A stretch of DNA of 61,828 nucleotides from Polaromonas sp. (lineage in GTDB: Bacteria; Pseudomonadota; Gammaproteobacteria; Burkholderiales; Burkholderiaceae_C). The stretch covers positions 1 through 61,828 of the forward strand of contig JANMTB010000106.1 in the NCBI GenBank assembly GCA_031390045.1, written 5' to 3'. The notes under the pieces were generated by a model. It was not told where the DNA came from. It saw only the letters and a program-made list of their open reading frames with translations, and did no database searches. The position numbers and the translations under genes were made by a program. This document shows positions 1-61,828 of this stretch, piece after piece. Within the stretch, counting starts at the first letter, position 1. Each line of letters opens with the position of its first letter.

Positions 1-95
1 TCTGGCCGCGTATAAGCCATAAATACTGCTGCCAAAGCCGCTAGGGCTACTGCCCAAGCCAGCAAGCGTTTGATGGTGTAGTGCGAGTCTTGCAT
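1..95 (-). CDS. partial CDS (about 31 N-terminal codons) of a hypothetical membrane protein, runs off the window start
   Basis: Minus-strand ATG at 95..93 opens a frame (MQDSHYTIKRLLAWAVALAALAAVFMAYTRP) that stays open to base 1. It has a hydrophobic segment. No family recognised. Confidence 0.3.
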   Translation of the reverse strand, partial: MQDSHYTIKRLLAWAVALAALAAVFMAYTRP

Positions 96-120
96 GGTCT
101 AAATGATACGTTATTTAAGT

Positions 121-1350
121 TTATGCAGGTTTCAGAGGTGACCGTACAACGGCGGTTTCTTTCACTGGCAAGTTTATCAAACCACCGAATATGCCCAGCG
201 CGATAATGATGTACCACATCACGTCATAGCTCTTGTTCGCATCAAAGATCACCGCACCCATCCATGCGCCTAAAAACGAACCGATTTGGTGGCTGAAAAA
301 GACCAAGCCGCTGAGCATGGACAAGTGCTGAATGCCAAACATTTGCGCCACTAAAACGTTGGTTACCGGCACCGTGGATAACCATAATAAACCCATCAAA
401 CTTGCAAATATATACACGCTCATAGGCGTTAGTGGTGCGAGTATAAAGACAGCCACAATAACGGCTCGAGCAAAATAAATAAAAGATAATATTTTAGTTT
501 TCGACATGCGTTGGCCTAGTGAGCCAGCAATATAGGTACCAAACACGTTAAATAATCCCACCAAAGCCAGTGCGTAGCTCGCCACTTGCGGCGACAAGCC
601 TTGGTCTTTCAAATAGCTGGGCAAATGTACGCCTATGAAAACAACTTGAAAACCGCACACAAAATACCCTGCCATCAAGAGCTGAAAACTCGGGTATTTG
701 AAGGCTTCAGTCAGCGCTTGCATGATCGTTTGGTCACGTTTGACGGTCGTAGCGCCGTTGGAAAAAGCATGTTCGCGCAAGCCAAACGACAGCGGAATCA
801 TCAGCAATGTCGCAAAACCCAACATCACCAGTGCTTGCTGCCAGCCAAAGCTGCTGATCAAGAAACCCTCGGTTGGCACCATCAAAAACTGCCCAAACGA
901 ACCTGCTGCTGCTGCGACACCCATGGCCCAAGAGCGTTTTTCGGCAGGCACGTTGCGGCCAATCACCCCGTAAATCACCGCGTAAGTCGTGCCAGCTTGT
1001 GCCGCGCCGATCAAAATACCGGCACTCAAAGCAAACAAAAACGGCGTATTAGCGTAAGCCATGCCGACCAAACCCAGTGCATACAAAATTGCGCCGCCAA
1101 TAATGACTTTGAACGCGCCAAACTTGTCTGCCAGCATGCCAGCGCCAATACCGGTCACGCCCCAAGCGAGGTTTTGAATCGCGATAGCAAACGCAAAGTT
1201 CTCGCGTGTCCAGCCGTATTGGGTGGTTATGGGCTGTAGCCACAGGCCAAAACCGTGTCGAATACCCATGGCGAGTGTAACAATGGCTGCGCCGCAAATG
1301 AGAACTTGTGTGAGACTGAGTGGTTTGTGGGTTGATGAGGATGTCGTCAT
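121..1350 (-). CDS. MFS transporter
   Basis: 409-aa ORF with about 12 hydrophobic segments and an MFS-like loop (GMLADKFG). The long plus-strand ORFs overlapping it are shadows. Confidence 0.85.
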   Translation of the reverse strand: MTTSSSTHKPLSLTQVLICGAAIVTLAMGIRHGFGLWLQPITTQYGWTRENFAFAIAIQNLAWGVTGIGAGMLADKFGAFKVIIGGAILYALGLVGMAYANTPFLFALSAGILIGAAQAGTTYAVIYGVIGRNVPAEKRSWAMGVAAAAGSFGQFLMVPTEGFLISSFGWQQALVMLGFATLLMIPLSFGLREHAFSNGATTVKRDQTIMQALTEAFKYPSFQLLMAGYFVCGFQVVFIGVHLPSYLKDQGLSPQVASYALALVGLFNVFGTYIAGSLGQRMSKTKILSFIYFARAVIVAVFILAPLTPMSVYIFASLMGLLWLSTVPVTNVLVAQMFGIQHLSMLSGLVFFSHQIGSFLGAWMGAVIFDANKSYDVMWYIIIALGIFGGLINLPVKETAVVRSPLKPA

Positions 1351-1411
1351 CCCTTGAGTTTAGCTTGCACCAGCACAAGATGCTGTCACGCAAGTTGAAT
1401 CCTCCACTTGA

Positions 1412-1462
1412 TATTTGATATACTGTTTATTAATACAGTAATAAATTGCTACCGTCTACAAT
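1412..1462 (-). repeat. degenerate copy A of the dispersed ~50-bp repeat (reverse orientation), just upstream of the parE start
   Basis: ATTTGATAT-N7-ATTAA..AATAAATTGCTACCGTCTACA aligns, with gaps, to the reverse complement of the family consensus. Confidence 0.45.
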
Positions 1463-1470
1463 GCACCGCT

Positions 1471-3450
1471 ATGGCTACCAAACCCGCTTCCAAACCTGCT
1501 GAATATTCCGAAAGCTCGATCCGCGTTTTGAAAGGCCTTGAGCCCGTCAAACAACGTCCCGGCATGTACACGCGGACCGACAACCCGCTGCACGTCATCC
1601 AAGAAGTGCTGGACAACTCGGCAGACGAAGCGCTGGCAGGACATGGCAAAAAGATCAAGGTGACTTTACACAGCGATGGCTCGGTCAGCATCGAAGACGA
1701 TGGTCGTGGCATTCCGTTTGGCATGCACCCGACTGAAAAAGCACCCGTGATTGAGCTGGTGTTCACCCAATTGCACGCCGGCGGTAAATTTGACAAAGGC
1801 AAGGGAGGCGCGTACAGCTTCTCGGGCGGTTTGCATGGCGTGGGTGTGAGTGTGACGAATGCTTTGGCGAAACGCCTAGAAGCCACCAGCTACCGCGAAG
1901 GCTCGGTTGCAAGCCTCGTTTTCTCTGCTGGCGATGTGATTGAACCCTTGAAGGTTCGTAAAACGGGTGAGGGCGACCGCAAAACTGGTACGACGGTGCG
2001 GGTCTGGATCGACCCCAAATACTTTGAAACAGCGCAGTTACCAATGACGGAGCTGATGCACCTGCTGCGCAGCAAAGCGGTGCTGATGCCGGGCGTGACT
2101 GTCACCCTCGTCAACGAAAAAACCAAAGAAACCCAAAACTGGCAATACAAAGGCGGTTTGCGTGATTATTTGATGCAAACGCTTACGGGCGACCCGGTCA
2201 TTCCCTTGTTTGAAGAGGAAGGCTTTGCAGACAGTGCAAGTGAAAGCTTCGCCGAAGGCGAGGGCGCGCAGTGGTGTGTGTCCTTCACCGAAGACGGCTC
2301 GCCGGTGCGCGAAAGCTATGTCAATTTGATTCCCACCAGCGCAGGTGGTACCCATGAAAGCGGTCTACGCGATGGTTTGTTCACAGCTGTCAAAAGCTTC
2401 ATCGACCTACACAGCTTGCTGCCCAAAGGGGTGAAGTTGATGCCAGAAGACGTCTTCGCCCGCGCCAGCTATGTGCTGTCTGCCAAGGTGCTAGACCCAC
2501 AGTTTCAGGGGCAGATCAAAGAGCGCTTGAATTCGCGCGATGCGGTGCGTTTGGTTTCAGGTTTTGTACGTCCTTCATTAGAGCTGTGGCTGAATCAACA
2601 CGTTGATTACGGCAAAAAATTGGCCGAACTCGCCATCAAAGCCGCACAAACCCGTCAAAAAGCGGGTCAAAAGGTTGAAAAGCGCAAAGGCTCTGGTGTG
2701 GCAGTCTTGCCAGGAAAGTTGACCGATTGCGAGAGCAAAGACATTGCCTACAACGAGGTGTTTTTGGTCGAGGGCGACTCCGCTGGCGGCAGTGCCAAAA
2801 TGGGGCGCGACAAAGAAACCCAAGCGATTTTGCCGTTGCGGGGAAAGATTTTGAACACCTGGGAGGTCGAGCGCGACCGTTTGTTTGCCAATACCGAGAT
2901 CCACGACATTTCGGTCGCCATTGGCGTTGACCCACATGGTGCGAGCGATTCGCCAGATTTGACGGGATTGCGCTACGGAAAAATCTGCATTTTGAGTGAT
3001 GCGGACGTGGACGGCTCACACATTCAGGTACTTTTGCTCACACTCTTTTTCAGACATTTCCCCAAATTGATAGAAACTGGGCACATCTACGTAGCGCGAC
3101 CGCCGTTGTTCAGAGTCGATGCGCCAGCGCGCGGTAAAAAACCGGCTTCTAAGGTCTACGCCTTGGATGCTGGCGAGCTTGAGGCGATTTTGGATAAACT
3201 GCGCAAAGACAATGTGAAAGAGGGCGCTTGGAGCATCAGCCGCTTCAAGGGTTTGGGCGAGATGAACGCTGAGCAGCTGTGGGACACCACGCTGAACCCC
3301 GACACCCGCCGCCTGCTACCCGTTGATTTGGGCAAAATGAACTTCAAAGAGACCGAGGATTTGATCACCAAGCTGATGGGCAAAGGCGAAGCAGCAAGTC
3401 GCCGTGAGCTGATGGAGTTGCATGGCGATTCGGTTGAAGTTGATATTTGA
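1471..3450 (+). CDS. parE: DNA topoisomerase IV subunit B
   Basis: GHKL ATPase and Toprim motifs (LEPVKQRPGMYT, EGDSAGGSAK, DADVDGSHI). Start placed at the internal ATG (MATKPAS) because the ORF-track N-terminus lies in the AT-rich repeat. It is paired with parC downstream. Confidence 0.93.
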   Translation: MATKPASKPAEYSESSIRVLKGLEPVKQRPGMYTRTDNPLHVIQEVLDNSADEALAGHGKKIKVTLHSDGSVSIEDDGRGIPFGMHPTEKAPVIELVFTQLHAGGKFDKGKGGAYSFSGGLHGVGVSVTNALAKRLEATSYREGSVASLVFSAGDVIEPLKVRKTGEGDRKTGTTVRVWIDPKYFETAQLPMTELMHLLRSKAVLMPGVTVTLVNEKTKETQNWQYKGGLRDYLMQTLTGDPVIPLFEEEGFADSASESFAEGEGAQWCVSFTEDGSPVRESYVNLIPTSAGGTHESGLRDGLFTAVKSFIDLHSLLPKGVKLMPEDVFARASYVLSAKVLDPQFQGQIKERLNSRDAVRLVSGFVRPSLELWLNQHVDYGKKLAELAIKAAQTRQKAGQKVEKRKGSGVAVLPGKLTDCESKDIAYNEVFLVEGDSAGGSAKMGRDKETQAILPLRGKILNTWEVERDRLFANTEIHDISVAIGVDPHGASDSPDLTGLRYGKICILSDADVDGSHIQVLLLTLFFRHFPKLIETGHIYVARPPLFRVDAPARGKKPASKVYALDAGELEAILDKLRKDNVKEGAWSISRFKGLGEMNAEQLWDTTLNPDTRRLLPVDLGKMNFKETEDLITKLMGKGEAASRRELMELHGDSVEVDI

Positions 3451-3477
3451 ATTGATGTTTAAGTAAAACTGAGAACA

Positions 3478-4404
3478 ATGATGTGGTTTAAGAGTTTATT
3501 GTACTTTATAGGTAAAATTCGCCTGAAGCCGGCGTATTTGTTGCCTCTAATGCTATTATTTTCGCAGCAAAATGCATATGCGGACGTGTGGGGCTACGTC
3601 GATGCCAAAGGCGTTGCTCACTTCGCCGCAGAGCGCGTGGATGACCGTTACGAGTTGTTTTTCAAAGGCGGCGAAAGTTTTGACACTGAGAACGGCGTAT
3701 CGGCCAAACGCAGCGGTGAATCTGCGGCGGGATCGCCCACAGTGGCTACCAAATCTCCAGCCAATGCCAAAATCCTTGCTTATTTTGACGTGTCCACCAA
3801 CTACAAAGCTGTTCGCCACCATATGCGCGAAGCGGCTAAAACTTACAACGTTGATTTTGAGTTGTTGCAGGCCATCATCGTAGCCGAATCAGGTTTTGAC
3901 CACCTTGCTGTGTCACCCAAAGGCGCGATAGGTTTGATGCAGCTGATGCCAGATACCGCCAAGCGCTTTGGCGTGAAGGCTGACAAAAACAAAAGCGTCG
4001 AAGACAAACTACGCGATCCGAAAACCAATATCAATGCTGGTGCTAAGTATTTGCGTGCGTTGATCAATATGTTTCCCGGTAAATTGGAGCTGGCCATAGC
4101 TTCCTACAACGCTGGCGAAGGCGCTGTGCAAAAGTACGGCAACACGATTCCGCCTTACAAAGAAACGCAAAATTACGTCAAAACCGTGGTTCAAACCTTT
4201 TTGGCTATCAAGCCGCCTGTCACGCTGCTACAAGCTAAAGCAGCAGAAAAGTCATTAGCCGCAAGCTCTGCTACTACCGCAAGCAGTGCGCCAAATCGTG
4301 TTCGTATGACGATGGGCGGTGCTGTGGTTGGCGGCGCCGTTGGTCGGGGCAATATGATCGCACCACTGGCAAAAGCTGATTCGGCGACCGTACTAAATCA
4401 ATAA
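3478..4404 (+). CDS. lytic transglycosylase (SLT domain) with signal peptide
   Basis: SLT motifs ESGFD, GLMQLMP and [10 protein letters not shown]-terminal signal ends ...[10 protein letters not shown]. Confidence 0.85.
3526..3573 (+). repeat. copy B of the dispersed repeat, inside the SLT gene (encodes the signal-peptide core)
   Basis: GAAGCCGGCGTATTTGTTGCCTCTAATGCTAT-N7-GCAGCAAAAT, translated in frame as [15 protein letters not shown]. Confidence 0.6.
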
Positions 4405-4445
4405 AAATCAATAAAATTAAAAATACATTTCAGTTTTCAATTTTC

Positions 4446-6794
4446 ATGACAGACCCAACCCTTTTTGACCTTCCACCTGAAGATGTAGATGCCGATCTGA
4501 ACCTCGCCAATTACGCCCAACGTGCTTATCTTGAATACGCGCTCAGCGTCGTCAAGGGGCGCGCCCTGCCAGATGTCTGCGATGGTCAAAAGCCCGTACA
4601 GCGCCGCATTTTGTACAGCATGTCGCGTATGGGCTTGGGCTATGGCGGCGCGAACGGCACGGTAGGTGCCAAACCCGTCAAATCTGCCCGCGTGGTGGGC
4701 GATGTTTTGGGCAAATACCACCCGCACGGCGACTCTGCCGCGTACGACGCCATGGTGCGCATGGCGCAAGATTTCTCGCAGCGCTACCCACTGATTGACG
4801 GTCAAGGCAACTTCGGCTCGCGCGATGGCGACGGCGCTGCCGCAATGCGCTACACCGAGGCACGTTTGGCCAAAATCACCAGCTTGCTGATGGACGAACT
4901 CGACCAAGGCACGGTTGATTTCATCCCCAACTACGACGGCAGCGAAACCGAGCCCAGCCAACTTCCTGCGCGTTTGCCGTTCACCTTGCTCAACGGCGCC
5001 AGCGGCATTGCGGTCGGTTTGGCAACTGAAATCCCTAGCCACAATTTGCGCGAAATCGCCGAAGCTTGCGTCGCCTTGATCAAAACGCCGAAGCTGACGG
5101 ACGACGAGTTGTTCACTATCATCCCCGGCCCCGACTACCCAGGTGGTGGACAAATCATCAGCAGCAGCTCTGATATTGCCGACGCTTACCGCACAGGCCG
5201 TGGCTCGCTCAAAGTACGCGCACGTTGGAAAATTGAAGAGCTGGCGCGTGGCCAGTGGCAACTGGTCGTGACTGAGTTGCCGATTGGCGTGAGCACCCAA
5301 AAAGTATTGGAAGAGATTGAAGAAATCACCAACCCCAAGGTCAAAACTGGAAAAAAAGCGCTGAGTTTGGACCAAACCAACCTCAAAGCCAGCGTGCTGG
5401 CGGTGTTGGATGTGGTGCGTGATGAGTCGAACAAAGACGCGGCAGTGCGCCTCGTTTTCGAGCCCAAAACCAGCAAAATTGGCCAGCAAGAGCTGATTAC
5501 AGCTTTACTCGCACATACATCGCTGGAAACCTCATCGTCGATCAACCTCACGATGATCGGCATCGACGGCAGACCGACGCTGAAGTCACTGCGCCAAATA
5601 TTGAATGAGTGGATCGAGTTCCGCCACCAAACCATTGGCAAACGCTCGCAGCACAAGCTGGACAAAGTGCTGGATCGCATCCACATCTTAGAAGGCCGTG
5701 CGCTGATTTTGCTCAATATTGACGAGGTGATTGCGATCATCCGCCAGTCTGATGAGCCGAAAGCTGCGCTGATCGCCCGTTTTAAGCTCTCAGAGCGCCA
5801 AGCCGACGATATTTTGGACATTCGCCTGCGTCAATTGGCGCGTTTGGAAGCGATCAAGATCGAGCAAGAGCTGGCTGAATTGCGCACCGAGCAGGGTAAA
5901 TTGGAAGAGATTTTGGGTAGCCCAGCGGCTTTGCGCCGCTTGATGATCAAAGAGATCGAGACCGACGCCAAGCAGTTTGCTGATGCACGTCGCACGCTGA
6001 TTCAAACCGAGAAAAAATCGGTCGTCGAGGTGAAAATTGTTGACGAAGCCGTCACCGTTGTTGTGAGTTCCATGGGTTGGGTTCGCGCCCGCACCGCGCA
6101 TGGTCACGAGGCAAGCAGCTTCGCCTTCAAAGCGGGTGACGATTTGTACGCCACGTTTGAATGCCGCACGGTGGACACGCTCTTGGCATTCGGTGGCAAT
6201 GGCCGCGTCTATTCCGTGCCTGTAGCGATGCTGCCAGGCGCACGGGGCGATGGTCAACCCGTCACCACGCTGATTGAGCTGGAATCTGGCACAAAATTAG
6301 TCCATTACTTCGCAGGCCCAGCTAGCGCCAGTTTACTGCTATCAAGTTCTGCAGGTTACGGCTTTTTAGCGACGGTGGAAAGCATGACGTCCCGCCTCAA
6401 AGCTGGCAAAGCTTTTGTGACTTGCAACGAAGGCGAGTCCATGAATCGCCCATCGCTAGTTGCCAATGCCGCCACCGTGCCACCGTTCGCCGCCACGCAC
6501 GTGGCTTGCGCATCTGCAGGAAGCCGCATATTAACCTTTGAAATCAAAGACTTGAAAGCCATGACCAACGGTGGCAGAGGTTTGATGTTGATTGACCTTG
6601 AAGCCAAAGACACCCTAGCTGGCGCAGCCGCATACACCCGCAGCATCAACATCAAAGGCATAGGCCGAGGCGGTAAACCCCGCGAAGAAACCATAGAAAT
6701 CCGCAGCCTCAACAACGCCCGAGCCGCCCGTGGCCGCAAAGGCAAAGCCGCTGATTTGGGTTTCAAGCCGACGGATGTGATTCGGGTTGAGTAA
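4446..6794 (+). CDS. parC: DNA topoisomerase IV subunit A
   Basis: 782 aa. GyrA/ParC N-terminal motifs ([30 protein letters not shown]). It lacks a GyrA-type acidic tail. A clearly distinct gyrA lies elsewhere in the window. Confidence 0.95.
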
Positions 6795-6811
6795 TTGGGT
6801 CAAATAATATT

Positions 6812-7165
6812 ATGTGGCAATATGCTTTAAAAATATTATTATCTGCTGCAGTATTGGTTGCTGTATCTGAGTTGGCCAAACGCAGCTCGTTTTGGGGTGC
6901 GGCTTTAGCATCTATACCCTTAACATCATTATTAGCTTTTATTTGGTTGTATTTGGATACGGGTGATGTGCAGCGCGTCATCAGTCTGTCAAACGGGATA
7001 TTCTGGTTAGTTATTCCATCGCTGGTTTTGTTTGTTGCATTGCCGTTGTTGTTACGTAGTGGTTTGAATTTTTGGCTCAGCTTGCTTCTAGCCAGCGCAG
7101 CCACAGCTATCTCATATGTTGGTATGGTCAAGTTATTGCCGCTATTTGGTGTAAAACTTGATTAA
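6812..7165 (+). CDS. small integral membrane protein (DUF3147-like)
   Basis: 117 aa with four hydrophobic helices. Family assignment is from memory of the N-terminal pattern only. Confidence 0.55.
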   Translation: MWQYALKILLSAAVLVAVSELAKRSSFWGAALASIPLTSLLAFIWLYLDTGDVQRVISLSNGIFWLVIPSLVLFVALPLLLRSGLNFWLSLLLASAATAISYVGMVKLLPLFGVKLD

Positions 7166-7190
7166 AGAACTAAAAATACTTAAAATATCG

Positions 7191-7244
7191 TTATAGACAC
7201 CGTGTTTATTGCCTAAGCAGCTATTAAAATGATAGTAAATATTT
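7191..7244 (+). repeat. copy C of the dispersed repeat
   Basis: TTATAGACACCGTGTTTATTGCCTAAGCAGCTAT-TAAAATG-ATAGTAAATATTT. It ends 15 nt before the GNAT start. Confidence 0.8.
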
Positions 7245-7259
7245 ACCCATAAAGCATCT

Positions 7260-7715
7260 GTGATCATCAAAATAGACGACCTGCTAGGCTCCGAAATCGC
7301 CAAACTACTGCAAGAGCATTTGGACCATATGTATTCCGTATCCCCAGCCGCCAGCGTGCATGCTTTGGATATTGAAGCCCTGCGCCATCCAGATATTACC
7401 TTTTGGAGCGCCTGGGAAGATAATCATCTATGCGGCTGCGGCGCGATTAAAAAGATTAATAGTGAGTATGCAGAACTTAAATCAATGCGAACTGCAAACG
7501 AGTATCAACGGCAAGGTGTGGCGCTCAACATACTCAATACTGTGATTATTGAAGCTAAAAACCGAGGTTATCAAAAACTATACCTGGAAACCGGCTCACA
7601 ACCGGCTTTCTTTCCAGCCCGCACCCTGTATCTAAACCGTGGCTTTAAACTCTGCGAGCCCTTTGAAGGCTATATTCATGACGAGAACAGCGTTTTTATG
7701 AGTTTTGACTTGTAA
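7260..7715 (+). CDS. GNAT family N-acetyltransferase
   Basis: 151 aa with an acetyl-CoA binding motif (QRQGVALNIL..AKNRGY). GTG start. Confidence 0.8.
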   Translation: MIIKIDDLLGSEIAKLLQEHLDHMYSVSPAASVHALDIEALRHPDITFWSAWEDNHLCGCGAIKKINSEYAELKSMRTANEYQRQGVALNILNTVIIEAKNRGYQKLYLETGSQPAFFPARTLYLNRGFKLCEPFEGYIHDENSVFMSFDL

Positions 7716-7740
7716 ATGCACCAAAATAGAAGATAAATTG

Positions 7741-7794
7741 CCTATAGCCGTTGTATTTATTGGCTTAATAGCATTAATATTTATAGCAAATATT
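7741..7794 (+). repeat. copy D of the dispersed repeat
   Basis: CCTATAGCCGTTGTATTTATTGGCTTAATAGCATT-AATATTT-ATAGCAAATATT. Confidence 0.8.
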
Positions 7795-7800
7795 AATGCT

Positions 7801-8988
7801 TTAAATTACTTCCATCGTTCTCAAGGCTGCAATTTCTTCCGGTTTGTATCCCAATTCCTCAAGTATCTCGTCGGTATGTTCGCCTAACAAGGGTGCGCGT
7901 TGCAAGGGGATTTTTTCGGTTTCGGACAGGGTAAATGCACCGCGCGTGATGGGGGCGGTGTGCGGCATGCCGGGGAAGGCTAGGGGGTTGAGCAGTTGGG
8001 ACGCTGCAATTTGCGGATGTTTTAGCGCTTGCTGTGGCGAAAGCACCGGGCCGCAGGGGATTTTGGCATCGCCTAGCTGCTGGAAGGCTTGGTCTAAACT
8101 GCGTTCTGCGCACCACTGGGCGACGCGGGCGCTGATCAGCTCGCCGTGTTGGCCTCGCAGCTCATCGTCGGCAAAGCGTGGGTCAGATAGCCAATCGGGT
8201 TCGCCAATGAGTTTGGCGATGCGGTCAAACAGAGGTTTGCCGACGACTTGTACCAAAATCCAGCCATCTTGGGTTCGGTATATGTCTACGGGTGCCGCCG
8301 TTTGGCCGCGGTTGCCAGTGGGGACGCGGTTCGGCGCGGCGACGGCTTGCTCAATCAGCGCGCCATTGTTGAAGCTAACGGCGGTGGCTAGCAATGAGCC
8401 TGTGACCACTTGACCCTGCCCAGTCTGCCCACGCGCCATCAAAGCCGCCATCGCACCCAAAGCGCAGTGCAGGGCGGTGCCAAAATCGACCCAGTTGACG
8501 GCGGCGCGGTAGGGCTCGTCGGGCTGACCCGTCATGTACACCACGCCCGACATGGCTTGCGCTACACCGTCAAACCCCACGTTTTTTGCCAACGGGCCGC
8601 TAGATCCAAATGCTGAGCTGGTGACCAAAATTATGTCGGGTTTGATGGCTTTGAGCGTCTCATAGTCCAGCCCCATTTGCTTCAAAGCGGGTTCGGGTAG
8701 GTTGGCGACCACAATATCTGCGCTGAGTACGAGTTTGGCGACCACGTCTCTGCCTTTGGGCGTTAGAGGGTCTAGCGTCAACGAGCGTTTGTTGCGATTG
8801 ATCTGCATGAACATGCCGCCTTCGCCAGAGGCGGCGATGGGTGCGATGTAGCGGTCTTCACCACCGGTGCGTTTTTCAATCCGAATCACATCTGCACCAT
8901 ATTCCCCCAGCAGCGTGGCGCAATAGGGGCCTGCAATGTAGCGGCCAAAATCGAGCACCCGAATACCGGAAAGTAAGTGTTTTGTCAT
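7801..8988 (-). CDS. family III CoA-transferase (CaiB/BaiF type)
   Basis: 395 aa with a typical N-terminus (LSGIRVLDFGRYIAGPYCATLLGEYGADVIRIE). Confidence 0.85.
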   Translation of the reverse strand: MTKHLLSGIRVLDFGRYIAGPYCATLLGEYGADVIRIEKRTGGEDRYIAPIAASGEGGMFMQINRNKRSLTLDPLTPKGRDVVAKLVLSADIVVANLPEPALKQMGLDYETLKAIKPDIILVTSSAFGSSGPLAKNVGFDGVAQAMSGVVYMTGQPDEPYRAAVNWVDFGTALHCALGAMAALMARGQTGQGQVVTGSLLATAVSFNNGALIEQAVAAPNRVPTGNRGQTAAPVDIYRTQDGWILVQVVGKPLFDRIAKLIGEPDWLSDPRFADDELRGQHGELISARVAQWCAERSLDQAFQQLGDAKIPCGPVLSPQQALKHPQIAASQLLNPLAFPGMPHTAPITRGAFTLSETEKIPLQRAPLLGEHTDEILEELGYKPEEIAALRTMEVI

Positions 8989-9007
8989 GCGTAACTCGGT
9001 TTAAATT

Positions 9008-10591
9008 TCAAATTTCAAAACTGACGCCTTGGGCGAGTGGCAGGCTGGTTGAGTAGTTGACGGTATTCGTGGTGCGTCGCATATAGGCTTTCCAGCTGTC
9101 GGAGCCGGCTTCTCTGCCACCGCCTGTTTCTTTTTCGCCACCGAAAGCGCCGCCGATTTCAGCGCCGCTGGGGCCAATGTTGACGTTAGCAATGCCGCAG
9201 TCTGAGCCGCTGCTGGCGATGAATTGCTCGGCTTCACGCATGTTGAGGGTGAAGATGGAGGAGGACAGGCCTGCGGTTACCGCGTTGTTCATGGCAATGG
9301 CGTCGCTCAATTCGGTGTAGCGGACGACGTACAAAATTGGGGCGAAAGTTTCACGCAAAGCAGGTCCGCTGTGCGATGCGAGTTCGACGATAGCGGGGCG
9401 GACAAAATACGCGCTTCCAGAGGCGGTTTCAGAGACATTTTCATCTGAGGAAGCACTGGTTTTAACGCGTTCACCGCCGTGCACAACAGCACCCAATTGG
9501 CGGGATTCTGCCAAAGCAGCTTGCATGTTGTCAAAGGCGGCGGCGTCGATGAGCGGCCCAACCAATGTGCCTGCAGCGCGCGGGTCGCCAACCGCTACAT
9601 TGGCATAAACTTTGGCGAGGTTGGGCACGAGCTGTGCATAGACGCTGTCGTGCACAAACAGGCGTCGCAGGCTGGTGCAACGCTGGCCGGCTGTGCCCAT
9701 GGCAGAAAAGGCGATCGCGCGTAGGGTTAAATCGAGGTCGGCACTGGGGCAGACGATGGCAGCATTATTCCCACCCAGCTCCAAAATGGCACGTGCAAAG
9801 CGTGTAGCCAAGCGTGGTGCAACGCTGCGTCCCATGGCGGTGGAGCCAGTGGCGCTGAGGACTTTGACACGGTGGTCGTCAACCAGTATTTCGCCAACAT
9901 CGCGCTTGCCGATCAGCAGTTCTAGCAATCCTGCGGGCGCGTCATTCGAGATGGCGTTGAACTTATTGATAGCACGTAAGGCAATAGAATGGACGGCTAG
10001 GGCAGTTAATGGTGTTTTTTCAGACGGTTTCCAAACCACAGGATTGCCGCAAACCAAGGCGAGTGCTGCGTTCCACGACCAAACGGCGACGGGAAAGTTA
10101 AACGCTGAAATCACCCCGCAAACGCCCAGCGGATGCCACGTTTCCATCATCCGGTGCTCTGAGCGCTCTGTCGTCATAGTGATGCCATGCAATTGACGTG
10201 AGAGACCGACCGCGAAGTCGCAAATATCAATCATCTCTTGTACCTCACCCGCGCCTTCGGAAGTGATTTTTCCCGCTTCTAGGGTGACGAGCATGGCTAA
10301 ATCGGCATTGGCAGTGCGTAATTCTTCACCCAACAACCGCACCAACTCACCACGGCGTGGTGCGGGAACATTGCGCCAGGTTTGAAAGGCGGCGTCAGCA
10401 CGGGTGATGGCGGCGGTGGTGTCGGCAGCGCTGGTGTCGATGACGTTGGCGATTTGCTCGCCAGTGATGGGGGAATTGACCCGTAGATTACCTGCTGTGT
10501 AGCTGGAAGCGGGTACTCCAAGTCGCTGCAAAATTTCGGTGGTTTGGGAGGCAATCTGGTTTGGGTTAGCAGGGTTGAAAGGCTGGTTCAT
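9008..10591 (-). CDS. NAD-dependent aldehyde dehydrogenase, ALDH7/AmaB-like (aminoadipate-semialdehyde type)
   Basis: 527 aa. Aldehyde dehydrogenase motifs (FNFPVAVWSWN, ELGGNNA, GQRCTS). Subfamily assignment is tentative. Confidence 0.8.
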   Translation of the reverse strand: MNQPFNPANPNQIASQTTEILQRLGVPASSYTAGNLRVNSPITGEQIANVIDTSAADTTAAITRADAAFQTWRNVPAPRRGELVRLLGEELRTANADLAMLVTLEAGKITSEGAGEVQEMIDICDFAVGLSRQLHGITMTTERSEHRMMETWHPLGVCGVISAFNFPVAVWSWNAALALVCGNPVVWKPSEKTPLTALAVHSIALRAINKFNAISNDAPAGLLELLIGKRDVGEILVDDHRVKVLSATGSTAMGRSVAPRLATRFARAILELGGNNAAIVCPSADLDLTLRAIAFSAMGTAGQRCTSLRRLFVHDSVYAQLVPNLAKVYANVAVGDPRAAGTLVGPLIDAAAFDNMQAALAESRQLGAVVHGGERVKTSASSDENVSETASGSAYFVRPAIVELASHSGPALRETFAPILYVVRYTELSDAIAMNNAVTAGLSSSIFTLNMREAEQFIASSGSDCGIANVNIGPSGAEIGGAFGGEKETGGGREAGSDSWKAYMRRTTNTVNYSTSLPLAQGVSFEI

Positions 10592-10686
10592 GATGTTGAT
10601 CTAATATTTAACATCAACTTTAACCGATGAAGTCGATTTAGGGCAAAACCAGCGTGGATAATCACTGACAACTTTATTTGTATGGC

Positions 10687-11403
10687 ATGAACGACATCAG
10701 CTCATCTTTTTCAACCGCATTCGCACTCGTCACATCGCTAGACGGCAAGCTGTGGGAGATTGTCGCTCGCTCGCTGTGGGTGAGTGGGGTGGCAACATTG
10801 TTGGCAAGCGGTATCGGGGTTTTGTTAGGTGCCTGGCTGGCGGTGGCGCGATTTTCAGGGCGCGGGGTGGTTTTGGCGCTGCTGAACACGATGCTGGCTA
10901 TTCCGTCTGTCGTCGTCGGTTTGCTGGTCTATTTGATGCTGTCGCGCTCTGGGCCGTTGGGGAGCTTGGGTTGGTTGTTCAGTGTCAAGGCGATGGTTGT
11001 GGCGCAGACGCTGTTGATTTTGCCAATAGTTGTGGCATTGACTCGGCAGTTGATCGAGGATGCAGATGTGCTGCATGGTGAGCAATTGCAGTCGCTCGGA
11101 GCGGGCAGTTTCATGCGGGCCGTGCTGCATGTCTGGGATGAGCGTTTTGCTGTGCTGATGGTGCTTTTGGCAGCGTTTGGCCGGGCGATTGCCGAAGTGG
11201 GCGCTGTGATGGTGGTGGGAGGCAATATCGAGGGATTCACGCGGGTGATGACAACGGCTATTGCACTGGAAACGAGCAAGGGCGACTTGCCACTGGCGCT
11301 GGGGTTGGGTTTGGTGCTCCTAGCGGTGGTGCTGCTCATCAATGCTGTAGTGGCACTGGTGCGACGTGGCGTTACGCTGAATAGCCAAGGAGCCCGCGCA
11401 TGA
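10687..11403 (+). CDS. ABC transporter permease, TupB-like (tungstate/anion family)
   Basis: C-terminal pattern VGGNIEGFTRVMTTAIALETSKGDL resembles TupB permeases. ATG at 10687 preferred over the TTG at 10678. Substrate not established. Confidence 0.7.
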   Translation: MNDISSSFSTAFALVTSLDGKLWEIVARSLWVSGVATLLASGIGVLLGAWLAVARFSGRGVVLALLNTMLAIPSVVVGLLVYLMLSRSGPLGSLGWLFSVKAMVVAQTLLILPIVVALTRQLIEDADVLHGEQLQSLGAGSFMRAVLHVWDERFAVLMVLLAAFGRAIAEVGAVMVVGGNIEGFTRVMTTAIALETSKGDLPLALGLGLVLLAVVLLINAVVALVRRGVTLNSQGARA

Positions 11404-12116
11404 CAACTTTGTTTGATTTGCAGCAGGTCACGGTGCGTTATGGGCAAGTACATGCGCTGCAGGGCCTAGATTTGCAGATTTTGCAAGGGCAGCGCTTGGC
11501 GCTGATTGGTGCTAACGGTAGCGGCAAAAGCTCCCTGTTGAGGGTGTTGAATGGCTTGGTTTCTAAGGAATTGGCCGGTCAAATCACTGTACAAAAAGGC
11601 GTTCGACAAGCCATGTTGTTTCAGCGCCCGCATATGCTACGCATGACCGTGCAGAGCAATGTGGCGATGGGTTTGTGGCTCAAAGGCGTATCGTGGGCGG
11701 TTGCTAAAACGCGTGCTTTGGAGGCGCTTGAGTGCGTTGGATTACAGGGCGAGGCAGCACGACCGGCAAAAGCGCTGTCTATGGGGCAACAGCAGCGTGT
11801 GGCGTTTGCGCGAGCGCTAGCGCAGCAACCCAATGTGTTGCTGTTAGACGAGCCAACCGCGAGTATGGATCCGCATGCTAAACGCGAAGTCGAGTCGCTG
11901 ATGCACACGTTTGCAGGTTCACAAAACGAAGAAGCGATGACGCTGATTTTTGCTAGCCACAATCTTGGCCAAGTCAAGCGCTTAGCGACGCATGTGGCGT
12001 ATTTGGAGCACGGCAAGCTGTTGGCATATCTGCCGGTCGATGATTTTTTTGAGACGGAAAAGCTGCGTTTAATATCACCTGCAGCAGATGCATTTTTAAA
12101 AGGTGAAACGAATTAG
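11400..12116 (+). CDS. ABC transporter ATP-binding protein
   Basis: Walker A GANGSGKSS, signature LSMGQQQRVAFARAL, Walker B LLLDEPT. Its start overlaps the permease stop by 4 nt. Confidence 0.88.
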   Translation: MTTLFDLQQVTVRYGQVHALQGLDLQILQGQRLALIGANGSGKSSLLRVLNGLVSKELAGQITVQKGVRQAMLFQRPHMLRMTVQSNVAMGLWLKGVSWAVAKTRALEALECVGLQGEAARPAKALSMGQQQRVAFARALAQQPNVLLLDEPTASMDPHAKREVESLMHTFAGSQNEEAMTLIFASHNLGQVKRLATHVAYLEHGKLLAYLPVDDFFETEKLRLISPAADAFLKGETN

Positions 12117-13234
12117 TTCAGAAACTTCTTAGCTTTATTGGTGACTAGTTTTCTGTACAGGGTGGCGCGGCTGATGCCTAAATCTCGTGCGGCTTGGGCG
12201 ATGTTGCCACGGGCTTTATCAACCGCTTGTTTGATCAAATCTGCTTCTATGTCTCGCAAAGCATGCCCTGAACGTGCGGAATCTGTCCGAATATGCAGTT
12301 GTGCGCGTTCGTTTTCAGGACGAAGTGCCAGGGCAATCAAACGCAATCCTGACCACAAAGGCACTTCTACAACAACGTGCGCTCGGCGCGAGGTGTCAAA
12401 CAGCATCGTGAACGGCATGGCAAACAAATCGCTGGCATGCAAGTTGAAGCTGCTCAGCTGCGACAACTGAGGCAGCATCAGCCGTGCCGTTTGATTCGCA
12501 CCAAGAATACTACCATCGTTATCTAGTGCGATCAAGCCATCGGTGTCTTCACCTAGCGGCTGACCCGGCCAGTTGACACGTAGTAGCAAATTATGCGGTT
12601 GTTGCAGTAGCAGCGCATTTTCAATAGTACGCGCCGTCAAACTGGTAAGGTGTTTCAATTCTGGGCGTTCTGGCACCATGATGCCTGTGAGGTCAAGCAT
12701 GCCAATGCACTGACCACGTGATCCAAAAAGGGGCGAACCAGCGCAGCTAAAAGATGTGTTGTCATTGAAAAAGTGCTCGCCACGATGTAACCAAACAGGT
12801 TGCAGCTCAGCCAAGACAGCGCCAATAGCTGTGGTCCCGACTGCTTTTTCAGACAAATCTACACCGATGCGGCTGATCAAACGCGCACGCTTGTCAGCTT
12901 GGTCAATCGGGCCATTGGAATCGATGACAATGCCTTGCGCATTGGTCAAAATAGCGAAATATTGGGTGCCAGCAATAGCGCGACCTAGCTTGTCCATCAG
13001 GGGTTTGGCGGCTTGCACCAGCTCATGGTTGGCGACATCAACACGGCGTAAATCTTGGCTACTGATTTGAGCAAATTCAACCGCTGTTTGCGGCTGGTAG
13101 CCGCTGGACAAACAACGTTTCCAGGAACGCTCAATCCAACCATCAAGGTAGCCAGCGTAAGAAGCACCGTCACTTTCCAAAATGGAGCGACGTGCAACGG
13201 CAATGTTATTCAATCTCGCATCGACAGGTGTCAT
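12113..13234 (-). CDS. GAF-domain transcriptional regulator with a C-terminal Fis-type HTH (AcoR-like but without the AAA+ module)
   Basis: 373 aa. AcoR-like N-terminus (ERSWKRCL), a central GAF-like region and a C-terminal HTH (GNIAQAARDLGISRATLYRKL). No Walker A or GAFTGA. Confidence 0.72.
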   Translation of the reverse strand: MTPVDARLNNIAVARRSILESDGASYAGYLDGWIERSWKRCLSSGYQPQTAVEFAQISSQDLRRVDVANHELVQAAKPLMDKLGRAIAGTQYFAILTNAQGIVIDSNGPIDQADKRARLISRIGVDLSEKAVGTTAIGAVLAELQPVWLHRGEHFFNDNTSFSCAGSPLFGSRGQCIGMLDLTGIMVPERPELKHLTSLTARTIENALLLQQPHNLLLRVNWPGQPLGEDTDGLIALDNDGSILGANQTARLMLPQLSQLSSFNLHASDLFAMPFTMLFDTSRRAHVVVEVPLWSGLRLIALALRPENERAQLHIRTDSARSGHALRDIEADLIKQAVDKARGNIAQAARDLGISRATLYRKLVTNKAKKFLN

Positions 13235-13292
13235 TTTGACCTCTTTTTGTCTAGTTGCTGATGTCTCGTCAGCCTTGCTTATTGTCTCAAGC

Positions 13293-13688
13293 TCAATTTA
13301 TAACATACGCAGCTGACTTCATGCCAACGATCGTTAAGGCTATAGAACCAACCAAATGCAAACCAGCAGTCAGCAAGGCCAGGGCATAGCGGCCTTGATT
13401 CAGCATAACGACAACTTCCGCTGAAAAACTAGAAAAAGTAGTGAGTGCGCCTAAAAAACCAGTGACCAAGGCCAAGCGCCACACAGGGTCTAGGTTAGGC
13501 ATAGCCTGAAAAACCGCAATGCTTACGCCAACTAGATAGCCACCGATCAAATTAGCCACTAGTGTGCCCCAAGGCATGGTTAAGTCTACAGCGGGACTTA
13601 CCGTGCTGGGATTAAGCCAAATTCCTAGTTGCCAGCGGGCGAGGGCACCGGTGCTGGCGCCTATACAGATGGCGATGATGATAAGCAT
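13293..13688 (-). CDS. crcB: fluoride ion channel CrcB/FluC
   Basis: 131 aa with four TM segments and CrcB-like motifs (GALARW, GFLGALTTFSSF). Confidence 0.85.
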   Translation of the reverse strand: MLIIIAICIGASTGALARWQLGIWLNPSTVSPAVDLTMPWGTLVANLIGGYLVGVSIAVFQAMPNLDPVWRLALVTGFLGALTTFSSFSAEVVVMLNQGRYALALLTAGLHLVGSIALTIVGMKSAAYVIN

Positions 13689-13723
13689 GGGGTTGAAGTA
13701 TAACGGGCAATGTTTCGGGCAAC

Positions 13724-13748
13724 AAAAAACCCGCCGAGGCGGGTTTTT
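13724..13748 (-). terminator. rho-independent terminator after the ComEA-like gene
   Basis: AAAAAACCCGCC-GA-GGCGGGTTTTT: a GC stem flanked by A and T runs, 19 nt past the stop at 13767. Confidence 0.7.
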
Positions 13749-13766
13749 AACGTATGCAGGTAAGAA

Positions 13767-14462
13767 TTATTTCTTAGCAGCAGGCTCTGCAGCTGCAGCT
13801 GGTTTTGCATCGGCAGCTTTTGCTGCGGCTGGTTTAGCATCAGCAGCTTTTGCGTCTTTAGCAGCAGGCTTGTCCTTAGCGGCTTTTGCGTCAGCTTTAG
13901 CTTTAGCGTCAGCTTCTTTTTTAGTTTTTGCTTCGTCAGCTTTTGCTTTTTTAGCATCGGCTTTAGCTTTGGCTTCAGCATCTTTCTTAGCTTTTGCTTC
14001 TACTTTTGGATCAGCTTTTGCTTCAGGTTTCGCTTCAGCTTTTTTGTCTGTAGCGGCAGCTGCGGCAGGAGCAGCAGCAGCAGCCGGCTTGGCATCGGCC
14101 TTTTTCTCGACAGCTGCAGCAACTGGTTTGGCATCTTTAGCGTCTTTTGCAGCTGCTGGCTTTTCAGCAGCTTTTGCAGGTGCGGCTGCTACGCCTTTGA
14201 AGCTTGCTCCGCCAACGGTTAGGCCTTCAGCAGAAAATTTGGCTGCATTGGCTTCGCCGACACCGTTAACGCGTGTGACCAAATCATTCCAGTCTTTAAA
14301 GTTGCCACCTTTTTTCTTTTCGTCCAAAATTTTGGCAGAAATCGCGGGGCCGATACCTTTGATACCGTCTAGTTCGGCAGCAGTGGCTTTGTTCACGTCA
14401 ACTGCAGCGAAAGAAACAGCTGCATACATCATGACCATCGCGGCCAGAATTTTTTTCAACAT
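13767..14462 (-). CDS. ComEA-type helix-hairpin-helix protein with a long Ala/Lys/Asp/Pro-rich C-terminal tail
   Basis: Signal peptide, then HhH motifs (VDVNKATAAELDGIKGIGPAISAKIL; VNGVGEANAAKF), then about 140 aa of AKP/AKD low-complexity sequence. Confidence 0.75.
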   Translation of the reverse strand: MLKKILAAMVMMYAAVSFAAVDVNKATAAELDGIKGIGPAISAKILDEKKKGGNFKDWNDLVTRVNGVGEANAAKFSAEGLTVGGASFKGVAAAPAKAAEKPAAAKDAKDAKPVAAAVEKKADAKPAAAAAPAAAAATDKKAEAKPEAKADPKVEAKAKKDAEAKAKADAKKAKADEAKTKKEADAKAKADAKAAKDKPAAKDAKAADAKPAAAKAADAKPAAAAEPAAKK

Positions 14463-14671
14463 ATCAAGACTCCTAGTTATAAAAGTAAGGTTAAAGGGAA
14501 ACTAACAAAAAAACACACAGAGCTAAAAGCCAACCAGTTAACTTTTAACGTATTTGGCTGGGCTGGACTATAACGGTACTTTCTTCTGTTCAGTTGACTA
14601 AAACTGAAAAAAGGGCAAAAACCATACGTTTTATATGTATTTGTGCCAATTAGCACACATTTAGCTGCTAA

Positions 14672-15694
14672 TTATGGTCGATTTCTCGCTAATTCTTGGA
14701 TGTAGGATGCAACGCCTTGTCCAACATCTACAAAAACATGGTCGCATCCAGCTGCCCGAAGTGCCGTTAAATCAGCTTGGGTATGGCATTGGTATTTACC
14801 GACCAAGGCATCGGGAAATGGTATGTATTGAATCAACCTTTGAGCCACCATGTCGGTTAAAGACAGTACGGGTTTGCCTGATTGTTGGTGCATTGTGTTG
14901 ACAACCGACTGCGCAATATCGTTGAACGGTTGCGCGCGACCAGTTCCCAAATTGAACAAACCCGATTTACCTGGGTTGTCAAAAAACCATAAATTCACAG
15001 CTACCACATCATCAATATAGACAAAATCGCGTTGTTGCATGCCGGGAGCATAGCCGCCGTATTCACCAAACAGTTTCACATCACCATGTTCTTTGAATTG
15101 GTTGAATTGATGAAACGCAACGCTGGCCATGCGACCTTTGTGCTGCTCACGGTTGCCGTAAACATTGAAGTAGCGAAAGCCAACGACTTGACTCGTCGCG
15201 TTTTCAAACTTGGGACCTATTAAATAACGCAAACGCTGATCAAACAATAATTTGGAATAGCCGTAAACATTGAGTGGGCGTTCGCAGGTGGGTGATTCAA
15301 TAAACGTGTCGCTTCCGCCGTATGTGGCTGCCGAAGACGCATATAGCAGCCGCGTGCCTTGCGCTTGGCTGGCCGTAAACAAATCACAGGACAAACGGTA
15401 GTTGTTATGCATCATGTACTGGCCGTTTTGCTCCATGGTGTCACTACAAGCGCCTTCATGAAACACCGCTTCAATTTTGCCGTAGCCCTTAGCCGCAAAT
15501 TTTTCGTAGAAAACGCTGACATCAACGTAGTCAGCGATCTTGAGATCAACCAAATTTTGAAACTTGTCACCTTGCGTTAAATCGTCAACTGCAATGATGT
15601 TGCTGATGCCGCGCTCGTTCAAACCTTTGATGATGTTGGCACCAATGAAACCGGCAGCGCCGGTCACAACGACGGTGTTTGCTTGAGAGTTCAT
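14672..15694 (-). CDS. hldD: ADP-glyceromanno-heptose 6-epimerase
   Basis: 340 aa. Rossmann motif [11 protein letters not shown] and overall RfaD-like sequence. Translationally coupled to the heptose kinase upstream. Confidence 0.9.
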
Positions 15695-16650
15695 TCAAAT
15701 AGCTCCTTAAATGACACCGTTGCCGTGCCAAATTTACCCACCACAATGCCGCCTGCTTTGTTTGCATAGGGCATAGCTTCGCGTAAGGGCAAACCAGCAG
15801 CCAGCAGAGTGGCAAGGGTGGCGATGACGGTATCGCCAGCGCCTGTCACATCAAACACTTCCAAGGCGAGCGTTGGCACATGCAAAGCACCTTGCGCATC
15901 AAACAAAGACATGCCTTCTTCGCTGCGCGTAACTAAAATGGCGTCAAGTTTTAGCTGTGTGCGTAAATTTTGCGCTTTGATCCCAAGCTCGGCATCGTCT
16001 TTCCAAGCGCCTACCGCTGCTTGCATTTCGTTTTTGTTGGGTGTGATAACGGTTGCGCCAGCGTAGCGCACGTAATCTGATCCTTTGGGGTCTACCAGCA
16101 CAGTTTTACCAGCGCTGCGTGCTAATGCGATCATGTCAACCACGTGCGCTAAGCTGCCTTTGGCGTAATCGGAAAACAACACGACTTCATGGGTCACTAG
16201 ATGTTTTGCAAACTCTGATGTTTGTGAAGCCAGCACTTCAAGTTTGGGTGTATTTTCGAAATCAACACGCAAGAGTTGTTGCTGCCTGCCGATGACACGT
16301 AATTTGACGGTGGTTTTTAAGTCCGCGTCACGCCCAAAGTAGGGCTTGATGCCAGTTGTAGCAACCAAGGCTTCAAGTTTATGGCTGGCTTCATCATGGC
16401 CTACAACAGTGAGCAAGGAAGCTTGCGCACCCATGGTAACGACGTTGTAGGCGACGTTGGCAGCTGCGCCAATCCGGTCTTCTTCACGTGTCACACGCAC
16501 AACGGGCACGGGTGCTTCTGGTGAGATGCGGTCTACGGTGCCATACCAATAGCGATCAAGCATGGCATCGCCTACAACCAACACTTTGGCTTTGGCAATT
16601 GCTTCTTTTGAGATGGACTTAAAAATGATCTGAGGAAGGGGCATGTTCAA
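15691..16650 (-). CDS. hldA: D-glycero-beta-D-manno-heptose-7-phosphate kinase (RfaE domain I)
   Basis: 319 aa. PfkB-family sugar kinase ([22 protein letters not shown]). Confidence 0.85.
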
Positions 16651-16661
16651 ATATAGAGGTT

Positions 16662-17816
16662 TTATAGTTCTTCAATGCGCTTGCCGGGGTAACTGTCCCA
16701 CGTCTGGCAACCAGGGCAATTCCAATAATGTTGCACAGCATCAAAACCACATGCTGCACAGCGATAGCGACGTAAGGGGGTCACCGCATGGTCAAGTGCA
16801 CGCTGGACTTGTGGGTGAAATTGTTCGTGCTCAAGCTTTTCACCAGAAATCCATTGTGCTGCGGCAATCAATGAAGGTTCGTTTTCCAAATGCTTGACAT
16901 ACCAATCACGCGCAGAGTTGCCTGATGGTGAGAGTGCATCAAGCTGTACTATCGCATCCAGTACATCTAATGATGGATTTTTTTTGTAGCTGGTTTGCAG
17001 CAACACCAATGCTTGCTCGTTGCGTTGGCACTCGCTGGCTAATGAGCTGAATTGCTTTGCTATAAGTGGAATAATCAAACTGTCTTGTACGATCAAAGCA
17101 CTGAGTATTTCATAGGCCGATTTTGCATCGCCCATACGGTGCATAACGTTGGCTAAATCGATGTGTGGACGTGGTGCATGGGGCGCAACGGCGATGGCTT
17201 GGTCTAACAATGCTTTTGCCCGACCGAGTTCACCTAGTTTGGCTTTGACAGAGGCTTGTTCGCACAAATAATGGGCTTGACGGCTACTGAAACTGCCGTG
17301 TCCGGCGGTTTGCAATTTTTCTGCAATTTCAGAAGCGTGCTCCCAATCACGTGAGCGTTCGTAAATAGAGAGTAAGGATAACAATGACTGCGCCTCATAC
17401 GGCGTATTGTCTAACTTGCGCAAGGCATCTTCTGCGCGATCAAGCAATCCGGCTTTTAAAAAATCTAAGGCTAAGGCATGCTGCGCACGCTCACTTTCGG
17501 CTTGGCTTAAATCACCACGAGACAGCAGATGCTCATGCACGCGCACAGCACGGTCGTATTCGCCACGCCGGCGAAACAAATTACCGAGTGCAAAATGAAG
17601 CTCAGAAGTATCAGGGTCGCTTTGGACGGCCTCAACAAAAGCATCAATGGCTTTGTCTTGTTGCTCGTTTAATAAAAAATTCAGACCTTTGAAATACGCT
17701 TTGGGTGCTTGTCGGTTTTCCATGCGTAGCTGGCGTAAATCGAAGCTCGACGCCATCCAACCCAATACGAAGGCCAATGGCAAACCTAACAAAATCCAAC
17801 TCAAATCAAAATTCAT
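16662..17816 (-). CDS. lapB: lipopolysaccharide assembly protein LapB (YciM)
   Basis: N-terminal TM segment, TPR repeats and a C-terminal rubredoxin-like CxxC..CPGC motif (CAACGF...NCPGCQTW). Confidence 0.85.
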   Translation of the reverse strand: MNFDLSWILLGLPLAFVLGWMASSFDLRQLRMENRQAPKAYFKGLNFLLNEQQDKAIDAFVEAVQSDPDTSELHFALGNLFRRRGEYDRAVRVHEHLLSRGDLSQAESERAQHALALDFLKAGLLDRAEDALRKLDNTPYEAQSLLSLLSIYERSRDWEHASEIAEKLQTAGHGSFSSRQAHYLCEQASVKAKLGELGRAKALLDQAIAVAPHAPRPHIDLANVMHRMGDAKSAYEILSALIVQDSLIIPLIAKQFSSLASECQRNEQALVLLQTSYKKNPSLDVLDAIVQLDALSPSGNSARDWYVKHLENEPSLIAAAQWISGEKLEHEQFHPQVQRALDHAVTPLRRYRCAACGFDAVQHYWNCPGCQTWDSYPGKRIEEL

Positions 17817-17844
17817 AGGGCTTAAAAAATTTTAGACAACAGTT

Positions 17845-18102
17845 TCAGAGTATTGTGTTCGCTTTTTTAGACTTCATCGCAACGCGTCTGTGCAGCCACC
17901 AACGTGGCACCATACCGAGAATGCCGACCATCAGCCCACAAGCGAAAACAGCCAAAACTACAATAACCAGCGATGTTTTCCACATGGTGCCAAAGAAGAA
18001 GTAAACGGTTATTTCTTGTTGGTTATTGAGTGCAAACGCAAATAGCGTAAAAAAAATGGCTGCTTTAAGTACCCACTTAAGCAACCACGTCAGTTTGTTC
18101 AT
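17845..18102 (-). CDS. lapA: LapA-family inner membrane protein (DUF1049)
   Basis: 85 aa with two TM helices, directly upstream of lapB. Confidence 0.7.
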   Translation of the reverse strand: MNKLTWLLKWVLKAAIFFTLFAFALNNQQEITVYFFFGTMWKTSLVIVVLAVFACGLMVGILGMVPRWWLHRRVAMKSKKANTIL

Positions 18103-18157
18103 GTGATGTTGTTAAATTCAAATGTTCAAAATTTAAAAATCATTAAAGTGACAAGTA

Positions 18158-18451
18158 TCAAGCTTTTTTAGTCAATGCATCAACAGATTCACGTAAAGCT
18201 TTACCTGTTTTGAAATGTGGCACACGTTTCTCAGGAATAGCAACGCTTTCGCCTGAGCGTGGGTTGCGACCAATGCGCGGTGCACGGTAGCTGACCGAGA
18301 AACTGCCAAAACCACGAATTTCAATGCGGTGGCCACGTACAAGGGCGTTGCTCATGGCATCAACCAATGCCTTAACGGCAGACTCAGCGTCTCTGTGGGT
18401 TAACTGGTCGAAACGGGCTGCTAACTCTTCTACCAAATCAGAACGTGTCAT
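18158..18451 (-). CDS. ihfB: integration host factor subunit beta
   Basis: 97 aa. [11 protein letters not shown]..., [20 protein letters not shown]. Confidence 0.92.
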
Positions 18452-18572
18452 GTCGCTCTACACCAAAGTTTTAGCTTGCACAATAAATAACGCCACACTT
18501 GTTGGGAATATTTTCAATTGAAAAAATCTTCCTATCAGGTGTGACGTCTTCAATTAATCAAAAATTGATTAA

Positions 18573-20264
18573 TTATTCTTTATCACCGCCGTTGTCCAAC
18601 TTAGCGCGCAGCAATGCACCCAAGCTGGTCGTACCGGCGTTTTCACGCGCTGACGACTGGCTCAGTGCTGCCATGGCTTCGCCTTGGTCAGCAGCATCTT
18701 TGGCCTTGATAGACAACTGGATGTTACGTGTTTTGCGGTCAATGTTGACCACAACAGCTGTAACTTCGTCGCCTTCTTTGAGCACGTTGCGTGCGTCTTC
18801 AACGCGGTCGCGGCTGATTTCTGAAGCGCGCAAGTAGCCCAATATGTCTTCGCCGAGGTCGATTTCAGCGCCCTTAGCGTCAACCGTCTTGACCTTACCT
18901 GTAACCACTTGGCCTTTGTCGTTGATAGACGCAAAGGTGGTGAACGGGTCAGAGTCGAGTTGCTTGATACCCAAAGAGATACGCTCGCGGTCGACATCAA
19001 TCGCCAAGACCAACGCTTCAACTTCTTGGCCCTTTTTGTAGTTGCGCACTGCTGCTTCGCCAGTTTCGTTCCATGACAGATCGGAGAGGTGAACCAAACC
19101 GTCGATGCCAGCTGCCAAACCAACGAATACACCAAAGTCTGTGATGGATTTGATCGGACCTTTGACGCGGTCGCCACGCTTGGTGTTTTGCGCGAAATCT
19201 TGCCATGGGTTGGCTTTGCATTGCTTCATGCCCAAAGAAATACGGCGTTTGTCTTCGTCGATTTCCAAAACCATGACTTCAACTTCGTCACCCAAGGTCA
19301 CGAGCTTAGAAGGAGCGATGTTTTTGTTGGTCCAGTCCATTTCAGAAACGTGCACCAAACCTTCGATGCCTGGCTCGAGTTCCACAAATGCGCCGTAGTC
19401 AGCGATATTGGTGATCTTACCGAACAAGCGTGTGTCTTGTGGGTAGCGACGGTTAACGCCCATCCAAGGATCATCACCCATTTGCTTGAGACCCAAGGAA
19501 ACGCGGTTTTTCTCAGTATCAAACTTGAGAATTTTGGCGGTGATTTCTTGACCCGCAGTGACCACTTCTGATGGGTGGCGAACACGGCGCCATGCCATGT
19601 CGGTGATGTGCAACAAGCCATCAATGCCGCCCAAGTCAACGAATGCACCGTATTCAGTGATGTTTTTAACCACGCCGTGAACAACTGCGCCTTCTTTCAA
19701 TGTCTCCATCATCTTGGCGCGCTCTGCACCTTGAGAGACTTCCAACACTGCGCGGTGGCTCAGCACCACGTTGTTACGCTTACGATCAAGCTTGATAACT
19801 TTGAATTGCAAAGTCTTGTTTTCGTAGGGGGACAAGTCTTTGATAGGACGCGCTTCGATGAGCGAGCCTGGCAAGAAAGCGCGGATGCCATTGACCAAAA
19901 CGGTCAAGCCACCTTTGACTTTGCCAGAGGTAACGCCAGTGACGAACTCGCCAGATTCGAGCGATTTCTCTAAGCTCATCCATGACGCAAGGCGCTTGGC
20001 TGTGTCGCGGCTGACGATAGTGTCGCCGTAACCGTTTTCCATTTGAACAATGGCAACTGACACGAATTCGCCAACTTGGCATTCGATGTCACCATTGTCG
20101 CTTTTGAATTCTGATAGGGGAACGTAGGCTTCTGATTTCAGGCCTGCGTTAACAACAACGAAGCTGTGCTCAATACGAATCACTTCAGCGGTGACGACTT
20201 CACCAATGCGTGTTTCGGAGCTTTTCTGGGATTCTTCAAATAGGTCTGCAAAAGATTCTGACAT
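18573..20264 (-). CDS. rpsA: 30S ribosomal protein S1
   Basis: 563 aa with six S1 repeats (GLVHxSE/D pattern). Confidence 0.96.
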
Positions 20265-20409
20265 GTATTTTCCTATGCCATCTAAAGTATTATGTACAGC
20301 AGCACAATTGCTCCTGTTTCTATAGCTAAAGACGGATATTTTCTGCCGGTTAGGGCGGGTTAAGTTTATAAAATGCCATTAAACCATGCACTTGTCGTGC
20401 GAGGGGAGT

Positions 20410-22476
20410 TTAAAAGCGCTGTTTGCCTTGCCACCAGTTCAATACGGCTTTGACCGATTCTTCAATCGATAAATCTGAGTTGTCCAAAAGCTTAGCATCT
20501 TGCGCTGGCTTCAAAGGAGCAACGCTGCGGGAAGAGTCCCGTTCGTCACGCGCTTCAAGGTCTGCACTAAGAACGTCGAGTATAGCTGAAATTCCCTTTG
20601 AAATCAACTGGTTATGGCGCCGTAAAGCACGTTTTTCAGCGCTAGCAGTCAAAAATACCTTCAAAGCGGCGTTAGGGAAGATCACCGTACCCATATCGCG
20701 TCCGTCCGCCACCAAACCGGGCAGGGTGCGAAAGCTGTGCTGCAGCTTCACCAAAGCCTGCCGAACCATAGGCAAAACCGACACTTGCGAGGCGTGCATG
20801 CCGCCCGCTTCAGAGCGGATGTCATGGCTAACATCGTCGCCATTCAGCAAAATGCTGTCACCCTCAAACCTCAAATGAAGTTTTTCAACCAAACTTGTTG
20901 CCAACACAGCGATGGCGATTTCGTCCTTAGGCTCCAAGCTTAAACCCTGCTGCAGCGCCGCAAAAGCAGTCACACGGTATAAAGCTCCCGAATCTAGGTA
21001 GTGGTAGCCCAGTTTTTGAGCTAATTGCGATGCCAAACTGCCTTTGCCAGAGGCGCTGGGGCCATCCACGGTGATGACGGGAATATTCTTTAAGTCAGTT
21101 TCAGCCACCGAAAACAGCGCTTCGAAGTAATCGGGAAAGGTTTTTGCGACGCATTTGGGGTCCAAAATGCGAACTGGTAAACCGGCCGGGTTGAACGCTG
21201 CGATTGAGAAGCACATGGCGACACGGTGGTCGTCATAGGTGTGAATCGGTGCGGTTTTCCAGTCTGCAGCGGTTTTTGGCGGCGTGATACTGATAAAGTC
21301 TACGCCTTCGATGACGGTTGCGCCCAATTTGCGCAATTCTGCAGCCATAGCGGCGATACGATCAGTTTCTTTGACGCGCCAGCTGGCGATGTTGCGCAGC
21401 GTTGTCGTGCCGTCTGCGTAAAGTGCCATCACAGCCAAAGTCATTGCTGCGTCGGGGATATGGTTGCAGTCTAAATCAACCGCTTTTAAGGGCCAAGAGC
21501 CGCGTGAAATTTCAAGGTGATTTGGGCCGCTGTTGACAACCGCACCCATGGCTTGTGCAGCTTCTATGAATCGAATATCGCCCTGAATTGAATCGGCGCC
21601 TACGCCTTCGACGCGAATAGCGTAATTTGTACTATAAACATCATTATTAATGTCATTTTTTGTTATAGCCGTCGTATTTATTGATCCTAATGCTATAAAA
21701 TAGCTAGCAGATGAAGCATCGGCTTCGACGTGAATGCTGCCCGGTGAAACGTACCGGCACCCTTGGGGTATCGTGAACTTTTGCCATCCATCGCGTTGTA
21801 CCTTGATGCCAAAACGCGCTAGTAAATTCAGCGTGATGTCGATGTACGGTTTTGAGATCAGCTCACCTTGCACTTCAAGCACGATATCTTGCGTCGCCAC
21901 CAGAGGCAGCGCAAGGAGTAGAGCAGTCAAAAACTGGCTAGAAACATCGCCACGGACTTTGATCGGCTCATTTAAATGGAAGGATTTTGCAGCCCTAATA
22001 CGTAGCGGCGGGTAGCCATCTTGTCCCAAATAGTCAATCTGACATCCCAATTGGCGCAGTCCATCGACCAAATCACCAATCGGCCGCTCATGCATGCGTG
22101 GCACGCCGCTGAGTTCGAACTCCGTGCTTCCCTTCGCTAACAGCGCTAAAGCAGCCGTTAACGGACGCATTGCCGTGCCAGCGTTGCCCATGTATAGCTT
22201 GGCCGATTGCAAAACCGAATGAATGCCTAAGCCATTGATTTCAATTGAATTTTTGACTAATCCATTGGGTTTTTGGATCGTGCAGCCAAGTTGCGACAGG
22301 GCGGTCAGCATCACCTGCGTGTCGTCTGAATCCAGTAAATCATGCACCGTTGTGGTGCCTTGGCTCAGGGCTGAGAGTAGTAAAACGCGATTAGAAATAC
22401 TTTTCGAACCTGGTAAAACGACTGTGCCGTGAGCGTGACTGAGCGCGGGAATGTCTAAAAAATCGGTATTGAACAT
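20410..22476 (-). CDS. aroA: fused 3-phosphoshikimate 1-carboxyvinyltransferase / cytidylate kinase
   Basis: Residues 1 to about 455 are EPSP synthase ([35 protein letters not shown]). Residues about 460-688 are Cmk ([13 protein letters not shown]). One continuous ORF. Confidence 0.9.
21620..21710 (+). repeat. copy E of the dispersed repeat plus AT-rich flank, embedded in frame in aroA
   Basis: TATAGCCGTCGTATTTATTGATCCTAATGCTAT-AAAATAG-CTAGC on the plus strand. This region encodes an extra stretch of about 16 aa ([20 protein letters not shown]) after the [14 protein letters not shown] motif. Confidence 0.6.
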
Positions 22477-22527
22477 GCTTACAAATTTGGAAACTAAAGT
22501 TGAAGCTAAAAATAAGCGCAGAGAGTT

Positions 22528-23457
22528 CTATTTTTTGGAACGGCTAGGCGCCTCACCAGACATACTGTTGTCAATGTGCCATTGGTTGCGTAACTGGCTG
22601 GCTTTTGCAATAGCAGCTTCTAATGCTTGGCTGTTATTACCTTGCAAGCTGGCTTCAAAACCCTGCAAAGTTTGCTTGAAGAGATCGATTTGCGAGAGTA
22701 TTTGTATGCGATTTGCCAGCAAAATGTCGTGCCACATCTGCGGCTCACTGGCCGCGATGCGGGTGAAATCTCTAAACCCCGTGCCAGCCAAGCCGAAATA
22801 ATCAGCACCATGGTTTTGCCCAGCGATACTGTTCATCAAGGTAAATGCCAATAAATGTGGCAAGTGGCTGACGGCGGCAAAGGCAGCGTCATGCGCCTCC
22901 GGCGACATGATTTGTACGTGGCAATCCAGTGCCGTCCACACAGTCTTGGCTTTGTTCAACTGCGCCATCTGCGTGCGTGCGATTGGTGTGAAAATGACTT
23001 GGCGGCCAGCGTACAAATTAACATCGGCGTTGTCTACGCCAGAGAGTTCTTTGCCCGCTATGGGGTGAGCCGGCACAAACGTGCCAATAAGATTACCCAA
23101 TATACGCTGCGCGGCGTCAACCACATCTTGCTTGGTAGAACCCACGTCCATGATCAGCATCTCAGGTGTGATCAGGTGCTTGATGGCTTTGAAGGTGCCT
23201 TCGGTGGCGGCGACAGGTACGGCGATCAACACAATGTCAGAGCCAGAAACCGCTTGCAGTGCTGATGCGGCTTCCACATCAATCACGCCAAGTTGCAATG
23301 CACGCGATGTGGTGCTGGGTGATTTGCTGTAGCCAACGATGCGTTTTACCAAGCCAGCGCGTTTCATAGCCAAAGCGAATGAGCTGCCCATCAAACCACA
23401 GCCGATGATGCCCAACTGCTCGTAGGCTGGTGCTTTTACTTTGCTAAAAAGACCCAT
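22528..23457 (-). CDS. tyrA: prephenate dehydrogenase
   Basis: 309 aa. Rossmann motif GIIGCGLMGSS and TyrA-like core (DVGSTK, HPIAG). Confidence 0.85.
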   Translation of the reverse strand: MGLFSKVKAPAYEQLGIIGCGLMGSSFALAMKRAGLVKRIVGYSKSPSTTSRALQLGVIDVEAASALQAVSGSDIVLIAVPVAATEGTFKAIKHLITPEMLIMDVGSTKQDVVDAAQRILGNLIGTFVPAHPIAGKELSGVDNADVNLYAGRQVIFTPIARTQMAQLNKAKTVWTALDCHVQIMSPEAHDAAFAAVSHLPHLLAFTLMNSIAGQNHGADYFGLAGTGFRDFTRIAASEPQMWHDILLANRIQILSQIDLFKQTLQGFEASLQGNNSQALEAAIAKASQLRNQWHIDNSMSGEAPSRSKK

Positions 23458-23468
23458 AGATGATCACT

Positions 23469-24551
23469 TTAATCGCTCACGGCATAGCTGCCGAGCAATT
23501 TATAAAACGCGCAAGAGCTTTGCAACTCTTTCAACGCGCTGGCCACATGCGGCTGCGACGGATGACCCGCCAAATCGATGTAAAAGTAATATTCCCATTG
23601 GCCAGAGCGGGCAGGGCGCGATTCAAACCGGGTCATCGATACGCCATGGTTTTTCAGTGGAATCAGCAAATCGTGCACCGCTCCAGGCTTGTTAGGTACT
23701 GAGACCACCAAGCTGACGCAGTCTTTGCCTGAAGCGGTAGGCATAGGCAGCGTTTGCGGTAGACAGACGACGGCAAAGCGCGTGCGGTTAAACGCATCAT
23801 CTTGAATCGCATGTGAGGCAATATGCAGGCCAAATTCTGCACCCGCGCGTTCGCTGGCAATACCTGCCCAAGCTGGGTTGGTCGCTGCCAAACGTGCGCC
23901 TTCTGCATTGCTTGATACAGCGCGACGCTCAGCATTTGGTAAATGCTTGGCCAGCCAGCCTTGACACTGAGCCAGCGCTTGCGGATGCGCCAAAACAACT
24001 TCAACATTTTCTAAAGAATTAGACAAACGCAGCAAATGGTGGCGCACTAAAAAGCTGGCTTCACCGATGATGTGCAACGGCGAATTGAGGAACAAATCCA
24101 AGGTACGCGTCACCACGCCTTCGGTGTTGTTTTCCACGGGAACAACGCCAAAATCGGCACTTCCCGCTGTGGTGGCGTGAAACACCTCGTCAAAACTGCT
24201 GCAGGGAATATGCTCTATGCTGGTACCAAAAAACTGCAATGCCGCCATTTCGCTGAACGTACCCGCTGGCCCCAAATAAGCGACACGCTGGGGTGCTTCT
24301 AAAGAGCGGCAAGCCGACATCACCTCGCGCCAAATATGCGCAACGCTGGCATTTTTGAGTGGCCCAGAATTTGCTGCTTGCAAGCCGCTGATGACTTGCG
24401 CCTCGCGCTCCGGGCGGTAAACAGGCGAGCCATCAATCTTCTTGATCTCACCCACTTCACCCGCATAGCCCGCACGACGGTTGAGCAGTGCCAACAGCTT
24501 TTTGTCGGTCGCATCAATCAAATCGCGTAGTTCTAGCAGGGTTTTACTCAT
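23469..24551 (-). CDS. pheA: bifunctional chorismate mutase / prephenate dehydratase
   Basis: 360 aa. CM domain (LRDLIDATDKKLLALLNRRA), PDT domain (VAYLGPAGTFSE) and an ACT domain with the ESRP motif. Confidence 0.9.
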   Translation of the reverse strand: MSKTLLELRDLIDATDKKLLALLNRRAGYAGEVGEIKKIDGSPVYRPEREAQVISGLQAANSGPLKNASVAHIWREVMSACRSLEAPQRVAYLGPAGTFSEMAALQFFGTSIEHIPCSSFDEVFHATTAGSADFGVVPVENNTEGVVTRTLDLFLNSPLHIIGEASFLVRHHLLRLSNSLENVEVVLAHPQALAQCQGWLAKHLPNAERRAVSSNAEGARLAATNPAWAGIASERAGAEFGLHIASHAIQDDAFNRTRFAVVCLPQTLPMPTASGKDCVSLVVSVPNKPGAVHDLLIPLKNHGVSMTRFESRPARSGQWEYYFYIDLAGHPSQPHVASALKELQSSCAFYKLLGSYAVSD

Positions 24552-24587
24552 TGAATTAGTATGTATTGATTTTTTAGTGTTAAATAT

Positions 24588-24640
24588 GGCTATAGCCGGC
24601 GTATTTATTGCCTAGAGTGCTATTAAATATATAGTAAATT
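24588..24640 (+). repeat. copy F of the dispersed repeat (pheA-gyrA intergenic)
   Basis: GGCTATAGCCGGCGTATTTATTGCCTAGAGTGCTAT-TAAATAT-ATAGTAAAT. Confidence 0.85.
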
Positions 24641-24662
24641 GAAATATTTTTTTTCGTGTTAT

Positions 24663-27323
24663 TTAAGCTTCAGTAGATTCAGCTGAATCATCTGCAGCGT
24701 CCTCAGGTGCGGCATCTTCTGGCGCAGCGTCTGATGGATTCGCATCGTTCTCCACAATGCGCTGCAAACCGCTGAGTTGCGAGCCTTCGTCCAAGCCAAT
24801 CAGTGTCACGCCTTGTGTCGCACGTCCCATTTCGCGGATTTCACTGACACGGGTGCGAACCAGCACACCTTTGTCGGTGATCAGCATGATTTCGTCGTCG
24901 GTATGCACCAATGTAGCCGCAACCACTTTGCCGTTGCGCTCAGACTGCTGGATGGCGATCATGCCTTTGGTGCCGCGTCCGTGGCGGGTGTATTCGGTGA
25001 TGCTGGTGCGTTTGCCATAGCCGTTTTGGGTGGCGGTCAGCACACTTTGCTGTTCATCCTCAGCAACCAGCATGGCAATCACGCTTTGGCCGTCTTCCAA
25101 GTTCATGCCGCGCACGCCGCGAGCATTTCTGCCCATTGGTCGCACGTCGTTTTCGTCGAAACGTACCGCTTTGCCACCGTCGCTGAACAACATGACGTCG
25201 TGCTGGCCATCGGTCAATGCTGCGCCAATCAAATAGTCGTTGTCATCCAAACCAACGGCTATGATGCCGCCTTTGCGTGGGTTGTTGAACTCATCTAAAG
25301 ACGTTTTCTTGACCGTGCCCATGCAGGTGGCCATGAAGACAAACTGGTCAGCAGGGAAACTGGTTTTCTCACCCGTTAAAGGCAATACGACGGTGATTTT
25401 TTCGCCCTCTTGCAGCGGGAACATGTTGACAATCGGTCGTCCTCGTGAACCGCGCGAACCGGTCGGTACTTCCCAAACTTTAAGCCAATACAGACGGCCA
25501 CGGTTAGAGAAACACAAGATGTAGTCGTGAGTATTAGCCACGAAGAGCTGATCGACCCAATCGTCATCTTTGGTCTGGGTGGCTTGCTTGCCGCGTCCGC
25601 CACGCTTTTGCGCGCGGTATTCAGACAAAGGTTGGCTCTTGATGTATCCGCTGTGGCTCATGGTTACGACCATGTCGGTGGGGGTGATCAAGTCTTCGGT
25701 GCTCAAATCAAACGAGCTGTGCTCCACCAAGCTTCGGCGTGCGCCTATCTTGGTTTGACCGAATTCCATTTTGATAGCAAGGAGCTCTTCGCTGATGATG
25801 GTCGAAACGCGTTCTGGAGTCGTCAAAATGTGCAGCAAATCGTCAATCTCAGCCATGACCTCTTTGTATTCAGCGACGATTTTGTCTTGCTCTAAGCCAG
25901 TCAAACGCTGCAGACGCATTTGCAAAATCTCTTGTGCTTGGACTTCTGAGAGTTTGTACAAACCGCGAGCTTCCAAGCCAAATTCACGTTCTAAGCCGTC
26001 TGGGCGATAGTCGTCTGCGCTGATTACGTCGCCATCTGAGCGCGTACGGGTGAGCATCTCGCGTACCAACTTACTGTCCCATGATTGCGCCATCAAGGCT
26101 GCCTTAGCCACTGGAGGTGTGGGTGCATTGCGAATCAAGGCAATAAATTCGTCAATATTTGCTAGCGCTACCGCTAAACCCTCTAATACATGACCGCGTT
26201 CCCGTGCTTTTCGTAGAGTAAAAACTGTACGGCGTGTGACAACTTCACGGCGATGGTCCAAGAAGACTTCTAATAAATCTTTCAAGTTACAAAGCTTTGG
26301 CTGGCCATTGACCAAAGCCACCATGTTGATACCAAAAGTGTCTTGCAGTTGGGTTTGCTTGTACAAATTGTTCAGCACCACTTCAGGCACTTCGCCGCGT
26401 TTCAACTCAATCACCAAGCGCATGCCGGATTTGTCTGACTCGTCTTGAATGTGCGAAATACCTTCAATTTTCTTCTCATGCACCAGCTCCGCCATGCGCT
26501 CTTGCAGGGTCTTTTTGTTGACTTGATAGGGCAGTTCGTCCACGATGATGGACTGGCGCTGGCCTTTGTCGATGTCTTCAAAATGACACTTGGCGCGCAT
26601 CACAACGCGGCCGCGGCCCGTGCGGTAGCCGTCTTTCACGCCGTTAATGCCGTAAATAATGCCAGCGGTCGGGAAGTCTGGCGCGGGGATGATTTCCATC
26701 AGCTCGTCAATGCTGGCTTCAGGGTTTTTAAGTAAATGCAAGCAGGCATCAACCACTTCGTTCAGGTTGTGTGGTGGAATGTTGGTGGCCATACCAACGG
26801 CAATACCACCCGCGCCATTGATCAGCAAATTGGGTAAGCGGCTAGGCATGACCAAGGGTTCGTTTTCTGAGCCGTCGTAGTTCGGGCCGAAGTCGACCGT
26901 CTCTTTGTCCAAATCAGCCAACAACTCATGCGCGATTTTGGCAAGGCGGATCTCGGTGTAACGCATTGCAGCAGCGTTATCGCCATCGACCGAGCCGAAG
27001 TTACCCTGGCCGTCAACCAACATATGACGCATCGAAAAATCTTGCGCCATACGAACGATGGTGTCATACACCGATTGGTCTCCGTGTGGGTGGTATTTAC
27101 CAATCACGTCACCCACAATACGGGCAGATTTCTTGTAAGGTTTGTTGTAGTCGTTCGATAACTCGTACATCGCGTAGAGAACACGGCGGTGCACTGGTTT
27201 CAAACCGTCACGTGCATCGGGCAGAGCACGACCCACGATCACGCTCATGGCGTAATCTAGATAGCTGCGGCGCATTTCCTCTTCGAGGCTAATAGGCAAG
27301 GTTTCTTTGGCGAACTGAGTCAT
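24663..27323 (-). CDS. gyrA: DNA gyrase subunit A
   Basis: 886 aa. QRDR region [28 protein letters not shown], a C-terminal beta-pinwheel and an acidic tail. Confidence 0.97.
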
Positions 27324-27600
27324 GAGCGGTATGTAGCCTGATGAGAAAAGAAGAGCAAACAGTATTCACAACGACATAAATCGCTTATGAATAATTATTC
27401 TTAACCCGTCATTTTAAGCGGGCTTGGGTGTTGTGTGCGAGCAACGGATAACAATTTTTAGCTGTTTAAGGAACTTATCCATCATTTAGAGCGGTTACAA
27501 CTTTACAGCTGTGGCACAATAAGTCATAACGATTCATGTGATGGTACAAGTGTCGTAACAATTCCGCAGCATTGCTGCTAGCTATTTTCTGGGGATACGA

Positions 27601-28008
<408 letters not shown>

Positions 28009-28116
28009 TCTGTTGTTTTATGCAATATTTTTCAGAGTTGTCTGAATGAATGTTGTTAAAAATAAGTTATATTTGTCGTTGTTAGATTTGAGTTCAATTT
28101 TAAAAAGGTAATATAA

Positions 28117-28812
28117 ATGAAGACACTAAATAAAGTCGCAATGCTGTTTGCAACAGTAGCTATTGCAGGTTCAGCTTTCGCAAACGGTTCAACTACTAAC
28201 AGCGACAACTGGCGCAGTGGCCAAGGTAATTTGCAGTGGAAAATTGGTAACGCATCAGGCCTGTGCTGGCGCAATGCGAACTGGACACCAGCAACTGCTG
28301 CTCCAGGTTGCGATGGCGCTATCGCCAAAGTTGCTGCTCCAGCGCCAGTTGCAGTAGTAGCTCCAGTAACAGTTGCTCCAGCTCCAGCTGCCGCAGCACC
28401 AGTAGCTCCAAAGCCAGCTGCAGCACCTGCCGCTCCTGCGCCAAGCGCCGCAGCTGCAACCAAAGTAACATACGCTGCGGATGCATTCTTTGCGTCAAAC
28501 AACGCTGTACTCAAAGCTGCTGGCAAAGCAAAATTGGACGACTTGGTTGATAAAGTCAAGGGTATCAACCTTGAAGTCATTGTTGCTGTGGGTCACACTG
28601 ACTCAACTGGCAAAGATGCTTCAAACCAAGCATTGTCAGTGCGTCGCGCTGAAGCTGTAAAGGCTTACTTGGTGTCTAAAGGCATTGAGAAAAATCGCGT
28701 TTACACCGAAGGCAAAGGCTCTAAGCAGCCAGTTGCTGACAACAAGACCAAAGAAGGTCGCGCTAAAAACAACCGCGTTGAAATCGAAGTGGTTGGTACT
28801 CAGAAGAAGTAA
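28117..28812 (+). CDS. OmpA family peptidoglycan-associated outer membrane protein
   Basis: 231 aa. Signal peptide, N-domain with two Cys, Ala/Pro linker and an OmpA_C domain (GHTDSTG, NQALSVRRAEAV, NRRVEIEV). Confidence 0.88.
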   Translation: MKTLNKVAMLFATVAIAGSAFANGSTTNSDNWRSGQGNLQWKIGNASGLCWRNANWTPATAAPGCDGAIAKVAAPAPVAVVAPVTVAPAPAAAAPVAPKPAAAPAAPAPSAAAATKVTYAADAFFASNNAVLKAAGKAKLDDLVDKVKGINLEVIVAVGHTDSTGKDASNQALSVRRAEAVKAYLVSKGIEKNRVYTEGKGSKQPVADNKTKEGRAKNNRVEIEVVGTQKK

Positions 28813-28875
28813 AGAAGAAATAATTTAACGATTTAACCCATTCGCCCCAGTGGTGAATGGATGAAGCGTAAAATT

Positions 28876-28910
28876 AAAAAGCCCCCGAGGTCAAACTCTG
28901 GGGCTTTTTT
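28876..28910 (+). terminator. rho-independent terminator after the OmpA gene
   Basis: AAAAAGCCCCCGAG-GTCAAA-CTCTGGGGCTTTTTT. Confidence 0.75.
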
Positions 28911-28929
28911 CAATAGAAAGTTAAAAACT

Positions 28930-29667
28930 GTGAGCCTTGCTAAACAAGTCCAGCCAACATCAAAAACAAGCAATGTTGACCCTGCCGAACTAGCTAAATT
29001 TTCAGATTTGGCGCACCATTGGTGGGACACAAGCAGCGAATTCGCACCCCTGCACGCGATCAACCCACTGCGCTTGGATTGGATCAATGGTTTATCGGCT
29101 TTGCAAGGCAAGCGCGTCCTAGACATCGGCTGCGGAGGTGGTATCTTGGCGGATGCCATGGCGCGTAAGGGTGCTGACGTGCTAGGCATTGATTTGGCCA
29201 CCAAATCGCTCAAAGTAGCGCAATTACACGCCTTAGAAGCGCAAACGCCAAATGTAAGTTACCGTGAAATTGCTGCTGAAGATTTAGCGACCGAACAAGC
29301 CGCCAGTTTCGATATTGTTACCTGCATGGAAATGCTGGAGCACGTGCCAGACCCTGAATCTATTGTTGCTGCCTGCAGCACCTTGGTCAAGCCTGGAGGA
29401 TGGGTATTTTTCTCAACCATCAACCGCAACAGCAGGGCATTTTTGCAAGCAATTGTGGGTGCAGAATATGTGCTGAGCATGCTGCCACGTGGCACCCACG
29501 AGTACGCAAAATTCATTACCCCTAGCGAATTGGCGTCGTTTGCGCGACAAGTTGGACTTGACATTCAAGCGACACGAGGCTTAGAGTTCAATCCGCTATC
29601 AAAACGATACAAATTAAGCAGCGACACACGGGTTAACTATATGCTCGCTACACAAAAATCAGCGTGA
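28930..29667 (+). CDS. ubiG: 3-demethylubiquinone-9 3-O-methyltransferase
   Basis: Collinear with E. coli UbiG (VDPAELAKFS..HWWD, LDIGCGGGILA, TCMEMLEHVPDP). GTG at 28930 chosen because the ORF-track N-terminus covers the terminator. Confidence 0.88.
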   Translation: MSLAKQVQPTSKTSNVDPAELAKFSDLAHHWWDTSSEFAPLHAINPLRLDWINGLSALQGKRVLDIGCGGGILADAMARKGADVLGIDLATKSLKVAQLHALEAQTPNVSYREIAAEDLATEQAASFDIVTCMEMLEHVPDPESIVAACSTLVKPGGWVFFSTINRNSRAFLQAIVGAEYVLSMLPRGTHEYAKFITPSELASFARQVGLDIQATRGLEFNPLSKRYKLSSDTRVNYMLATQKSA

Positions 29668-29722
29668 TATTGGTTATGCTTAACAGTATTTAAATAGGCT
29701 CATAAGTATTACTGGTGACATT

Positions 29723-30442
29723 GTGAAAATTATTGAAAAACCATTCCTTGAATCCAATGAGTTGAAATACGTTGTGGGGCAGCAAACCGTCAAAGCCGTG
29801 TTGTTTGACTTGGATGGGACTTTGATCGATAGTGCGCCCGATTTGGCTGCCGCTGCCGACAAAATGCGTATTGATCGTGGCTTGGTATCACTTCCCTATG
29901 AGCTATACCGTCCTATGGCTGGTGCAGGTGCGCGCGGTATGTTAGGTGTAGCTTTTGATATGGCGCCTGAGCACTCTAACTTTATCACTTGGCGGGAAGA
30001 GTTTTTTTACAACTACGAGATGTGTTTGACGCAACGTACGAAGGCGTTTGCCGGTGTTGAAGAACTTTTGTGCAGTCTCAAACTGCGCGGCCTGAACTGG
30101 GGCATTGTGACGAACAAATCTTCCCGTTTTACAGACGCGTTGGTGCGCAAAATGCCTGTCTTGCGAGAGGCTGCGGTCGTTATTAGCGGCGACACGACGG
30201 CACATGCCAAACCGCATCCCGAGCCGATGTTTGAAGCAGCTAGGCGTTTAAATATTGCACCACAGTATTGCGTCTACATTGGTGACGACAAACGAGACAT
30301 TGAAGCTGGCCAAGCTGCTGGCATGCCTAGTTTGGCCGCTTTGTGGGGCTATATGGGTAGCCATGATGTGAGCACTTGGCAAGCCAATGCGATTTTGAAC
30401 GAGCCAGATTGTGTGCTTGAATGGTTAGATGGCCATTTATAA
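29723..30442 (+). CDS. gph: phosphoglycolate phosphatase (HAD family)
   Basis: HAD motifs LFDLDGTLIDS, VTNK and GDDKRDIEAG. The GTG start is uncertain. Confidence 0.8.
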   Translation: MKIIEKPFLESNELKYVVGQQTVKAVLFDLDGTLIDSAPDLAAAADKMRIDRGLVSLPYELYRPMAGAGARGMLGVAFDMAPEHSNFITWREEFFYNYEMCLTQRTKAFAGVEELLCSLKLRGLNWGIVTNKSSRFTDALVRKMPVLREAAVVISGDTTAHAKPHPEPMFEAARRLNIAPQYCVYIGDDKRDIEAGQAAGMPSLAALWGYMGSHDVSTWQANAILNEPDCVLEWLDGHL

Positions 30443-32171
30443 AAACCTGTTTGGTATAATATTTATAGCATTACAGGCATATATAACGCCGGCTACAGCC
30501 TGTTTTGATGATATTTTTTTAGGTAAATCACTGCAATCACTTCAAAGCAGCTTGCTATATGTTTGGTCACCACGTATGGTGCTGTCTGCCACGCAGGCAC
30601 GACTAGCGGCAGAATCTGCCAAAGCTTTAAATGTGCAGTTTGTCCCTTTGGTCGATGGGCGTATTGCAGCCTCTGAATGGCAATCAGCGCTGCGAACTTT
30701 AGCAACGACGCAGCCGATGGATGCCGAAGTTTTGGCAGCAACCCAAGTGCTTTGTTCCGAAAAATTGATCGAAAAAGATGCTTACACCCACTTTCCGACC
30801 GCTTTTGTCGTGAAAAGTGGGGAAATTCACCCTAATCGACTGATTGGTGCAATGCCAGCTAATTTTTGGCAGCAAGGCATCAACGAGCGTTTGCAAGCTC
30901 GAAAAGATGCCAAAACAGCTGATGTAACTGAAATAGCAGTATCGAATTTGAATCCACAGCAATGCATTCCACAAAATCAATTTATTGCGCTGGATCCGCA
31001 ATTGGCGGGCTTGGACGATGACAATCAAGTGGCATTAGGCGCTTACGAGCGTATCAGCCCTGATGGACGGTATGTGCTGCGCTCTTATTCAGGTAAAAAA
31101 CTGTCAGCGGTGAGCTTGGTGGAGTTGCCTGGGCCTGCGGGATTGACGGCAATCAAGGGCCAAATCAGCCGTCAAAAAATCACTTCAACACCGTTTTCTA
31201 ACGAAGCTTTTCCCGTGCAAGGCAGCTGGCGGTATCTGGTTGATACGAATGGTGATCACTATACTTTTAATAGCATACTAGGCAATAAATACGTCGGTAA
31301 AAACACAATTAAACCACTTTTTTCAGGTGGCATGGATGGCTTTTATGCGGCTGCGGCTGAAGTGGTTGGCGCGTACCCATTGCGGGATAGTAAACCGGTA
31401 CAGATACGCTCACTCAGCTGGCCCAATGCGAATGGCGGTAGTTCAAATACATCAGACCAGCAAGGCATGGGCATGCTGACATCGCGCACACTCTCAGTGA
31501 ATGGCACAGCGAATCAAATCAGCTCTGACACAGGACGTATCAATCACTGCATGGATCGTTTGTCGCAAGATGGTTCTATGTATGCGCTACCGATGATTTC
31601 GGTAGATGGCCAAGAATTTGCCGCCTTGCCGCAAAACCCTATCTCCGGCGTGCCCACCATGCGCATTTTCCGTTTCGGTGCTGATGGCAAGCGGTGCGAG
31701 CCGGTTGGGCAGTTCACTTTGCAGTCTGGCAAGGTGATTTTTGGCTTCTCATCTGCAGCAAAAAAGCATGCTGATGTGGCTTATGAGTACCGTGGGCAGG
31801 TTTGGTGGGTGCAGCGCAATAACAGCGGGAAACCGCAGTTGCCTCTCAATTTAGCACCTTGGGAAGATCCAGCTGTCGCCGGTAATAAAGCCAATCCGGC
31901 TTACAAAGACGTCACTGCCAACGCCTTTCCGGGCTTTACTCGCGATGGCCGCGTCATTTACGCAGCCAATTGGAAGCGTTGTGTGGGCGCAAACATGGGC
32001 AAAGACTGCACACAAGAGGGCGGTTATGTCGTCTCCGACCCTTATCAAAGCAATGCCTACCGTGCTGAGTTGATAAAAAACAGTTCAAAAGCGCCCAAAA
32101 GCTGCATCACAGTACAAGAAGTTGCCAATGAACGGACCGCTTTTGCCGCGTTTCACAGCATTTTGGACTGA
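30429..32171 (+). CDS. hypothetical secreted protein: degenerate thioredoxin-like N-domain plus TolB/PD40-like beta-propeller-like region
   Basis: 580 aa. Signal- or lipoprotein-like N-terminus (..ITPATAC). Trx-fold-like segment without CxxC (LYVWSPRMVLS ... FPTAFVVKSGEI). Repeated xxDGxxx motifs (SPDGRYVL, SQDGSMYAL, FTRDGRVIY). Confidence 0.55.
   Translation: MAIYKNLFGIIFIALQAYITPATACFDDIFLGKSLQSLQSSLLYVWSPRMVLSATQARLAAESAKALNVQFVPLVDGRIAASEWQSALRTLATTQPMDAEVLAATQVLCSEKLIEKDAYTHFPTAFVVKSGEIHPNRLIGAMPANFWQQGINERLQARKDAKTADVTEIAVSNLNPQQCIPQNQFIALDPQLAGLDDDNQVALGAYERISPDGRYVLRSYSGKKLSAVSLVELPGPAGLTAIKGQISRQKITSTPFSNEAFPVQGSWRYLVDTNGDHYTFNSILGNKYVGKNTIKPLFSGGMDGFYAAAAEVVGAYPLRDSKPVQIRSLSWPNANGGSSNTSDQQGMGMLTSRTLSVNGTANQISSDTGRINHCMDRLSQDGSMYALPMISVDGQEFAALPQNPISGVPTMRIFRFGADGKRCEPVGQFTLQSGKVIFGFSSAAKKHADVAYEYRGQVWWVQRNNSGKPQLPLNLAPWEDPAVAGNKANPAYKDVTANAFPGFTRDGRVIYAANWKRCVGANMGKDCTQEGGYVVSDPYQSNAYRAELIKNSSKAPKSCITVQEVANERTAFAAFHSILD
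30451..30500 (-). repeat. copy G of the dispersed repeat (reverse), forming the 5' end of the 30429 ORF
   Basis: TTGGTATAATATTTATAGCATTACAGGCATATATAACGCCGGCTACAGCC is the reverse complement of the family consensus. It translates as FGIIFIALQAYITPATA. Confidence 0.7.
31258..31304 (-). repeat. copy N of the dispersed repeat (reverse), in frame in the middle of the 30429 ORF
   Basis: ACTATACTTTTAATAGCATACTAGGCAATAAATACGTCGGTAAAAAC, translated as FNSILGNKYVGKN. Confidence 0.55.
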
Positions 32172-32233
32172 TTTAGTGATGATTTGTTGGGTTGCTCTTG
32201 AAAACAGCCAAGACGTCGTAAAATAGCTATTGA

Positions 32234-32618
32234 GGGGCTGCACTGGTTTCGACGCGGGTACGGACGCGCAGTGGGGCATGCCGAGCTTGGATCATGCTCG
32301 TTAAATTCGATTCAAAAACTTAACTGCAAACGACGAACGTTTCGCACTCGCTGCTTAATTGCACGTGAGCTCTACAACAGCAGGCCGATGGGCTGGGCAA
32401 GGGTGATTTAGCAATAAATCGTCCAGGCTGTGGAGTCATTTTCATCGGCTGGTTTGAACCTGGGCACCTTAGGTTTGAACGAGACAATAGGGCGCTGGCG
32501 GACTTTGTAGCGTGCTCCTGCGCGACAAGGCGAGTGAGATACAAATCAGACGGCTAAGCATGTAGATCTACGCGAAAAAGTCTTGTGGACGCGGGTTCAA
32601 ATCCCGCCAGCTCCACCA
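32234..32618 (+). ncRNA. ssrA: tmRNA (SsrA)
   Basis: 5' GGGGCTGCACTGGTTTCGACG. Tag reading frame at 32326..32358 is GCAAACGACGAACGTTTCGCACTCGCTGCTTAA (ANDERFALAA stop). tRNA-like 3' end is GGACGCGGGTTCAAATCCCGCCAGCTCCACCA. Confidence 0.93.
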
Positions 32619-32636
32619 TTTATATGGTAAATATCG

Positions 32637-32687
32637 CTCTAACCGGCATATTTATTGCCTATATAGCTATAAAAAATATAGCATATT
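32637..32687 (+). repeat. copy H of the dispersed repeat, 19 nt after the tmRNA 3' end
   Basis: CTCTAACCGGCATATTTATTGCCTATATAGCTAT-AAAAAAT-ATAGCATATT. Confidence 0.75.
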
Positions 32688-32705
32688 ATCACTATATTTT
32701 TTATC

Positions 32706-33371
32706 ATGACACAAACCCTTTCCATCGTGATGCTAGGGGCCAGCGGTGCAGTAGGCGGCGTTGCTGCACTAGCGCTCAGCCAATTGCCCGAAATCAAACA
32801 GCTAACGTTGCTCAATCGAAAAGAACTTCCAGCACTTTTATTACCGAAGGTGATACAACTCATCCGTGATGTCACTGACCCTAAAGATTATTCGCAGTTT
32901 CTAAGCGGTCACCAAGTGGCCATATGTTGCCTAGGCGTGGGGCAACCTTCTAAAGTTAGCAAAGTAGAGTTTGTCAAAATTGACAAAACAGCTGCACTCG
33001 CTTTTGCAACTGCCTGCAAGCAAGCGGGTGTGCGGCATTTTCAGCTGCTTAGCGCTGTGGGCGCCGATGCAAAATCGAACAGCCATTACCTGCAAACCAA
33101 AGGCGAGCTGCAAGATGCCATCATTGCCTTGGGTTTTGAGCGGACGAGCTTCTTTCAGCCTTCCATGATTTTGACGCCGACCAACCGCTATGGTTTCTCT
33201 CAAGGCGTCATGCTAGCGGTGTGGCCATCGCTGTCGGCGGTATTGCAAGGTGGTTTGCGTAAATACCGTGGCATCAATGTCGCGACACTTGGTTGCGCTA
33301 TCGCTAAAAACGTTATCACAGCCGGACAAGGTCTAGAAATCTTGCGTTGGGATCAAATAAACAGCCTATAG
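32706..33371 (+). CDS. NAD(P)H-binding Rossmann-fold protein (atypical SDR / HTATIP2-like)
   Basis: 221 aa. N-terminal VMLGASGAVGG dinucleotide-binding motif. The last codons and the stop lie in repeat copy I. Confidence 0.7.
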   Translation: MTQTLSIVMLGASGAVGGVAALALSQLPEIKQLTLLNRKELPALLLPKVIQLIRDVTDPKDYSQFLSGHQVAICCLGVGQPSKVSKVEFVKIDKTAALAFATACKQAGVRHFQLLSAVGADAKSNSHYLQTKGELQDAIIALGFERTSFFQPSMILTPTNRYGFSQGVMLAVWPSLSAVLQGGLRKYRGINVATLGCAIAKNVITAGQGLEILRWDQINSL

Positions 33372-33416
33372 CCGGCGTATTTATTGCCTAAGCAGCTATT
33401 ATAAATATAGCTATTT
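33365..33416 (+). repeat. copy I of the dispersed repeat (near-consensus)
   Basis: CCTATAGCCGGCGTATTTATTGCCTAAGCAGCTAT-TATAAAT-ATAGCTATTT. Confidence 0.9.
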
Positions 33417-33460
33417 AGGCGTTTAAAACACTGAATTACAACGCTGCATTAATACCTACA

Positions 33461-35071
33461 TTAATACGCTGCAATCACACCATCACTGCGAGGATCTGCC
33501 GCACCAAGGTACAAACCGTCTGGTTGCCGAACGATGGCTCCCGCATGGCCCATGGTGTCACTGTAGTCTGGGTAGATCTCTACGTCATGTCCTGCATCGC
33601 GCAATTGCTGCATCGCAGCTGGGGCGAAGCGGTTTTCAAATTTAAGCGTGGTGGTGTTTTGCCCCCAAGTTTTTCCCAACAACCAGCGTGGTGCGGAAAC
33701 GGCTGTTTGCAGCGTTTGCCCAAAAAAAGCGTAACGACTGAAAATAGCCGATTGGCTTTGCGGCTGTCCATCGCCGCCCATGTTGCCGTAAACCATGTGG
33801 CGGCCATCGTCAAAACGGGCGTGGGCGGGGTTGAGAGTGTGGAAAGGCTTTTTGAACGGCTCAAGAGCTAGGTGTGATGTGGGGTCGAGCAAGAAGCTAG
33901 AGCCTCGGTTTTGCCACGCAATGCCCGTGTCTGAGAGAACGACACCAGAGCCAAACTCCCAATAAACGCTTTGGATATAGCTGACCATACGGCCGCTGCT
34001 GTCGGCAGTTCCCATCCAAATGGTGTCGCCATGGATGGTTTTTTCAGGCCAAGGCAGAGCTTTTTCCATGTCTACGGCTTCTACGCATTGGTCGATGAAG
34101 GCATCGCTCAAGAACTGATCTGGAGAGACGCCATTGGCCGCCATCGTTTTAGGGTCAGCCACGTGGCGATTGCGTACTTTGAAAGCTTGCTTGGTGGCTT
34201 CAACGAGCGCATGTAAATATTCAAAACCTTCTGCTTCTTTGATGTTGTGGCGAAGTCGCAATTTGTCAAAAATCGCCAAAATCATCAGGGAAGCTATTCC
34301 CTGAGTGGGTGGCGTCATGTTGTAAAGCGTAGCACCAGTAACTTTAACGGATAGCGGTTTGACGCTGTTGGCACGGTGGGCATGCAAATCACTCAAACGT
34401 AATGGGCTACCAATGCGTTCGTGCTCAGCAGCTATTTTTTCAGCAATGCTGCCTCGGTAAAAATCGTCCAAACCTTTCTCAGCCAAGGTTTGCAAGGTAT
34501 TGCCAAGCGCGGGGTACGTACGCAAGGTATTGACGGTGGGCACGTCTTTGCCGTTTAAGAACTGAGTTGCAAAACCGGGTTGATGGCCTAATTCGGGTAA
34601 AAACTTAGTCGTGAAATTGACTTGGCTTTGTGTGACTGGCGCGCCATTTTTGGCGTACCAAATCGCGTCTTGCAGCAAACGAGAAACGGGTAATTTGCCA
34701 CCCAATCGGGTTGAATGAGTTAGCGCCTCTTGCCAACCTGAAATCGCACCAGCGACAGTGTTGGCCGCCAAGGGGCCGCGGCCTGGAATCGCAGCTAATC
34801 CTTTGCTTTTGTAAAAATCAATCGTTGCTAGGCCAGCAGCGCGTCCGCATGCATCAATAGCAATGGGCTGTTGGCCAGGCTCAGAAATAATCCAAAACCC
34901 GTCACCACCAATCGAATTCATGTGGGGGTAAACAACGGGAATAGTAGCTGCAGCGGCGACCATCGCTTCGATAGCGTTGCCGCCATCACGTAAAACTTGT
35001 GAGGCGCTGTTTGCTGCAAGGTGGTGTGGCGCAGTGACCATGCCGCGCGGAGATGTGAGAGTTTGATGCAT
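33461..35071 (-). CDS. gamma-glutamyltransferase-family Ntn hydrolase without signal peptide (candidate HpxW-like oxamate amidohydrolase)
   Basis: 536 aa. GGT-family pattern (GGNAIEAMVAA, SIGGDGFW, autoprocessing-type T in PPTQGI). Cytoplasmic-type N-terminus. The functional call is contextual. Confidence 0.8.
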   Translation of the reverse strand: MHQTLTSPRGMVTAPHHLAANSASQVLRDGGNAIEAMVAAAATIPVVYPHMNSIGGDGFWIISEPGQQPIAIDACGRAAGLATIDFYKSKGLAAIPGRGPLAANTVAGAISGWQEALTHSTRLGGKLPVSRLLQDAIWYAKNGAPVTQSQVNFTTKFLPELGHQPGFATQFLNGKDVPTVNTLRTYPALGNTLQTLAEKGLDDFYRGSIAEKIAAEHERIGSPLRLSDLHAHRANSVKPLSVKVTGATLYNMTPPTQGIASLMILAIFDKLRLRHNIKEAEGFEYLHALVEATKQAFKVRNRHVADPKTMAANGVSPDQFLSDAFIDQCVEAVDMEKALPWPEKTIHGDTIWMGTADSSGRMVSYIQSVYWEFGSGVVLSDTGIAWQNRGSSFLLDPTSHLALEPFKKPFHTLNPAHARFDDGRHMVYGNMGGDGQPQSQSAIFSRYAFFGQTLQTAVSAPRWLLGKTWGQNTTTLKFENRFAPAAMQQLRDAGHDVEIYPDYSDTMGHAGAIVRQPDGLYLGAADPRSDGVIAAY

Positions 35072-35093
35072 TCGATTGACTTTTGGTTTTGGG

Positions 35094-36545
35094 TTAGTTT
35101 TTTAAGAATTTAGCAGCTATTGCGCTGAGCGCTTTGACATACGCATCCATCGGCACCCGCACCACACCAGCGCCAATTTGCCCAATACCAGCTTCTTTGT
35201 GCGCAATACCTGTGGTCACGAGCGGGCGAATACCCGTATCAACCACCTTGCGCACATCAATACCGCAAGGTGCGCCTGCAAAATCTAGTGCTGGCAAACT
35301 CAGTGCAGGATTTTTGGTGACAGTGATTTCGTACATTTCTTTGCTGTAGCGCACCGCATCGCTCACTGTGCCGCCAGCCAAGAGCGTCAGCGCTGGCGAT
35401 GCTGCAAACGAGCAACCACCAAAACCAGCGGTTTCGGTGATGGCACTGTCGCCAATATCAGGGCAAGCGTCTTCTTGTTTGAAACCAGGGAAAAATAAGC
35501 CGGTAGGTAAGTCGGATTTGGCGGTGAACCACTCTTTGCCCATGCCACTGACGCGTAAACCTGTTTCAGTGCCGTTTCGCGCCATGGCGGTGACGACGGT
35601 ACTGAACGGAATGTTGTGTGCGGCATCCATGATGGCTTTGCATGACACCATGGAGAAATTTAAGAAAAACTGCGAGTTTTTCGATAGAAAATCTAAAGTT
35701 TGGCGAATATGATCTTGTTGCACACTCGTTTTGGTCATGTCCAAGCCCGCCAAAGGCACAGCGAGTTGCATGAAAAAAAGTGACGTGCTAGCTGCGTTGC
35801 GACTGTGCACCTCATCCCCCATCAGCAGCGCTTGCGATTGAATAGCTTTGAGGTCAATGCCTCCTGTTTTATCGAAGTTATGACGTACAGCCGCTTTTAA
35901 AACAGGTGCTAAAACTGATTCAAACCATTTGAGTTTTTGAATCACATCAGGTCCATTCGCACCAAAGCGCAAGCAACGGCCAATGCCTTCATTGATATTG
36001 GTGTAAGAAATGTTGCCATTACTCGCCTCACGCACTTTGATGAGCGGCATGGATGCGCTGATGATGCCTGTCATCGGGCCCACAGCGTCAAAATCATGGC
36101 ATTGGGCGAATTCGATCTCACTTTTTTCAAGCATCGTCTGTGCTTTTTCGGGCGTATCAGTCCAACCTTCGTACAACACCGCACCAATCATCGCACCTTG
36201 CATGGGGCCGCACATGTCATGCCATGCTACGGGTGGTCCTGCGTGCAAGAGCACACGCGTGTTTTTCAACTCGTGCCATACGCCGTCTGCACGCAAGGGT
36301 ATGTCTTCCCACATCGGCCTTGCGTTGATGATGCGTTTGGTCGCTTCTGCATTGGCACTTTCAATGCGTGGGTCATGCATCAATTGCGCTAATTGCCAGG
36401 CCACTAAAGGGACAGAATTGCCTGGGGGTTGCCATTGCAGATTAGTTAATACTCCGCCATTCGAAGTGACGCTTTGGTTGAAGCCGTCAATGCCGATGTT
36501 GATAACGGATGGGGCTTGTGTTAATAAATTATTCGATATTTGCAT
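35094..36545 (-). CDS. DUF1116 protein (YlbE/AllG-like)
   Basis: 483 aa, placed between the DUF2877 and GGT-like genes in an fdrA-type operon. Family assigned from context and general similarity. Confidence 0.7.
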   Translation of the reverse strand: MQISNNLLTQAPSVINIGIDGFNQSVTSNGGVLTNLQWQPPGNSVPLVAWQLAQLMHDPRIESANAEATKRIINARPMWEDIPLRADGVWHELKNTRVLLHAGPPVAWHDMCGPMQGAMIGAVLYEGWTDTPEKAQTMLEKSEIEFAQCHDFDAVGPMTGIISASMPLIKVREASNGNISYTNINEGIGRCLRFGANGPDVIQKLKWFESVLAPVLKAAVRHNFDKTGGIDLKAIQSQALLMGDEVHSRNAASTSLFFMQLAVPLAGLDMTKTSVQQDHIRQTLDFLSKNSQFFLNFSMVSCKAIMDAAHNIPFSTVVTAMARNGTETGLRVSGMGKEWFTAKSDLPTGLFFPGFKQEDACPDIGDSAITETAGFGGCSFAASPALTLLAGGTVSDAVRYSKEMYEITVTKNPALSLPALDFAGAPCGIDVRKVVDTGIRPLVTTGIAHKEAGIGQIGAGVVRVPMDAYVKALSAIAAKFLKN

Positions 36546-36574
36546 AATTTGAGTTTTCTAAATGCTTGAGGTAT

Positions 36575-37315
36575 TTATTGATTTAGCGATTGATTTTGAG
36601 TTGTGAGTGCGAGCAGTAGTCCTGCCAACATGTCAGCACCAGAGCTTGCACCAATAGTTAAAAGTTTTTGGCAAGACCTTTCAATTTCTACACTATTTTT
36701 AGAGTTTAATGCGATCAAAACGTCATGCAATGTGCTATAGCTACAGCCAGCCATCAAGTCGTCGAGCAGGGCAGCGCTGATAACGTTGGTTGATTCTTTT
36801 GCGGCGTTATGAATTTGCATCTTCGCCGCTGGCAATCTTTCAATCCAAGCTTGGCGTGGCGAATGCGCTAGTGCAAAAAAAATGCCGCCAATGAAATCAT
36901 CGCCGCTGGGTGTCAGACCGTTACCTAAACCTATGACGCGCAAAGCTGCAGATGTAAACGCATGCAAATCGTTAGCAATAAGCGCATGTTTGATCGCATC
37001 AAAACGCGCTGAGTTGAGATTCATGGGGAATGGCATTTCATTGTTTTGCATCCAAAGCAACAATCCCTTGGTTTTAATTGCAAGTGGATGGTTTGAATTA
37101 AGAAGGGTTTTGCAAATCAATGCGCCTTCAAACAAGCTATCGGCTTTGAATGAGACTGTTTCCGGTAGCCACATGGAAAACGCGTTGCGCGGGTGATCAG
37201 TCGAGGCTTGTTTACCTGCCCAAACAATATCGCCATCCAAATAGGCGTAGTCTGTTCCCTCGAAGCCGGGGATTTTTTGCATGCCATCAGTCCTCATGGT
37301 GGTAGCGGCGGTCAC
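36575..37315 (-). CDS. DUF2877 protein (YlbF/AllH-like)
   Basis: 246 aa with GLGNGLTPSGDDFIGG and GASSGADML motifs. Overlaps the carbamate kinase stop by 4 nt. Confidence 0.6.
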   Translation of the reverse strand: MTAATTMRTDGMQKIPGFEGTDYAYLDGDIVWAGKQASTDHPRNAFSMWLPETVSFKADSLFEGALICKTLLNSNHPLAIKTKGLLLWMQNNEMPFPMNLNSARFDAIKHALIANDLHAFTSAALRVIGLGNGLTPSGDDFIGGIFFALAHSPRQAWIERLPAAKMQIHNAAKESTNVISAALLDDLMAGCSYSTLHDVLIALNSKNSVEIERSCQKLLTIGASSGADMLAGLLLALTTQNQSLNQ

Positions 37316-38352
37316 AGGGCTTTAGGTCCTAATGTGATATGCGTACCAGCGCGTCCCATCAGAGCATCAAATGCCTTTTCTAGCGATGTGATAATGACAA
37401 CGCCATCTGCGTTAGCTTCCGGCGACTCTTCTAAAAACGTGATGGCTGACTCAATTTTTGGCCCCATGCTGCCCGCAGGAAATTGGCCTTCTTTTGAATA
37501 TTGGCGCGCTTCAGCCAGAGTCATATGATCCAGCCAGCGTTGTGTTGGTTTGTTAAAATCCAGCGCTACTTTTTCCACGCCTGTAAGCATGATCAAGGCA
37601 TCGGCATGCAAATGCGCTGCTAGCATCGCACTGGTCAAGTCTTTATCAATCACAGCTGCCACACCTTTTAAGTGACCTTCTGGCGTAACAACTACTGGCA
37701 CACCGCCACCGCCGCAGGCAATGGGTATCACGCCGGCTTCAAGCAAAGCGTCAATGGTTGGTAGGTCTAAAATTTTCTTAGGCTTTGGACTGGCCACGAT
37801 TCGCCGCCAACCACGGCCCGAATCTTCAGCAAACAACCAGCCGGAGGATTTGGCTAGCTTTTTAGCATCTGCTTCTTTGAAGAATTTACCGACAGGTTTT
37901 GTCGGGTTTTGAAAAGCAGGGTCGTTTGGATCAACCTCGACTTCTGTGATCACGCAGGAGACGACCGCGTTCATGCCGTGGTCGTGCAACACATTGGCAA
38001 AACTCTGCTGCAACATATAGCCCATGCCACCCTGTGAATGGGCGACGCATACGTCCATGGGCATAGGCGGCAACTCGTCTGCCGTTTTTGCCATGCGGTA
38101 CAAAATATTACCTACAACTGGGCCATTGCCATGTGTCAAAACAAGCTGCCAACCCGCTTTGATGATCTCCACAAAATGAACGCATACTTCGCGCATTAAT
38201 TCCAACTGCTCTACGGCCGTCCCAGTGATGGTGGGCGGGTAAGCTGCATTGCCACCAAGTGCCACGACCACGCGTTTAAGCTTGCTTTTTTGCACGTGCT
38301 TGACCATGCGCTTTGGCTTTGCAATCCCCGCCGATGCTGTTGTGTATGTCAT
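37312..38352 (-). CDS. carbamate kinase
   Basis: 346 aa. VVALGGNA, THGNGPVVG and a C-terminal amino-acid-kinase fold pattern. Confidence 0.85.
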   Translation of the reverse strand: MTYTTASAGIAKPKRMVKHVQKSKLKRVVVALGGNAAYPPTITGTAVEQLELMREVCVHFVEIIKAGWQLVLTHGNGPVVGNILYRMAKTADELPPMPMDVCVAHSQGGMGYMLQQSFANVLHDHGMNAVVSCVITEVEVDPNDPAFQNPTKPVGKFFKEADAKKLAKSSGWLFAEDSGRGWRRIVASPKPKKILDLPTIDALLEAGVIPIACGGGGVPVVVTPEGHLKGVAAVIDKDLTSAMLAAHLHADALIMLTGVEKVALDFNKPTQRWLDHMTLAEARQYSKEGQFPAGSMGPKIESAITFLEESPEANADGVVIITSLEKAFDALMGRAGTHITLGPKAL

Positions 38353-38356
38353 ACCC

Positions 38357-39907
38357 TTATTTCACCCACTGCGCAGCTAACCAGGCCGCATTGGCGCTAT
38401 TACTTGTTAGTACCATACCAGCAGATCGCAAAATTGTTTCTTGTTTTGCCAACACTTGTGGATCAAGTTCCGTACCACACACAAAACCGACGATGGCTAG
38501 CTTCCTATTGCCCTTAGTCGCGATTTTCTTAGCTTGTTCTATCGCTTTTGCCAGTTCCGTTGCTGGGTCTGCGTGTGCGCCCCAGCCGATCACCACATCC
38601 ATCAAGATGACGCGAACGCTAGGGTCGGCAGCTTCTTTGAGCAAGCGGTCGATACGGGTCGTTTGGTCAATCATGGGGTGTGGTCTGCCCACGGTAAAGT
38701 CGTCATCGCCTAAATCCAATGCCGTGTGTTCTTTGCTCTCTTTCAACGGGTTACTCAACGTCATGTCTTTGTTTGTCGGGACGTTAGACCAAGCGCGCAA
38801 ACCTGACTGCGCCCAAATGATTTGTGCCTCAGCAGCATATGTACCGCCCGAAAACAAAGCGCGTAAATACTTTTGCGTTTTGTTAAACAAGGGTTTTCGT
38901 GGTATCGCGTAAATCTGAGATGCTGTCTTTTTAACGCCAGACATTTTCACTGCCACAGCCGCGCAATCCACCAAAGTGCTGACGATGTGGATACGCTTGG
39001 CTGGCGATTTGATGCTGCTGCCCAAAAACACGACAACTGCTGGTTTACCAGCAGCCACCAAAGCGGCCAAGACTTTATCGGTCACTTCAGCTGCTGGCGG
39101 TTTTGAAACTATAGCGATGACTTTGGTTGACGCATCGACTGCCAGCAAAGCGATACCTTGCAGCATGGTGATGCCACCCACGTCAGCATAAACATCGCGC
39201 CCGCCAGTGCCAATCGCATGGCTGATGCCGCCGCCCATCCGGTGAATCTGCGTCGTTACTTCTTGCAAACCCGTACCTGAAGCTGCGACGATGCCGATCG
39301 CGCCACGGCGCACAGTGTTGGCAAAGCCTAAAGGTACACCGCCGATGATGGCCGTACCGCAATCTGGCCCCATGACCAACACACCGCGCTTTTGCGCTTC
39401 TTGTTTGATGGTTATTTCTTGCGCCAATGGCACGTTATCGCTAAACATGAACACATTTAAACCACTTTTGACTGCTTTCAATGCTTCTGCAGCAGCGTAG
39501 ATGCCAGGAACTGAGATTTGCGCAATATTCGCCGTTTGCATTGCCGCCAAGCCCATGCCGAGGGTTCGAGCAGCAACGGCCTGGTTGGCATTATCGGAAT
39601 CATGGGATGCCGTGGATCTTCCCGCTAAATCGCTCAATGATTCAGCTACAGCCGCATCACAAGCGGCTTGCGTTTTCGCTTGAACCACCACCATGATGTC
39701 ACTCGGGCCTGCGGTACTGATGCTCATAACCAACAAACCAGCTTCTTGCAAAATCTCCTTGTTCGCGGGGTTGCCCATCTGCAGCGTGGCATTGACGACT
39801 TCCGGTATTGCCAATAAACGTTGCGCAACCCGCATCAAGGCTACGGAGTCTTTGTAGAGGTTGTGATGGACGAAAGCCGATGTGAATAAAGATGTATGAC
39901 TAGCCAT
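38357..39907 (-). CDS. fdrA: FdrA-family acyl-CoA synthetase-like protein (AllF-like)
   Basis: 516 aa. FdrA-like N-terminus (YKDSVALMRV..., MGNPANKEIL) and CoA-ligase/succinyl-CoA-synthetase-like Gly-rich repeats. Confidence 0.8.
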   Translation of the reverse strand: MASHTSLFTSAFVHHNLYKDSVALMRVAQRLLAIPEVVNATLQMGNPANKEILQEAGLLVMSISTAGPSDIMVVVQAKTQAACDAAVAESLSDLAGRSTASHDSDNANQAVAARTLGMGLAAMQTANIAQISVPGIYAAAEALKAVKSGLNVFMFSDNVPLAQEITIKQEAQKRGVLVMGPDCGTAIIGGVPLGFANTVRRGAIGIVAASGTGLQEVTTQIHRMGGGISHAIGTGGRDVYADVGGITMLQGIALLAVDASTKVIAIVSKPPAAEVTDKVLAALVAAGKPAVVVFLGSSIKSPAKRIHIVSTLVDCAAVAVKMSGVKKTASQIYAIPRKPLFNKTQKYLRALFSGGTYAAEAQIIWAQSGLRAWSNVPTNKDMTLSNPLKESKEHTALDLGDDDFTVGRPHPMIDQTTRIDRLLKEAADPSVRVILMDVVIGWGAHADPATELAKAIEQAKKIATKGNRKLAIVGFVCGTELDPQVLAKQETILRSAGMVLTSNSANAAWLAAQWVK

Positions 39908-39936
39908 AGATTCTCAAAAGTGTATACAATTTAGCG

Positions 39937-39957
39937 AAAGTATAGCCATGATACTTT
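39937..39957. promoter_or_regulatory. palindrome AAAGTAT-N7-ATACTTT in the divergent fdrA / aminotransferase promoter region (candidate operator)
   Basis: Perfect 7-bp arms read directly from the sequence. It is the only such site in the 107-bp intergenic region. Confidence 0.3.
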
Positions 39958-40014
39958 GAAGTTAGGCATTTTCCTACTCATTTTTCAAATTGCAATACAG
40001 CCAAATTTACAGCC

Positions 40015-41277
40015 ATGATGCTTCCAAAATTGACCCCACTTGCCAATGCCAACTCGGCTTTTAATGAGCTGAACCCCGTACCACGATTGTTGATGGGTCC
40101 TGGGCCAATCAATGCCGACCCGCGCGTGCTCAAAGCCCTGTCAACACAGCTTTTAGGCCAGTTTGACCCCCAATTTCGTTTGATGATGCGTGAAACCATG
40201 GCCCTTTATCGTGCTTTTTTTGAAACGCAAAACGATTGGACTTTTGTTTTGGATGGCACAGCACGCTCAGCCATTGAAATGGTCATGATGTCTGCCATCG
40301 AGAATGGTGACAAAGTCTTGGTTTGTAGTTTTGGTCGGTTTGGACAATTGTTAGACGAAATTGCACAACGCTGCGGCGCCAATGTCAAGGTCATTCACAC
40401 CGATTGGGGAACCGTCTTTGATTTGGAGCAAATTGAAACCGAGATTAAAGAGTTTTCGCCTAAATTAGTCGCTATTTGCCAAGGTGATACCTCAACAACG
40501 ATGCTGCAGCCGCTGGAAGGATTAGGCGAACTTTGCCACCGCTATGGCGCGATGCTGCAGGTTGATGCCACTGCCTCTTGCGGCGGTACACCTTTGCCTG
40601 CAGACGCTTGGGCAGTTGATGCCGTGACAGCTGGTTTGCAAAAATGTTTGGCAGGGCCTTCGGGCATTGCACCTATTACCTTGTCAAACCGCATGGCGGA
40701 GTCGATTTACAGCCGACGTCACATTGAAGCGGGCTTGCGGCCAGCAAATTATGTGCCCGGAGTAGGCGCCCGCATCGCTTCCAACTACATGGACGTGGCG
40801 ATGATCATGGACTACTGGAGCGATGCAGGTTTGAACCACCACACTGAAGCGACCAGCATGCTGTATTGCGCCCGTGAATGTGCGCGCATCTTTGTGCAAG
40901 AAGGCTTGCAAAACGTCTATTCAAGACATGCTGCGGGCTCGCGAGCAGTCGTTGCCGGTGTGCAATGCATGAATTTAAAAGTTTATGGCGACCTTGCCAA
41001 CAAAATGCCCAACGTCACGGGCGTTTATATTCCCGACGGAATCAATGGCGACAAAGTACGCTCGGCTCTGTTGAATGATTTCAACATTGAGATCGGCACC
41101 AGCTTCGGCCCTTTGAATGGCAAGGTGTGGCGCATAGGTGCGATGGGGTACAACGCTCGCCAAGACACTATTTTGCAAACTTTAGGTGCGCTTGAGGTGG
41201 TTTTAGCCGCAGAAGGCCACAAATTCACACGCGGCGCGGGTGTCGATGCGGCTTATCAGAGTTACAAAACCAATTAA
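40015..41277 (+). CDS. class V aminotransferase (alanine/serine-glyoxylate, PucG/HpxJ-like ureidoglycine aminotransferase candidate)
   Basis: 420 aa. LLMGPGPIN, QGDTSTT and a QKCLAGPSG (Lys) motif. Confidence 0.82.
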   Translation: MMLPKLTPLANANSAFNELNPVPRLLMGPGPINADPRVLKALSTQLLGQFDPQFRLMMRETMALYRAFFETQNDWTFVLDGTARSAIEMVMMSAIENGDKVLVCSFGRFGQLLDEIAQRCGANVKVIHTDWGTVFDLEQIETEIKEFSPKLVAICQGDTSTTMLQPLEGLGELCHRYGAMLQVDATASCGGTPLPADAWAVDAVTAGLQKCLAGPSGIAPITLSNRMAESIYSRRHIEAGLRPANYVPGVGARIASNYMDVAMIMDYWSDAGLNHHTEATSMLYCARECARIFVQEGLQNVYSRHAAGSRAVVAGVQCMNLKVYGDLANKMPNVTGVYIPDGINGDKVRSALLNDFNIEIGTSFGPLNGKVWRIGAMGYNARQDTILQTLGALEVVLAAEGHKFTRGAGVDAAYQSYKTN

Positions 41278-41430
41278 TTAAGCTAAAAACGGCAAGCGAA
41301 TTTGAGCACTTGAGTCTTTTAGCTGGATATTGATAAACATCAAACATAAGTTACTTGGAAACTCGATAATACTGGCTGAAAACGTAGTACTAGCTATCTT
41401 GCACATGTACTGTTTCATTAGGAAAACTCC

Positions 41431-41748
41431 ATGTCAAATCGTCGCGAATTTATTATCCAATGTTCTTTTGCCACTAGCGCCGTAGCTACATCACTAGCGA
41501 CTACCGCTGTCTTTGCCCAAGGTGCCATGCTCGATGAAAAAGATCCACAAGCTGTTGCCTTAGCCTACAAAGCAGATGGAACTAAGACTGATAAAGTCAA
41601 ATTTCCAAAATATGACACTGCGCAAAATTGCACCAATTGCGCTTTGTACCAAGGTAAAGCGGCTGACAAAGCAGCCGGTTGCCCGCTTTTTGCTGGCAAG
41701 CAAGTAGCTGGCAAAGGCTGGTGTAGCGCTTGGGCTAAAAAGGCGTAA
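41431..41748 (+). CDS. high-potential iron-sulfur protein (HiPIP) with Tat signal
   Basis: 105 aa. SNRREFI twin-arginine motif. Four Cys in HiPIP spacing (CTNCALY...GCPLF...GWCSAW). Confidence 0.85.
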   Translation: MSNRREFIIQCSFATSAVATSLATTAVFAQGAMLDEKDPQAVALAYKADGTKTDKVKFPKYDTAQNCTNCALYQGKAADKAAGCPLFAGKQVAGKGWCSAWAKKA

Positions 41749-41794
41749 AAAGCCTTATCGTTAAATACAAGCGCTAAATTCAAGCTCTTTAGCC

Positions 41795-42196
41795 ATGCAA
41801 AGCTTAACCATTTACTACGATGGTGAATGTCCGCTTTGCTTGGCTGAAATTCACTTTCTAAAAAACAGAAATACCCTCGGCTTGCTTGAATTTGTTGATG
41901 TGGCTGCTCCACAATATGATGAATCAGCACATCAGCTCACTTGCAAACTAGCGCTAGCCACCATGCAAGGGCGCTTGGGTGATGGCACCCAGCTTGAAGG
42001 CATTCCCGTATTTGCAGAAGCCTACAAACGGGCAAACTTGCCTAAGCTGTCATGGCTGTTTTCACGTAGTTGGTTAAAGCCATTTTTGAACGCTAGTTAT
42101 TATGTTTTTGCAAAGTACAGGCACGGCGTTTCAAAAACCATTGGGCCCATGATGCTGAAGCTGTCAAAACGGTACACACCAGAAACGGCTAAATGA
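41795..42196 (+). CDS. thiol-disulfide oxidoreductase DCC family protein (DUF393)
   Basis: 133 aa. N-terminal YYDGECPLC motif. Confidence 0.78.
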   Translation: MQSLTIYYDGECPLCLAEIHFLKNRNTLGLLEFVDVAAPQYDESAHQLTCKLALATMQGRLGDGTQLEGIPVFAEAYKRANLPKLSWLFSRSWLKPFLNASYYVFAKYRHGVSKTIGPMMLKLSKRYTPETAK

Positions 42197-42208
42197 CGAT
42201 ATCGGAAC

Positions 42209-43804
42209 ATGCGTTTTAGCGTCGTTTGGTTCAAGCGTGATTTGCGCGTTGCAGACCATGCAGCTTTACAAGCAGCCGCCCAACGCGGCCCCGTTTTATG
42301 CCTATACGTGATCGAGCCCAGTGTTTGGGTGCAGTCTGATGCGGCTCACCAGCACTACTTATTTTTGCTTGAAAGCTTACGCGATTTAGACGCTGATTTA
42401 CGCCGTTTAGGTGGGAAATTGCATGTTTTATCCGGCGAATTTGTTGATGTTTTAGCTAGATTATTTATAGCAAATTCTTTTGTAGCAGTTTACGCGCACG
42501 AAGAAACGGGCAACGGCATCACTTATAAGCGCGACTTAGCTGTGGGGCAATGGTGCAATTCGCACAATGTTGAATTTTTTGAATTCAGACAATTTGGCGT
42601 GGTGCGCAAACTCAAAAATCGCAGCGATTGGAAAAGCCATTGGGACAAGCATGTTCGCTCGCTCATTTTGCCAGTGCCAGATGCGGTGCAACTGCAATTC
42701 GTGCCGCTACCTTGGCATGCAGCTTTGCTTCCAAGTCCTGTAAAGCTAGGTCTAATTACTGATGTGAAGTTACCAACGCCGAAGCAACGCCAACTGGGTG
42801 GTCGTCGTTTGGGTCTAGAGGTTTTGCAAGATTTTTTGAACGACAGAAGCGCGCAATATCGCGGCGGTATTTCGTCGCCATTGTCCGCCCCAACCGCGTG
42901 TTCTCGGCTCTCGCCATATTTAGCTTTTGGCTGTGTTAGCTTACGCGAAGTGGTGCAATCCACTTACCATGCCATTGCAGAGTTACCAGCAGGAAATTGG
43001 CAAAAAAAGGGTTTGGTTGCCTTTGTCAGCCGTTTGTACTGGCATTGCCATTTCATTCAAAAGTTAGAGTCAGAGCCGACGCTTGAATACCAAAACGTGC
43101 ACCGAGGCTACGACGGCTTACGTGAAAACGATTGGAACCCAGCTCATTTTGAGGCTTTGACCACCGCTCGCACTGGCTGGCCGCTGGTCGATGCCTGCGT
43201 GGTGATGCTCCGCGAGACGGGCTGGCTCAACTTTCGTATGCGCGCCATGTTGGTATCTGTTGCCGCTTACCCGCTGTGGCTGCACTGGCAGCTTGTGGGG
43301 CAATGGCTGGCGCGGCAGTTTTTGGACTACGAGCCGGGCATCCACTGGAGCCAGATGCAAATGCAATCTGGCACGACGGGTATCAACACCACGCGGGTTT
43401 ACAACCCCATCAAACAAGCGCAAGACCACGACCCGTACGGTTATTTCGTGCGCCGCTGGTTGCCTTATATGCGACGCGTGCCAGATGCTTGGCTGTTCGA
43501 GCCGTGGCGCATGCCGCAAGTGATGCAAGAGCATTTGAAATTGACCATTGGCATAGGCGGAGAATTTGACATCCCAGAGCCGGTAGTCGACCTGCAAACC
43601 GCCACCCGAGAAGCCAAAGCCAAGCTTCATGGACGACGCGCACAGCCCGAAGTGAAAGCAGGCAAAGCCTCGATTGTTGAAAAGCATGCTTCAAGATCGA
43701 CGACGAGGACTAAAAAACCAACATCGACAAAAACGGCTACGACAATGACGCGCAGAGAAGCAACGATTAAAACCGAAAACCAACAAATTGCCTTGGATTT
43801 CTAG
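42209..43804 (+). CDS. cryptochrome/photolyase family protein (class unresolved) with a Lys/Thr-rich C-terminal extension
   Basis: 531 aa. Photolyase N-terminus ([16 protein letters not shown]) and FAD-binding domain ([36 protein letters not shown]). Confidence 0.85.
42431..42476 (+). repeat. possible copy Q of the dispersed repeat inside the photolyase-family gene
   Basis: TCCGGCGAATTTGTTGATGTTTTAGCTAG-ATTATTT-ATAGCAAATT. Hand alignment gives about 30 of 41 matches to copy M. No obvious length insertion in the protein. Confidence 0.45.
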
Positions 43805-43818
43805 ATTCCCCTGTTTTT

Positions 43819-43983
43819 ATGAAAATGATCAAAAAAGCCAACTTACCCAGCAAAGTCTGTATCCACTGCCAGCGCCCATTCACATGGCGTAAAAAGTGGG
43901 AAAAGGTATGGGACGATGTGAAATACTGCTCTGATCGCTGCCGGATGAGCTATTCCGGAAGTAAGGGCGACAAGAAAGTATGA
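43819..43983 (+). CDS. DUF2256 small zinc-ribbon protein (54 aa, absent from the ORF track)
   Basis: [54 protein letters not shown] has the CxxC..WRKKW..YCSxRC pattern. Its stop overlaps the ATG of the next gene (ATGA). Confidence 0.7.
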
Positions 43984-45191
43984 CTGCTGGCATCTCCATC
44001 TATTGGTTTCGTAATGACCTGCGTATTATCGACAACCCTGCATTTGATAGCGCCTATCGAACAGCTACAAAACTGCATGCGGTTTACATTCACGACTCGA
44101 AACACAGCGTTGAAACGCATTGGGGATTTGAGTGCATGGCTGAGAATCGCAAGACATTTTTGGCAGCGAGGTTGCAGGATTTAGCATTGCAATTGCAAGC
44201 TTTTGGTATTGAGTTGATTGATTTACGCGGTACACCAAAAGACGCATTGACGGATTTTGCCAAGTCCTACGATACTTGCCAGATTTATTGCGAAGATATC
44301 GCCGCACCCGAAGAACAGGCTGACATTGCTAGCTTAAAAGCTGTTGGCTTTGAAGTCGATGTGCTTTGGCAATCCAGTTTGCTTGAGCCAGCAGATTTGC
44401 CATTCGAAGTTGAAGCGTTACCAGCCGTCTTCACTGCTTTTAGAAACAAAGTCGAAAAGCATGCCGTAAAACCGCGTTTACCACTGCAAACTGAATCTGG
44501 CTCTAAGGCGACAATTCCTGAATCTGCAGTCGAAAAGCATCTAAAACACTATTTCTCAAGCGATTTTGCGTTGACGTACAAGGCGACGCGCAATCAGCCG
44601 ATGAACTTTGCGCCCGATCAGTACTTCTCAACAAAATTCTCCCCATGGTTGGCCTGTGGCGCTTTGTCTGCGCCCATGATTTATGAGAAATTGAAGCAAT
44701 TTGAATCCGAACGGGGTGCGAACGACAGCACCTATTGGATTTGGTTTGAGCTTCTTTGGCGCGATTATTTCAGGTTTTTACATTTACAGAATGGCAAAAA
44801 ACTTTATAGAAAACAAGGGCTTGGCAGCTTTGAGCTTGCACTAGTGCCGCATAACAAGCAAGGGTTTAAGCGTTGGTGCGAAGGGCAAACGGGCGAGCCG
44901 TTGGTCGACGCGGGCATGCGCGAGTTGGCTGCGACCGGATGGCTGTCCAACCGCATGCGCCAAGTCGTCGCTAGTTATTTGATTTATGACTTAGGTGGTG
45001 ACTGGCGAGCGGGTGCTGCGTGGTTTGAAGCGCAGCTGATTGACTATGACGTTTACAGCAACCAAGGCAACTGGCTCTACATCGCAGGCCGCGGCACCGA
45101 CCCGCGCGGTGGACGGCGGTTTAACCCGCACATGCAAGCGCAACAGCATGATTCAGAGGGTAAGTATCGACAGTTTTGGCGTGCAAATTGA
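43980..45191 (+). CDS. DASH-family cryptochrome
   Basis: 403 aa. [58 protein letters not shown]. Confidence 0.85.
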
Positions 45192-45204
45192 ATACAAAAG
45201 CGTT

Positions 45205-45257
45205 AAATTATGCTATGATTATTATAGCTGTTTATGAAATAAATACGCCGGCTACAG
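45205..45257 (-). repeat. copy J of the dispersed repeat (reverse)
   Basis: AAATTATGCTATGATTATTATAGCTGTTTATGAAATAAATACGCCGGCTACAG. Confidence 0.8.
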
Positions 45258-45305
45258 TCATAAGTACCTCTAAAAATTAGTCAATATTAACAATTTAAGG
45301 TAAAT

Positions 45306-46898
45306 ATGAAAAAGACGACACTCAGATTGATCTTAGGTGACCAATTGAACCCATTGCACAGCTGGTTTACAGTGGTGGATTGCAGCGTTATTTACGTGCT
45401 GATGGAACTGCGCCAAGAGACAGACTACGTGCTGCACCATGCGCAAAAAATACTGGCTATCTTTGCAGGTATGCGTGATTTTGCGGCGCTGCTTGAAGCG
45501 GCTGGTCACCGCGTGCATTATGTGAAGATTGACGATGCTGCGAATTTGCCGACCATCACAGAGAACCTAAATGCGCTGATCGCCAAGTACCAAGCCATCG
45601 CTTTTGAATACCAAGCGCCCGATGAGTGGCGGCTGGATATGCAAATGGCTGACTACGTAAAATCGCTCACTCAATCACAGTCAATATCAATGCAAATGGT
45701 TGATTCAGAACACTTTTTCACTGCTCGCGACGAGACAGCTTTGCTTTTCGGTGACCGCAAAAAGTGGCTGATGGAGACGTTTTACAGGCAAATGCGCGTA
45801 AAGCACGGCATCTTGATCGAAGACGACAGCAAGCCGCCTAAGCCTGTAGGTGGTCAATGGAATTTTGATGCTGAGAACCGCAAAGCTTGGCCCGGCTTGC
45901 CGCTAGCACCGTCAGACATTCGTGCTGAGCGTAGAAAAACGCACGACCACAGCGCCCTTTGGACAACGATAGTTAAAGCTGGCGTGAAAAGCTTTGGTGA
46001 GCCCCATGCAAGTAAGTTCGGCTGGCCGCTTAATCGGGCTGAGGCATTGGTGCAACTCGATATTTTTGTAGCCCAAGTCCTCCCTAATTTCGGCGATTTT
46101 GAAGATGCGATGAGCAGTAAGGAATGGCGTTTGTTTCACTCGTTGCTATCGTTTTCAATGAACGTGAAAATGCTGAATCCACGTGAAGTGGTGGCTAAAG
46201 CAGAAGCAGCGGGGCGCTCAGGCGCTGCGCCGCTGGCCGCGGTGGAAGGTTTTATTAGGCAAATATTGGGTTGGCGCGAGTTTATGCGCGGGTTTTATTG
46301 GGCAAAGATGCTAGACAGTTTGCCAGCAACGTATGCCGATAACAACTATTTCAACCACCAAATGCCATTGCCAAAGTGGTTTTGGACGGGCAAAACCCAG
46401 ATGCGCTGCATGGCTGCCGCCATCGGACAATCGTTAGAGCAAGCCTACGCCCACCATATTCAACGGCTGATGGTGATTGGTAACTTTGCACTCTTGGCAG
46501 GGGTGAACCCGAAAGAACTTCACCACTGGTATTTGGGTATTTATATCGACGCCTTTGAGTGGGTCGAGCTGCCCAACACCGTGGGCATGAGCCAGTTTGC
46601 TGATGGCGGCTTGTTAGCGACCAAGCCTTACGTCAGCAGCGCCGCCTATATTGACCGCATGAGCGACTACTGCAAAGGCTGCCATTACGATAAAAAACTA
46701 AGGGAAGACACGCCCAACAAAAAAGCCTGCCCCTTCAACGCGTTGTATTGGGACTTTCACGTCAAGCATGCTGATAAATTAGCCAACAACCCGCGCATAG
46801 GCATGGTTTACCAGCAATTGAAAAAGATGGATGCTAGCAAAATTGAAGCGTTTCAAGTTCAAGCGGCAAACTTGAAAGGGCGCTTGGATAATCTGTAA
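45306..46898 (+). CDS. FeS-containing bacterial cryptochrome/photolyase (PhrB/CryB-like, probable (6-4) photolyase)
   Basis: 530 aa. N-terminal LRLILGDQL. C-terminal Cys set (RCMAA..., YCKGCHYD, ACPFNALYW) consistent with a 4Fe-4S ligand pattern. Confidence 0.8.
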   Translation: MKKTTLRLILGDQLNPLHSWFTVVDCSVIYVLMELRQETDYVLHHAQKILAIFAGMRDFAALLEAAGHRVHYVKIDDAANLPTITENLNALIAKYQAIAFEYQAPDEWRLDMQMADYVKSLTQSQSISMQMVDSEHFFTARDETALLFGDRKKWLMETFYRQMRVKHGILIEDDSKPPKPVGGQWNFDAENRKAWPGLPLAPSDIRAERRKTHDHSALWTTIVKAGVKSFGEPHASKFGWPLNRAEALVQLDIFVAQVLPNFGDFEDAMSSKEWRLFHSLLSFSMNVKMLNPREVVAKAEAAGRSGAAPLAAVEGFIRQILGWREFMRGFYWAKMLDSLPATYADNNYFNHQMPLPKWFWTGKTQMRCMAAAIGQSLEQAYAHHIQRLMVIGNFALLAGVNPKELHHWYLGIYIDAFEWVELPNTVGMSQFADGGLLATKPYVSSAAYIDRMSDYCKGCHYDKKLREDTPNKKACPFNALYWDFHVKHADKLANNPRIGMVYQQLKKMDASKIEAFQVQAANLKGRLDNL

Positions 46899-46944
46899 CC
46901 CAAACGCTTAATTCAGATAAATTTAGCCGCGCTTCACTTGTAAT

Positions 46945-47802
46945 TTAGCCCCGATTCCTGCGCTCTGCCTCACCCACACGTGGCTCACCCATACGGTTCA
47001 CGGTTAAAACGGGTCCTGGTTGATTCAGCATTTGCACGTGGTGCTGACGGCCACGGAACTCATAGGTCACATCCCAATAGACAGGCGTTGTGTTTGGCTC
47101 GTTCACGCATTTTTTGACATTGCGCGTGACGACCACTTGGCCAGGGCGACCATTGACTGCTGCCACGTTTGCACCAACCGCAGCGCCAGCTACTGCACCA
47201 CCAATCGTTGCTAAATCTTTGCCACGTCCACCGCCAAACTGGTGCCCAATCACGCCACCCAGCACGGTTCCAGCCAACATGGATGGATCGGGAGCAAAGG
47301 TTTGCACGACTTGCTCAGCTTCGACCCAGCAGCGCTGCTTAGGTTCACCAAAGACCGCGCGAACGGCGACTACGTCAGCTTCATAGAGTCGATTTTCTCC
47401 CCGACGTGGCCGTGTGTCATAGGCAGGCATAGCCGGTGGTGCGTAGCGCTCGGGTTCGATTTTTGTCGGCATAACGACAACGGTTCGTACCGATGAGGCT
47501 CTGTCATTGATGCCCATTGCGTTGAAGGAAGGGTAGTTGCCAGGGCGCAAGACCGTGCATCTACCGGCAAAATTAACGTCTTCACAAATTTCCCAAACTT
47601 TAGTGCCTAGTACAACCACGGAAGAAGCCGTGTCATTGAAACCGTAGGCGCGTAAATCAGGCAAATTTTCTTGGCTGGTGAAGTTTCTGCCTTGAAAGTT
47701 TTCATGCTCAAACACAATGATTTGCGCACTAGCCAGTACAGTTGTTGCAACAGCAGCAGTGATAACGGTACTTTTTAGAATTGCTTTGAAGCTTACTTTC
47801 AT
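46945..47802 (-). CDS. secreted beta/gamma-crystallin domain protein fused to a glycine-zipper (Rick_17kDa/SlyB-like) module
   Basis: Signal peptide. Two Greek-key motifs (FEHENFQGRNF..., ICEDVNFAGRC...NDRASS). Gly-zipper GGVIGHQFGGGRGKDLATIGGAVAGAAVGA. Confidence 0.7.
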   Translation of the reverse strand: MKVSFKAILKSTVITAAVATTVLASAQIIVFEHENFQGRNFTSQENLPDLRAYGFNDTASSVVVLGTKVWEICEDVNFAGRCTVLRPGNYPSFNAMGINDRASSVRTVVVMPTKIEPERYAPPAMPAYDTRPRRGENRLYEADVVAVRAVFGEPKQRCWVEAEQVVQTFAPDPSMLAGTVLGGVIGHQFGGGRGKDLATIGGAVAGAAVGANVAAVNGRPGQVVVTRNVKKCVNEPNTTPVYWDVTYEFRGRQHHVQMLNQPGPVLTVNRMGEPRVGEAERRNRG

Positions 47803-47928
47803 GTCTATCTCCTATAGGTTTTAAATGATGGTCAAAAATCTTTCTAGATTTTAAAAAAAGTATATACCTGAACGATCTAGAAAAATGCACCTAGGAGACA
47901 TTGGGATCACCCAAAGATGATATTTTTT

Positions 47929-48725
47929 TCACCCAAACCACTTATTCACATCCAAAGTTCCCCGCTCGCCAATGCTGTCTGCATGTGCCTTTAACCATTC
48001 CCGCCCACGCTCGTTGCCTTGCACGCGCAGCAGTTCTAAAAAAGGTGTGTGGGCTAGCACTTTGGTGTCTGATCGCTCTAAGGTGGGTAACTCGTTGATA
48101 TCGATCATATGAAAGCGCATGTCATGTAAGCGCTGCTCAAGCCTACCTTTGTCGAATTGACTTCTTTCAGAAAAATGAGCGGCTTGCGTAAACATTCGCA
48201 TTTCCCGCATAAAGTGGGCGCTGAAGGCTAAGTCGTTGATGCGGGTTTCAATCTCTTCGACGGTGTTGAGCTTGCCTTCACGCAACAACGGGTTGAGCAG
48301 TACCAATAGCACGTCGGCAGAATCACAGTCGTAAAACAATGGGAAAACCGCTGGGTTGGCCGTGTATCCGCCGTCCCAGTACAGTTCACAGTCGATTTCA
48401 ATGTCGTGATGAATCTTGGGCAGGCAAGATGAGGCTAACAGCACGTCCACCGTCAACTCGTTTTCGCGAAAGATGCGTAATTTACCAGTGTTGACCTGCG
48501 TGGTACCCATGAAGAGTTTGAATGGGCTGTTTTTTTTTGCAAGCCTTCAAAGTCGATTTGCCGCTTCAACACGTCACGCAAGGGGTTCAAACCAAGGGGG
48601 TTGAGCTGGTATGGCGAGAATTGCCCCGCCCAGTTGGCCATCATTTTGCTGGCTGTGATTGGTGTAGTTTCAGTATTGATCAAATCAACTTCCCTCACTT
48701 GTCGTTTGTAGAAATGTACAAACAA
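47929..48725 (-). pseudogene. patatin-like phospholipase pseudogene (5'-truncated and frameshifted)
   Basis: Two overlapping ORFs (48453..48725 and 47929..48510) carry contiguous patatin-family sequence (SPYQLNPLGLNPLR...IDFE | KLFMGTTQVNTGK...YWDGGYTANPA). The frame breaks in a T9 run at 48530..48538. The N-terminal GxSxG region is absent. Confidence 0.7.
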
Positions 48726-48881
48726 ATATCAGTATAGGGTTTTCCCTTATAAATGGATGAAAAAAGGGTAAAAATGGATGGAAGTTGGTTAAAAATTGGT
48801 TGGAAAAACGAGAAAAATGGATCAAAGCACGAATCAGCTACAAAGTGAGCGAAACAAATTGCGCGCAGGCTATGATTAGCC

Positions 48882-49688
48882 ATGAGCAAAATGATGCATT
48901 TAGAAGATATTCTGTATACCCAAGGCTTCGGCACGCGCCGTGTGTGCGCGGGTTTGATTGAAAAAGGGTTGGTAGAGGTCTATTTAGAGGATAAATCTTC
49001 ATCAGCCGGCGTATTTGTTGCCAAGATAGCTATGGATAATGTAGCAAATTACGTTACAAAAGGATTCCGCTTTCGGGTGCAAGGCGTTGATTGGGAATAC
49101 CACGAGATGGCTTATGTGCTGTTTAACAAACCTACAGGCAGCGAATGCTCTCAAAAGCCGTCCATGCACCCCAGCATCTACACCTTTTTGCCGTCGCCGT
49201 TGCGTCTACGTCCGCAAAAAAGCGCGATTCAAGGCGTGCAGGCTGTTGGGCGATTGGACCAAGACACCACGGGTATGCTGTTGATGAGTGACGATGGCCA
49301 GTTCATTCACCGCATGAGTTCGCCGAAAAAGCACGTGTCCAAGGTCTATGAAGTGATCACCAAACACCCGTTGGACGACAAACAACTGCAAAAGCTGCTC
49401 GCTGGTGTCGTTTTGGACGATGACCCGAAGCCCGTCAAAGCCGCAGCGGCCGAAATAATCTCTGAGCATCACATTAAACTCACTTTGACAGAGGGCAAAT
49501 ACCACCAAGTCAAGCGGATGCTGGCGGCTGTGAGCAACCGCGTGGAGGGGCTGCACAGATCGCAAATTGGTGGTTTGAAGCTGCCGGACGACCTGTTGCC
49601 AGGTCAATGGCGCTGGCTCAATGAGGCGGATATGGCGTTGATGCTTAGCTCGCCATCTTCACAAATGACTCAAAGTAAGGCTGAATGA
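48882..49688 (+). CDS. RsuA-family rRNA pseudouridine synthase
   Basis: S4-like N-terminus, catalytic GRLDQDTTGMLL, and EGKYHQVKRM. The true start may be the ATG at 48894. Confidence 0.82.
   Translation: MSKMMHLEDILYTQGFGTRRVCAGLIEKGLVEVYLEDKSSSAGVFVAKIAMDNVANYVTKGFRFRVQGVDWEYHEMAYVLFNKPTGSECSQKPSMHPSIYTFLPSPLRLRPQKSAIQGVQAVGRLDQDTTGMLLMSDDGQFIHRMSSPKKHVSKVYEVITKHPLDDKQLQKLLAGVVLDDDPKPVKAAAAEIISEHHIKLTLTEGKYHQVKRMLAAVSNRVEGLHRSQIGGLKLPDDLLPGQWRWLNEADMALMLSSPSSQMTQSKAE
49002..49050 (+). repeat. copy O of the dispersed repeat, in frame in the rsuA-like gene
   Basis: TCAGCCGGCGTATTTGTTGCCAAGATAGCTAT-GGATAAT-GTAGCAAATT, translated as SAGVFVAKIAMDNVANY. Confidence 0.65.
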
Positions 49689-50503
49689 TGCGCTATCCAC
49701 TGAAAACTACGGCTATTTGGCTTGCTTTGTTGTGTTTGCCTTTGTCTGTTTTTTCACAAAAAAGTGTTTATTTAGAAGAGCTTACGACACAAGAGGTCAG
49801 CGCGATGGTGAAAAATTCACCTTCATTGGTCATCATTCCTGTGGGCGGTACCGAGCAAAACGGGCCGCACATGGCGCTTGGTAAGCACAACACCCGCGTC
49901 AAGGTGCTGGTAGGGCGGATTGCTCAGCAATTAGCTGCTCAAAAAATCAACACCATCGTCGCGCCCGTGGTGAGCTATGTACCCGAAGGCAACATCAGCC
50001 CACCGACCGAGCACATGAAGTGGGCAGGCACGATATCGATTTCTGATGACGCCTTCAAAAGCATGCTGCTTTCGGCGGCGCGTAGCTTTCGGCAGCATGG
50101 GTTTACCGATATCGTGATATTGGGTGACAGTGGCAATTACCAGTCCATGCTGGCGCAAGTGGCGGTTACCTTCAACAAAGACAGCAAAAATGCACCTGCA
50201 CGCATGCATTTCATTGGCGATTACTACAAAGCAACGCAAGCCAACTATATCGCCGCTTTACAGGCAAAAGGGCTGAGCGACGCTGAAATCGGCACCCACG
50301 CTGGATCGGCAGACACGTCACTCTTGATGGCGATTGAGCCCATCATGGTGAAACCCGACAAGTTTGCCGAAGCTGCCAAAGAAGGCAGGGCAGGTGGCAC
50401 ACTGGGCGACCCCAGAGCCGCCACCGCAGCATTAGGCCAAATAGCAGCGGACGCTATGGTTAAAATGAGCATCTTAGCAATACAAAAAGCAATTCAGAAA
50501 TGA
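49685..50503 (+). CDS. creatininase-family amidohydrolase with predicted signal peptide
   Basis: 272 aa. IIPVGGTEQNGPHMALGKHN metal-site motif. Hydrophobic N-terminus (AIWLALLCLPLSVFS). ATGA overlap with the rsuA-like stop. Confidence 0.78.
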   Translation: MMRYPLKTTAIWLALLCLPLSVFSQKSVYLEELTTQEVSAMVKNSPSLVIIPVGGTEQNGPHMALGKHNTRVKVLVGRIAQQLAAQKINTIVAPVVSYVPEGNISPPTEHMKWAGTISISDDAFKSMLLSAARSFRQHGFTDIVILGDSGNYQSMLAQVAVTFNKDSKNAPARMHFIGDYYKATQANYIAALQAKGLSDAEIGTHAGSADTSLLMAIEPIMVKPDKFAEAAKEGRAGGTLGDPRAATAALGQIAADAMVKMSILAIQKAIQK

Positions 50504-51912
50504 CGATTGGCATGATTACAAATACGAAGACAAATACGAAAACATTGAAGAAGTTGCTGATTGCCGCTGCCAGTGTGCTAGCGGGTAGTGCGATTGTGGG
50601 TGCTTGGGCTGTGGCTCAAACCACGACTCAGCCGACTGTTCCAGCTAATCAGTCGACGCTTAAAAAAGAATCAAATTTGGCTGCAGCCGGCGCATCTGTT
50701 GCCTCTGGAGCTATTAATACAGTAGCAGGAATGCCTGCTGTGGTTGATCCTAAAAACCTCTACAGCGAGACTGTATCGAGCAAAATGAGCCCCGCTGTTG
50801 AGGGCGCTTTGGAGCGCGTGTATGTACCGAATCGCGGTGAAAACACAGTCTCGGTGATTGACCCGAACACACTAAAAGTTATCGACAAATTCAAAGTCGG
50901 CATCAACCCGCAGCACGTCGTACCGTCGTGGGATTTGGGCACGCTGTGGGTGGCGAACAATGCCGAGGGCCGCACCGACGGTAGCTTGACACCCATCAAC
51001 CCGAAAACGGGAAAATCTGGCAAATCCATCCCTGTAGATGACCCGTACAACCTGTATTGGTCAACAGACGGCAAATTTGCGATCGTGGTGGCAGAGGCCT
51101 ACAAACGCCTTGATTTCCGCGATGCGAAGACCATGGAGATGAAGTTCACGATACCTACGCCTTTGTGCGCTGGCATCAACCATGCAGATTTTTCGATTGA
51201 CGGCAAATTTGCGGTATTCACCTGCGAATTCAACGGCTCCATCACCAAAATCGACTTGGTGAACCGCAAGGTGCTTGCAACAGTCAAACTCAATGCGTAT
51301 TTTGACCGTCCTAACGCCTTGGCGGCCATTGCAAAAGTCAACCCGACTGCAACCAGCGCACTGAGCACAAAAATGCGTTACATTGCAGACCCCGACAGTC
51401 CAGGCTCGCAAATTTGTACCACGCCAGGTATGCCGCAAGATGTGCGGATTTCGCCTGATGGTTCTACTTTTTATATTGCCGATATGATGGTCGACGGTGT
51501 GCATGTGGTGGATGGTGAGTCGTTCAAGCAAACTGGTTTCATTCCTACGGGTAAGGGTGCACACGGCATTTACCCTAGCCGCGATGGCAAAAGTTTTTAT
51601 GTCGCCAACCGTGGCAGTAACAAAATTCGGGGCACACCGAATGGTCCTGGCAGCGTTTCCGTGGTGGATTTTGCAACCAAAAAAGTCACTAAAACGTGGG
51701 CCATTCCTGGCGGTGGCAGCCCTGACATGGGCAACGTCAGCGTAAATGGTAAATACCTATGGCTGGGTGGCCGCTATGACGACACCGTGTACCGTTTTGA
51801 TACCGATACGGGCGCGGTAGACAAAATCAAGGTTGGCCGCGAGCCGCATGGCTTGACGGTTTGGCCACAACCAGGTCGTTACTCATTAGGTCATACCGGT
51901 AATTTGCGCTAA
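50500..51912 (+). CDS. YVTN-type beta-propeller repeat protein, secreted
   Basis: 470 aa. Signal peptide, then repeated YV(A/P)N-like blades (VYVPNRGENTVSVID, LWVANN, FYIADM, FYVANRGSN). Confidence 0.7.
   Translation: MTIGMITNTKTNTKTLKKLLIAAASVLAGSAIVGAWAVAQTTTQPTVPANQSTLKKESNLAAAGASVASGAINTVAGMPAVVDPKNLYSETVSSKMSPAVEGALERVYVPNRGENTVSVIDPNTLKVIDKFKVGINPQHVVPSWDLGTLWVANNAEGRTDGSLTPINPKTGKSGKSIPVDDPYNLYWSTDGKFAIVVAEAYKRLDFRDAKTMEMKFTIPTPLCAGINHADFSIDGKFAVFTCEFNGSITKIDLVNRKVLATVKLNAYFDRPNALAAIAKVNPTATSALSTKMRYIADPDSPGSQICTTPGMPQDVRISPDGSTFYIADMMVDGVHVVDGESFKQTGFIPTGKGAHGIYPSRDGKSFYVANRGSNKIRGTPNGPGSVSVVDFATKKVTKTWAIPGGGSPDMGNVSVNGKYLWLGGRYDDTVYRFDTDTGAVDKIKVGREPHGLTVWPQPGRYSLGHTGNLR
50681..50730 (+). 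repeat. copy P of the dispersed repeat, in frame in the YVTN gene
   Basis: CTGCAGCCGGCGCATCTGTTGCCTCTGGAGCTAT-TAATACA-GTAGCAGGA, translated as AAGASVASGAINTVAG. Same frame as copy O. Confidence 0.6.
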
Positions 51913-51951
51913 ATTTTGCCTTTTAGGGCTTTTTAGCTATATTGGAGTGCT

Positions 51952-52950
51952 ATGAACTTGATGCTTAACTCCTTTTGGCGAGCTGCTGCGTACTGCTTGC
52001 ACCCACGCGTGATCGCGCTGTCGTTTTTGCCGCTAATCATCATGATCGGTTTAGCGCTGGGTGTGGGCTATTTCTTTTGGGAGCCGGTGCTGGAATGGGT
52101 GCGCGTGTCGCTCGATTCATTTGGCTGGATGACGACCATTTGGACATGGTTGCAAAACAATGGCATGGGCAGCTTAAAAACGGTGTTGGTGCCGCTCTTG
52201 GTGATTTTTGCCATCACGCCCGTTGTGGTGATTTTGTCGCTTATCTTGGTCGCGGTATTGATGACGCCGGCGATGGTGTCATTAGTCTCAGAGCGGCGTT
52301 TCCCGAAGCTTGAGCACAAAAAAGGCGCTTCTTTTGCGGCGATGGTGGGGTGGTCATTCAGTTCAACCTTGGTCGCTGTTTTGGCGTTGCTGGTGTCGAT
52401 TCCGCTGTGGTTTATTCCGCCCTTGATTTTGATTGTGCCACCCTTGATTTGGGGCTGGCTGACCTACCGTGTCATGAGCTTCGACGCCTTGGCTGAGCAC
52501 GCCAGCAGCGAGGAGCGGAAAACGCTTTTGAAGAATCACCGTGGCAATTTGTTGGTCATAGGCATCATCAGCGGCTACCTAGGCGCCGCACCTAGTTTGG
52601 TGTGGGCGTCGGGTGCGTTGTTTGCGGCGGCATTCATTGTTTTAGTACCTGTAGCGATTTGGATTTACACGCTGGTGTTTGGTTTTGCTTCGTTGTGGTT
52701 CAGTCACTATTGCCTAGCGGCATTGGCGCAATTGCGGGCAGAAAAAGCCATTGCAGAAGCCGCTGCAGAGGCTACTAAAGTGGCAGATCAATTAGCAGAA
52801 CAAGTAGCAGCCAAAGCCGCTGCCCAAACCGCCGCTGCTGCAGCCAAGGCAAGCGCGGCGGCATTTCCTGCGTCTTCAACCTATGCGCCCACACTGGAAT
52901 ATATTGAAGAAGTTCCTAAAAAGATCGATCCGCCCAAAATGGGTTTTTAA
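51952..52950 (+). CDS. EI24/CysZ-like integral membrane protein with an Ala-rich C-terminal tail
   Basis: 332 aa with multiple TM segments. The family call is from overall pattern only. Confidence 0.6.
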   Translation: MNLMLNSFWRAAAYCLHPRVIALSFLPLIIMIGLALGVGYFFWEPVLEWVRVSLDSFGWMTTIWTWLQNNGMGSLKTVLVPLLVIFAITPVVVILSLILVAVLMTPAMVSLVSERRFPKLEHKKGASFAAMVGWSFSSTLVAVLALLVSIPLWFIPPLILIVPPLIWGWLTYRVMSFDALAEHASSEERKTLLKNHRGNLLVIGIISGYLGAAPSLVWASGALFAAAFIVLVPVAIWIYTLVFGFASLWFSHYCLAALAQLRAEKAIAEAAAEATKVADQLAEQVAAKAAAQTAAAAAKASAAAFPASSTYAPTLEYIEEVPKKIDPPKMGF

Positions 52951-52993
52951 AGTTCACCGTATAAAAATCGGCACTTATTTCAACAAGATTGCG

Positions 52994-53046
52994 ATCTAGC
53001 CGGCGCATTTATTGCCTAAGCAGCTATCATAAACATAGCAAATATT
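52994..53046 (+). repeat. copy K of the dispersed repeat
   Basis: ATCTAGCCGGCGCATTTATTGCCTAAGCAGCTAT-CATAAAC-ATAGCAAATATT. Confidence 0.85.
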
Positions 53047-53085
53047 AAAAGTCTAGTTTTGGATAATTTTATATGGATTTGACGA

Positions 53086-53135
53086 CTTAGCCGGCGTGAT
53101 TATTCATATATTTGCTATCAATTCGATAGTAAAAA
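53086..53135 (+). repeat. copy L of the dispersed repeat (diverged), 40 nt after copy K
   Basis: CTTAGCCGGCGTGATTATTCATATATTTGCTAT-CAATTCG-ATAGTAAAAA. Confidence 0.65.
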
Positions 53136-53210
53136 GGTATTCTCTGTTATTTGTCTGCATAACCTTTTAATGATCTCCCTGAAGATTGTCCCTGTAAACT
53201 TGACCCATTT

Positions 53211-54056
53211 ATGTCAAACACCACGTCAAATACCTTAAAAACTCCCATATTCGGCCTCATCGTGATTGGTGACGAAATCATGTCCGGCAAACGCGTGGAT
53301 AAGCATTTACCCAAAGTCGTCGAGCTGCTGGCGGAGCGCGGCTTGCAGCTTGAGTATGCGGATTACGTGGGCGATTCGCCTCAGCGCATCACAACCACGC
53401 TAAAACGCGCTTTTGACTCTGGCGATGTGGTGTTTTCCACTGGCGGCATAGGCGCGACACCAGATGATCACACGCGGCAATGTGCGGCTAAAGCATTGGG
53501 TGTTGAGCTTGCCTTGCACCCCGTCGCTGAGACCCTTATTCGTGAACGGATGAAAGATGTAGCGCGTGAGAACGGCACGGCTTATGAGCCAGCGCACGCG
53601 GATAATATTCATCGCCTGAACATGGGCATGTTCCCAGCTGGTGCGAAGATTATTGCGAATCCGTACAACAAGATTCCGGGTTTTAGTTGCGTCGGCAAAT
53701 CAGGGCAGGGCGCTGTCCACTTCGTGCCTGGATTTCCGGTCATGGCGTGGCCTATGGTGGCTTCTGTGTTGGATACGCAATACGCCGATCATTTCCAAAA
53801 ATCGGCGTATATTGAAAAATCGGTGATCGTTTTTGGCTCGATGGAAGCCATGCTGACACCTTTGATGCTGGAATTGGAGAAGAACCACGCTGGCATCAAG
53901 GTTTTTAGCTTGCCAAGTGTGGATCATCCCACGCATGGACGGCATATCGAGTTAGGTGTCAAGGGGACACCAGAGGCCGTGGCACTAGCTTACCCTGCCA
54001 TGTTGGCTGGGCTTCAGAAGTTTGAATCGAAATTAGGGCCTGAATTGGTGCGTTAA
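53211..54056 (+). CDS. CinA-N-like molybdopterin-binding (MoCF biosynthesis) domain protein
   Basis: 281 aa. FGLIVIGDEIMSGKRVDKH and TGGIGATPDDHT motifs. Confidence 0.8.
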   Translation: MSNTTSNTLKTPIFGLIVIGDEIMSGKRVDKHLPKVVELLAERGLQLEYADYVGDSPQRITTTLKRAFDSGDVVFSTGGIGATPDDHTRQCAAKALGVELALHPVAETLIRERMKDVARENGTAYEPAHADNIHRLNMGMFPAGAKIIANPYNKIPGFSCVGKSGQGAVHFVPGFPVMAWPMVASVLDTQYADHFQKSAYIEKSVIVFGSMEAMLTPLMLELEKNHAGIKVFSLPSVDHPTHGRHIELGVKGTPEAVALAYPAMLAGLQKFESKLGPELVR

Positions 54057-54075
54057 TGACCATACCCATGTTTAT

Positions 54076-54092
54076 TGCACCAAAATAGTGCA
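54076..54092. promoter_or_regulatory. NtrC-type enhancer palindrome upstream of glnA
   Basis: TGCACCAAAATAGTGCA matches TGCACC-N5-GGTGCA in 11 of 12 arm positions. A GGTGCA half-site follows at 54120..54125. Confidence 0.6.
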
Positions 54093-54164
54093 ATGCATTG
54101 AAAGGTAAATTTTCGTTTCTGGTGCAGTTTGGCTTCATTTGAGCAGAGAAGCTTGTAAAATCCT

Positions 54165-54180
54165 TGGCACAAATCATGCT
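54165..54180 (+). promoter_or_regulatory. sigma-54 (-24/-12) promoter for glnA
   Basis: TGGCAC-AAATCA-TGCT has correct GG/GC spacing, about 60 nt upstream of the glnA ATG. Confidence 0.6.
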
Positions 54181-54239
54181 TATTAAGCTTGTTTAGTCTG
54201 TTTTATTAACCCGCCAAATGGCGAATTTAGGAGATTTTG

Positions 54240-55655
54240 ATGGCAAAGACCGTCGCTGACGTGATGAAAATGGTTAAAGACAATGAGGTCAAGTTTGTTG
54301 ACTTCCGCTTTACCGATACCCGTGGCAAAGAACAGCACGTGACCGTGCCTGTGTCTCATTTTGACGAAGACAAATTCACCTCAGGCCACGCGTTTGACGG
54401 TTCTTCCATCGCTGGTTGGAAAGGCATTGAAGCATCTGACATGCAATTGATGCCTGACGCCAATACCGCCAACATTGACCCGTTCTTTGAAGAAACAACG
54501 ATGTTCATGAGTTGCGACGTGGTTGAGCCTGCAGATGGCAAAGCTTACGACCGTGACCCACGTTCTGTGGCCAAGCGCGCTGAAGCTTATTTGAAAGCTT
54601 CTGGCTTGGGCGACACAGCCTATTTCGGTCCAGAGCCAGAATTCTTCGTGTTTGACAGCGTTCGCTGGAACACAGACATGTCTGGTTCGTTCTTCAAGAT
54701 CGACGAATACGAAGCACCATGGAACTCTGGCGCGAAGATGGAGGGCAACAACCACGGCCACCGTCCAACCATCAAAGGCGGCTACTTCCCAGTGCCTCCA
54801 GTTGATAGCATGCACGACATGCGCTCTGAAATGTCTTTGATTCTCGAATCTTTGGGCATCCCAGTCGAAGTGCATCACCATGAAGTTGCAGGCCCTGGCC
54901 AAAACGAATTGGGCACCAAGTTCAGCACATTGACACAACGCGCTGACTGGACTCAAGTCTTGAAATACGTGGTACATAACGTAGCTAACGCTTACGGCAA
55001 AACCGCTACTTTCATGCCAAAACCTATCGTTGGCGACAACGGCTCTGGCATGCACGTACACCAGTCCATCTGGAAAGACGGCAAAAACTTGTTCGCTGGC
55101 GATGGCTATGCAGGTTTGTCTGACTACGCCTTGTTCTACATCGGCGGTATTATCAAGCACGCTCGTGCTTTGAACGCCATTACCAACCCAGGCACCAACA
55201 GCTATAAGCGTTTGGTTCCAGGCTACGAAGCACCGGTGAAATTGGCCTATTCTGCCAAAAACCGCTCTGCATCGATCCGTATTCCGCACGTGGCAAACCC
55301 TAAAGGTCGCCGTGTTGAAGCGCGTTTCCCAGATCCATTGATGAACCCTTACCTCGGCTTCGCAGCCTTGATGATGGCTGGCTTGGACGGCGTGGAAAAC
55401 AAAATCCACCCGGGCGAAGCTGCTTCTAAAGACTTGTACCATCTGCCACCGGAAGAGGACAAATTGATCCCAACCGTGTGCCACAGCTTGGACCAAGCCT
55501 TGGATTGCCTCGATGCAGACCGTTCTTTCCTGACCAAAGGCGGCGTCTTCACCGACAGCATGCTCGATGCTTACATCGAACTCAAAATGGGCGAAGTCAC
55601 ACGCATGCGTATGGCTACCCACCCGATTGAGTTTGACATGTACTACTCGCTGTAA
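54240..55655 (+). CDS. glnA: glutamine synthetase type I
   Basis: 471 aa, collinear with GlnA (adenylylation-site region NLYDLPPEE-like [10 protein letters not shown]). AGGAGA RBS precedes the ATG at 54240. Confidence 0.97.
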
Positions 55656-55706
55656 AGTGAGCTTGTAGCTCCGGTTAGCTGAACTTATTCAGCTTTCTGT
55701 AGACTA

Positions 55707-55742
55707 AAAAGGACGGTAAAGGTTTGCTTTTACCGTCCTTTT
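55707..55742 (+). terminator. rho-independent terminator after glnA
   Basis: AAAAGGACGGTAAA-GGTTTGC-TTTACCGTCCTTTT. Confidence 0.8.
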
Positions 55743-55789
55743 GCCGTTTGCGGCTTGCTTTATTGTTGATTTCGGTAGATTGCGGGATA

Positions 55790-56341
55790 ATGAAACCTAT
55801 GAAAATTTCGACCATTGTTCGTTCCTCCTTGTGGGCTGAGTGTTTTGTTGTTGTCCTTTTTGGAGCTCAGGTAGGCAGTAGCTTTGCCCAAGAGCGCATT
55901 TACCGCTGTGGCAATGAGTACACCAACAACATCAAGGACTCAAAAAGCGGAGGCTGCAAACTCGTCGAGGGCGGCAACGTCACCGTCGTGCAGGGCAATC
56001 GCATGCCTGCCGCAGAGCCAGTCCGCGTCGCTGCACTATCGCCCAAAACAGTCTCAACAAGTGCCCCGCGCGTTGACAATGCTGACCAAAAAATACGTGA
56101 TTCTGATTCACGGGCGATTTTAGAGTCTGAATTAAAACGATCCGAAGCCAAACAAGCCGAGCTTTTGAAAGAATACAACAACGGCGAGCCAGATAGAAAT
56201 GCGCTGGATATTAAAATGCCACAACGTTACACCGAACGCATTGCAGAGCTGAAGGCCAATATTGCCCGTAATGGCAGCGATATCGTAGGCATCAAACGTG
56301 AACTAGGCCGCAACCCTAGCGCTACGGGTAAATCAAATTAA
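55790..56341 (+). CDS. DUF4124 domain protein (secreted)
   Basis: Signal peptide, then IYRCGNEYTNN. Start moved to the ATG at 55790 because the upstream part of the ORF overlaps the glnA terminator. Confidence 0.65.
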   Translation: MKPMKISTIVRSSLWAECFVVVLFGAQVGSSFAQERIYRCGNEYTNNIKDSKSGGCKLVEGGNVTVVQGNRMPAAEPVRVAALSPKTVSTSAPRVDNADQKIRDSDSRAILESELKRSEAKQAELLKEYNNGEPDRNALDIKMPQRYTERIAELKANIARNGSDIVGIKRELGRNPSATGKSN

Positions 56342-56372
56342 GTACCAGCCTTTTGACCTATTAGCCACCTCT

Positions 56373-57383
56373 GTGGCTGTGGTTCAGCATTCTGGCATTG
56401 TGCTGTTCGCCAATGCCGCCTTAGAAGACGCTTTAGGCACATCGCGACGCGTCATTCAAGGCGCACACATCTCGCACTGCTTTACCGAACCCGAGCAAAT
56501 GGATGCAGCGCTCGCAGGTGCTATTGCCAACCAATTTGCCACCTTGCGCTACGATGCTTGGCTCAAGCGCTTGGGGCAAGAGCCCGTTCCCGTGCACGTG
56601 ATCGTGACGCCAAGCGATGCCAGCAGCGACATCATGGTGGAATTGCTGCCCATTGAGCAACAGACCAAGCAAGACCGCGAGGAACGTTCGCAAGAGCAAG
56701 CACAAGCGAATAAGGAGCTAATTCGAAACTTGGCGCACGAGATCAAAAACCCTTTAGGCGGCATTCGCGGAGCCGCGCAGTTGCTTGAGATGGAAATTGC
56801 CGACAAAAGCTTGCATGAATACACCCAAGTGGTGATACATGAGGCGGATCGATTGCAATCCTTGGTAGACAGGCTTTTAGCACCGCACCGCAGACCGCAT
56901 GTGGTGGGCGATGTGAACATTCATGAGGTTTGCGAGCGCGTTCGCTCTTTGGTCTTGGCGGAGTTCCCTGCAGGTTTGACCATCAAACGCCAGTACGATA
57001 TCTCGATTCCTGAGTTCAGAGGCGACCGAGAACAGCTGATTCAAGCGCTGTTGAACATCGTTCACAATGCCAGCTATGCCCTAGAAAACCAAATTCAAAC
57101 AGCTGAGGCTGAAATTGTCTTGCAAACCCGTATTGCACGGCAGGTGACTTTTGGTAAACAGCGCTATAAATTGGCACTGGAATTGCATGTCATAGACAAC
57201 GGACCTGGCATTCCGGATGCAATCAAAGAACGCATTTTTTACCCGCTGGTGTCGGGCAGAGAAGGCGGCTCAGGCTTGGGGCTCACATTGGCGCAAACCT
57301 TTGTTGGGCAGCACAATGGCTTGATTGAATGCGACAGCGTGCCAGGACGGACTGATTTCAAAATATTAATACCGCTGCTTTGA
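56373..57383 (+). CDS. glnL: nitrogen regulation sensor histidine kinase NtrB
   Basis: H-box HEIKNPLGGIRGAAQLLE, N box NIVHNA, G boxes DNGPGIP and GSGLGL. The GTG start is uncertain. Confidence 0.85.
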   Translation: MAVVQHSGIVLFANAALEDALGTSRRVIQGAHISHCFTEPEQMDAALAGAIANQFATLRYDAWLKRLGQEPVPVHVIVTPSDASSDIMVELLPIEQQTKQDREERSQEQAQANKELIRNLAHEIKNPLGGIRGAAQLLEMEIADKSLHEYTQVVIHEADRLQSLVDRLLAPHRRPHVVGDVNIHEVCERVRSLVLAEFPAGLTIKRQYDISIPEFRGDREQLIQALLNIVHNASYALENQIQTAEAEIVLQTRIARQVTFGKQRYKLALELHVIDNGPGIPDAIKERIFYPLVSGREGGSGLGLTLAQTFVGQHNGLIECDSVPGRTDFKILIPLL

Positions 57384-57430
57384 CTCATCTTTGATCGATT
57401 CTTGGCAGCCACTGGAAGGCAAGTAAGTAC

Positions 57431-59035
57431 ATGAAGCCCATTTGGATCGTAGATGATGACCAATCCATCCGCTTCGTTTTAGAAAAAGCACTGCTGCGCG
57501 AAAGCCTGCCCACGCGCAGTTTTACCAACCCGCGCGATGTGCTCACCGCACTCGCAGAGCTTGAAGTTGGCAGTGACCAAAATTCCGAGTTGGGGCCGCA
57601 AATTTTGGTCAGCGACATCCGCATGCCCGGTGGCTCGGGCTTGGATTTGCTTGAAAAAGTCAAACAAAAATTCCCCGGTTTGCCCGTCATAATCATGACG
57701 GCGTATTCTGACTTGGACAGTGCCGTGTCTGCCTTCCAAGGTGGCGCGTTTGAGTATTTGCCCAAACCGTTTGATGTGCCCAAAGCCGTGGAGCTGATTC
57801 GCCGCGCGGTGGACGAAAGCCTGCGTGAAGAGGTGGCTGAAGAGCGCATGGTGGCAGCGCCCGAAATGTTGGGCCAAGCGCCTGCCATGCAGGACGTCTT
57901 TCGCGCTATCGGCAAATTGAGTCAAAGCAATGTCACAGTGATGATCACCGGCGAAAGCGGCACCGGTAAAGAGCTGGTTGCCCGCGCTTTGCACAAACAT
58001 TCGCCACGCGGTGATGTGACGAAATCTGCGGCTAAAACGGGCTCAAATTTGCTGCCAACACTGACCCGCGAAGGCCCGTTTGTCGCCATCAACACCGCAG
58101 CCATCCCCAAAGATTTGTTGGAGAGCGAGCTTTTTGGCCACGAGCGCGGCGCTTTCACAGGCGCGCACACCATGCGCCGTGGCCGCTTTGAGCAGGCCGA
58201 TGGCGGCACCCTGTTTTTAGACGAAATTGGCGACATGCCGTTTGATTTACAAACACGGCTGCTTCGGGTGCTCAGTGACGGTCATTTCTACCGTGTCGGT
58301 GGCCACACAGCGATCAAAACCAATGTTCGCGTCATCGCCGCGACGCATCAAGACCTGGAGCAGCGCGTCAAAGAGGGCGGTTTTAGGGAAGACTTGTTCC
58401 ACCGCTTGAACGTCATTCGCCTGCGTCTGCCCGCTTTACACCAGCGTCGTGAAGACATTCCGATGCTGTCTAAGCACTTTCTCATACAAAGCGCCAAACA
58501 GCTAGGCGTCGAGCCTAAGCGTTTTACTGAGGCGGCTTTGGCGCAGTTGGCGGGTTTTAGTTTTCCAGGCAATGTGCGCCAGCTAGAGAATATCTGCCAT
58601 TGGCTCACCGTGATGGCGCCTAGCCAAGTGATCGAGCCCAAAGACTTACCGCCAGAAGTGCAGGGTTCGTCCATGAATGCCTATCACGCAGAAGCGATGT
58701 CACAACTTGCATCGCATCCTGAACCTGAAATAGTCGCTCGACCTGAGTCTGCTGAAGGTATCTCCTACAAAGGTATGCCAGAAGTTCAGCCCGAGCGCGT
58801 AGTGATGTCGAATGACGGCAATTGGGAACTTGGCATGGCCAAAGTCGCTAAAGAGCTATTGGCGACTGAGCGGACTGATGTGTGGGACGAGATGACGCGT
58901 CGCTTTGAATCGCATTTGATTCAAGCTGCTTTGCTAAGCACCAAAGGCCGCCGCGTTGATGCAGCGCATAAATTAGGCATTGGCCGCAACACCATCACGC
59001 GCAAGATTCAAGAATTAGGTTTAGACAAAGAGTAA
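57431..59035 (+). CDS. glnG: nitrogen regulation response regulator NtrC (sigma-54 activator)
   Basis: Receiver domain (VDDDQSIR, SDIRMPG), AAA+ domain (GESGTGKE, GAFTGA, ..FLDEIGDM) and Fis-type HTH (GIGRNTITRKIQEL). Confidence 0.92.
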   Translation: MKPIWIVDDDQSIRFVLEKALLRESLPTRSFTNPRDVLTALAELEVGSDQNSELGPQILVSDIRMPGGSGLDLLEKVKQKFPGLPVIIMTAYSDLDSAVSAFQGGAFEYLPKPFDVPKAVELIRRAVDESLREEVAEERMVAAPEMLGQAPAMQDVFRAIGKLSQSNVTVMITGESGTGKELVARALHKHSPRGDVTKSAAKTGSNLLPTLTREGPFVAINTAAIPKDLLESELFGHERGAFTGAHTMRRGRFEQADGGTLFLDEIGDMPFDLQTRLLRVLSDGHFYRVGGHTAIKTNVRVIAATHQDLEQRVKEGGFREDLFHRLNVIRLRLPALHQRREDIPMLSKHFLIQSAKQLGVEPKRFTEAALAQLAGFSFPGNVRQLENICHWLTVMAPSQVIEPKDLPPEVQGSSMNAYHAEAMSQLASHPEPEIVARPESAEGISYKGMPEVQPERVVMSNDGNWELGMAKVAKELLATERTDVWDEMTRRFESHLIQAALLSTKGRRVDAAHKLGIGRNTITRKIQELGLDKE

Positions 59036-59047
59036 ATAGATAAAAAT

Positions 59048-59098
59048 GGCTATAGCCGGCGTATTTATTGCCTAAGCAGCTATATTATTTATAGCGTT
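59048..59098 (+). repeat. copy M of the dispersed repeat (near-consensus), overlapping the xthA stop codon
   Basis: GGCTATAGCCGGCGTATTTATTGCCTAAGCAGCTAT-ATTATTT-ATAGCGTT. Confidence 0.9.
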
Positions 59099-59871
59099 AC
59101 AACTACCGGCGCGTGGTCACTCGGCCGTTCGTTTTTACGCGGAGCTTTGTCGATGGCGCAGGCGGTCACGAATGCTTTCAAAGCGTTGCTGACCAAGATA
59201 TGGTCAATGCGCATGCCTTTGTTTTTTCTGAAACCAAAATCACGGTAATCCCACCAGCTGTAGCACTTGGCGGGTTGTTCGAACAAGCGGTGCGAATCGG
59301 TCAAACCCAATGCTATCAGAGCGCGCAGTTGGTAGCGTTCTTCTTCGGTACAGTGAATCGTGCCTTCTAAACCGACGGGATCCCACACATCCAAATCATC
59401 AAAAGTGATGTTGTAGTCGCCCATGATGACCAAGTTGGGGTGCGTTGCCAGCTCCTCTTTGAGCCAATCACGCAAACCACGTAGCCAACTCATTTTGTAG
59501 TCAAATTTCTCACTGCCGGGTTCTTGCCCGTTGGGGAAATACGTGCCTATGACGCGGATGCTTCCCAGTTTTTCATCCACGATAGTTGCCGTTATCACCC
59601 GCGCCGAATCATCGGTGAAACCAGGAATATTTTTCACCACATCCGCTACGGGTAGCGCAGCTTTGGTCAACAACGCCACGCCGTTGTAAGTTTTTTGGCC
59701 AAACCATTGCGCGTTGTAGCCCGCTTCAAGAAACGCAGCTGCCGGAAACTTGTCATCCGTCATCTTGGTTTCTTGCAGCGCCAGCACATCCACGGGGTGG
59801 GTGGCCAGCCAGTCCAGCACCTGCGGCAGGCGCACGCTGAGGGAGTTGATGTTCCAGGTCGCAAATTGCAT
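59089..59871 (-). CDS. xthA: exodeoxyribonuclease III
   Basis: MQFATWNINSL start motif, then QETK, and a C-terminal SDHAPV. Start set at the internal Met (59871). Confidence 0.9.
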   Translation of the reverse strand: MQFATWNINSLSVRLPQVLDWLATHPVDVLALQETKMTDDKFPAAAFLEAGYNAQWFGQKTYNGVALLTKAALPVADVVKNIPGFTDDSARVITATIVDEKLGSIRVIGTYFPNGQEPGSEKFDYKMSWLRGLRDWLKEELATHPNLVIMGDYNITFDDLDVWDPVGLEGTIHCTEEERYQLRALIALGLTDSHRLFEQPAKCYSWWDYRDFGFRKNKGMRIDHILVSNALKAFVTACAIDKAPRKNERPSDHAPVVVTL

Positions 59872-59875
59872 GGTA

Positions 59876-60478
59876 TTACTTGTGCAGCATGGCCAACACG
59901 CCAAGCACAAGACCAATGCCCGCAATGCCAAACATCGCGTATTCGAACCATTTTTTTCGGGTCAGCAGCGCAATCGCGGCCATCGCAATCGATACTTGCA
60001 AGACGGTTGTTGCCTGCGCCCAGCGGTGGTGCTGATGCATTTGCTCGTCGCTTCGCTTGTCCCAGTCAGTCGACTCCGCTTCCAGCTTCTCCGCATCCCC
60101 TTTGATCTTGTTTTTTTCGCTCTCGTAGCGTTCAATTTTGGTCTGGTAGCCCGTTTTTTTATCCTCAGGGGCTAAATCTTTCGCCAGTTCGGCCAAAGAC
60201 TGCTTGGTGCTTTTGGCTTGAAAGAAATTCCATTGGTTCGACGCTTCGGTTTTTTTGATCGCCGCATTGTTCTTGAACAGTCCAGCATTGGCTTGCGTCG
60301 TACCCCCCTGGTACGAAAAAATAGCGCCCACGGTGGCAATGATGGCGGTTACGACGGCGATTTGACCGACCATACCGCCTTTGTCGCTGCCACCATGATC
60401 GTCATCATGCCCGCCTTGGGCGGCGTGTTCTAGTTCGTGATCGTGCGGGCCGTGTACGTGAAAACCTTGTCCTGACAT
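59876..60478 (-). CDS. DUF4337 domain membrane protein with a His/Asp-rich N-terminus
   Basis: 200 aa. The NQWNFFQAKS pattern and a C-terminal TM pair are typical of DUF4337. Confidence 0.65.
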   Translation of the reverse strand: MSGQGFHVHGPHDHELEHAAQGGHDDDHGGSDKGGMVGQIAVVTAIIATVGAIFSYQGGTTQANAGLFKNNAAIKKTEASNQWNFFQAKSTKQSLAELAKDLAPEDKKTGYQTKIERYESEKNKIKGDAEKLEAESTDWDKRSDEQMHQHHRWAQATTVLQVSIAMAAIALLTRKKWFEYAMFGIAGIGLVLGVLAMLHK

Positions 60479-60500
60479 GTTTTTTTCCTAGTTGTAAAAA

Positions 60501-61010
60501 TCAAACGCGAGTGTATGTCACAAAGCTGTACTTCAAGCCCGTTGTGCTGGTGTGTTGTTCACGGTTTGTTTCTTTCCAATCAGCATCCAGTATGGGTGCG
60601 TAGGCATCACCCTCAAAGTCACTATCAATTTCGGTGACGACGACTCGCTTTGCGAGGGGCAAGGCTTGCGCATAAATTTGAGCCCCACCAATCACCCAAA
60701 CTTGCTCTGGACTGGGGTCAAGGATGATGCTCATATGCTCACAAATCGATAGCGCCTCAATCATATTATTCGCTGGCAACGCGCCGTCTGCACGCCAATC
60801 GACTTGACGGGTAATTACCACATTGGTTCGCCCGGGAAGCGGCCTAAATTTTGGCGGTATCGAGTCCCATGTTTTTCGCCCCATGACGACGGGGTATCCT
60901 AGCGTCATTCGTTTTAAATGCGCCAAATCCTCTGGCAAATGCCAAGGCATGGTGCCTTTGTTGCCAATGACGCGGTTTCGTGCTTGGGCCCAGATTAAAT
61001 TGATTTGCAT
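60501..61010 (-). CDS. folA: dihydrofolate reductase
   Basis: 169 aa. VIGNKGTMPWHLPEDL, VVMGRKTWDSIP, and GGAQIY. Confidence 0.9.
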   Translation of the reverse strand: MQINLIWAQARNRVIGNKGTMPWHLPEDLAHLKRMTLGYPVVMGRKTWDSIPPKFRPLPGRTNVVITRQVDWRADGALPANNMIEALSICEHMSIILDPSPEQVWVIGGAQIYAQALPLAKRVVVTEIDSDFEGDAYAPILDADWKETNREQHTSTTGLKYSFVTYTRV

Positions 61011-61011
61011 G

Positions 61012-61048
61012 AATAAAGGCTTTAGTTTAATGAACTAAAGCCTTTATT
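61012..61048 (-). terminator. perfect 16-bp stem-loop between the yeaQ-like gene and folA (terminator or attenuator-like)
   Basis: AATAAAGGCTTTAGTT-TAATG-AACTAAAGCCTTTATT. It ends 1 nt from the folA ATG. Confidence 0.6.
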
Positions 61049-61088
61049 TTGCGCATTTAGCGCACGAAGGAAGAAATAAATGAGGTCT

Positions 61089-61355
61089 TTAAATCAAACG
61101 ATTTTTCTTAACTGTAATTAGCGATTCAGCTGCTTTGAAAACCAGCAGAATCACCAACGCACCACCAAGTCCACCTGCAACCATCGCTTCGGTACTCGAT
61201 AAACCGAAAAGCAAGGATATTGTCTTACCTAAGAACAAAGCTCCGGTGATGCCTGCAATGCTATTACCTAGTGCGCCTAAGCTGTAGCCACCGTTTAGCA
61301 ACGATGCGGCTTGACCTGATAAAACACCAATTGTTAGTAAAGTTAGTATATTCAT
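61089..61355 (-). CDS. GlsB/YeaQ/YmgE-family (transglycosylase-associated) small membrane protein
   Basis: 89 aa from the internal Met (MNILTLLTIGVLSG...), Gly-rich TM helices. The upstream extension looks non-coding (AT-rich). Confidence 0.68.
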   Translation of the reverse strand: MNILTLLTIGVLSGQAASLLNGGYSLGALGNSIAGITGALFLGKTISLLFGLSSTEAMVAGGLGGALVILLVFKAAESLITVKKNRLI

Positions 61356-61539
61356 AGTATTATTTTTGAGGTAACTTCGGTATTGAAGTGATGCAAAAGT
61401 ATACATATAAAAATGTGATTTAGTTGGAGAATTCACCGACTTTTACCTTGCGAAACAGTTGATATGTTTTGTTACATTTCTGTAAATTTTGAGCAGTATT
61501 TGCGCACTGGTTGCTTATTTTTAGCTTTATAAGTTTGAC

Positions 61540-61828
61540 TTATATAGCTACTGGCGCTTTGATGGCTGCGTGACTTTCGTAACCGATGATCTCAAAATCT
61601 TCGTAAGCATAGTCAAAAATCGATGCTGGTCGACGTTTTATAACTAGTTTAGGGTACAGGAGTGGCTCGCGGCTAAGTTGCAATTTCACCTGCTCGGCGT
61701 GGTTGCTGTAGATATGGCAGTCGCCACCGGTCCAGATAAAGTCGCCCACATCCAAGTCGCACTGCTGCGCCACCATGTGGGTGAGCAGCGCGTAACTGGC
61801 GATGTTGAAGGGCACGCCCAAGAAAATA
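61540..61828 (-). CDS. thyA: thymidylate synthase, C-terminal part (runs off the window end)
   Basis: [26 protein letters not shown] and a C-terminal ...IKAPVAI. Confidence 0.92.

Follow-up and report, generated by a model that had tools for sequence, protein, structure and literature searches.

A probable earlier sighting of the repeat analysed here, which we name R, comes from a 2017 motif survey of P. naphthalenivorans CJ2, in which the paired motif ATAGCT(N)22CAAAAG is reported with 125 copies, 101 of them intergenic, and was assigned no function (PMC5217627). Read on the opposite strand, this pair has the same spacing as CTnTAG-N22-AGCTAT of R, and the R family has thus probably been noticed in this form, though without being characterised. 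Features that define REP/RAYT, of MITEs (including terminal inverted repeats) and of integron attC (the recombination-site signature) are all missing from R. The preliminary description of this DNA had set the repeat apart from REP/BIME, ERIC, Correia and CRISPR units; this was borne out, and an Rfam search also gave no match. The plasmid and phage libraries searched contained no R. A single RAYT was encountered (L086), and the repeat next to it is not R. No recombinase could be linked to R; the single integron integrase encountered (L079) is accompanied by canonical GC-rich attC sites unrelated to R. The main point of our analysis is the link of R to cassette arrays, which was missing from the preliminary description.

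The window, i.e., the whole analysed stretch of 61.8 kb, belongs to the chromosome of a cold-adapted Polaromonas, and the comparative data consist entirely of MAGs and metagenome contigs rather than finished genomes. The 20-mer TAGCCGGCGTATTTATTGCC is present 11 times in the window with up to three mismatches, against 0.01 expected. An nhmmer profile to which only copies from other genomes contributed (114 in total) recovered 14 window copies at E<=1.2e-6 (best 2.8e-18), while ten block-shuffled versions of the window gave it no match at E<=10. These data demonstrate a genuine dispersed repeat family, as had been proposed, with sites clearly distinguishable from shuffled sequence. Of about 17 copies listed originally, 14 were confirmed, namely the forward copies at 3526, 7191, 7741, 21663, 24588, 32637, 33365, 49002, 50681, 52994 and 59048 and the reverse copies at 30451, 31258 and 45205. 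Those at 53086 and 42431 proved weak or degenerate, the one at 1412 was matched by no search and is rejected, and nhmmer revealed no strong copy in the window that had been overlooked. The density is one copy per 4.4 kb rather than per ~3.6 kb, and it is similar in related contigs not chosen for carrying R (13 copies in 48 kb); the extrapolation to hundreds of copies per genome probably holds. When species-representative genomes were scanned with an exact 18-mer, at least 110 stretches were obtained, nearly all of the matches listed lying in Polaromonas/Comamonadaceae (at least 20 species-level genomes). A partly deleted copy was observed in L059.

R is about 70 nt long (from -25 to +45 relative to the core), not ~50 bp as first described, and contains 75.6 bits of information in total. 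From left to right it comprises an AT-rich left part, the nearly invariant core TAGCCGGCGTATTTATTGCCT, which holds the longest invariant stretch (about 23 nt), and the palindrome P3, in which GCTAT and ATAGC are separated by a 7-nt AT-rich spacer. The reported lack of terminal inverted repeats is correct, with the amendment that three palindromes are internal to R (GGCTnTAGCC, GGCG-N7-TGCC and GCTAT-N7-ATAGC). The AT-rich tracts have a weak 9-11 bp periodicity.

Variation in P3 and P2 is strand-asymmetric (G:T 62 and T:G 34 vs. A:C 3 and C:A 6): G-U pairs are retained solely on the top strand, G6:T14 is invariant, and 97% of cells are paired. Such a pattern might be expected if R encoded a small structured RNA or acted as an RNA element within transcripts. 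This is, however, very improbable, since compensatory double changes are absent among the copies, the fold energy of most copies is no better than that of shuffled sequence (z about 0), Rfam offers no match and the orientation of R is random relative to transcription; the asymmetry fits asymmetric protein contacts or single-stranded DNA equally well.

R could also be imagined as a DNA uptake signal like the Pasteurellaceae USS or Neisseria DUS, its consensus being kept by uptake bias and acquired genes bringing R with them. The CJ2 motif pair would then be a possible “dialect” (PMC5217627), and a GC core followed by AT tracts, the lineage-specific and chromosome-wide occurrence, the absence from plasmid and phage collections, and the presence in both orientations relative to genes and in coding regions would all be in line with this. 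Neither the co-orientation of neighbouring copies nor the breakpoints inside R (see below) are predicted by it, though. Moreover, USS and DUS cores measure 9-12 nt, while R, with ~76 bits over 70 nt, is several-fold above them, and the literature consulted contained no record of competence in these organisms; we give uptake signalling very little credence.

R is located mostly 20-40 nt past stop codons, and 80 of the 136 intergenic copies face a gene 3' end; 44 copies were counted in convergent spacers, as against 12 in divergent ones. In the window, the copy at 45203..45282 (-; nhmmer E 2.3e-13; covariance model 70.5 bits) lies between a photolyase gene (43980-45191) and a photolyase-related gene (45306-46898), and the near-consensus copy at 59025..59104 (+; E 1.2e-17) lies between a sigma-54 activator gene (57431-59035) and a convergent ORF (59089-59931). 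The copy at 52969..53048 (+; E 1.4e-15), downstream of a CysZ-like gene (51952-52950), is followed in tandem by a degenerate one at 53060..53139 (+; nhmmer E 0.012; covariance model 25 bits, E 9e-5), upstream of a MoCF gene (53211-54056); the two start 92 nt apart, not 40 nt. The doubtful site at 42399..42480 (+; nhmmer E 0.86; covariance model 24.5 bits), inside a photolyase gene (42209-43804), could be the remnant of a copy or match R by chance.

The orientation of R is unrelated to the flanking genes (44 same-sense vs. 36 antisense copies in tandem gene contexts), and no relation to GC skew was found. Nevertheless, after overlapping loci had been collapsed, neighbouring copies 0.5-3 kb apart were co-oriented in a ratio of 53:11 (p=1e-7), as against 12:16 for neighbours 3-10 kb apart (Fisher p=3e-4 vs. 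the short range).

These data bear on the suggestion that R is a host-protein binding site separating transcription units (for a nucleoid-associated protein, as insulator or roadblock, or as a promoter/terminator module), whereby accessory genes would be bracketed by R because each independently expressed unit needs one. The palindromes, the periodic AT-rich tracts and the strong purifying selection over all 75.6 bits agree with this, as does the location at gene ends in a genome in which canonical intrinsic terminators are not above chance (35 found vs. 29 expected). In addition, R contains TTGCCT-N16-TATAGT/C, which was picked up by a promoter scan, and stands just upstream of co-oriented cassette genes in both window arrays. 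However, its orientation is independent of the flanking genes and it so often faces gene 3' ends, while in the putative -10 box the conserved G at -8 (95%) and the majority base C at -7 are explained by the palindrome and not by promoter function. The core also has GG-N10-GC, the spacing of sigma-54 sites, but agrees with that consensus at just 7 of 12 positions, and the independence from gene orientation counts against this reading too. Since co-oriented arrays and inter-haplotype breakpoints inside R are not predicted either, we regard the binding site as an improbable explanation.

The statement that R has no coding capacity is valid for the family, which is non-coding, but not for six strong copies, which lie in or overlap ORFs and are translated there. 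The copy at 3498..3577 (+; nhmmer E 1.7e-13; covariance model 65 bits) overlaps the 5' end, a signal-peptide region, of an SLT transglycosylase ORF (3478-4404) and is translated in frame as 17 residues; an equivalent copy occurs at the start of this gene in the related haplotypes L197, L204 and L218. The copy at 21638..21717 (+; E 3.9e-7) is read antisense within an aroA-cmk fusion ORF (20410-22476, -), its position being that of a 16-aa insertion seen in comparison with solved EPSP synthases, and has a counterpart at the same place in L034 (76% identical in DNA). Two copies are antisense to a hypothetical ORF (30429-32171): that at 30444..30523 (-; E 2.1e-8), at its 5' end, falls in the signal peptide, is translated as LFGIIFIALQAYITPATA and has equivalents in L214 and L216, and that at 31249..31328 (-; E 6.9e-10; covariance model 57 bits) lies inside it. 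The copy at 48975..49054 (+; E 5.9e-11) overlaps the start region of a pseudouridine synthase ORF (48882-49688) and is translated, and the copy at 50656..50735 (+; E 3.2e-11) occupies aa 54-77 of a YncE-like beta-propeller ORF (50500-51912), just past the signal peptide, and is translated as LKKESNLAAAGASVASGAINTVAG. The in-frame copies are found in tolerant protein parts (signal peptides, the aroA loop), and in this they resemble the Rickettsia palindromic elements.

R copies occupy orthologous sites across species, and most are single, between or inside housekeeping genes. Comparison of 23 interspecies pairs of orthologous copies gives an identity of 90% at the conserved positions, 57% at the variable ones (vs. 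45% for random copy pairs) and 39% in the ungapped flanks. For example, the near-consensus copy in the pheA-gyrA spacer (24565..24644, +; nhmmer E 2.8e-18) and its orthologue in L034 are nearly identical through the core and P3, with flanks about 78% identical or unalignable. Because conserved positions remain ~90% identical while variable ones are near random at orthologous sites, the comparison indicates that R is under purifying selection.

This conservation argues against neutral decay and hence against a selfish or neutral REP/MITE-type repeat, which would have spread in an ancestor and now offer no more than 70 bp of homology; RecA-mediated unequal exchange between direct copies would delete, duplicate and re-insert the genes between them and so generate the cassette pattern as a by-product. 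Such a repeat would account for the dispersal at about one per 4 kb, mostly after stop codons, with enrichment in convergent and rarity in divergent spacers, for the in-frame copies in tolerant protein parts, for the partial deletion in L059 and for a segmental duplication of DUF1272 together with R in L012; homologous exchange equally predicts junctions inside R. We nevertheless consider it unlikely, since terminal inverted repeats and a RAYT association are both absent, transposition-like spread leaves the 53:11 co-orientation unexplained, and RecA acting on direct repeats should delete such pairs rather than enrich them. Efficient exchange by RecA, besides, usually needs a stretch about as long as, or longer than, the ~23 nt that are invariant in R.

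The cassette pattern, in which small accessory genes next to R vary between related strains, is seen at two window loci, GNAT (7.2-7.8 kb) and tmRNA–NAD (32.2-33.4 kb), where these strains have one to six “gene + R” units. The GNAT acetyltransferase gene (7260..7715, +; Pfam Acetyltransf_1) is flanked by two co-oriented copies and forms the first unit of a variable cassette array. Its left boundary is the copy at 7166..7245 (+; nhmmer E 9.9e-9; covariance model 63 bits), following a BV97_02767-like ORF (6812-7165), and this position holds R in all six haplotypes of the locus. The right boundary, at 7717..7796 (+; E 1.2e-6; 64 bits), faces the 3' end of a CoA-transferase gene (7801-8988, -), and it is here that additional cassettes are present in relatives (X, Y, isochorismatase, NIPSNAP, periplasmic binding protein). 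The six haplotypes, several of them recovered from multiple independent samples, contain one to six “gene + R” units with co-oriented R between all units. For the cassettes X and isochorismatase, protein identity stays at 93-96% even as the genes next to them differ, and the points at which homology breaks off lie within R, in the interval from its core to the P3 right arm. The ORFan X was found only at this locus.

At the second array, the 3' end of the tmRNA gene (32234..32618, +; ARAGORN; Rfam RF00023, 173 bits) abuts an R copy and a variable cassette slot, an arrangement of tmRNA and R also present in L216. The NAD(P)H-binding protein gene (32706..33371, +; Pfam NAD_binding_10) is bounded by co-oriented copies at 32612..32691 (+; nhmmer E 2.1e-13) and 33341..33420 (+; E 3.9e-17); the latter provides its TAG stop, faces the 3' end of ggt (-) and has equivalents in L213, L214 and L215. 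In relatives the NAD gene is preceded by a SIR2_2 gene, a DEAD helicase, or HTH_39 with a toxin–antitoxin pair. The left part of the 32612 copy has a rare TAACC variant in common with the post-tmRNA copy of L216, and its right part is like copies preceding the NAD gene elsewhere: it is a hybrid joining left and right parts of the copies on either side of the SIR2 insert of L216.

Co-oriented copies enclose genes of the kind typically carried by cassettes, including toxin–antitoxin pairs, DUFs and defence genes: GNAT, glyoxalase/bleomycin, HigB, MazF, HicB, CopG, HI1420 antidote, duplicated DUF1272, DUF1801, DUF1697, GFA, tautomerase, RhuM, TIR effector and RHS, some with a very low GC content (0.34-0.41). 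We suggest, with somewhat better than even confidence, that R is an oriented, selectively maintained ~70-bp site serving as the junction where chromosomal gene cassettes come and go. Two R copies would recombine somewhere from the core to the right arm of P3. A circle with “gene(s) + one R” would recombine with a resident R to give R-gene-R, both copies having the same direction; repeated insertions would build co-oriented arrays and the reverse reaction would delete units. RecA could also produce the precise junctions by using the 23-nt invariant core; a site-specific recombinase, dedicated or co-opted, that reads P3 and the core appears likelier than RecA alone. In L212, a 345-aa insert lies between two copies with identical P3, rare variant included, and in L209 P3 is tandemly duplicated. 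Identical P3 spacers are found in 4 of 50 cases of copies flanking a cassette (vs. 1.7% expected, p=0.011). Most spacers differ between the two flanking copies, which is awkward for a classical tyrosine recombinase because it requires identical overlap regions. Gain, loss and shuffling of cassettes are seen locally only, and the same cassette was never found at two different chromosomal loci. The TTGCCT-N16-TATAG(C/T) motif may be a promoter for the downstream co-oriented cassette. Single copies between housekeeping genes may represent unoccupied or ancient docking sites; their persistence at the same site across species would be equally compatible with a structural or regulatory role.

In its proposed operation R resembles the integron: accessory genes are arrayed in the same direction in both, and attC sites work through the same scheme of insertion and deletion, although R itself is not an attC site.

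The dispersed, oriented repeat that we call R stands clearly above background in the window. Its 20-mer TAGCCGGCGTATTTATTGCC occurs there 11 times with no more than 3 mismatches, as against 0.01 occurrences expected, and ungapped repeat finding in the window recovered the family as 63-nt copies. An nhmmer profile built solely from 114 R copies of other genomes gave 14 copies in the window (E from 1.2e-6 to 2.8e-18) and none in ten block-shuffled windows, so the family that the preliminary description had proposed holds against shuffled sequence; two window matches to this profile, at 53086 and 42432, are weak. The copy list of that description includes all the strong window copies, none having been missed, and the reverse copy that it placed at 1412 is not an R copy. 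A covariance model of R built later reproduces the nhmmer list for the window. The family had also been called unrecognised, and this agrees with the Rfam search, where tmRNA alone passes the gathering threshold in the window and nothing meaningful appears at E<=10 around two R copies.

The anatomy of R was derived from 212 copies aligned on the core. Information extends from about -25 to +45 relative to the core (~70 nt, 75.6 bits in total), with little of it left of -13, and the GC content is ~30%. From left to right, R consists of an A/T run (-25 to -20), AAAT (-13 to -10), GnCTnTA, the nearly invariant core GCCGGCGTATTTATTGCCT, a variable stretch of 4-5 nt, GCTAT, a 7-nt A/T spacer, ATAGC and AAAT. 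Three small palindromes are found in it, namely GGCTnTAGCC, GGCG-N7-TGCC (P2) and GCTAT-N7-ATAGC (P3), and the ends of the 70-nt unit are not complementary, which means that terminal inverted repeats are absent. The conserved stems comprise only 4-5 bp, and single-stranded folding of R copies did not differ significantly from that of shuffled sequences in 6 of 7 cases (z from +0.4 to -1.4). The variation of P3 is strand-asymmetric (G:T 62 and T:G 34 vs A:C 3 and C:A 6), P2 has a fixed G:T pair, and no compensatory double changes were found in P2 or P3. A long hairpin made up of left arm and core was rejected because pairing is at the background level in every register. Helical phasing of AT tracts is weak (autocorrelation 0.14 at lags 9-11).

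The window harbours other repeats as well. A 300-nt direct repeat, 80% identical (27595-27894 and 28111-28410), covers the beginnings of two neighbouring ORFs (27601-28008 and 28117-28812), which look like paralogues because of this repeat; it includes a TGCTCC-type run that would encode an Ala/Pro-rich low-complexity stretch. Degenerate tandem repeats of the GCAGCTTTTGC type with periods of 12-24 nt occupy 13759-14177 inside an ORF and are likely to code for a repetitive protein rich in Ala and Lys; L079, a contig from a related genome, has a similar repeat at 7237-7530. The inverted similarity of 276 nt (72%) between 4680-4955 and 26856-27131 was discarded as a repeat element, since it is explained by the paralogy of parC (4446-6794, plus strand) and gyrA (24663-27323, minus strand).

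The window itself, with a GC content of about 50% and the tmRNA tag ANDERFALAA, shares 96% identity along 3.1 kb with a contig of the Polaromonas MAG VAR_48_metabat_379 (L010); an exact look-up of one of its proteins returned short contigs only. Scanning species-representative genomes for an exact 18-mer gave at least 110 stretches with a match; among the matches listed, ~9 are chance ones in unrelated phyla and the rest come from at least 20 genomes. The carriers are labelled as Polaromonas (from a glacier-fed stream, glacier and other cold sites), Burkholderiaceae TF_9, Ca. Aalborgiella, Rhodoferax and Comamonadaceae. The R profile detects 232 copies in 789 kb of these stretches, which were chosen for bearing R; contigs chosen without regard to R contain 13 copies in 48 kb, and the window 14 in 62 kb. 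Polaromonas genomes are of roughly 4 Mb (bioRxiv 10.64898/2026.02.18.706520), and at such densities one genome may be expected to carry from several hundred to the order of 1,000 copies. Relatives found via the ggt protein (~80% identity, GC 54-72%) have zero copies in 222 kb and a different gene order beyond ggt; nothing could be learned from them about empty sites. A plasmid or phage origin of R was dismissed because no BLAST match to it was obtained in PLSDB plasmids or GenBank phages. Four predicted viral contigs of IMG/VR contain the exact 18-mer, and three of them (L193, L195 and L196) carry a full R (up to 59 bits); these copies probably lie in host flanks of proviruses but may be phage-borne.

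According to a simple ORF-based gene call, about 75% of R copies are intergenic, and about a quarter overlap ORFs. The intergenic copies are distributed among convergent spacers (44), divergent spacers (12) and tandem gene contexts, where 44 are sense and 36 antisense; 56 face a gene start and 80 a gene end, the usual distance to the nearest stop codon being 20-40 nt. R is therefore an element of gene ends that keeps away from promoter regions and is indifferent to the direction in which genes are transcribed. Neither the majority gene strand nor GC skew predicts its orientation, the mean skew on the R strand being 0.003±0.003 and loci that agree and disagree numbering 39:36. These observations argue against R being a promoter, a terminator, a 3'-UTR RNA element or a replication-polar site.

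These functional readings were rejected on other grounds too. A sigma-70 promoter for the flanking genes is suggested by TTGCCT-N16-TATAGY, but R is oriented without relation to genes, and the conserved G/C of the "-10" box is explained by the palindrome. The invariant GG-N10-GC of the core (CGGCGT-ATTTA-TTGCC) has the -24/-12 spacing of sigma-54 promoters, and one R copy (59025-59104) directly follows a sigma-54 activator gene (57431-59035). However, only 7 of the 12 consensus positions are matched, and we judge both the spacing and the adjacency to be coincidental because the orientation of R is random relative to genes. An intrinsic terminator is not compatible with the lack of a stable hairpin and with terminator-like sites being at chance level in the region.

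R copies are found at orthologous positions in different species. For example, the copy in the pheA-gyrA spacer is almost identical between the window and L034, a related contig, while the surrounding DNA is about 78% identical or unalignable; the copy in aroA is common to the same two sequences. Over 23 orthologous R pairs, identity is 90% at conserved positions, 57% at variable positions and 39% in the flanks, and random R pairs are 45% identical at the variable positions. The retention of conserved positions together with nearly complete randomisation of variable ones indicates that the copies are old and do not result from recent spread. R is kept by purifying selection (or by continuing homogenisation), and losses do occur, as L059 retains just the left 15 nt of a copy that is complete in L063 and L047.

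Six of the strong window copies are translated. The aroA copy coincides with a 16-aa insertion relative to solved EPSP synthases, and other in-gene copies are located within signal peptides or directly behind them, which shows that R was at some time inserted into pre-existing sequence. The aroA (EPSP synthase) and cmk (cytidylate kinase) sequences form a single 688-aa ORF (20410-22476, minus strand), an apparent gene fusion, and it is this ORF that carries the repeat-derived 16 aa. Three photolyase-family genes follow one another at 42209-46898 (a photolyase, a truncated-looking photolyase and a photolyase-related DPRP), with R between the second and the third gene and a degenerate R inside the first.

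On a local scale, R copies form oriented arrays. Adjacent copies 0.5-3 kb apart are co-oriented in a ratio of 59:13 (53:11 after collapsing overlapping loci, p=1e-7), and for copies 3-10 kb apart the ratio is 12:16. Neighbours are mostly direct, and a distance below 150 nt was found for only one of 116 adjacent pairs. The arrays consist of 1-6 units and are scattered chromosome-wide among housekeeping genes. Their organisation is integron-like in that co-oriented repeats part single genes or gene pairs and the unit number differs between relatives. Genes between co-oriented copies lie on the R strand in 49 cases and on the opposite strand in 33. They encode GNAT acetyltransferases, glyoxalase/bleomycin resistance proteins, HigB, MazF, HicB, CopG, an HI1420-type antidote, Xre-type HTH proteins, DUF1801, DUF1697, GFA, tautomerase, RhuM, a TIR effector, an RHS tip and two adjacent DUF1272 paralogues (83% identical), functions typical of integron cassettes. 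The cassette genes tend towards lower GC, which is not significant (p=0.17).

Two window loci illustrate that the number of units varies while the chromosomal site stays fixed. At the GNAT locus (6.8-8.0 kb of the window) the order is a BV97_02767-like ORF, R, GNAT, R and a CoA-transferase gene. Contigs with this locus were fetched by close homologues of the window GNAT protein, and their haplotypes differ in the units present: GNAT in the window and L207 (H1); GNAT and the 102-aa ORFan cassette X in L200-L206 (H2); GNAT, the 93-aa cassette Y, X, isochorismatase, NIPSNAP and a periplasmic binding protein in L197-L199 (H3); GNAT and isochorismatase in L209 and L210 (H4); a 345-aa gene replacing the BV97-like ORF, then GNAT, in L212 (H5); GNAT, X and a 102-aa gene in L218-L221 (H6). 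Co-oriented R copies lie between all successive units. Several of these haplotypes were assembled independently from different samples, and the exact stretches shared by R copies are about 35 nt or less, which is less than the maximal assembly k-mer to which contig names with k141 point; since the shared stretches are so short, assembly chimeras are unlikely to be the source of the haplotypes.

At the tmRNA-NAD locus (32.2-33.4 kb), the window has tmRNA, R, an NAD(P)H-binding gene (NAD), R and ggt. In L216, tmRNA is followed by R, SIR2_2 (1263 aa), R and NAD; in L213 and L217, a DEAD helicase gene, R and NAD are found; in L214, a 181-aa gene, HTH_39 and a toxin-antitoxin pair precede R and NAD. 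No movement of cassettes between loci was found: no cassette occurred at two different loci, and X is an ORFan restricted to the GNAT locus. One Polaromonas MAG carries a gene for an SbmA-like ABC transporter (606 aa, L082:1251-3071), and exactly the corresponding site of another MAG (L107:3569-3691) has an R copy alone between convergent genes. A degenerate R-like match (33 bits) is located in the conserved C-terminal motif AIISIAHR of this transporter.

The breakpoints of homology between haplotypes lie inside R, near P3. Protein identity across haplotypes with changing neighbours is 95-96% for X and 93% for isochorismatase. Upstream of X, homology begins with the right P3 arm (ATAGCAAATATTTTATTAA...); on the downstream side of X, homology covers the left part and the core of the next R and stops at P3. 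The window copy at 32612 shares a rare TAACC variant with the post-tmRNA copy of L216 and has a P3 side like that of copies preceding NAD elsewhere, and this double resemblance points to a left/right hybrid such as exchange within R would give. In L212, the copies on either side of the 345-aa insert have identical P3 including a rare GCTAC arm. In the R between GNAT and isochorismatase of L209 (2760-2800), P3 is tandemly duplicated (AGCTAC TAAATTA ATAGC TAC TAAATTA ATAGC), which may be a footprint of recombination or slippage at P3. Flanking R copies have identical P3 spacers in 4 of 50 cases vs 1.7% expected (p=0.011). The three X haplotypes disagree on whether the P3 spacer goes with the upstream or the downstream unit, so the crossover can be narrowed down only to the interval from the core to the right arm of P3. 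Exchange driven by RecA at the 23-nt core would yield the same junctions, and no integrase was found in the window.

We suppose that circles with one R recombine with resident R sites, P3, with its two inverted arms of 5-6 bp and a 7-bp spacer, serving as a core-type crossover site and the asymmetric core setting the direction of R. Such recombination would explain the co-orientation on the scale of cassettes, the randomness on a larger scale and the independence of gene direction. In its full form, the proposal is that R serves as the recombination site of a gene-cassette system that spans the chromosome and has not been described before, a kind of “distributed integron”. Between the housekeeping genes there would be several hundred to about 1,000 docking sites, each with an orientation, a non-IntI recombinase would move “gene + R” circles in and out of them with strand exchange at GCTAT-N7-ATAGC and direction given by the asymmetric 23-nt core, and R itself would supply a promoter for the incoming gene. 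We regard this proposal as less likely than not, although its chance of being correct is not negligible.

Should R be a recombination site, it would represent a second, independent solution to the task of integrons, the modular capture and shuffling of single genes, with another site architecture, no linked integrase and docking sites across the core genome instead of one platform. It would also offer a new view of the turnover of accessory genes, which here include defence genes (SIR2, TIR) and toxin-antitoxin pairs. Polaromonas is a dominant genus in the microbiomes of glaciers and glacier-fed streams, and its diversification is attributed to horizontal transfer (bioRxiv 10.64898/2026.02.18.706520). 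Even with exchange driven by RecA alone, R would remain a repeat that is both conserved and selected and that structures the plasticity of the genome locally, and it would be useful for marking variable slots in metagenome-assembled genomes. A direct test is feasible, since the site has 70 nt, two variable loci have been mapped and relatives can be cultivated.

Among known systems, integron cassettes with their attC sites come nearest to the R arrays in function; sedentary chromosomal integrons with homogeneous attC families and attC clusters lacking an integrase were included in this comparison. In both systems, each unit combines one or two small genes, accessory for the most part, with a conserved repeat of the recombination type behind them, the repeats are co-oriented within an array, the unit number varies among close relatives at one site, and the cargo is the same (GNAT, glyoxalase, toxin-antitoxin, DUFs and defence genes). 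The greater part of the repeat is 3' of the gene, and the junction is near the 3' end of the repeat. Nevertheless, R differs from attC in every feature testable here, and comparison with REP/RAYT, MITEs, USS/DUS, BRE and Rfam likewise sets it apart. It has neither the RYYYAAC...GTTRRRY end pair nor a long imperfect hairpin; of 212 copies, only 24-34% show pairing of the columns on either side of P3, and GCCTAAG-like and TTAGGC-like words stand in the wrong order for attC. There is no intI or attI next to the arrays, the arrays are short and scattered and accompanied by single sites, whose number is estimated at several hundred to about 1,000, and cassette genes lie in either direction relative to R (49:33).

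The only intI found belongs to a bona fide chromosomal integron of Ca. Aalborgiella aggregata (L079:770-4150). Its intI (336 aa) is encoded on the minus strand, the attI region contains CATGTTAGGGCG repeatedly (GTTAGGG repeats), and canonical GC-rich attC sites separate small ORFs. These attC sites are unrelated to R, and together with the lack of attC end pairing this led us to reject R as a canonical attC. An R copy lies directly beyond the 3' end of this intI, not within the cassette array.

REP/BIME and REPIN-RAYT repeats resemble R in being short, abundant, lineage-specific and situated past stop codons, with an xTAG tetranucleotide before a small palindrome; unlike them, R has tiny AT-rich palindromes without significant folding and forms no inverted doublets. 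The only RAYT found, which encodes a Y1 transposase (L086:1758-2480, minus strand), has another 21-mer, AATTAGGGTCAGATTCCAATT, in inverted orientation on its two sides (1631-1651 and 2472-2492), and R was therefore rejected as the REP of a RAYT. This second repeat family, with 12 copies in 789 kb of related loci and zero in the window, often forms inverted pairs about 60 nt apart and is also present in L009, L036, L073, L083, L097 and L098; together with the L086 RAYT, it looks like a classical REPIN-RAYT system.

MITEs (Correia) and Rickettsia palindromic elements are, like R, dispersed, non-autonomous and intergenic, and some R copies are in frame within proteins (aroA, SLT and YncE-like). 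In contrast to these elements, R lacks terminal inverted repeats, is stable at orthologous sites and has conserved positions under selection. A target-site check gave no clean filled/empty pair, L059 having an internally deleted R and L072 no R with unalignable flanks. Uptake sequences (USS/DUS), which favour the uptake of DNA that bears them, have a short, massively over-represented core of 9-12 nt, random orientation and many copies in genes, whereas R has 75.6 bits over 70 nt, is ~75% intergenic and shows non-random co-orientation of neighbouring copies.

The dRS3 elements of Neisseria consist of an inverted pair round a fixed spacer (ATTCCC-N8-GGGAAT) and occur in hundreds of copies per genome; dRS3 and intergenic mosaic elements lie at the boundaries of mosaic segments, where they act as points of integration or rearrangement, and dRS3 bound non-coding repeat units and prophages. 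R is similar in its short inverted pair round a spacer, its estimated hundreds of copies and, probably, its position at mosaic boundaries, but it bounds single-gene arrays, possesses an additional invariant asymmetric core of 23 nt and is unrelated in sequence. In Xer-dependent pdif modules and IMEX elements, genes are bracketed by core-type sites with inverted arms and a spacer of 6-8 nt. R resembles them in its short bracketing core-type sites, on which a host recombinase could act. However, P3 with its flanks matches the proteobacterial dif arms poorly by eye (about 7/11 for the XerD arm), the spacer is 7 and not 6 nt, and the co-orientation within R arrays contrasts with the alternating orientation of pdif modules.

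Two repeats have been described from Polaromonas itself. BRE elements of Comamonadaceae, including Polaromonas, are mostly intergenic and sometimes within ORFs, about 90 bp long with 69% GC, and arranged in head-to-tail tandem arrays of variable number (PMC3110155); by this description they are a different family from R, which is ~70 nt long, has ~30% GC and is dispersed. In P. naphthalenivorans CJ2, a motif pair ATAGCT(N)22CAAAAG was reported as two hexamers, with no function, structure or link to cassettes, in 125 copies, of which 101 are intergenic and 34 lie between convergent genes, about 50 bp from genes (PMC5217627). Read on the other strand and compared by the published hexamers alone, it is CTTTTG-N22-AGCTAT against CTnTAG-N22-AGCTAT in R. 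Hexamer spacing and the kind of genomic distribution are the same (PMC5217627), and the CJ2 motif pair probably represents the R family in a relative of higher GC content.

Follow-up and report, generated by a model that had tools for sequence, protein, structure and literature searches.

A REP-like repeat lying in frame within the genes of a freshwater betaproteobacterium, where it may replace residues oftener than it adds them

The window (by which we mean the whole stretch of 61,828 nucleotides analysed here) carries a family of dispersed repeats in which an NTAG tag is followed by a 19-nt core (AGCCGGCGTATTTATTGCC), TAAGCA and a hairpin GCTAT-N7-ATAGC. Together these make an element of about 60 nt, which an AT-rich left arm extends to about 80 nt. 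The family is real and abundant, it is REP-like, and its host is a freshwater betaproteobacterium. A Comamonadaceae lineage of about 50% G+C is the sole carrier of this form of the repeat, and other Comamonadaceae have GC-richer variants of the same layout, which we take to be probable homologues on that layout and an identity of 26-32 of 45 nt rather than on a formal test. Most copies have CTAG or ATAG as the tag, and GTAG is found at 45213, at 30476 and in many genic copies from metagenomic relatives; the core varies very little (exact 19-mers number more than 129 in those relatives); and the palindrome is a weak one, of 5 bp + N7 + 5 bp and a further 3-bp GGC/GCC pair, with RNA folding that reaches significance in some repeat copies only (z -2.6 to +0.1). 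When the covariance models of Rfam 15 are run, only the tmRNA passes the gathering score, and nothing matches on the repeat copies even at E<=1. Eight clean intergenic copies of 60-65 nt lie in the window, seven on the + strand and the one at 45201 on the - strand, and six further copies sit inside protein-coding genes, one of which, a 580-aa hypothetical gene that we call hyp580, has two (Table 1).

Table 1. Copies of the repeat in the window, by position
Feature	Host gene or setting	Position	Strand	Score and remarks
Genic copy	SLT lytic-transglycosylase gene (3478-4404, +)	3509..3577	+, sense	43.1 bits, E=4e-12, independent profile
Intergenic copy	Between two co-directional + genes	7179..7243	+	52 bits, in-window profile
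Intergenic copy	Convergent genes: GNAT (7260-7715, +) and 7801-8988 (-)	7728..7794	+	48.8 bits, in-window profile
Genic copy	aroA-cmk (20410-22476, -)	21650..21714	+, antisense to gene	25.1 bits in-window, 18.7 independent
Intergenic copy	pheA-like (23469-24551, -) and gyrA (24663-27323, -)	24576..24643	+	61.7 bits, independent profile
Genic copy 1	hyp580 (30429-32171, +)	30445..30508	-, antisense	24.4 bits, independent profile
Genic copy 2	hyp580	31250..31297	-	31.1 bits, independent profile; frame differs from copy 1
Intergenic copy	Begins 6 nt past tmRNA gene (32234-32618)	32624..32689	+	Both profiles
Intergenic copy	Between convergent genes	33354..33424	+	59.3 bits, independent profile
Intergenic copy	Between two + photolyase-family genes	45201..45273	-	40.1 bits, independent profile; also in L001
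Genic copy	rsuA (48882-49688, +)	49002..49055	+, sense	34.0 bits, independent profile
Genic copy	YVTN/YncE beta-propeller gene (50500-51912, +)	50667..50733	+, sense	28.7 bits, independent profile
Intergenic copy	Between co-directional + genes	52982..53047	+	48.1 bits, independent profile
Weak degenerate intergenic copy		53087..53134	+	10.1 bits, E=0.036, in-window profile; shows TAGCCGGCGTGATTATTC...GCTAT-N7-ATAG
Intergenic copy	Between convergent genes	59037..59102	+	64.4 bits in-window, 58.3 independent; also in L001

The family and its six genic copies are statistically solid. Two profiles were used, an nhmmer profile built from the eight clean intergenic copies alone (in-window) and one built from 114 metagenomic copies with those of the window excluded (independent). 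The in-window profile finds the genic copies with E-values of 5e-8 (31297), 1e-7 (50667), 2e-7 (3512), 7e-7 (21662), 3e-6 (49004) and 3e-5 (30508), and the independent profile finds all six at 18.7-43.1 bits. One might imagine that hydrophobic peptides in which Ala, Ile, Val and Phe abound, written in the codons of this genome, mimic an AT-rich repeat by composition: two frames of the element do read like signal peptides (LAGVFIA*AAI..IA and AIFIIAA*AINTPAIA), and GCCGGCGT is what Ala-Gly-Val coding in GC-rich genomes would be expected to give. We hold such convergence to be exceedingly improbable, and for the six genic copies largely refuted, since 100 dinucleotide-shuffled windows (6.18 Mb) reach no more than 11.3-11.6 bits, 78 loci (L003-L080, 1.19 Mb) of other Comamonadaceae yield 0 matches at E<0.01, and the matches of the six span 45-65 nt, synonymous positions included. 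It stands only for a seventh genic copy claimed in the preliminary description, at 42429..42476 (+) in a photolyase-family gene (42209-43804, +), whose 9.6 bits (E=0.05, in-window profile) fall within the shuffle range, so that we do not support it; the independent profile does not find this site, which shows no indel against solved photolyases. The weak intergenic copy at 53087 likewise scores no better than shuffled windows.

Between genes, the placement of the copies is that of REPs, with a preference for the 3' ends of genes. The 129 exact-core metagenomic copies include, among those that can be classified, 24 in convergent, 25 in co-directional and 4 in divergent settings; in the window the figures are 3, 6 and 0. 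The copy at 33354 goes so far as to lend its TAG tag as the stop codon of the ORF at 32706-33371, and the one at 24576 fills the orthologous site in the relatives L081, L082 and L083, with conservation above that of its flanks. At the site of copy 52982, L002 has a spacer of just 34 nt. Another intergenic site carries a copy in L081 and L082 but none in the window, and this one filled and empty pair shows no clean boundary and no target-site duplication. The ends of the element are AT-rich (AAATA ... AAAT), and we found neither a clear terminal inverted repeat nor a parent or related IS; the 10 ORFs that adjoin copies have ordinary Pfam domains or none, with no transposase or RAYT linked to the element. 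An approximate RAYT probe matched only in L040, a remnant flanked by an unrelated, classical REP.

How, then, does a repeat that carries stops come to be read as protein? In the coding copies, which are a sizeable minority of all copies, the frame has lost its stops (one to three of them), and 24-31 of the 129 exact-core copies lie inside long ORFs, an unusually high genic fraction of 19-37%. As the preliminary description had it, the genic copies of the window are in frame and free of stops, the sense copies have a frame in common (AGVFVA, AGASVA), as do the antisense copies in aroA and hyp580 copy 1 (..FIAL..), and the consensus GCC TAA gives way to GCC AAG at 49003 and to GCC TCT at 50684. 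Its worries about misassembly and pseudogenes can be set aside. The genic copies are not assembly artefacts, because the same ones recur in the independent assemblies L001, L081, L082 and L083, and the hosts are genuine, conserved genes, because aroA-cmk can be aligned end to end with solved structures of AroA and Cmk and the others have many homologues (555 for hyp580, hundreds to thousands for rsuA, YVTN and SLT). All six copies would be translated as normal segments of working proteins: two h-regions of signal peptides, the YVTN linker, an aroA loop, a beta-hairpin of the rsuA S4 domain and an internal segment of hyp580.

The two signal peptides are the simplest cases. The SLT copy encodes the h-region, and in SLT homologues the signal peptides ahead of a conserved DVWGY are unrelated but equally long, although a protein 76% identical to SLT (P0363) also has the repeat-type peptide. 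The first copy in hyp580 encodes the signal peptide FGIIFIALQAYITPATA; its orthologues score 43.9 bits in L082 and 30.8 bits in L083 (independent profile), the peptide FAIIFIAIQAINTPAxAC is kept in homologues down to about 56% identity, and homologues at 46-49% identity have different signal peptides, again of equal length. Both copies lie in the first 32 codons, and many N-terminal "intragenic" REPs are probably extragenic (Di Nocera et al., PMC3733652), so one may ask whether the true starts lie downstream, with the ORFs overrunning an upstream intergenic repeat. We consider this very unlikely: export is expected for both proteins and the copy is the only signal-peptide-like segment that either has, one that would be lost if translation began at Met25 (SLT) or at Leu42 or Met50 (hyp580), and the N-terminal peptides are conserved in dozens of homologues, with Cys or DVWGY at a fixed distance.

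The other four copies lie deeper in their hosts. In aroA a lineage-specific insertion of 16 aa (about 21631-21678) begins inside the core, and every solved AroA has a gap of 16 aa there; the loop itself is present in all of the best 120 homologues, with variable length, and the hairpin end (GCTAGCTATTTTATAGC) encodes SASYF(I/L)A, a pre-existing similarity. Orthologues of this copy score 46 bits in L081 and 31 bits in L082 (independent profile). The rsuA copy encodes the S4-domain beta-hairpin SAGVFVAKIAMDNVAN and is orthologous, with no change of length, to VAGVPCTEPAMDFVAD of the Polaromonas-type gene; its 45 repeat-like nt encode canonical S4 residues (window SAGVFVAKIAMDNVA, Polaromonas VAGVPCTEPAMDFVA); RsuA has equal length in Variovorax proteins. 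The YVTN copy, which is also in L001, encodes AAGASVASGAINTVAG between signal peptide and propeller. Its hairpin half encodes the conserved A-x-N/D-x-V-A/S-G-M-P (I/V at the second position), which homologues without the repeat-type peptide still keep, and the remainder is a linker whose length varies among homologues. A MAG of 97% identity has the copies in rsuA and YVTN as well. The second copy in hyp580 encodes HYTFNSILGNKYVGKN, overlaying HYTFNSILGNKY.G; the region has the same length in L082, which has the core, and in L083, which lacks it, and at the hairpin end HYTF.S also occurs in homologues without the core.

The genic copies of the window are old, and four of them (aroA, both in hyp580 and, at lower similarity, rsuA) occur in other species as well. 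AroA identity to the window is 89% in L081, 83% in L082 and 77% in L083, and the aroA and hyp580 copies, like intergenic ones, stand at the same sites across these three, with hyp580 copy 2 present in L081 and L082 and absent from L083.

The lengths of the host proteins were set against those of element-free homologues. Such homologues are often distant, and loop or linker alignments of YVTN, aroA and PepN are ambiguous by a few residues; read within those bounds, the net gain over element-free homologues is +16 aa in aroA, +8 to +12 in MoaC, +4 in PepN and +2 to +3 in an adenylating enzyme, nil in TrpF, in the repeat-like part of rsuA and in the SLT and hyp580 signal peptides, 0 to +4 at hyp580 copy 2, and -4 to -6 in YgfZ. 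In a relative, MetH carries the complete element as a clean insertion, +27 aa or about 81 nt, and is the only case with the gain that an 80-nt unit would give; the +19 to +20 aa expected from a 60-nt unit is seen in 0 of 10 measured cases. Near-consensus copies from metagenomic relatives thus span a range from the +27 aa of MetH to 0 in TrpF. In TrpF the copy occupies a helix of the (beta-alpha)8 fold, and alignment to solved proteins would place the copies in both TrpF and the adenylating enzyme in core secondary-structure segments.

The preliminary description had read all genic copies as clean in-frame insertions in the manner of the Rickettsia palindromic elements (RPEs), with an indel of about 16-17 aa expected at each site. 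That reading finds support in aroA, the only window site with a matching gain, albeit one shorter than the 19-27 aa of the element, and in the relative's MetH; rsuA, both hyp580 copies, SLT and YVTN have no matching indel, and at most sites the element-free homologues already have the residues, an outcome that the preliminary description itself had named as counting against it. In its strict form, each genic copy would be a mobile element inserted cleanly at a tolerant surface site, with later trimming or alignment error hiding the indels. MetH, the +16 aa exactly at the aroA copy and the smaller gain in MoaC all speak for this, as do the intergenic site filled in relatives and empty in the window and the abundance of exact cores, which suggests copy-and-paste spread. 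We nevertheless judge it unlikely as a general account, given the helix of TrpF, the canonical S4 residues of an RsuA as long as its Variovorax-type and Polaromonas-type counterparts, the equal lengths at hyp580 copy 2 with and without the core, the normal length of both signal peptides and the missing +19 to +20 aa.

We lean modestly, instead, toward an old REP-like element that has been copied into coding DNA, where it replaces residues oftener than it adds them. Since the genic copies of the window are all old, with no event caught in the act, we infer the route of entry from length bookkeeping. The element may have entered genes in two ways, sometimes as a true insertion and oftener as a patch overwriting a stretch of similar length, anchored at a pre-existing resemblance to part of the element; insertion followed by compensating loss would be an alternative route. 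Selection would then retain only outcomes that stay in frame, carry no stop and are compatible with the protein fold, and later maintenance would fall to protein-level selection, possibly joined by constraint on the hairpin itself. To our knowledge, no established mechanism overwrites 45-50 nt when the flanks share no homology.

REPs and RPEs inside genes have been described before, and what would be new here is behaviour dominated by replacement. RPEs (RPE-1 and related families) were reportedly described by Ogata et al. in 2000. Like them, ours is a short, dispersed, hairpin-capable repeat found between genes and in frame within unrelated housekeeping genes, read as an extra or altered peptide, with copies at orthologous sites in related species. 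Unlike them (RPEs are 100-150 nt and insert cleanly, adding 30-50 aa), it has a unit of 60-80 nt, it gives a gain near its own length in one of six window copies and in MetH, with less in MoaC, and its other copies take the place of residues that element-free homologues have. The taxon also differs, and the likeness drawn here is one of behaviour; it is only partial, because this repeat appears mostly to replace residues and seldom to add them. RPEs and MITEs are covered in a review (PMC10969869), and MITEs such as ERIC and Nezha, which make in-frame fusions, are likewise small non-autonomous repeats that join an ORF (PMC10969869), although the present element is much shorter than most and gave no clear sign of the marks sought above (terminal inverted repeats, target-site duplication, parent IS). 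Outside Rickettsia, intragenic REPs have been described, the betaproteobacterium Thauera included, and Di Nocera et al. (2013) wrote of GTAG/CGTC-tagged REPs and "REP-decorated proteins" (PMC3733652). Such REPs, too, are short tagged palindromes, mostly at 3' ends between convergent or unidirectional ORFs, with a minority within ORFs, many of them at N-termini. In a REP of that class, however, an imperfect palindrome of 20-40 nt has GTAG or CGTC as one of its ends, whereas here the tag is NTAG with GTAG in the minority, the weak 5+5 bp palindrome comes with a long conserved core that is not itself palindromic, an unusually large share of the copies is genic, and no RAYT has been linked to the element.

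The remaining comparison is with the uptake sequences of Pasteurellaceae and Neisseriaceae, USS and DUS, which also occur in coding DNA without changing protein length, favour some reading frames over others, are conserved at orthologous sites, are enriched at convergent ends and have lineage "dialects." Could the motif have been built in place by substitutions, under molecular drive or selection, as an uptake signal or as the site of a chromosome-organising protein? Coding copies without indels, conservation at orthologous sites and intergenic enrichment at convergent gene ends would all fit, and the syntenic region of the window includes a ComEA-like HHH_3 gene, which is weak support because the gene is widespread. 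The dialect-like variants in other Comamonadaceae would fit as well. Yet the cores of the uptake signals known so far measure 9-12 nt, and this motif, about 60 nt with a hairpin, holds some 60 bits of information; its scores are bimodal (strong, then 19-43 bits, then noise) and form no continuum of partial matches such as drive by point mutation would leave; and true insertions (aroA, MoaC, MetH) occur too. We know of no uptake specificity in this family and of no competence bias for this element, and a motif driven in this way seems to us an improbable origin.

Under the replacement reading that we prefer, the hairpin may still matter as DNA. Across four species, aroA codons 251-264 have a codon identity of 0.83, where the gene as a whole averages 0.53; this peak is not unique, since windows at the 3' end of aroA are equally high. 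In rsuA, identity to the element is 26-32 of 45 nt in the Polaromonas/Rhodoferax group and, for the Variovorax type, 11-13 of 45 in the tabulated register or about 17 of 45 by hand count in the protein-homologous one. The aroA codons and the retained rsuA hairpin together hint at a possible constraint at the DNA level. That hairpin persists in genomes of 60-65% G+C by way of the AT-ending codons GCT, GTA and ATA, which we would expect to be rare there and which drive, too, could keep. The fifth pair of this hairpin is swapped between T-A and C-G.

Short dispersed repeats that lie within genes are usually interpreted as insertions that lengthen the protein by a peptide; the Rickettsia palindromic elements (RPEs) and intragenic REPs are examples. 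The element described here occurs within essential enzymes and within signal peptides, in most cases without lengthening them as an insertion would, and it has stayed at the same sites across species. How, then, does a repeat become part of a gene without making that gene longer?

The window (61,828 nt, 50.2% G+C) holds eight clean intergenic copies, which follow the layout aaata-N-GCC-yy-TAG-CCGGCGTATTTATTGCC-TAAGCA-GCTAT-N7-ATAGC-aaat. The preliminary description had counted seven copies inside genes. A profile made from the eight clean intergenic copies alone recovers six of them (E = 5e-8 to 3e-5), and an independent profile made from 114 metagenomic-contig copies, none from the window, finds the same six at 18.7-43.1 bits; the top score in 100 dinucleotide-shuffled windows was at most 11.6 bits. 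The seventh, in a photolyase gene, reaches 9.6 bits with the in-window profile, a chance-level score within the shuffle range, has no match with the independent profile and shows no indel in alignment; we regard it as a chance match. Chance resemblance, in other words, is excluded for every genic copy except that one. The reading frames and stop codons first reported for the genic copies were correct.

Among the metagenomic copies listed, information content puts the conserved unit at ~80 nt, from ~32 nt upstream to ~30 nt downstream of the 19-nt core, and two frames of the element resemble a signal peptide. No Rfam family lies at any copy (at gathering score or E<=1), a full-text search did not find the core in published papers, and a literature search for palindromic elements in Polaromonas returned only a review citing an unrelated MITE of strain JS666. 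By strand, the window has 13 plus copies and 3-4 minus copies; we dropped the idea of a replication-linked bias, since six of the eight two-copy metagenomic contigs listed have their copies in opposite orientations. Positions are collected in the table. One intergenic copy lies close to a tmRNA gene, and tmRNA 3' ends are frequent integration sites.

Coordinates of the element copies and other features (window positions unless another contig is named)
Feature	Positions	Strand	Remarks
Copy in SLT transglycosylase gene	3509-3577		
Convergent genes at site filled in L081, L082	11400-12116; 12113-13234	+; -	overlap through stop codons; site 12113-12116
Same site, L081	20340-20406		75-125 nt with copy at orthologous site (L081/L082)
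Same site, L082	20403-20468		
rsmX/isrK Rfam match	13724-13833	-	sub-threshold
Low-complexity coding region	13759-14462	-	Ala/Lys-rich; many short direct repeats
aroA-cmk ORF	20410-22476	-	688 aa
Copy in aroA	21650-21714		
Direct repeat, 300 nt	27595-27894; 28111-28410		80% identical; within 27595-28442
GCTCCT-type microsatellite	27828-27989		within direct repeat
Hypothetical 580-aa gene	30429-32171	+	
Its copy 1	30445-30508		
Its copy 2	31250-31297		
tmRNA gene	32234-32618		Rfam RF00023, 173 bits
Copy beside tmRNA	32624-32689		begins 6 nt past tmRNA 3' end
Gene overlapped at its end by repeat	32706-33371		stop codon 33369-33371 = TAG of element tag (CTATAGCC)
Three tandem photolyase-family genes	42209-46898		
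Cryptochrome/photolyase-like gene	42209-43804		
Photolyase site	42429-42476		chance match
DNA photolyase	43980-45191		PF00875+PF03441
DPRP photolyase-related protein	45306-46898		PF04244
Copy in rsuA	49002-49055		
Copy in YVTN/YncE propeller gene	50667-50733		
RAYT-like remnant, L040	676-1186; 1501-1525		truncated ORF 887-1144

The host ORFs are real, conserved genes. The hypothetical 580-aa gene has 555 homologues, and the rsuA, propeller and SLT transglycosylase genes have hundreds to thousands each; aroA is fused to cmk, and the product can be aligned over its whole length with solved AroA and Cmk structures. (The same fusion is found in 120 of 120 best homologues, some of them recorded as bifunctional 3-phosphoshikimate 1-carboxyvinyltransferase/cytidylate kinase, and an exact look-up of this protein returned no record.) The source organism belongs to the Comamonadaceae and has an unusually low G+C. 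Its nearest genome record, L001, a MAG labelled Polaromonas sp., has an RsuA 97% identical and 50.3% G+C; L002 (79% identical, 55% G+C) has a single copy in 20 kb. The GC-rich relatives lack the element in this form, and the 78 other Comamonadaceae loci (L003-L080, 1.19 Mb) yield no profile match at E<0.01.

Three contigs of other species, obtained through their AroA homologues (L081, L082 and L083; 89, 83 and 77% identical in AroA, 48.5-50.3% G+C), are syntenic with the window and carry copies at the same sites in aroA, at copy 1 of the 580-aa gene and between gyrA and pheA; copy 2 of the 580-aa gene is missing from L083 and present in the other two. Some of these copies are nearer the consensus than their window counterparts, and the gyrA/pheA copy is more conserved than its flanking DNA. 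Copies at shared sites in other species are therefore neither recent insertions nor assembly artefacts. At one further intergenic site L081 and L082 carry a copy where the window has none, and the boundaries are not clean.

The preliminary description had proposed that each genic copy is a clean, RPE-like insertion. AroA comes closest, with 16 residues more than every solved AroA, located exactly at the copy. The loop is present in 120 of 120 best homologues, variable in length and sequence, the universal SSASYF(L/I)A motif accounts for about half of what the repeat-like stretch encodes, and the gain begins within the core. (Derivation of the extra residues from the element's left arm, or from a second partial copy, was also considered; only AT-richness is shared, which is unconvincing.) In rsuA, a DNA alignment anchored on the hairpin places the 45 repeat-like nucleotides on canonical S4 residues (SAGVFVAKIAMDNVA in the window, VAGVPCTEPAMDFVA in Polaromonas-type proteins). 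Identity to the element is 26-32/45 across the Polaromonas/Rhodoferax/Hylemonella group and, in Variovorax-type genes of identical protein length, 11-13/45 in the register first tabulated or ~17/45 by hand count in the protein-alignment register. A variable insert seen in the protein alignment was rejected, since its gaps were misplaced and the hairpin-anchored DNA gives the correct register; seven additional residues left of the copy resemble the element's left arm by eye, but nhmmer, whose matches start at profile position 19, does not detect one there, and we make no such claim.

The remaining genes repeat this theme. Copy 1 of the 580-aa gene and the SLT copy encode signal-peptide h-regions, and in homologues lacking the repeat-type peptide a different signal peptide of equal length precedes a conserved Cys (580-aa protein) or DVWGY (SLT). 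It might be objected that the start codons of these two genes are misplaced, so that the copies are not translated at all; that is contradicted by conservation of the N-termini at the protein level and by the need for a signal peptide. Copy 2 overlays HYTFNSILGNKY.G, in a region of equal length in L082, where the core is present, and L083, where it is absent. In the propeller gene the hairpin half codes for A-I/V-N/D-x-V-A/S-G-M-P, and homologues that lack the repeat-type peptide conserve these residues too; the core half lies within a variable-length linker. By the preliminary description's own measure, a clean indel against orthologues, the reading as clean insertions does not hold for five of the six real genic copies.

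Searching metagenome contigs for exact matches to the 19-nt core gave at least 129 usable copies. Among the matches listed, 24 lie between convergent, 25 between co-directional and 4 between divergent ORF pairs, and 24-31 of the at least 129 lie inside ORFs by a simple long-ORF rule. When near-consensus copies within enzymes were compared with solved structures, the changes were +27 aa in MetH (a clean insertion of the full unit), +8 to +12 in MoaC, +4 in PepN, +2 to +3 in an adenylating enzyme, none in TrpF (with the copy in a barrel helix) and -4 to -6 in YgfZ; length comparisons throughout are mostly with distant homologues, and alignment in loops can be off by a few residues. True insertion therefore occurs, and taking the place of existing residues is at least as common. 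An account by RPE-like insertion alone is contradicted by TrpF, rsuA, copy 2 of the 580-aa gene and the two signal peptides.

The best-supported reading of these comparisons is an old REP-like element (so called because of its 3'-end placement, tag, hairpin and high copy number) whose sequence has been incorporated into coding DNA again and again and is predicted to be translated. The identity, significance, age and frames of the copies are established, as is the length bookkeeping against element-free homologues. Entry might have come by patch-like copying, with similarity already present at the hairpin end as its anchor, or by insertion followed by compensating loss, and the hairpin may have a function inside genes.

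That last idea is where the GC-rich relatives become useful. Their loci contain 45 sites of the palindrome GCTAY-N7-RTAGC in 1.19 Mb (rough chance expectation, 5 to 9), in many cases with AGCCC..., a small variable hairpin and AAGCA ahead of it, which we read as the window element's layout in a GC-rich dialect. The same hairpin, ~130-160 nt into rsuA, is conserved across several GC-rich genera; its codons (GCT, GTA, ATA) end in A or T, which we assume to be rare at 60-65% G+C, and its fifth pair shows compensatory changes between T-A and C-G via T.G intermediates, all of which suggests a conserved DNA or mRNA structure. In aroA, codon identity among four species averages 0.53 for the gene and reaches 0.83 over the copy, with windows equally high at the gene's 3' end. 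For the hairpin across dialects, single-sequence folds are heterogeneous. Taken together, the rsuA palindrome, aroA codon identity and excess palindromes hint at constraint on the DNA or RNA itself. An uptake-signal-like drive fits in part: it agrees with the indel-free copies and the dialects and is at odds with the 60-nt length, the bimodal scores and the true insertions.

A bolder proposal, which we hold only tentatively and think rather unlikely, is that this is a family-wide, dialect-forming Comamonadaceae element that overwrites coding DNA, swapping in 45-50 nt with length unchanged in conserved enzymes (TrpF, RsuA and AroA, for example), and that the hairpin GCTAY-N7-RTAGC is kept in genes for a DNA or RNA function. 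Overwriting might proceed by element-specific conversion, for example strand exchange of the HUH/RAYT type at pseudo-sites or templated repair anchored by microhomology; alternatively, an uptake-signal-like drive might be at work. Were this so, repeat-derived peptides would remodel proteins, even recruiting new signal peptides, by a route distinct from insertion.

Palindromic repeats within genes are known from Rickettsia, as RPEs (PMC10969869), and many bacteria, the betaproteobacterium Thauera among them, have proteins "decorated" by GTAG/CGTC REPs, which prefer gene 3' ends (PMC3733652). Our element behaves like both and shares the 3'-end preference of the GTAG/CGTC REPs. Its GTAG tag and palindrome match those REPs in part only, however, and the clean insertion that defines RPEs is absent at most sites; for these reasons we have not filed it under either family. 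What is unusual here is that such a large share of the copies is genic, that copies serve as signal peptides, that they have long been conserved at orthologous sites, and that residues are replaced while length stays the same. If replacement is real, it would be an undescribed mode of copying a repeat over coding DNA, one that supplies ready-made hydrophobic segments, and it would offer a tractable system, with many species and many sites, filled and unfilled, for testing selected functions of REP-like hairpins within genes. It would also be a hazard for annotation, in which copies could pass for intergenic repeats, misplaced start codons or errors of assembly.

Ten ORFs adjoining copies are, by Pfam, ordinary genes (GNAT, NAD-binding, creatininase, MoCF, photolyases, CysZ). 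A RAYT probe matched only a shortened gene (HLHWLMQ ... YIVANPVRAGLV) beside rsuA in L040, a Limnohabitans MAG; it is flanked by classical GTAG REPs (GTAGGAGCGGTCTCCGACCGCGAT) and belongs to that different REP family, which is unrelated to our element.

Elsewhere in the window, the photolyase cluster is shared with L001 and not with L002. The orthologue of the Ala/Lys-rich region in L081 and L082 is an HHH_3 (ComEA-like DNA-binding) gene; the rsmX/isrK match is probably just a terminator hairpin. The 300-nt direct repeat, which adjoins an OmpA-family gene, may have arisen when part of an Ala/Pro-rich linker was duplicated.
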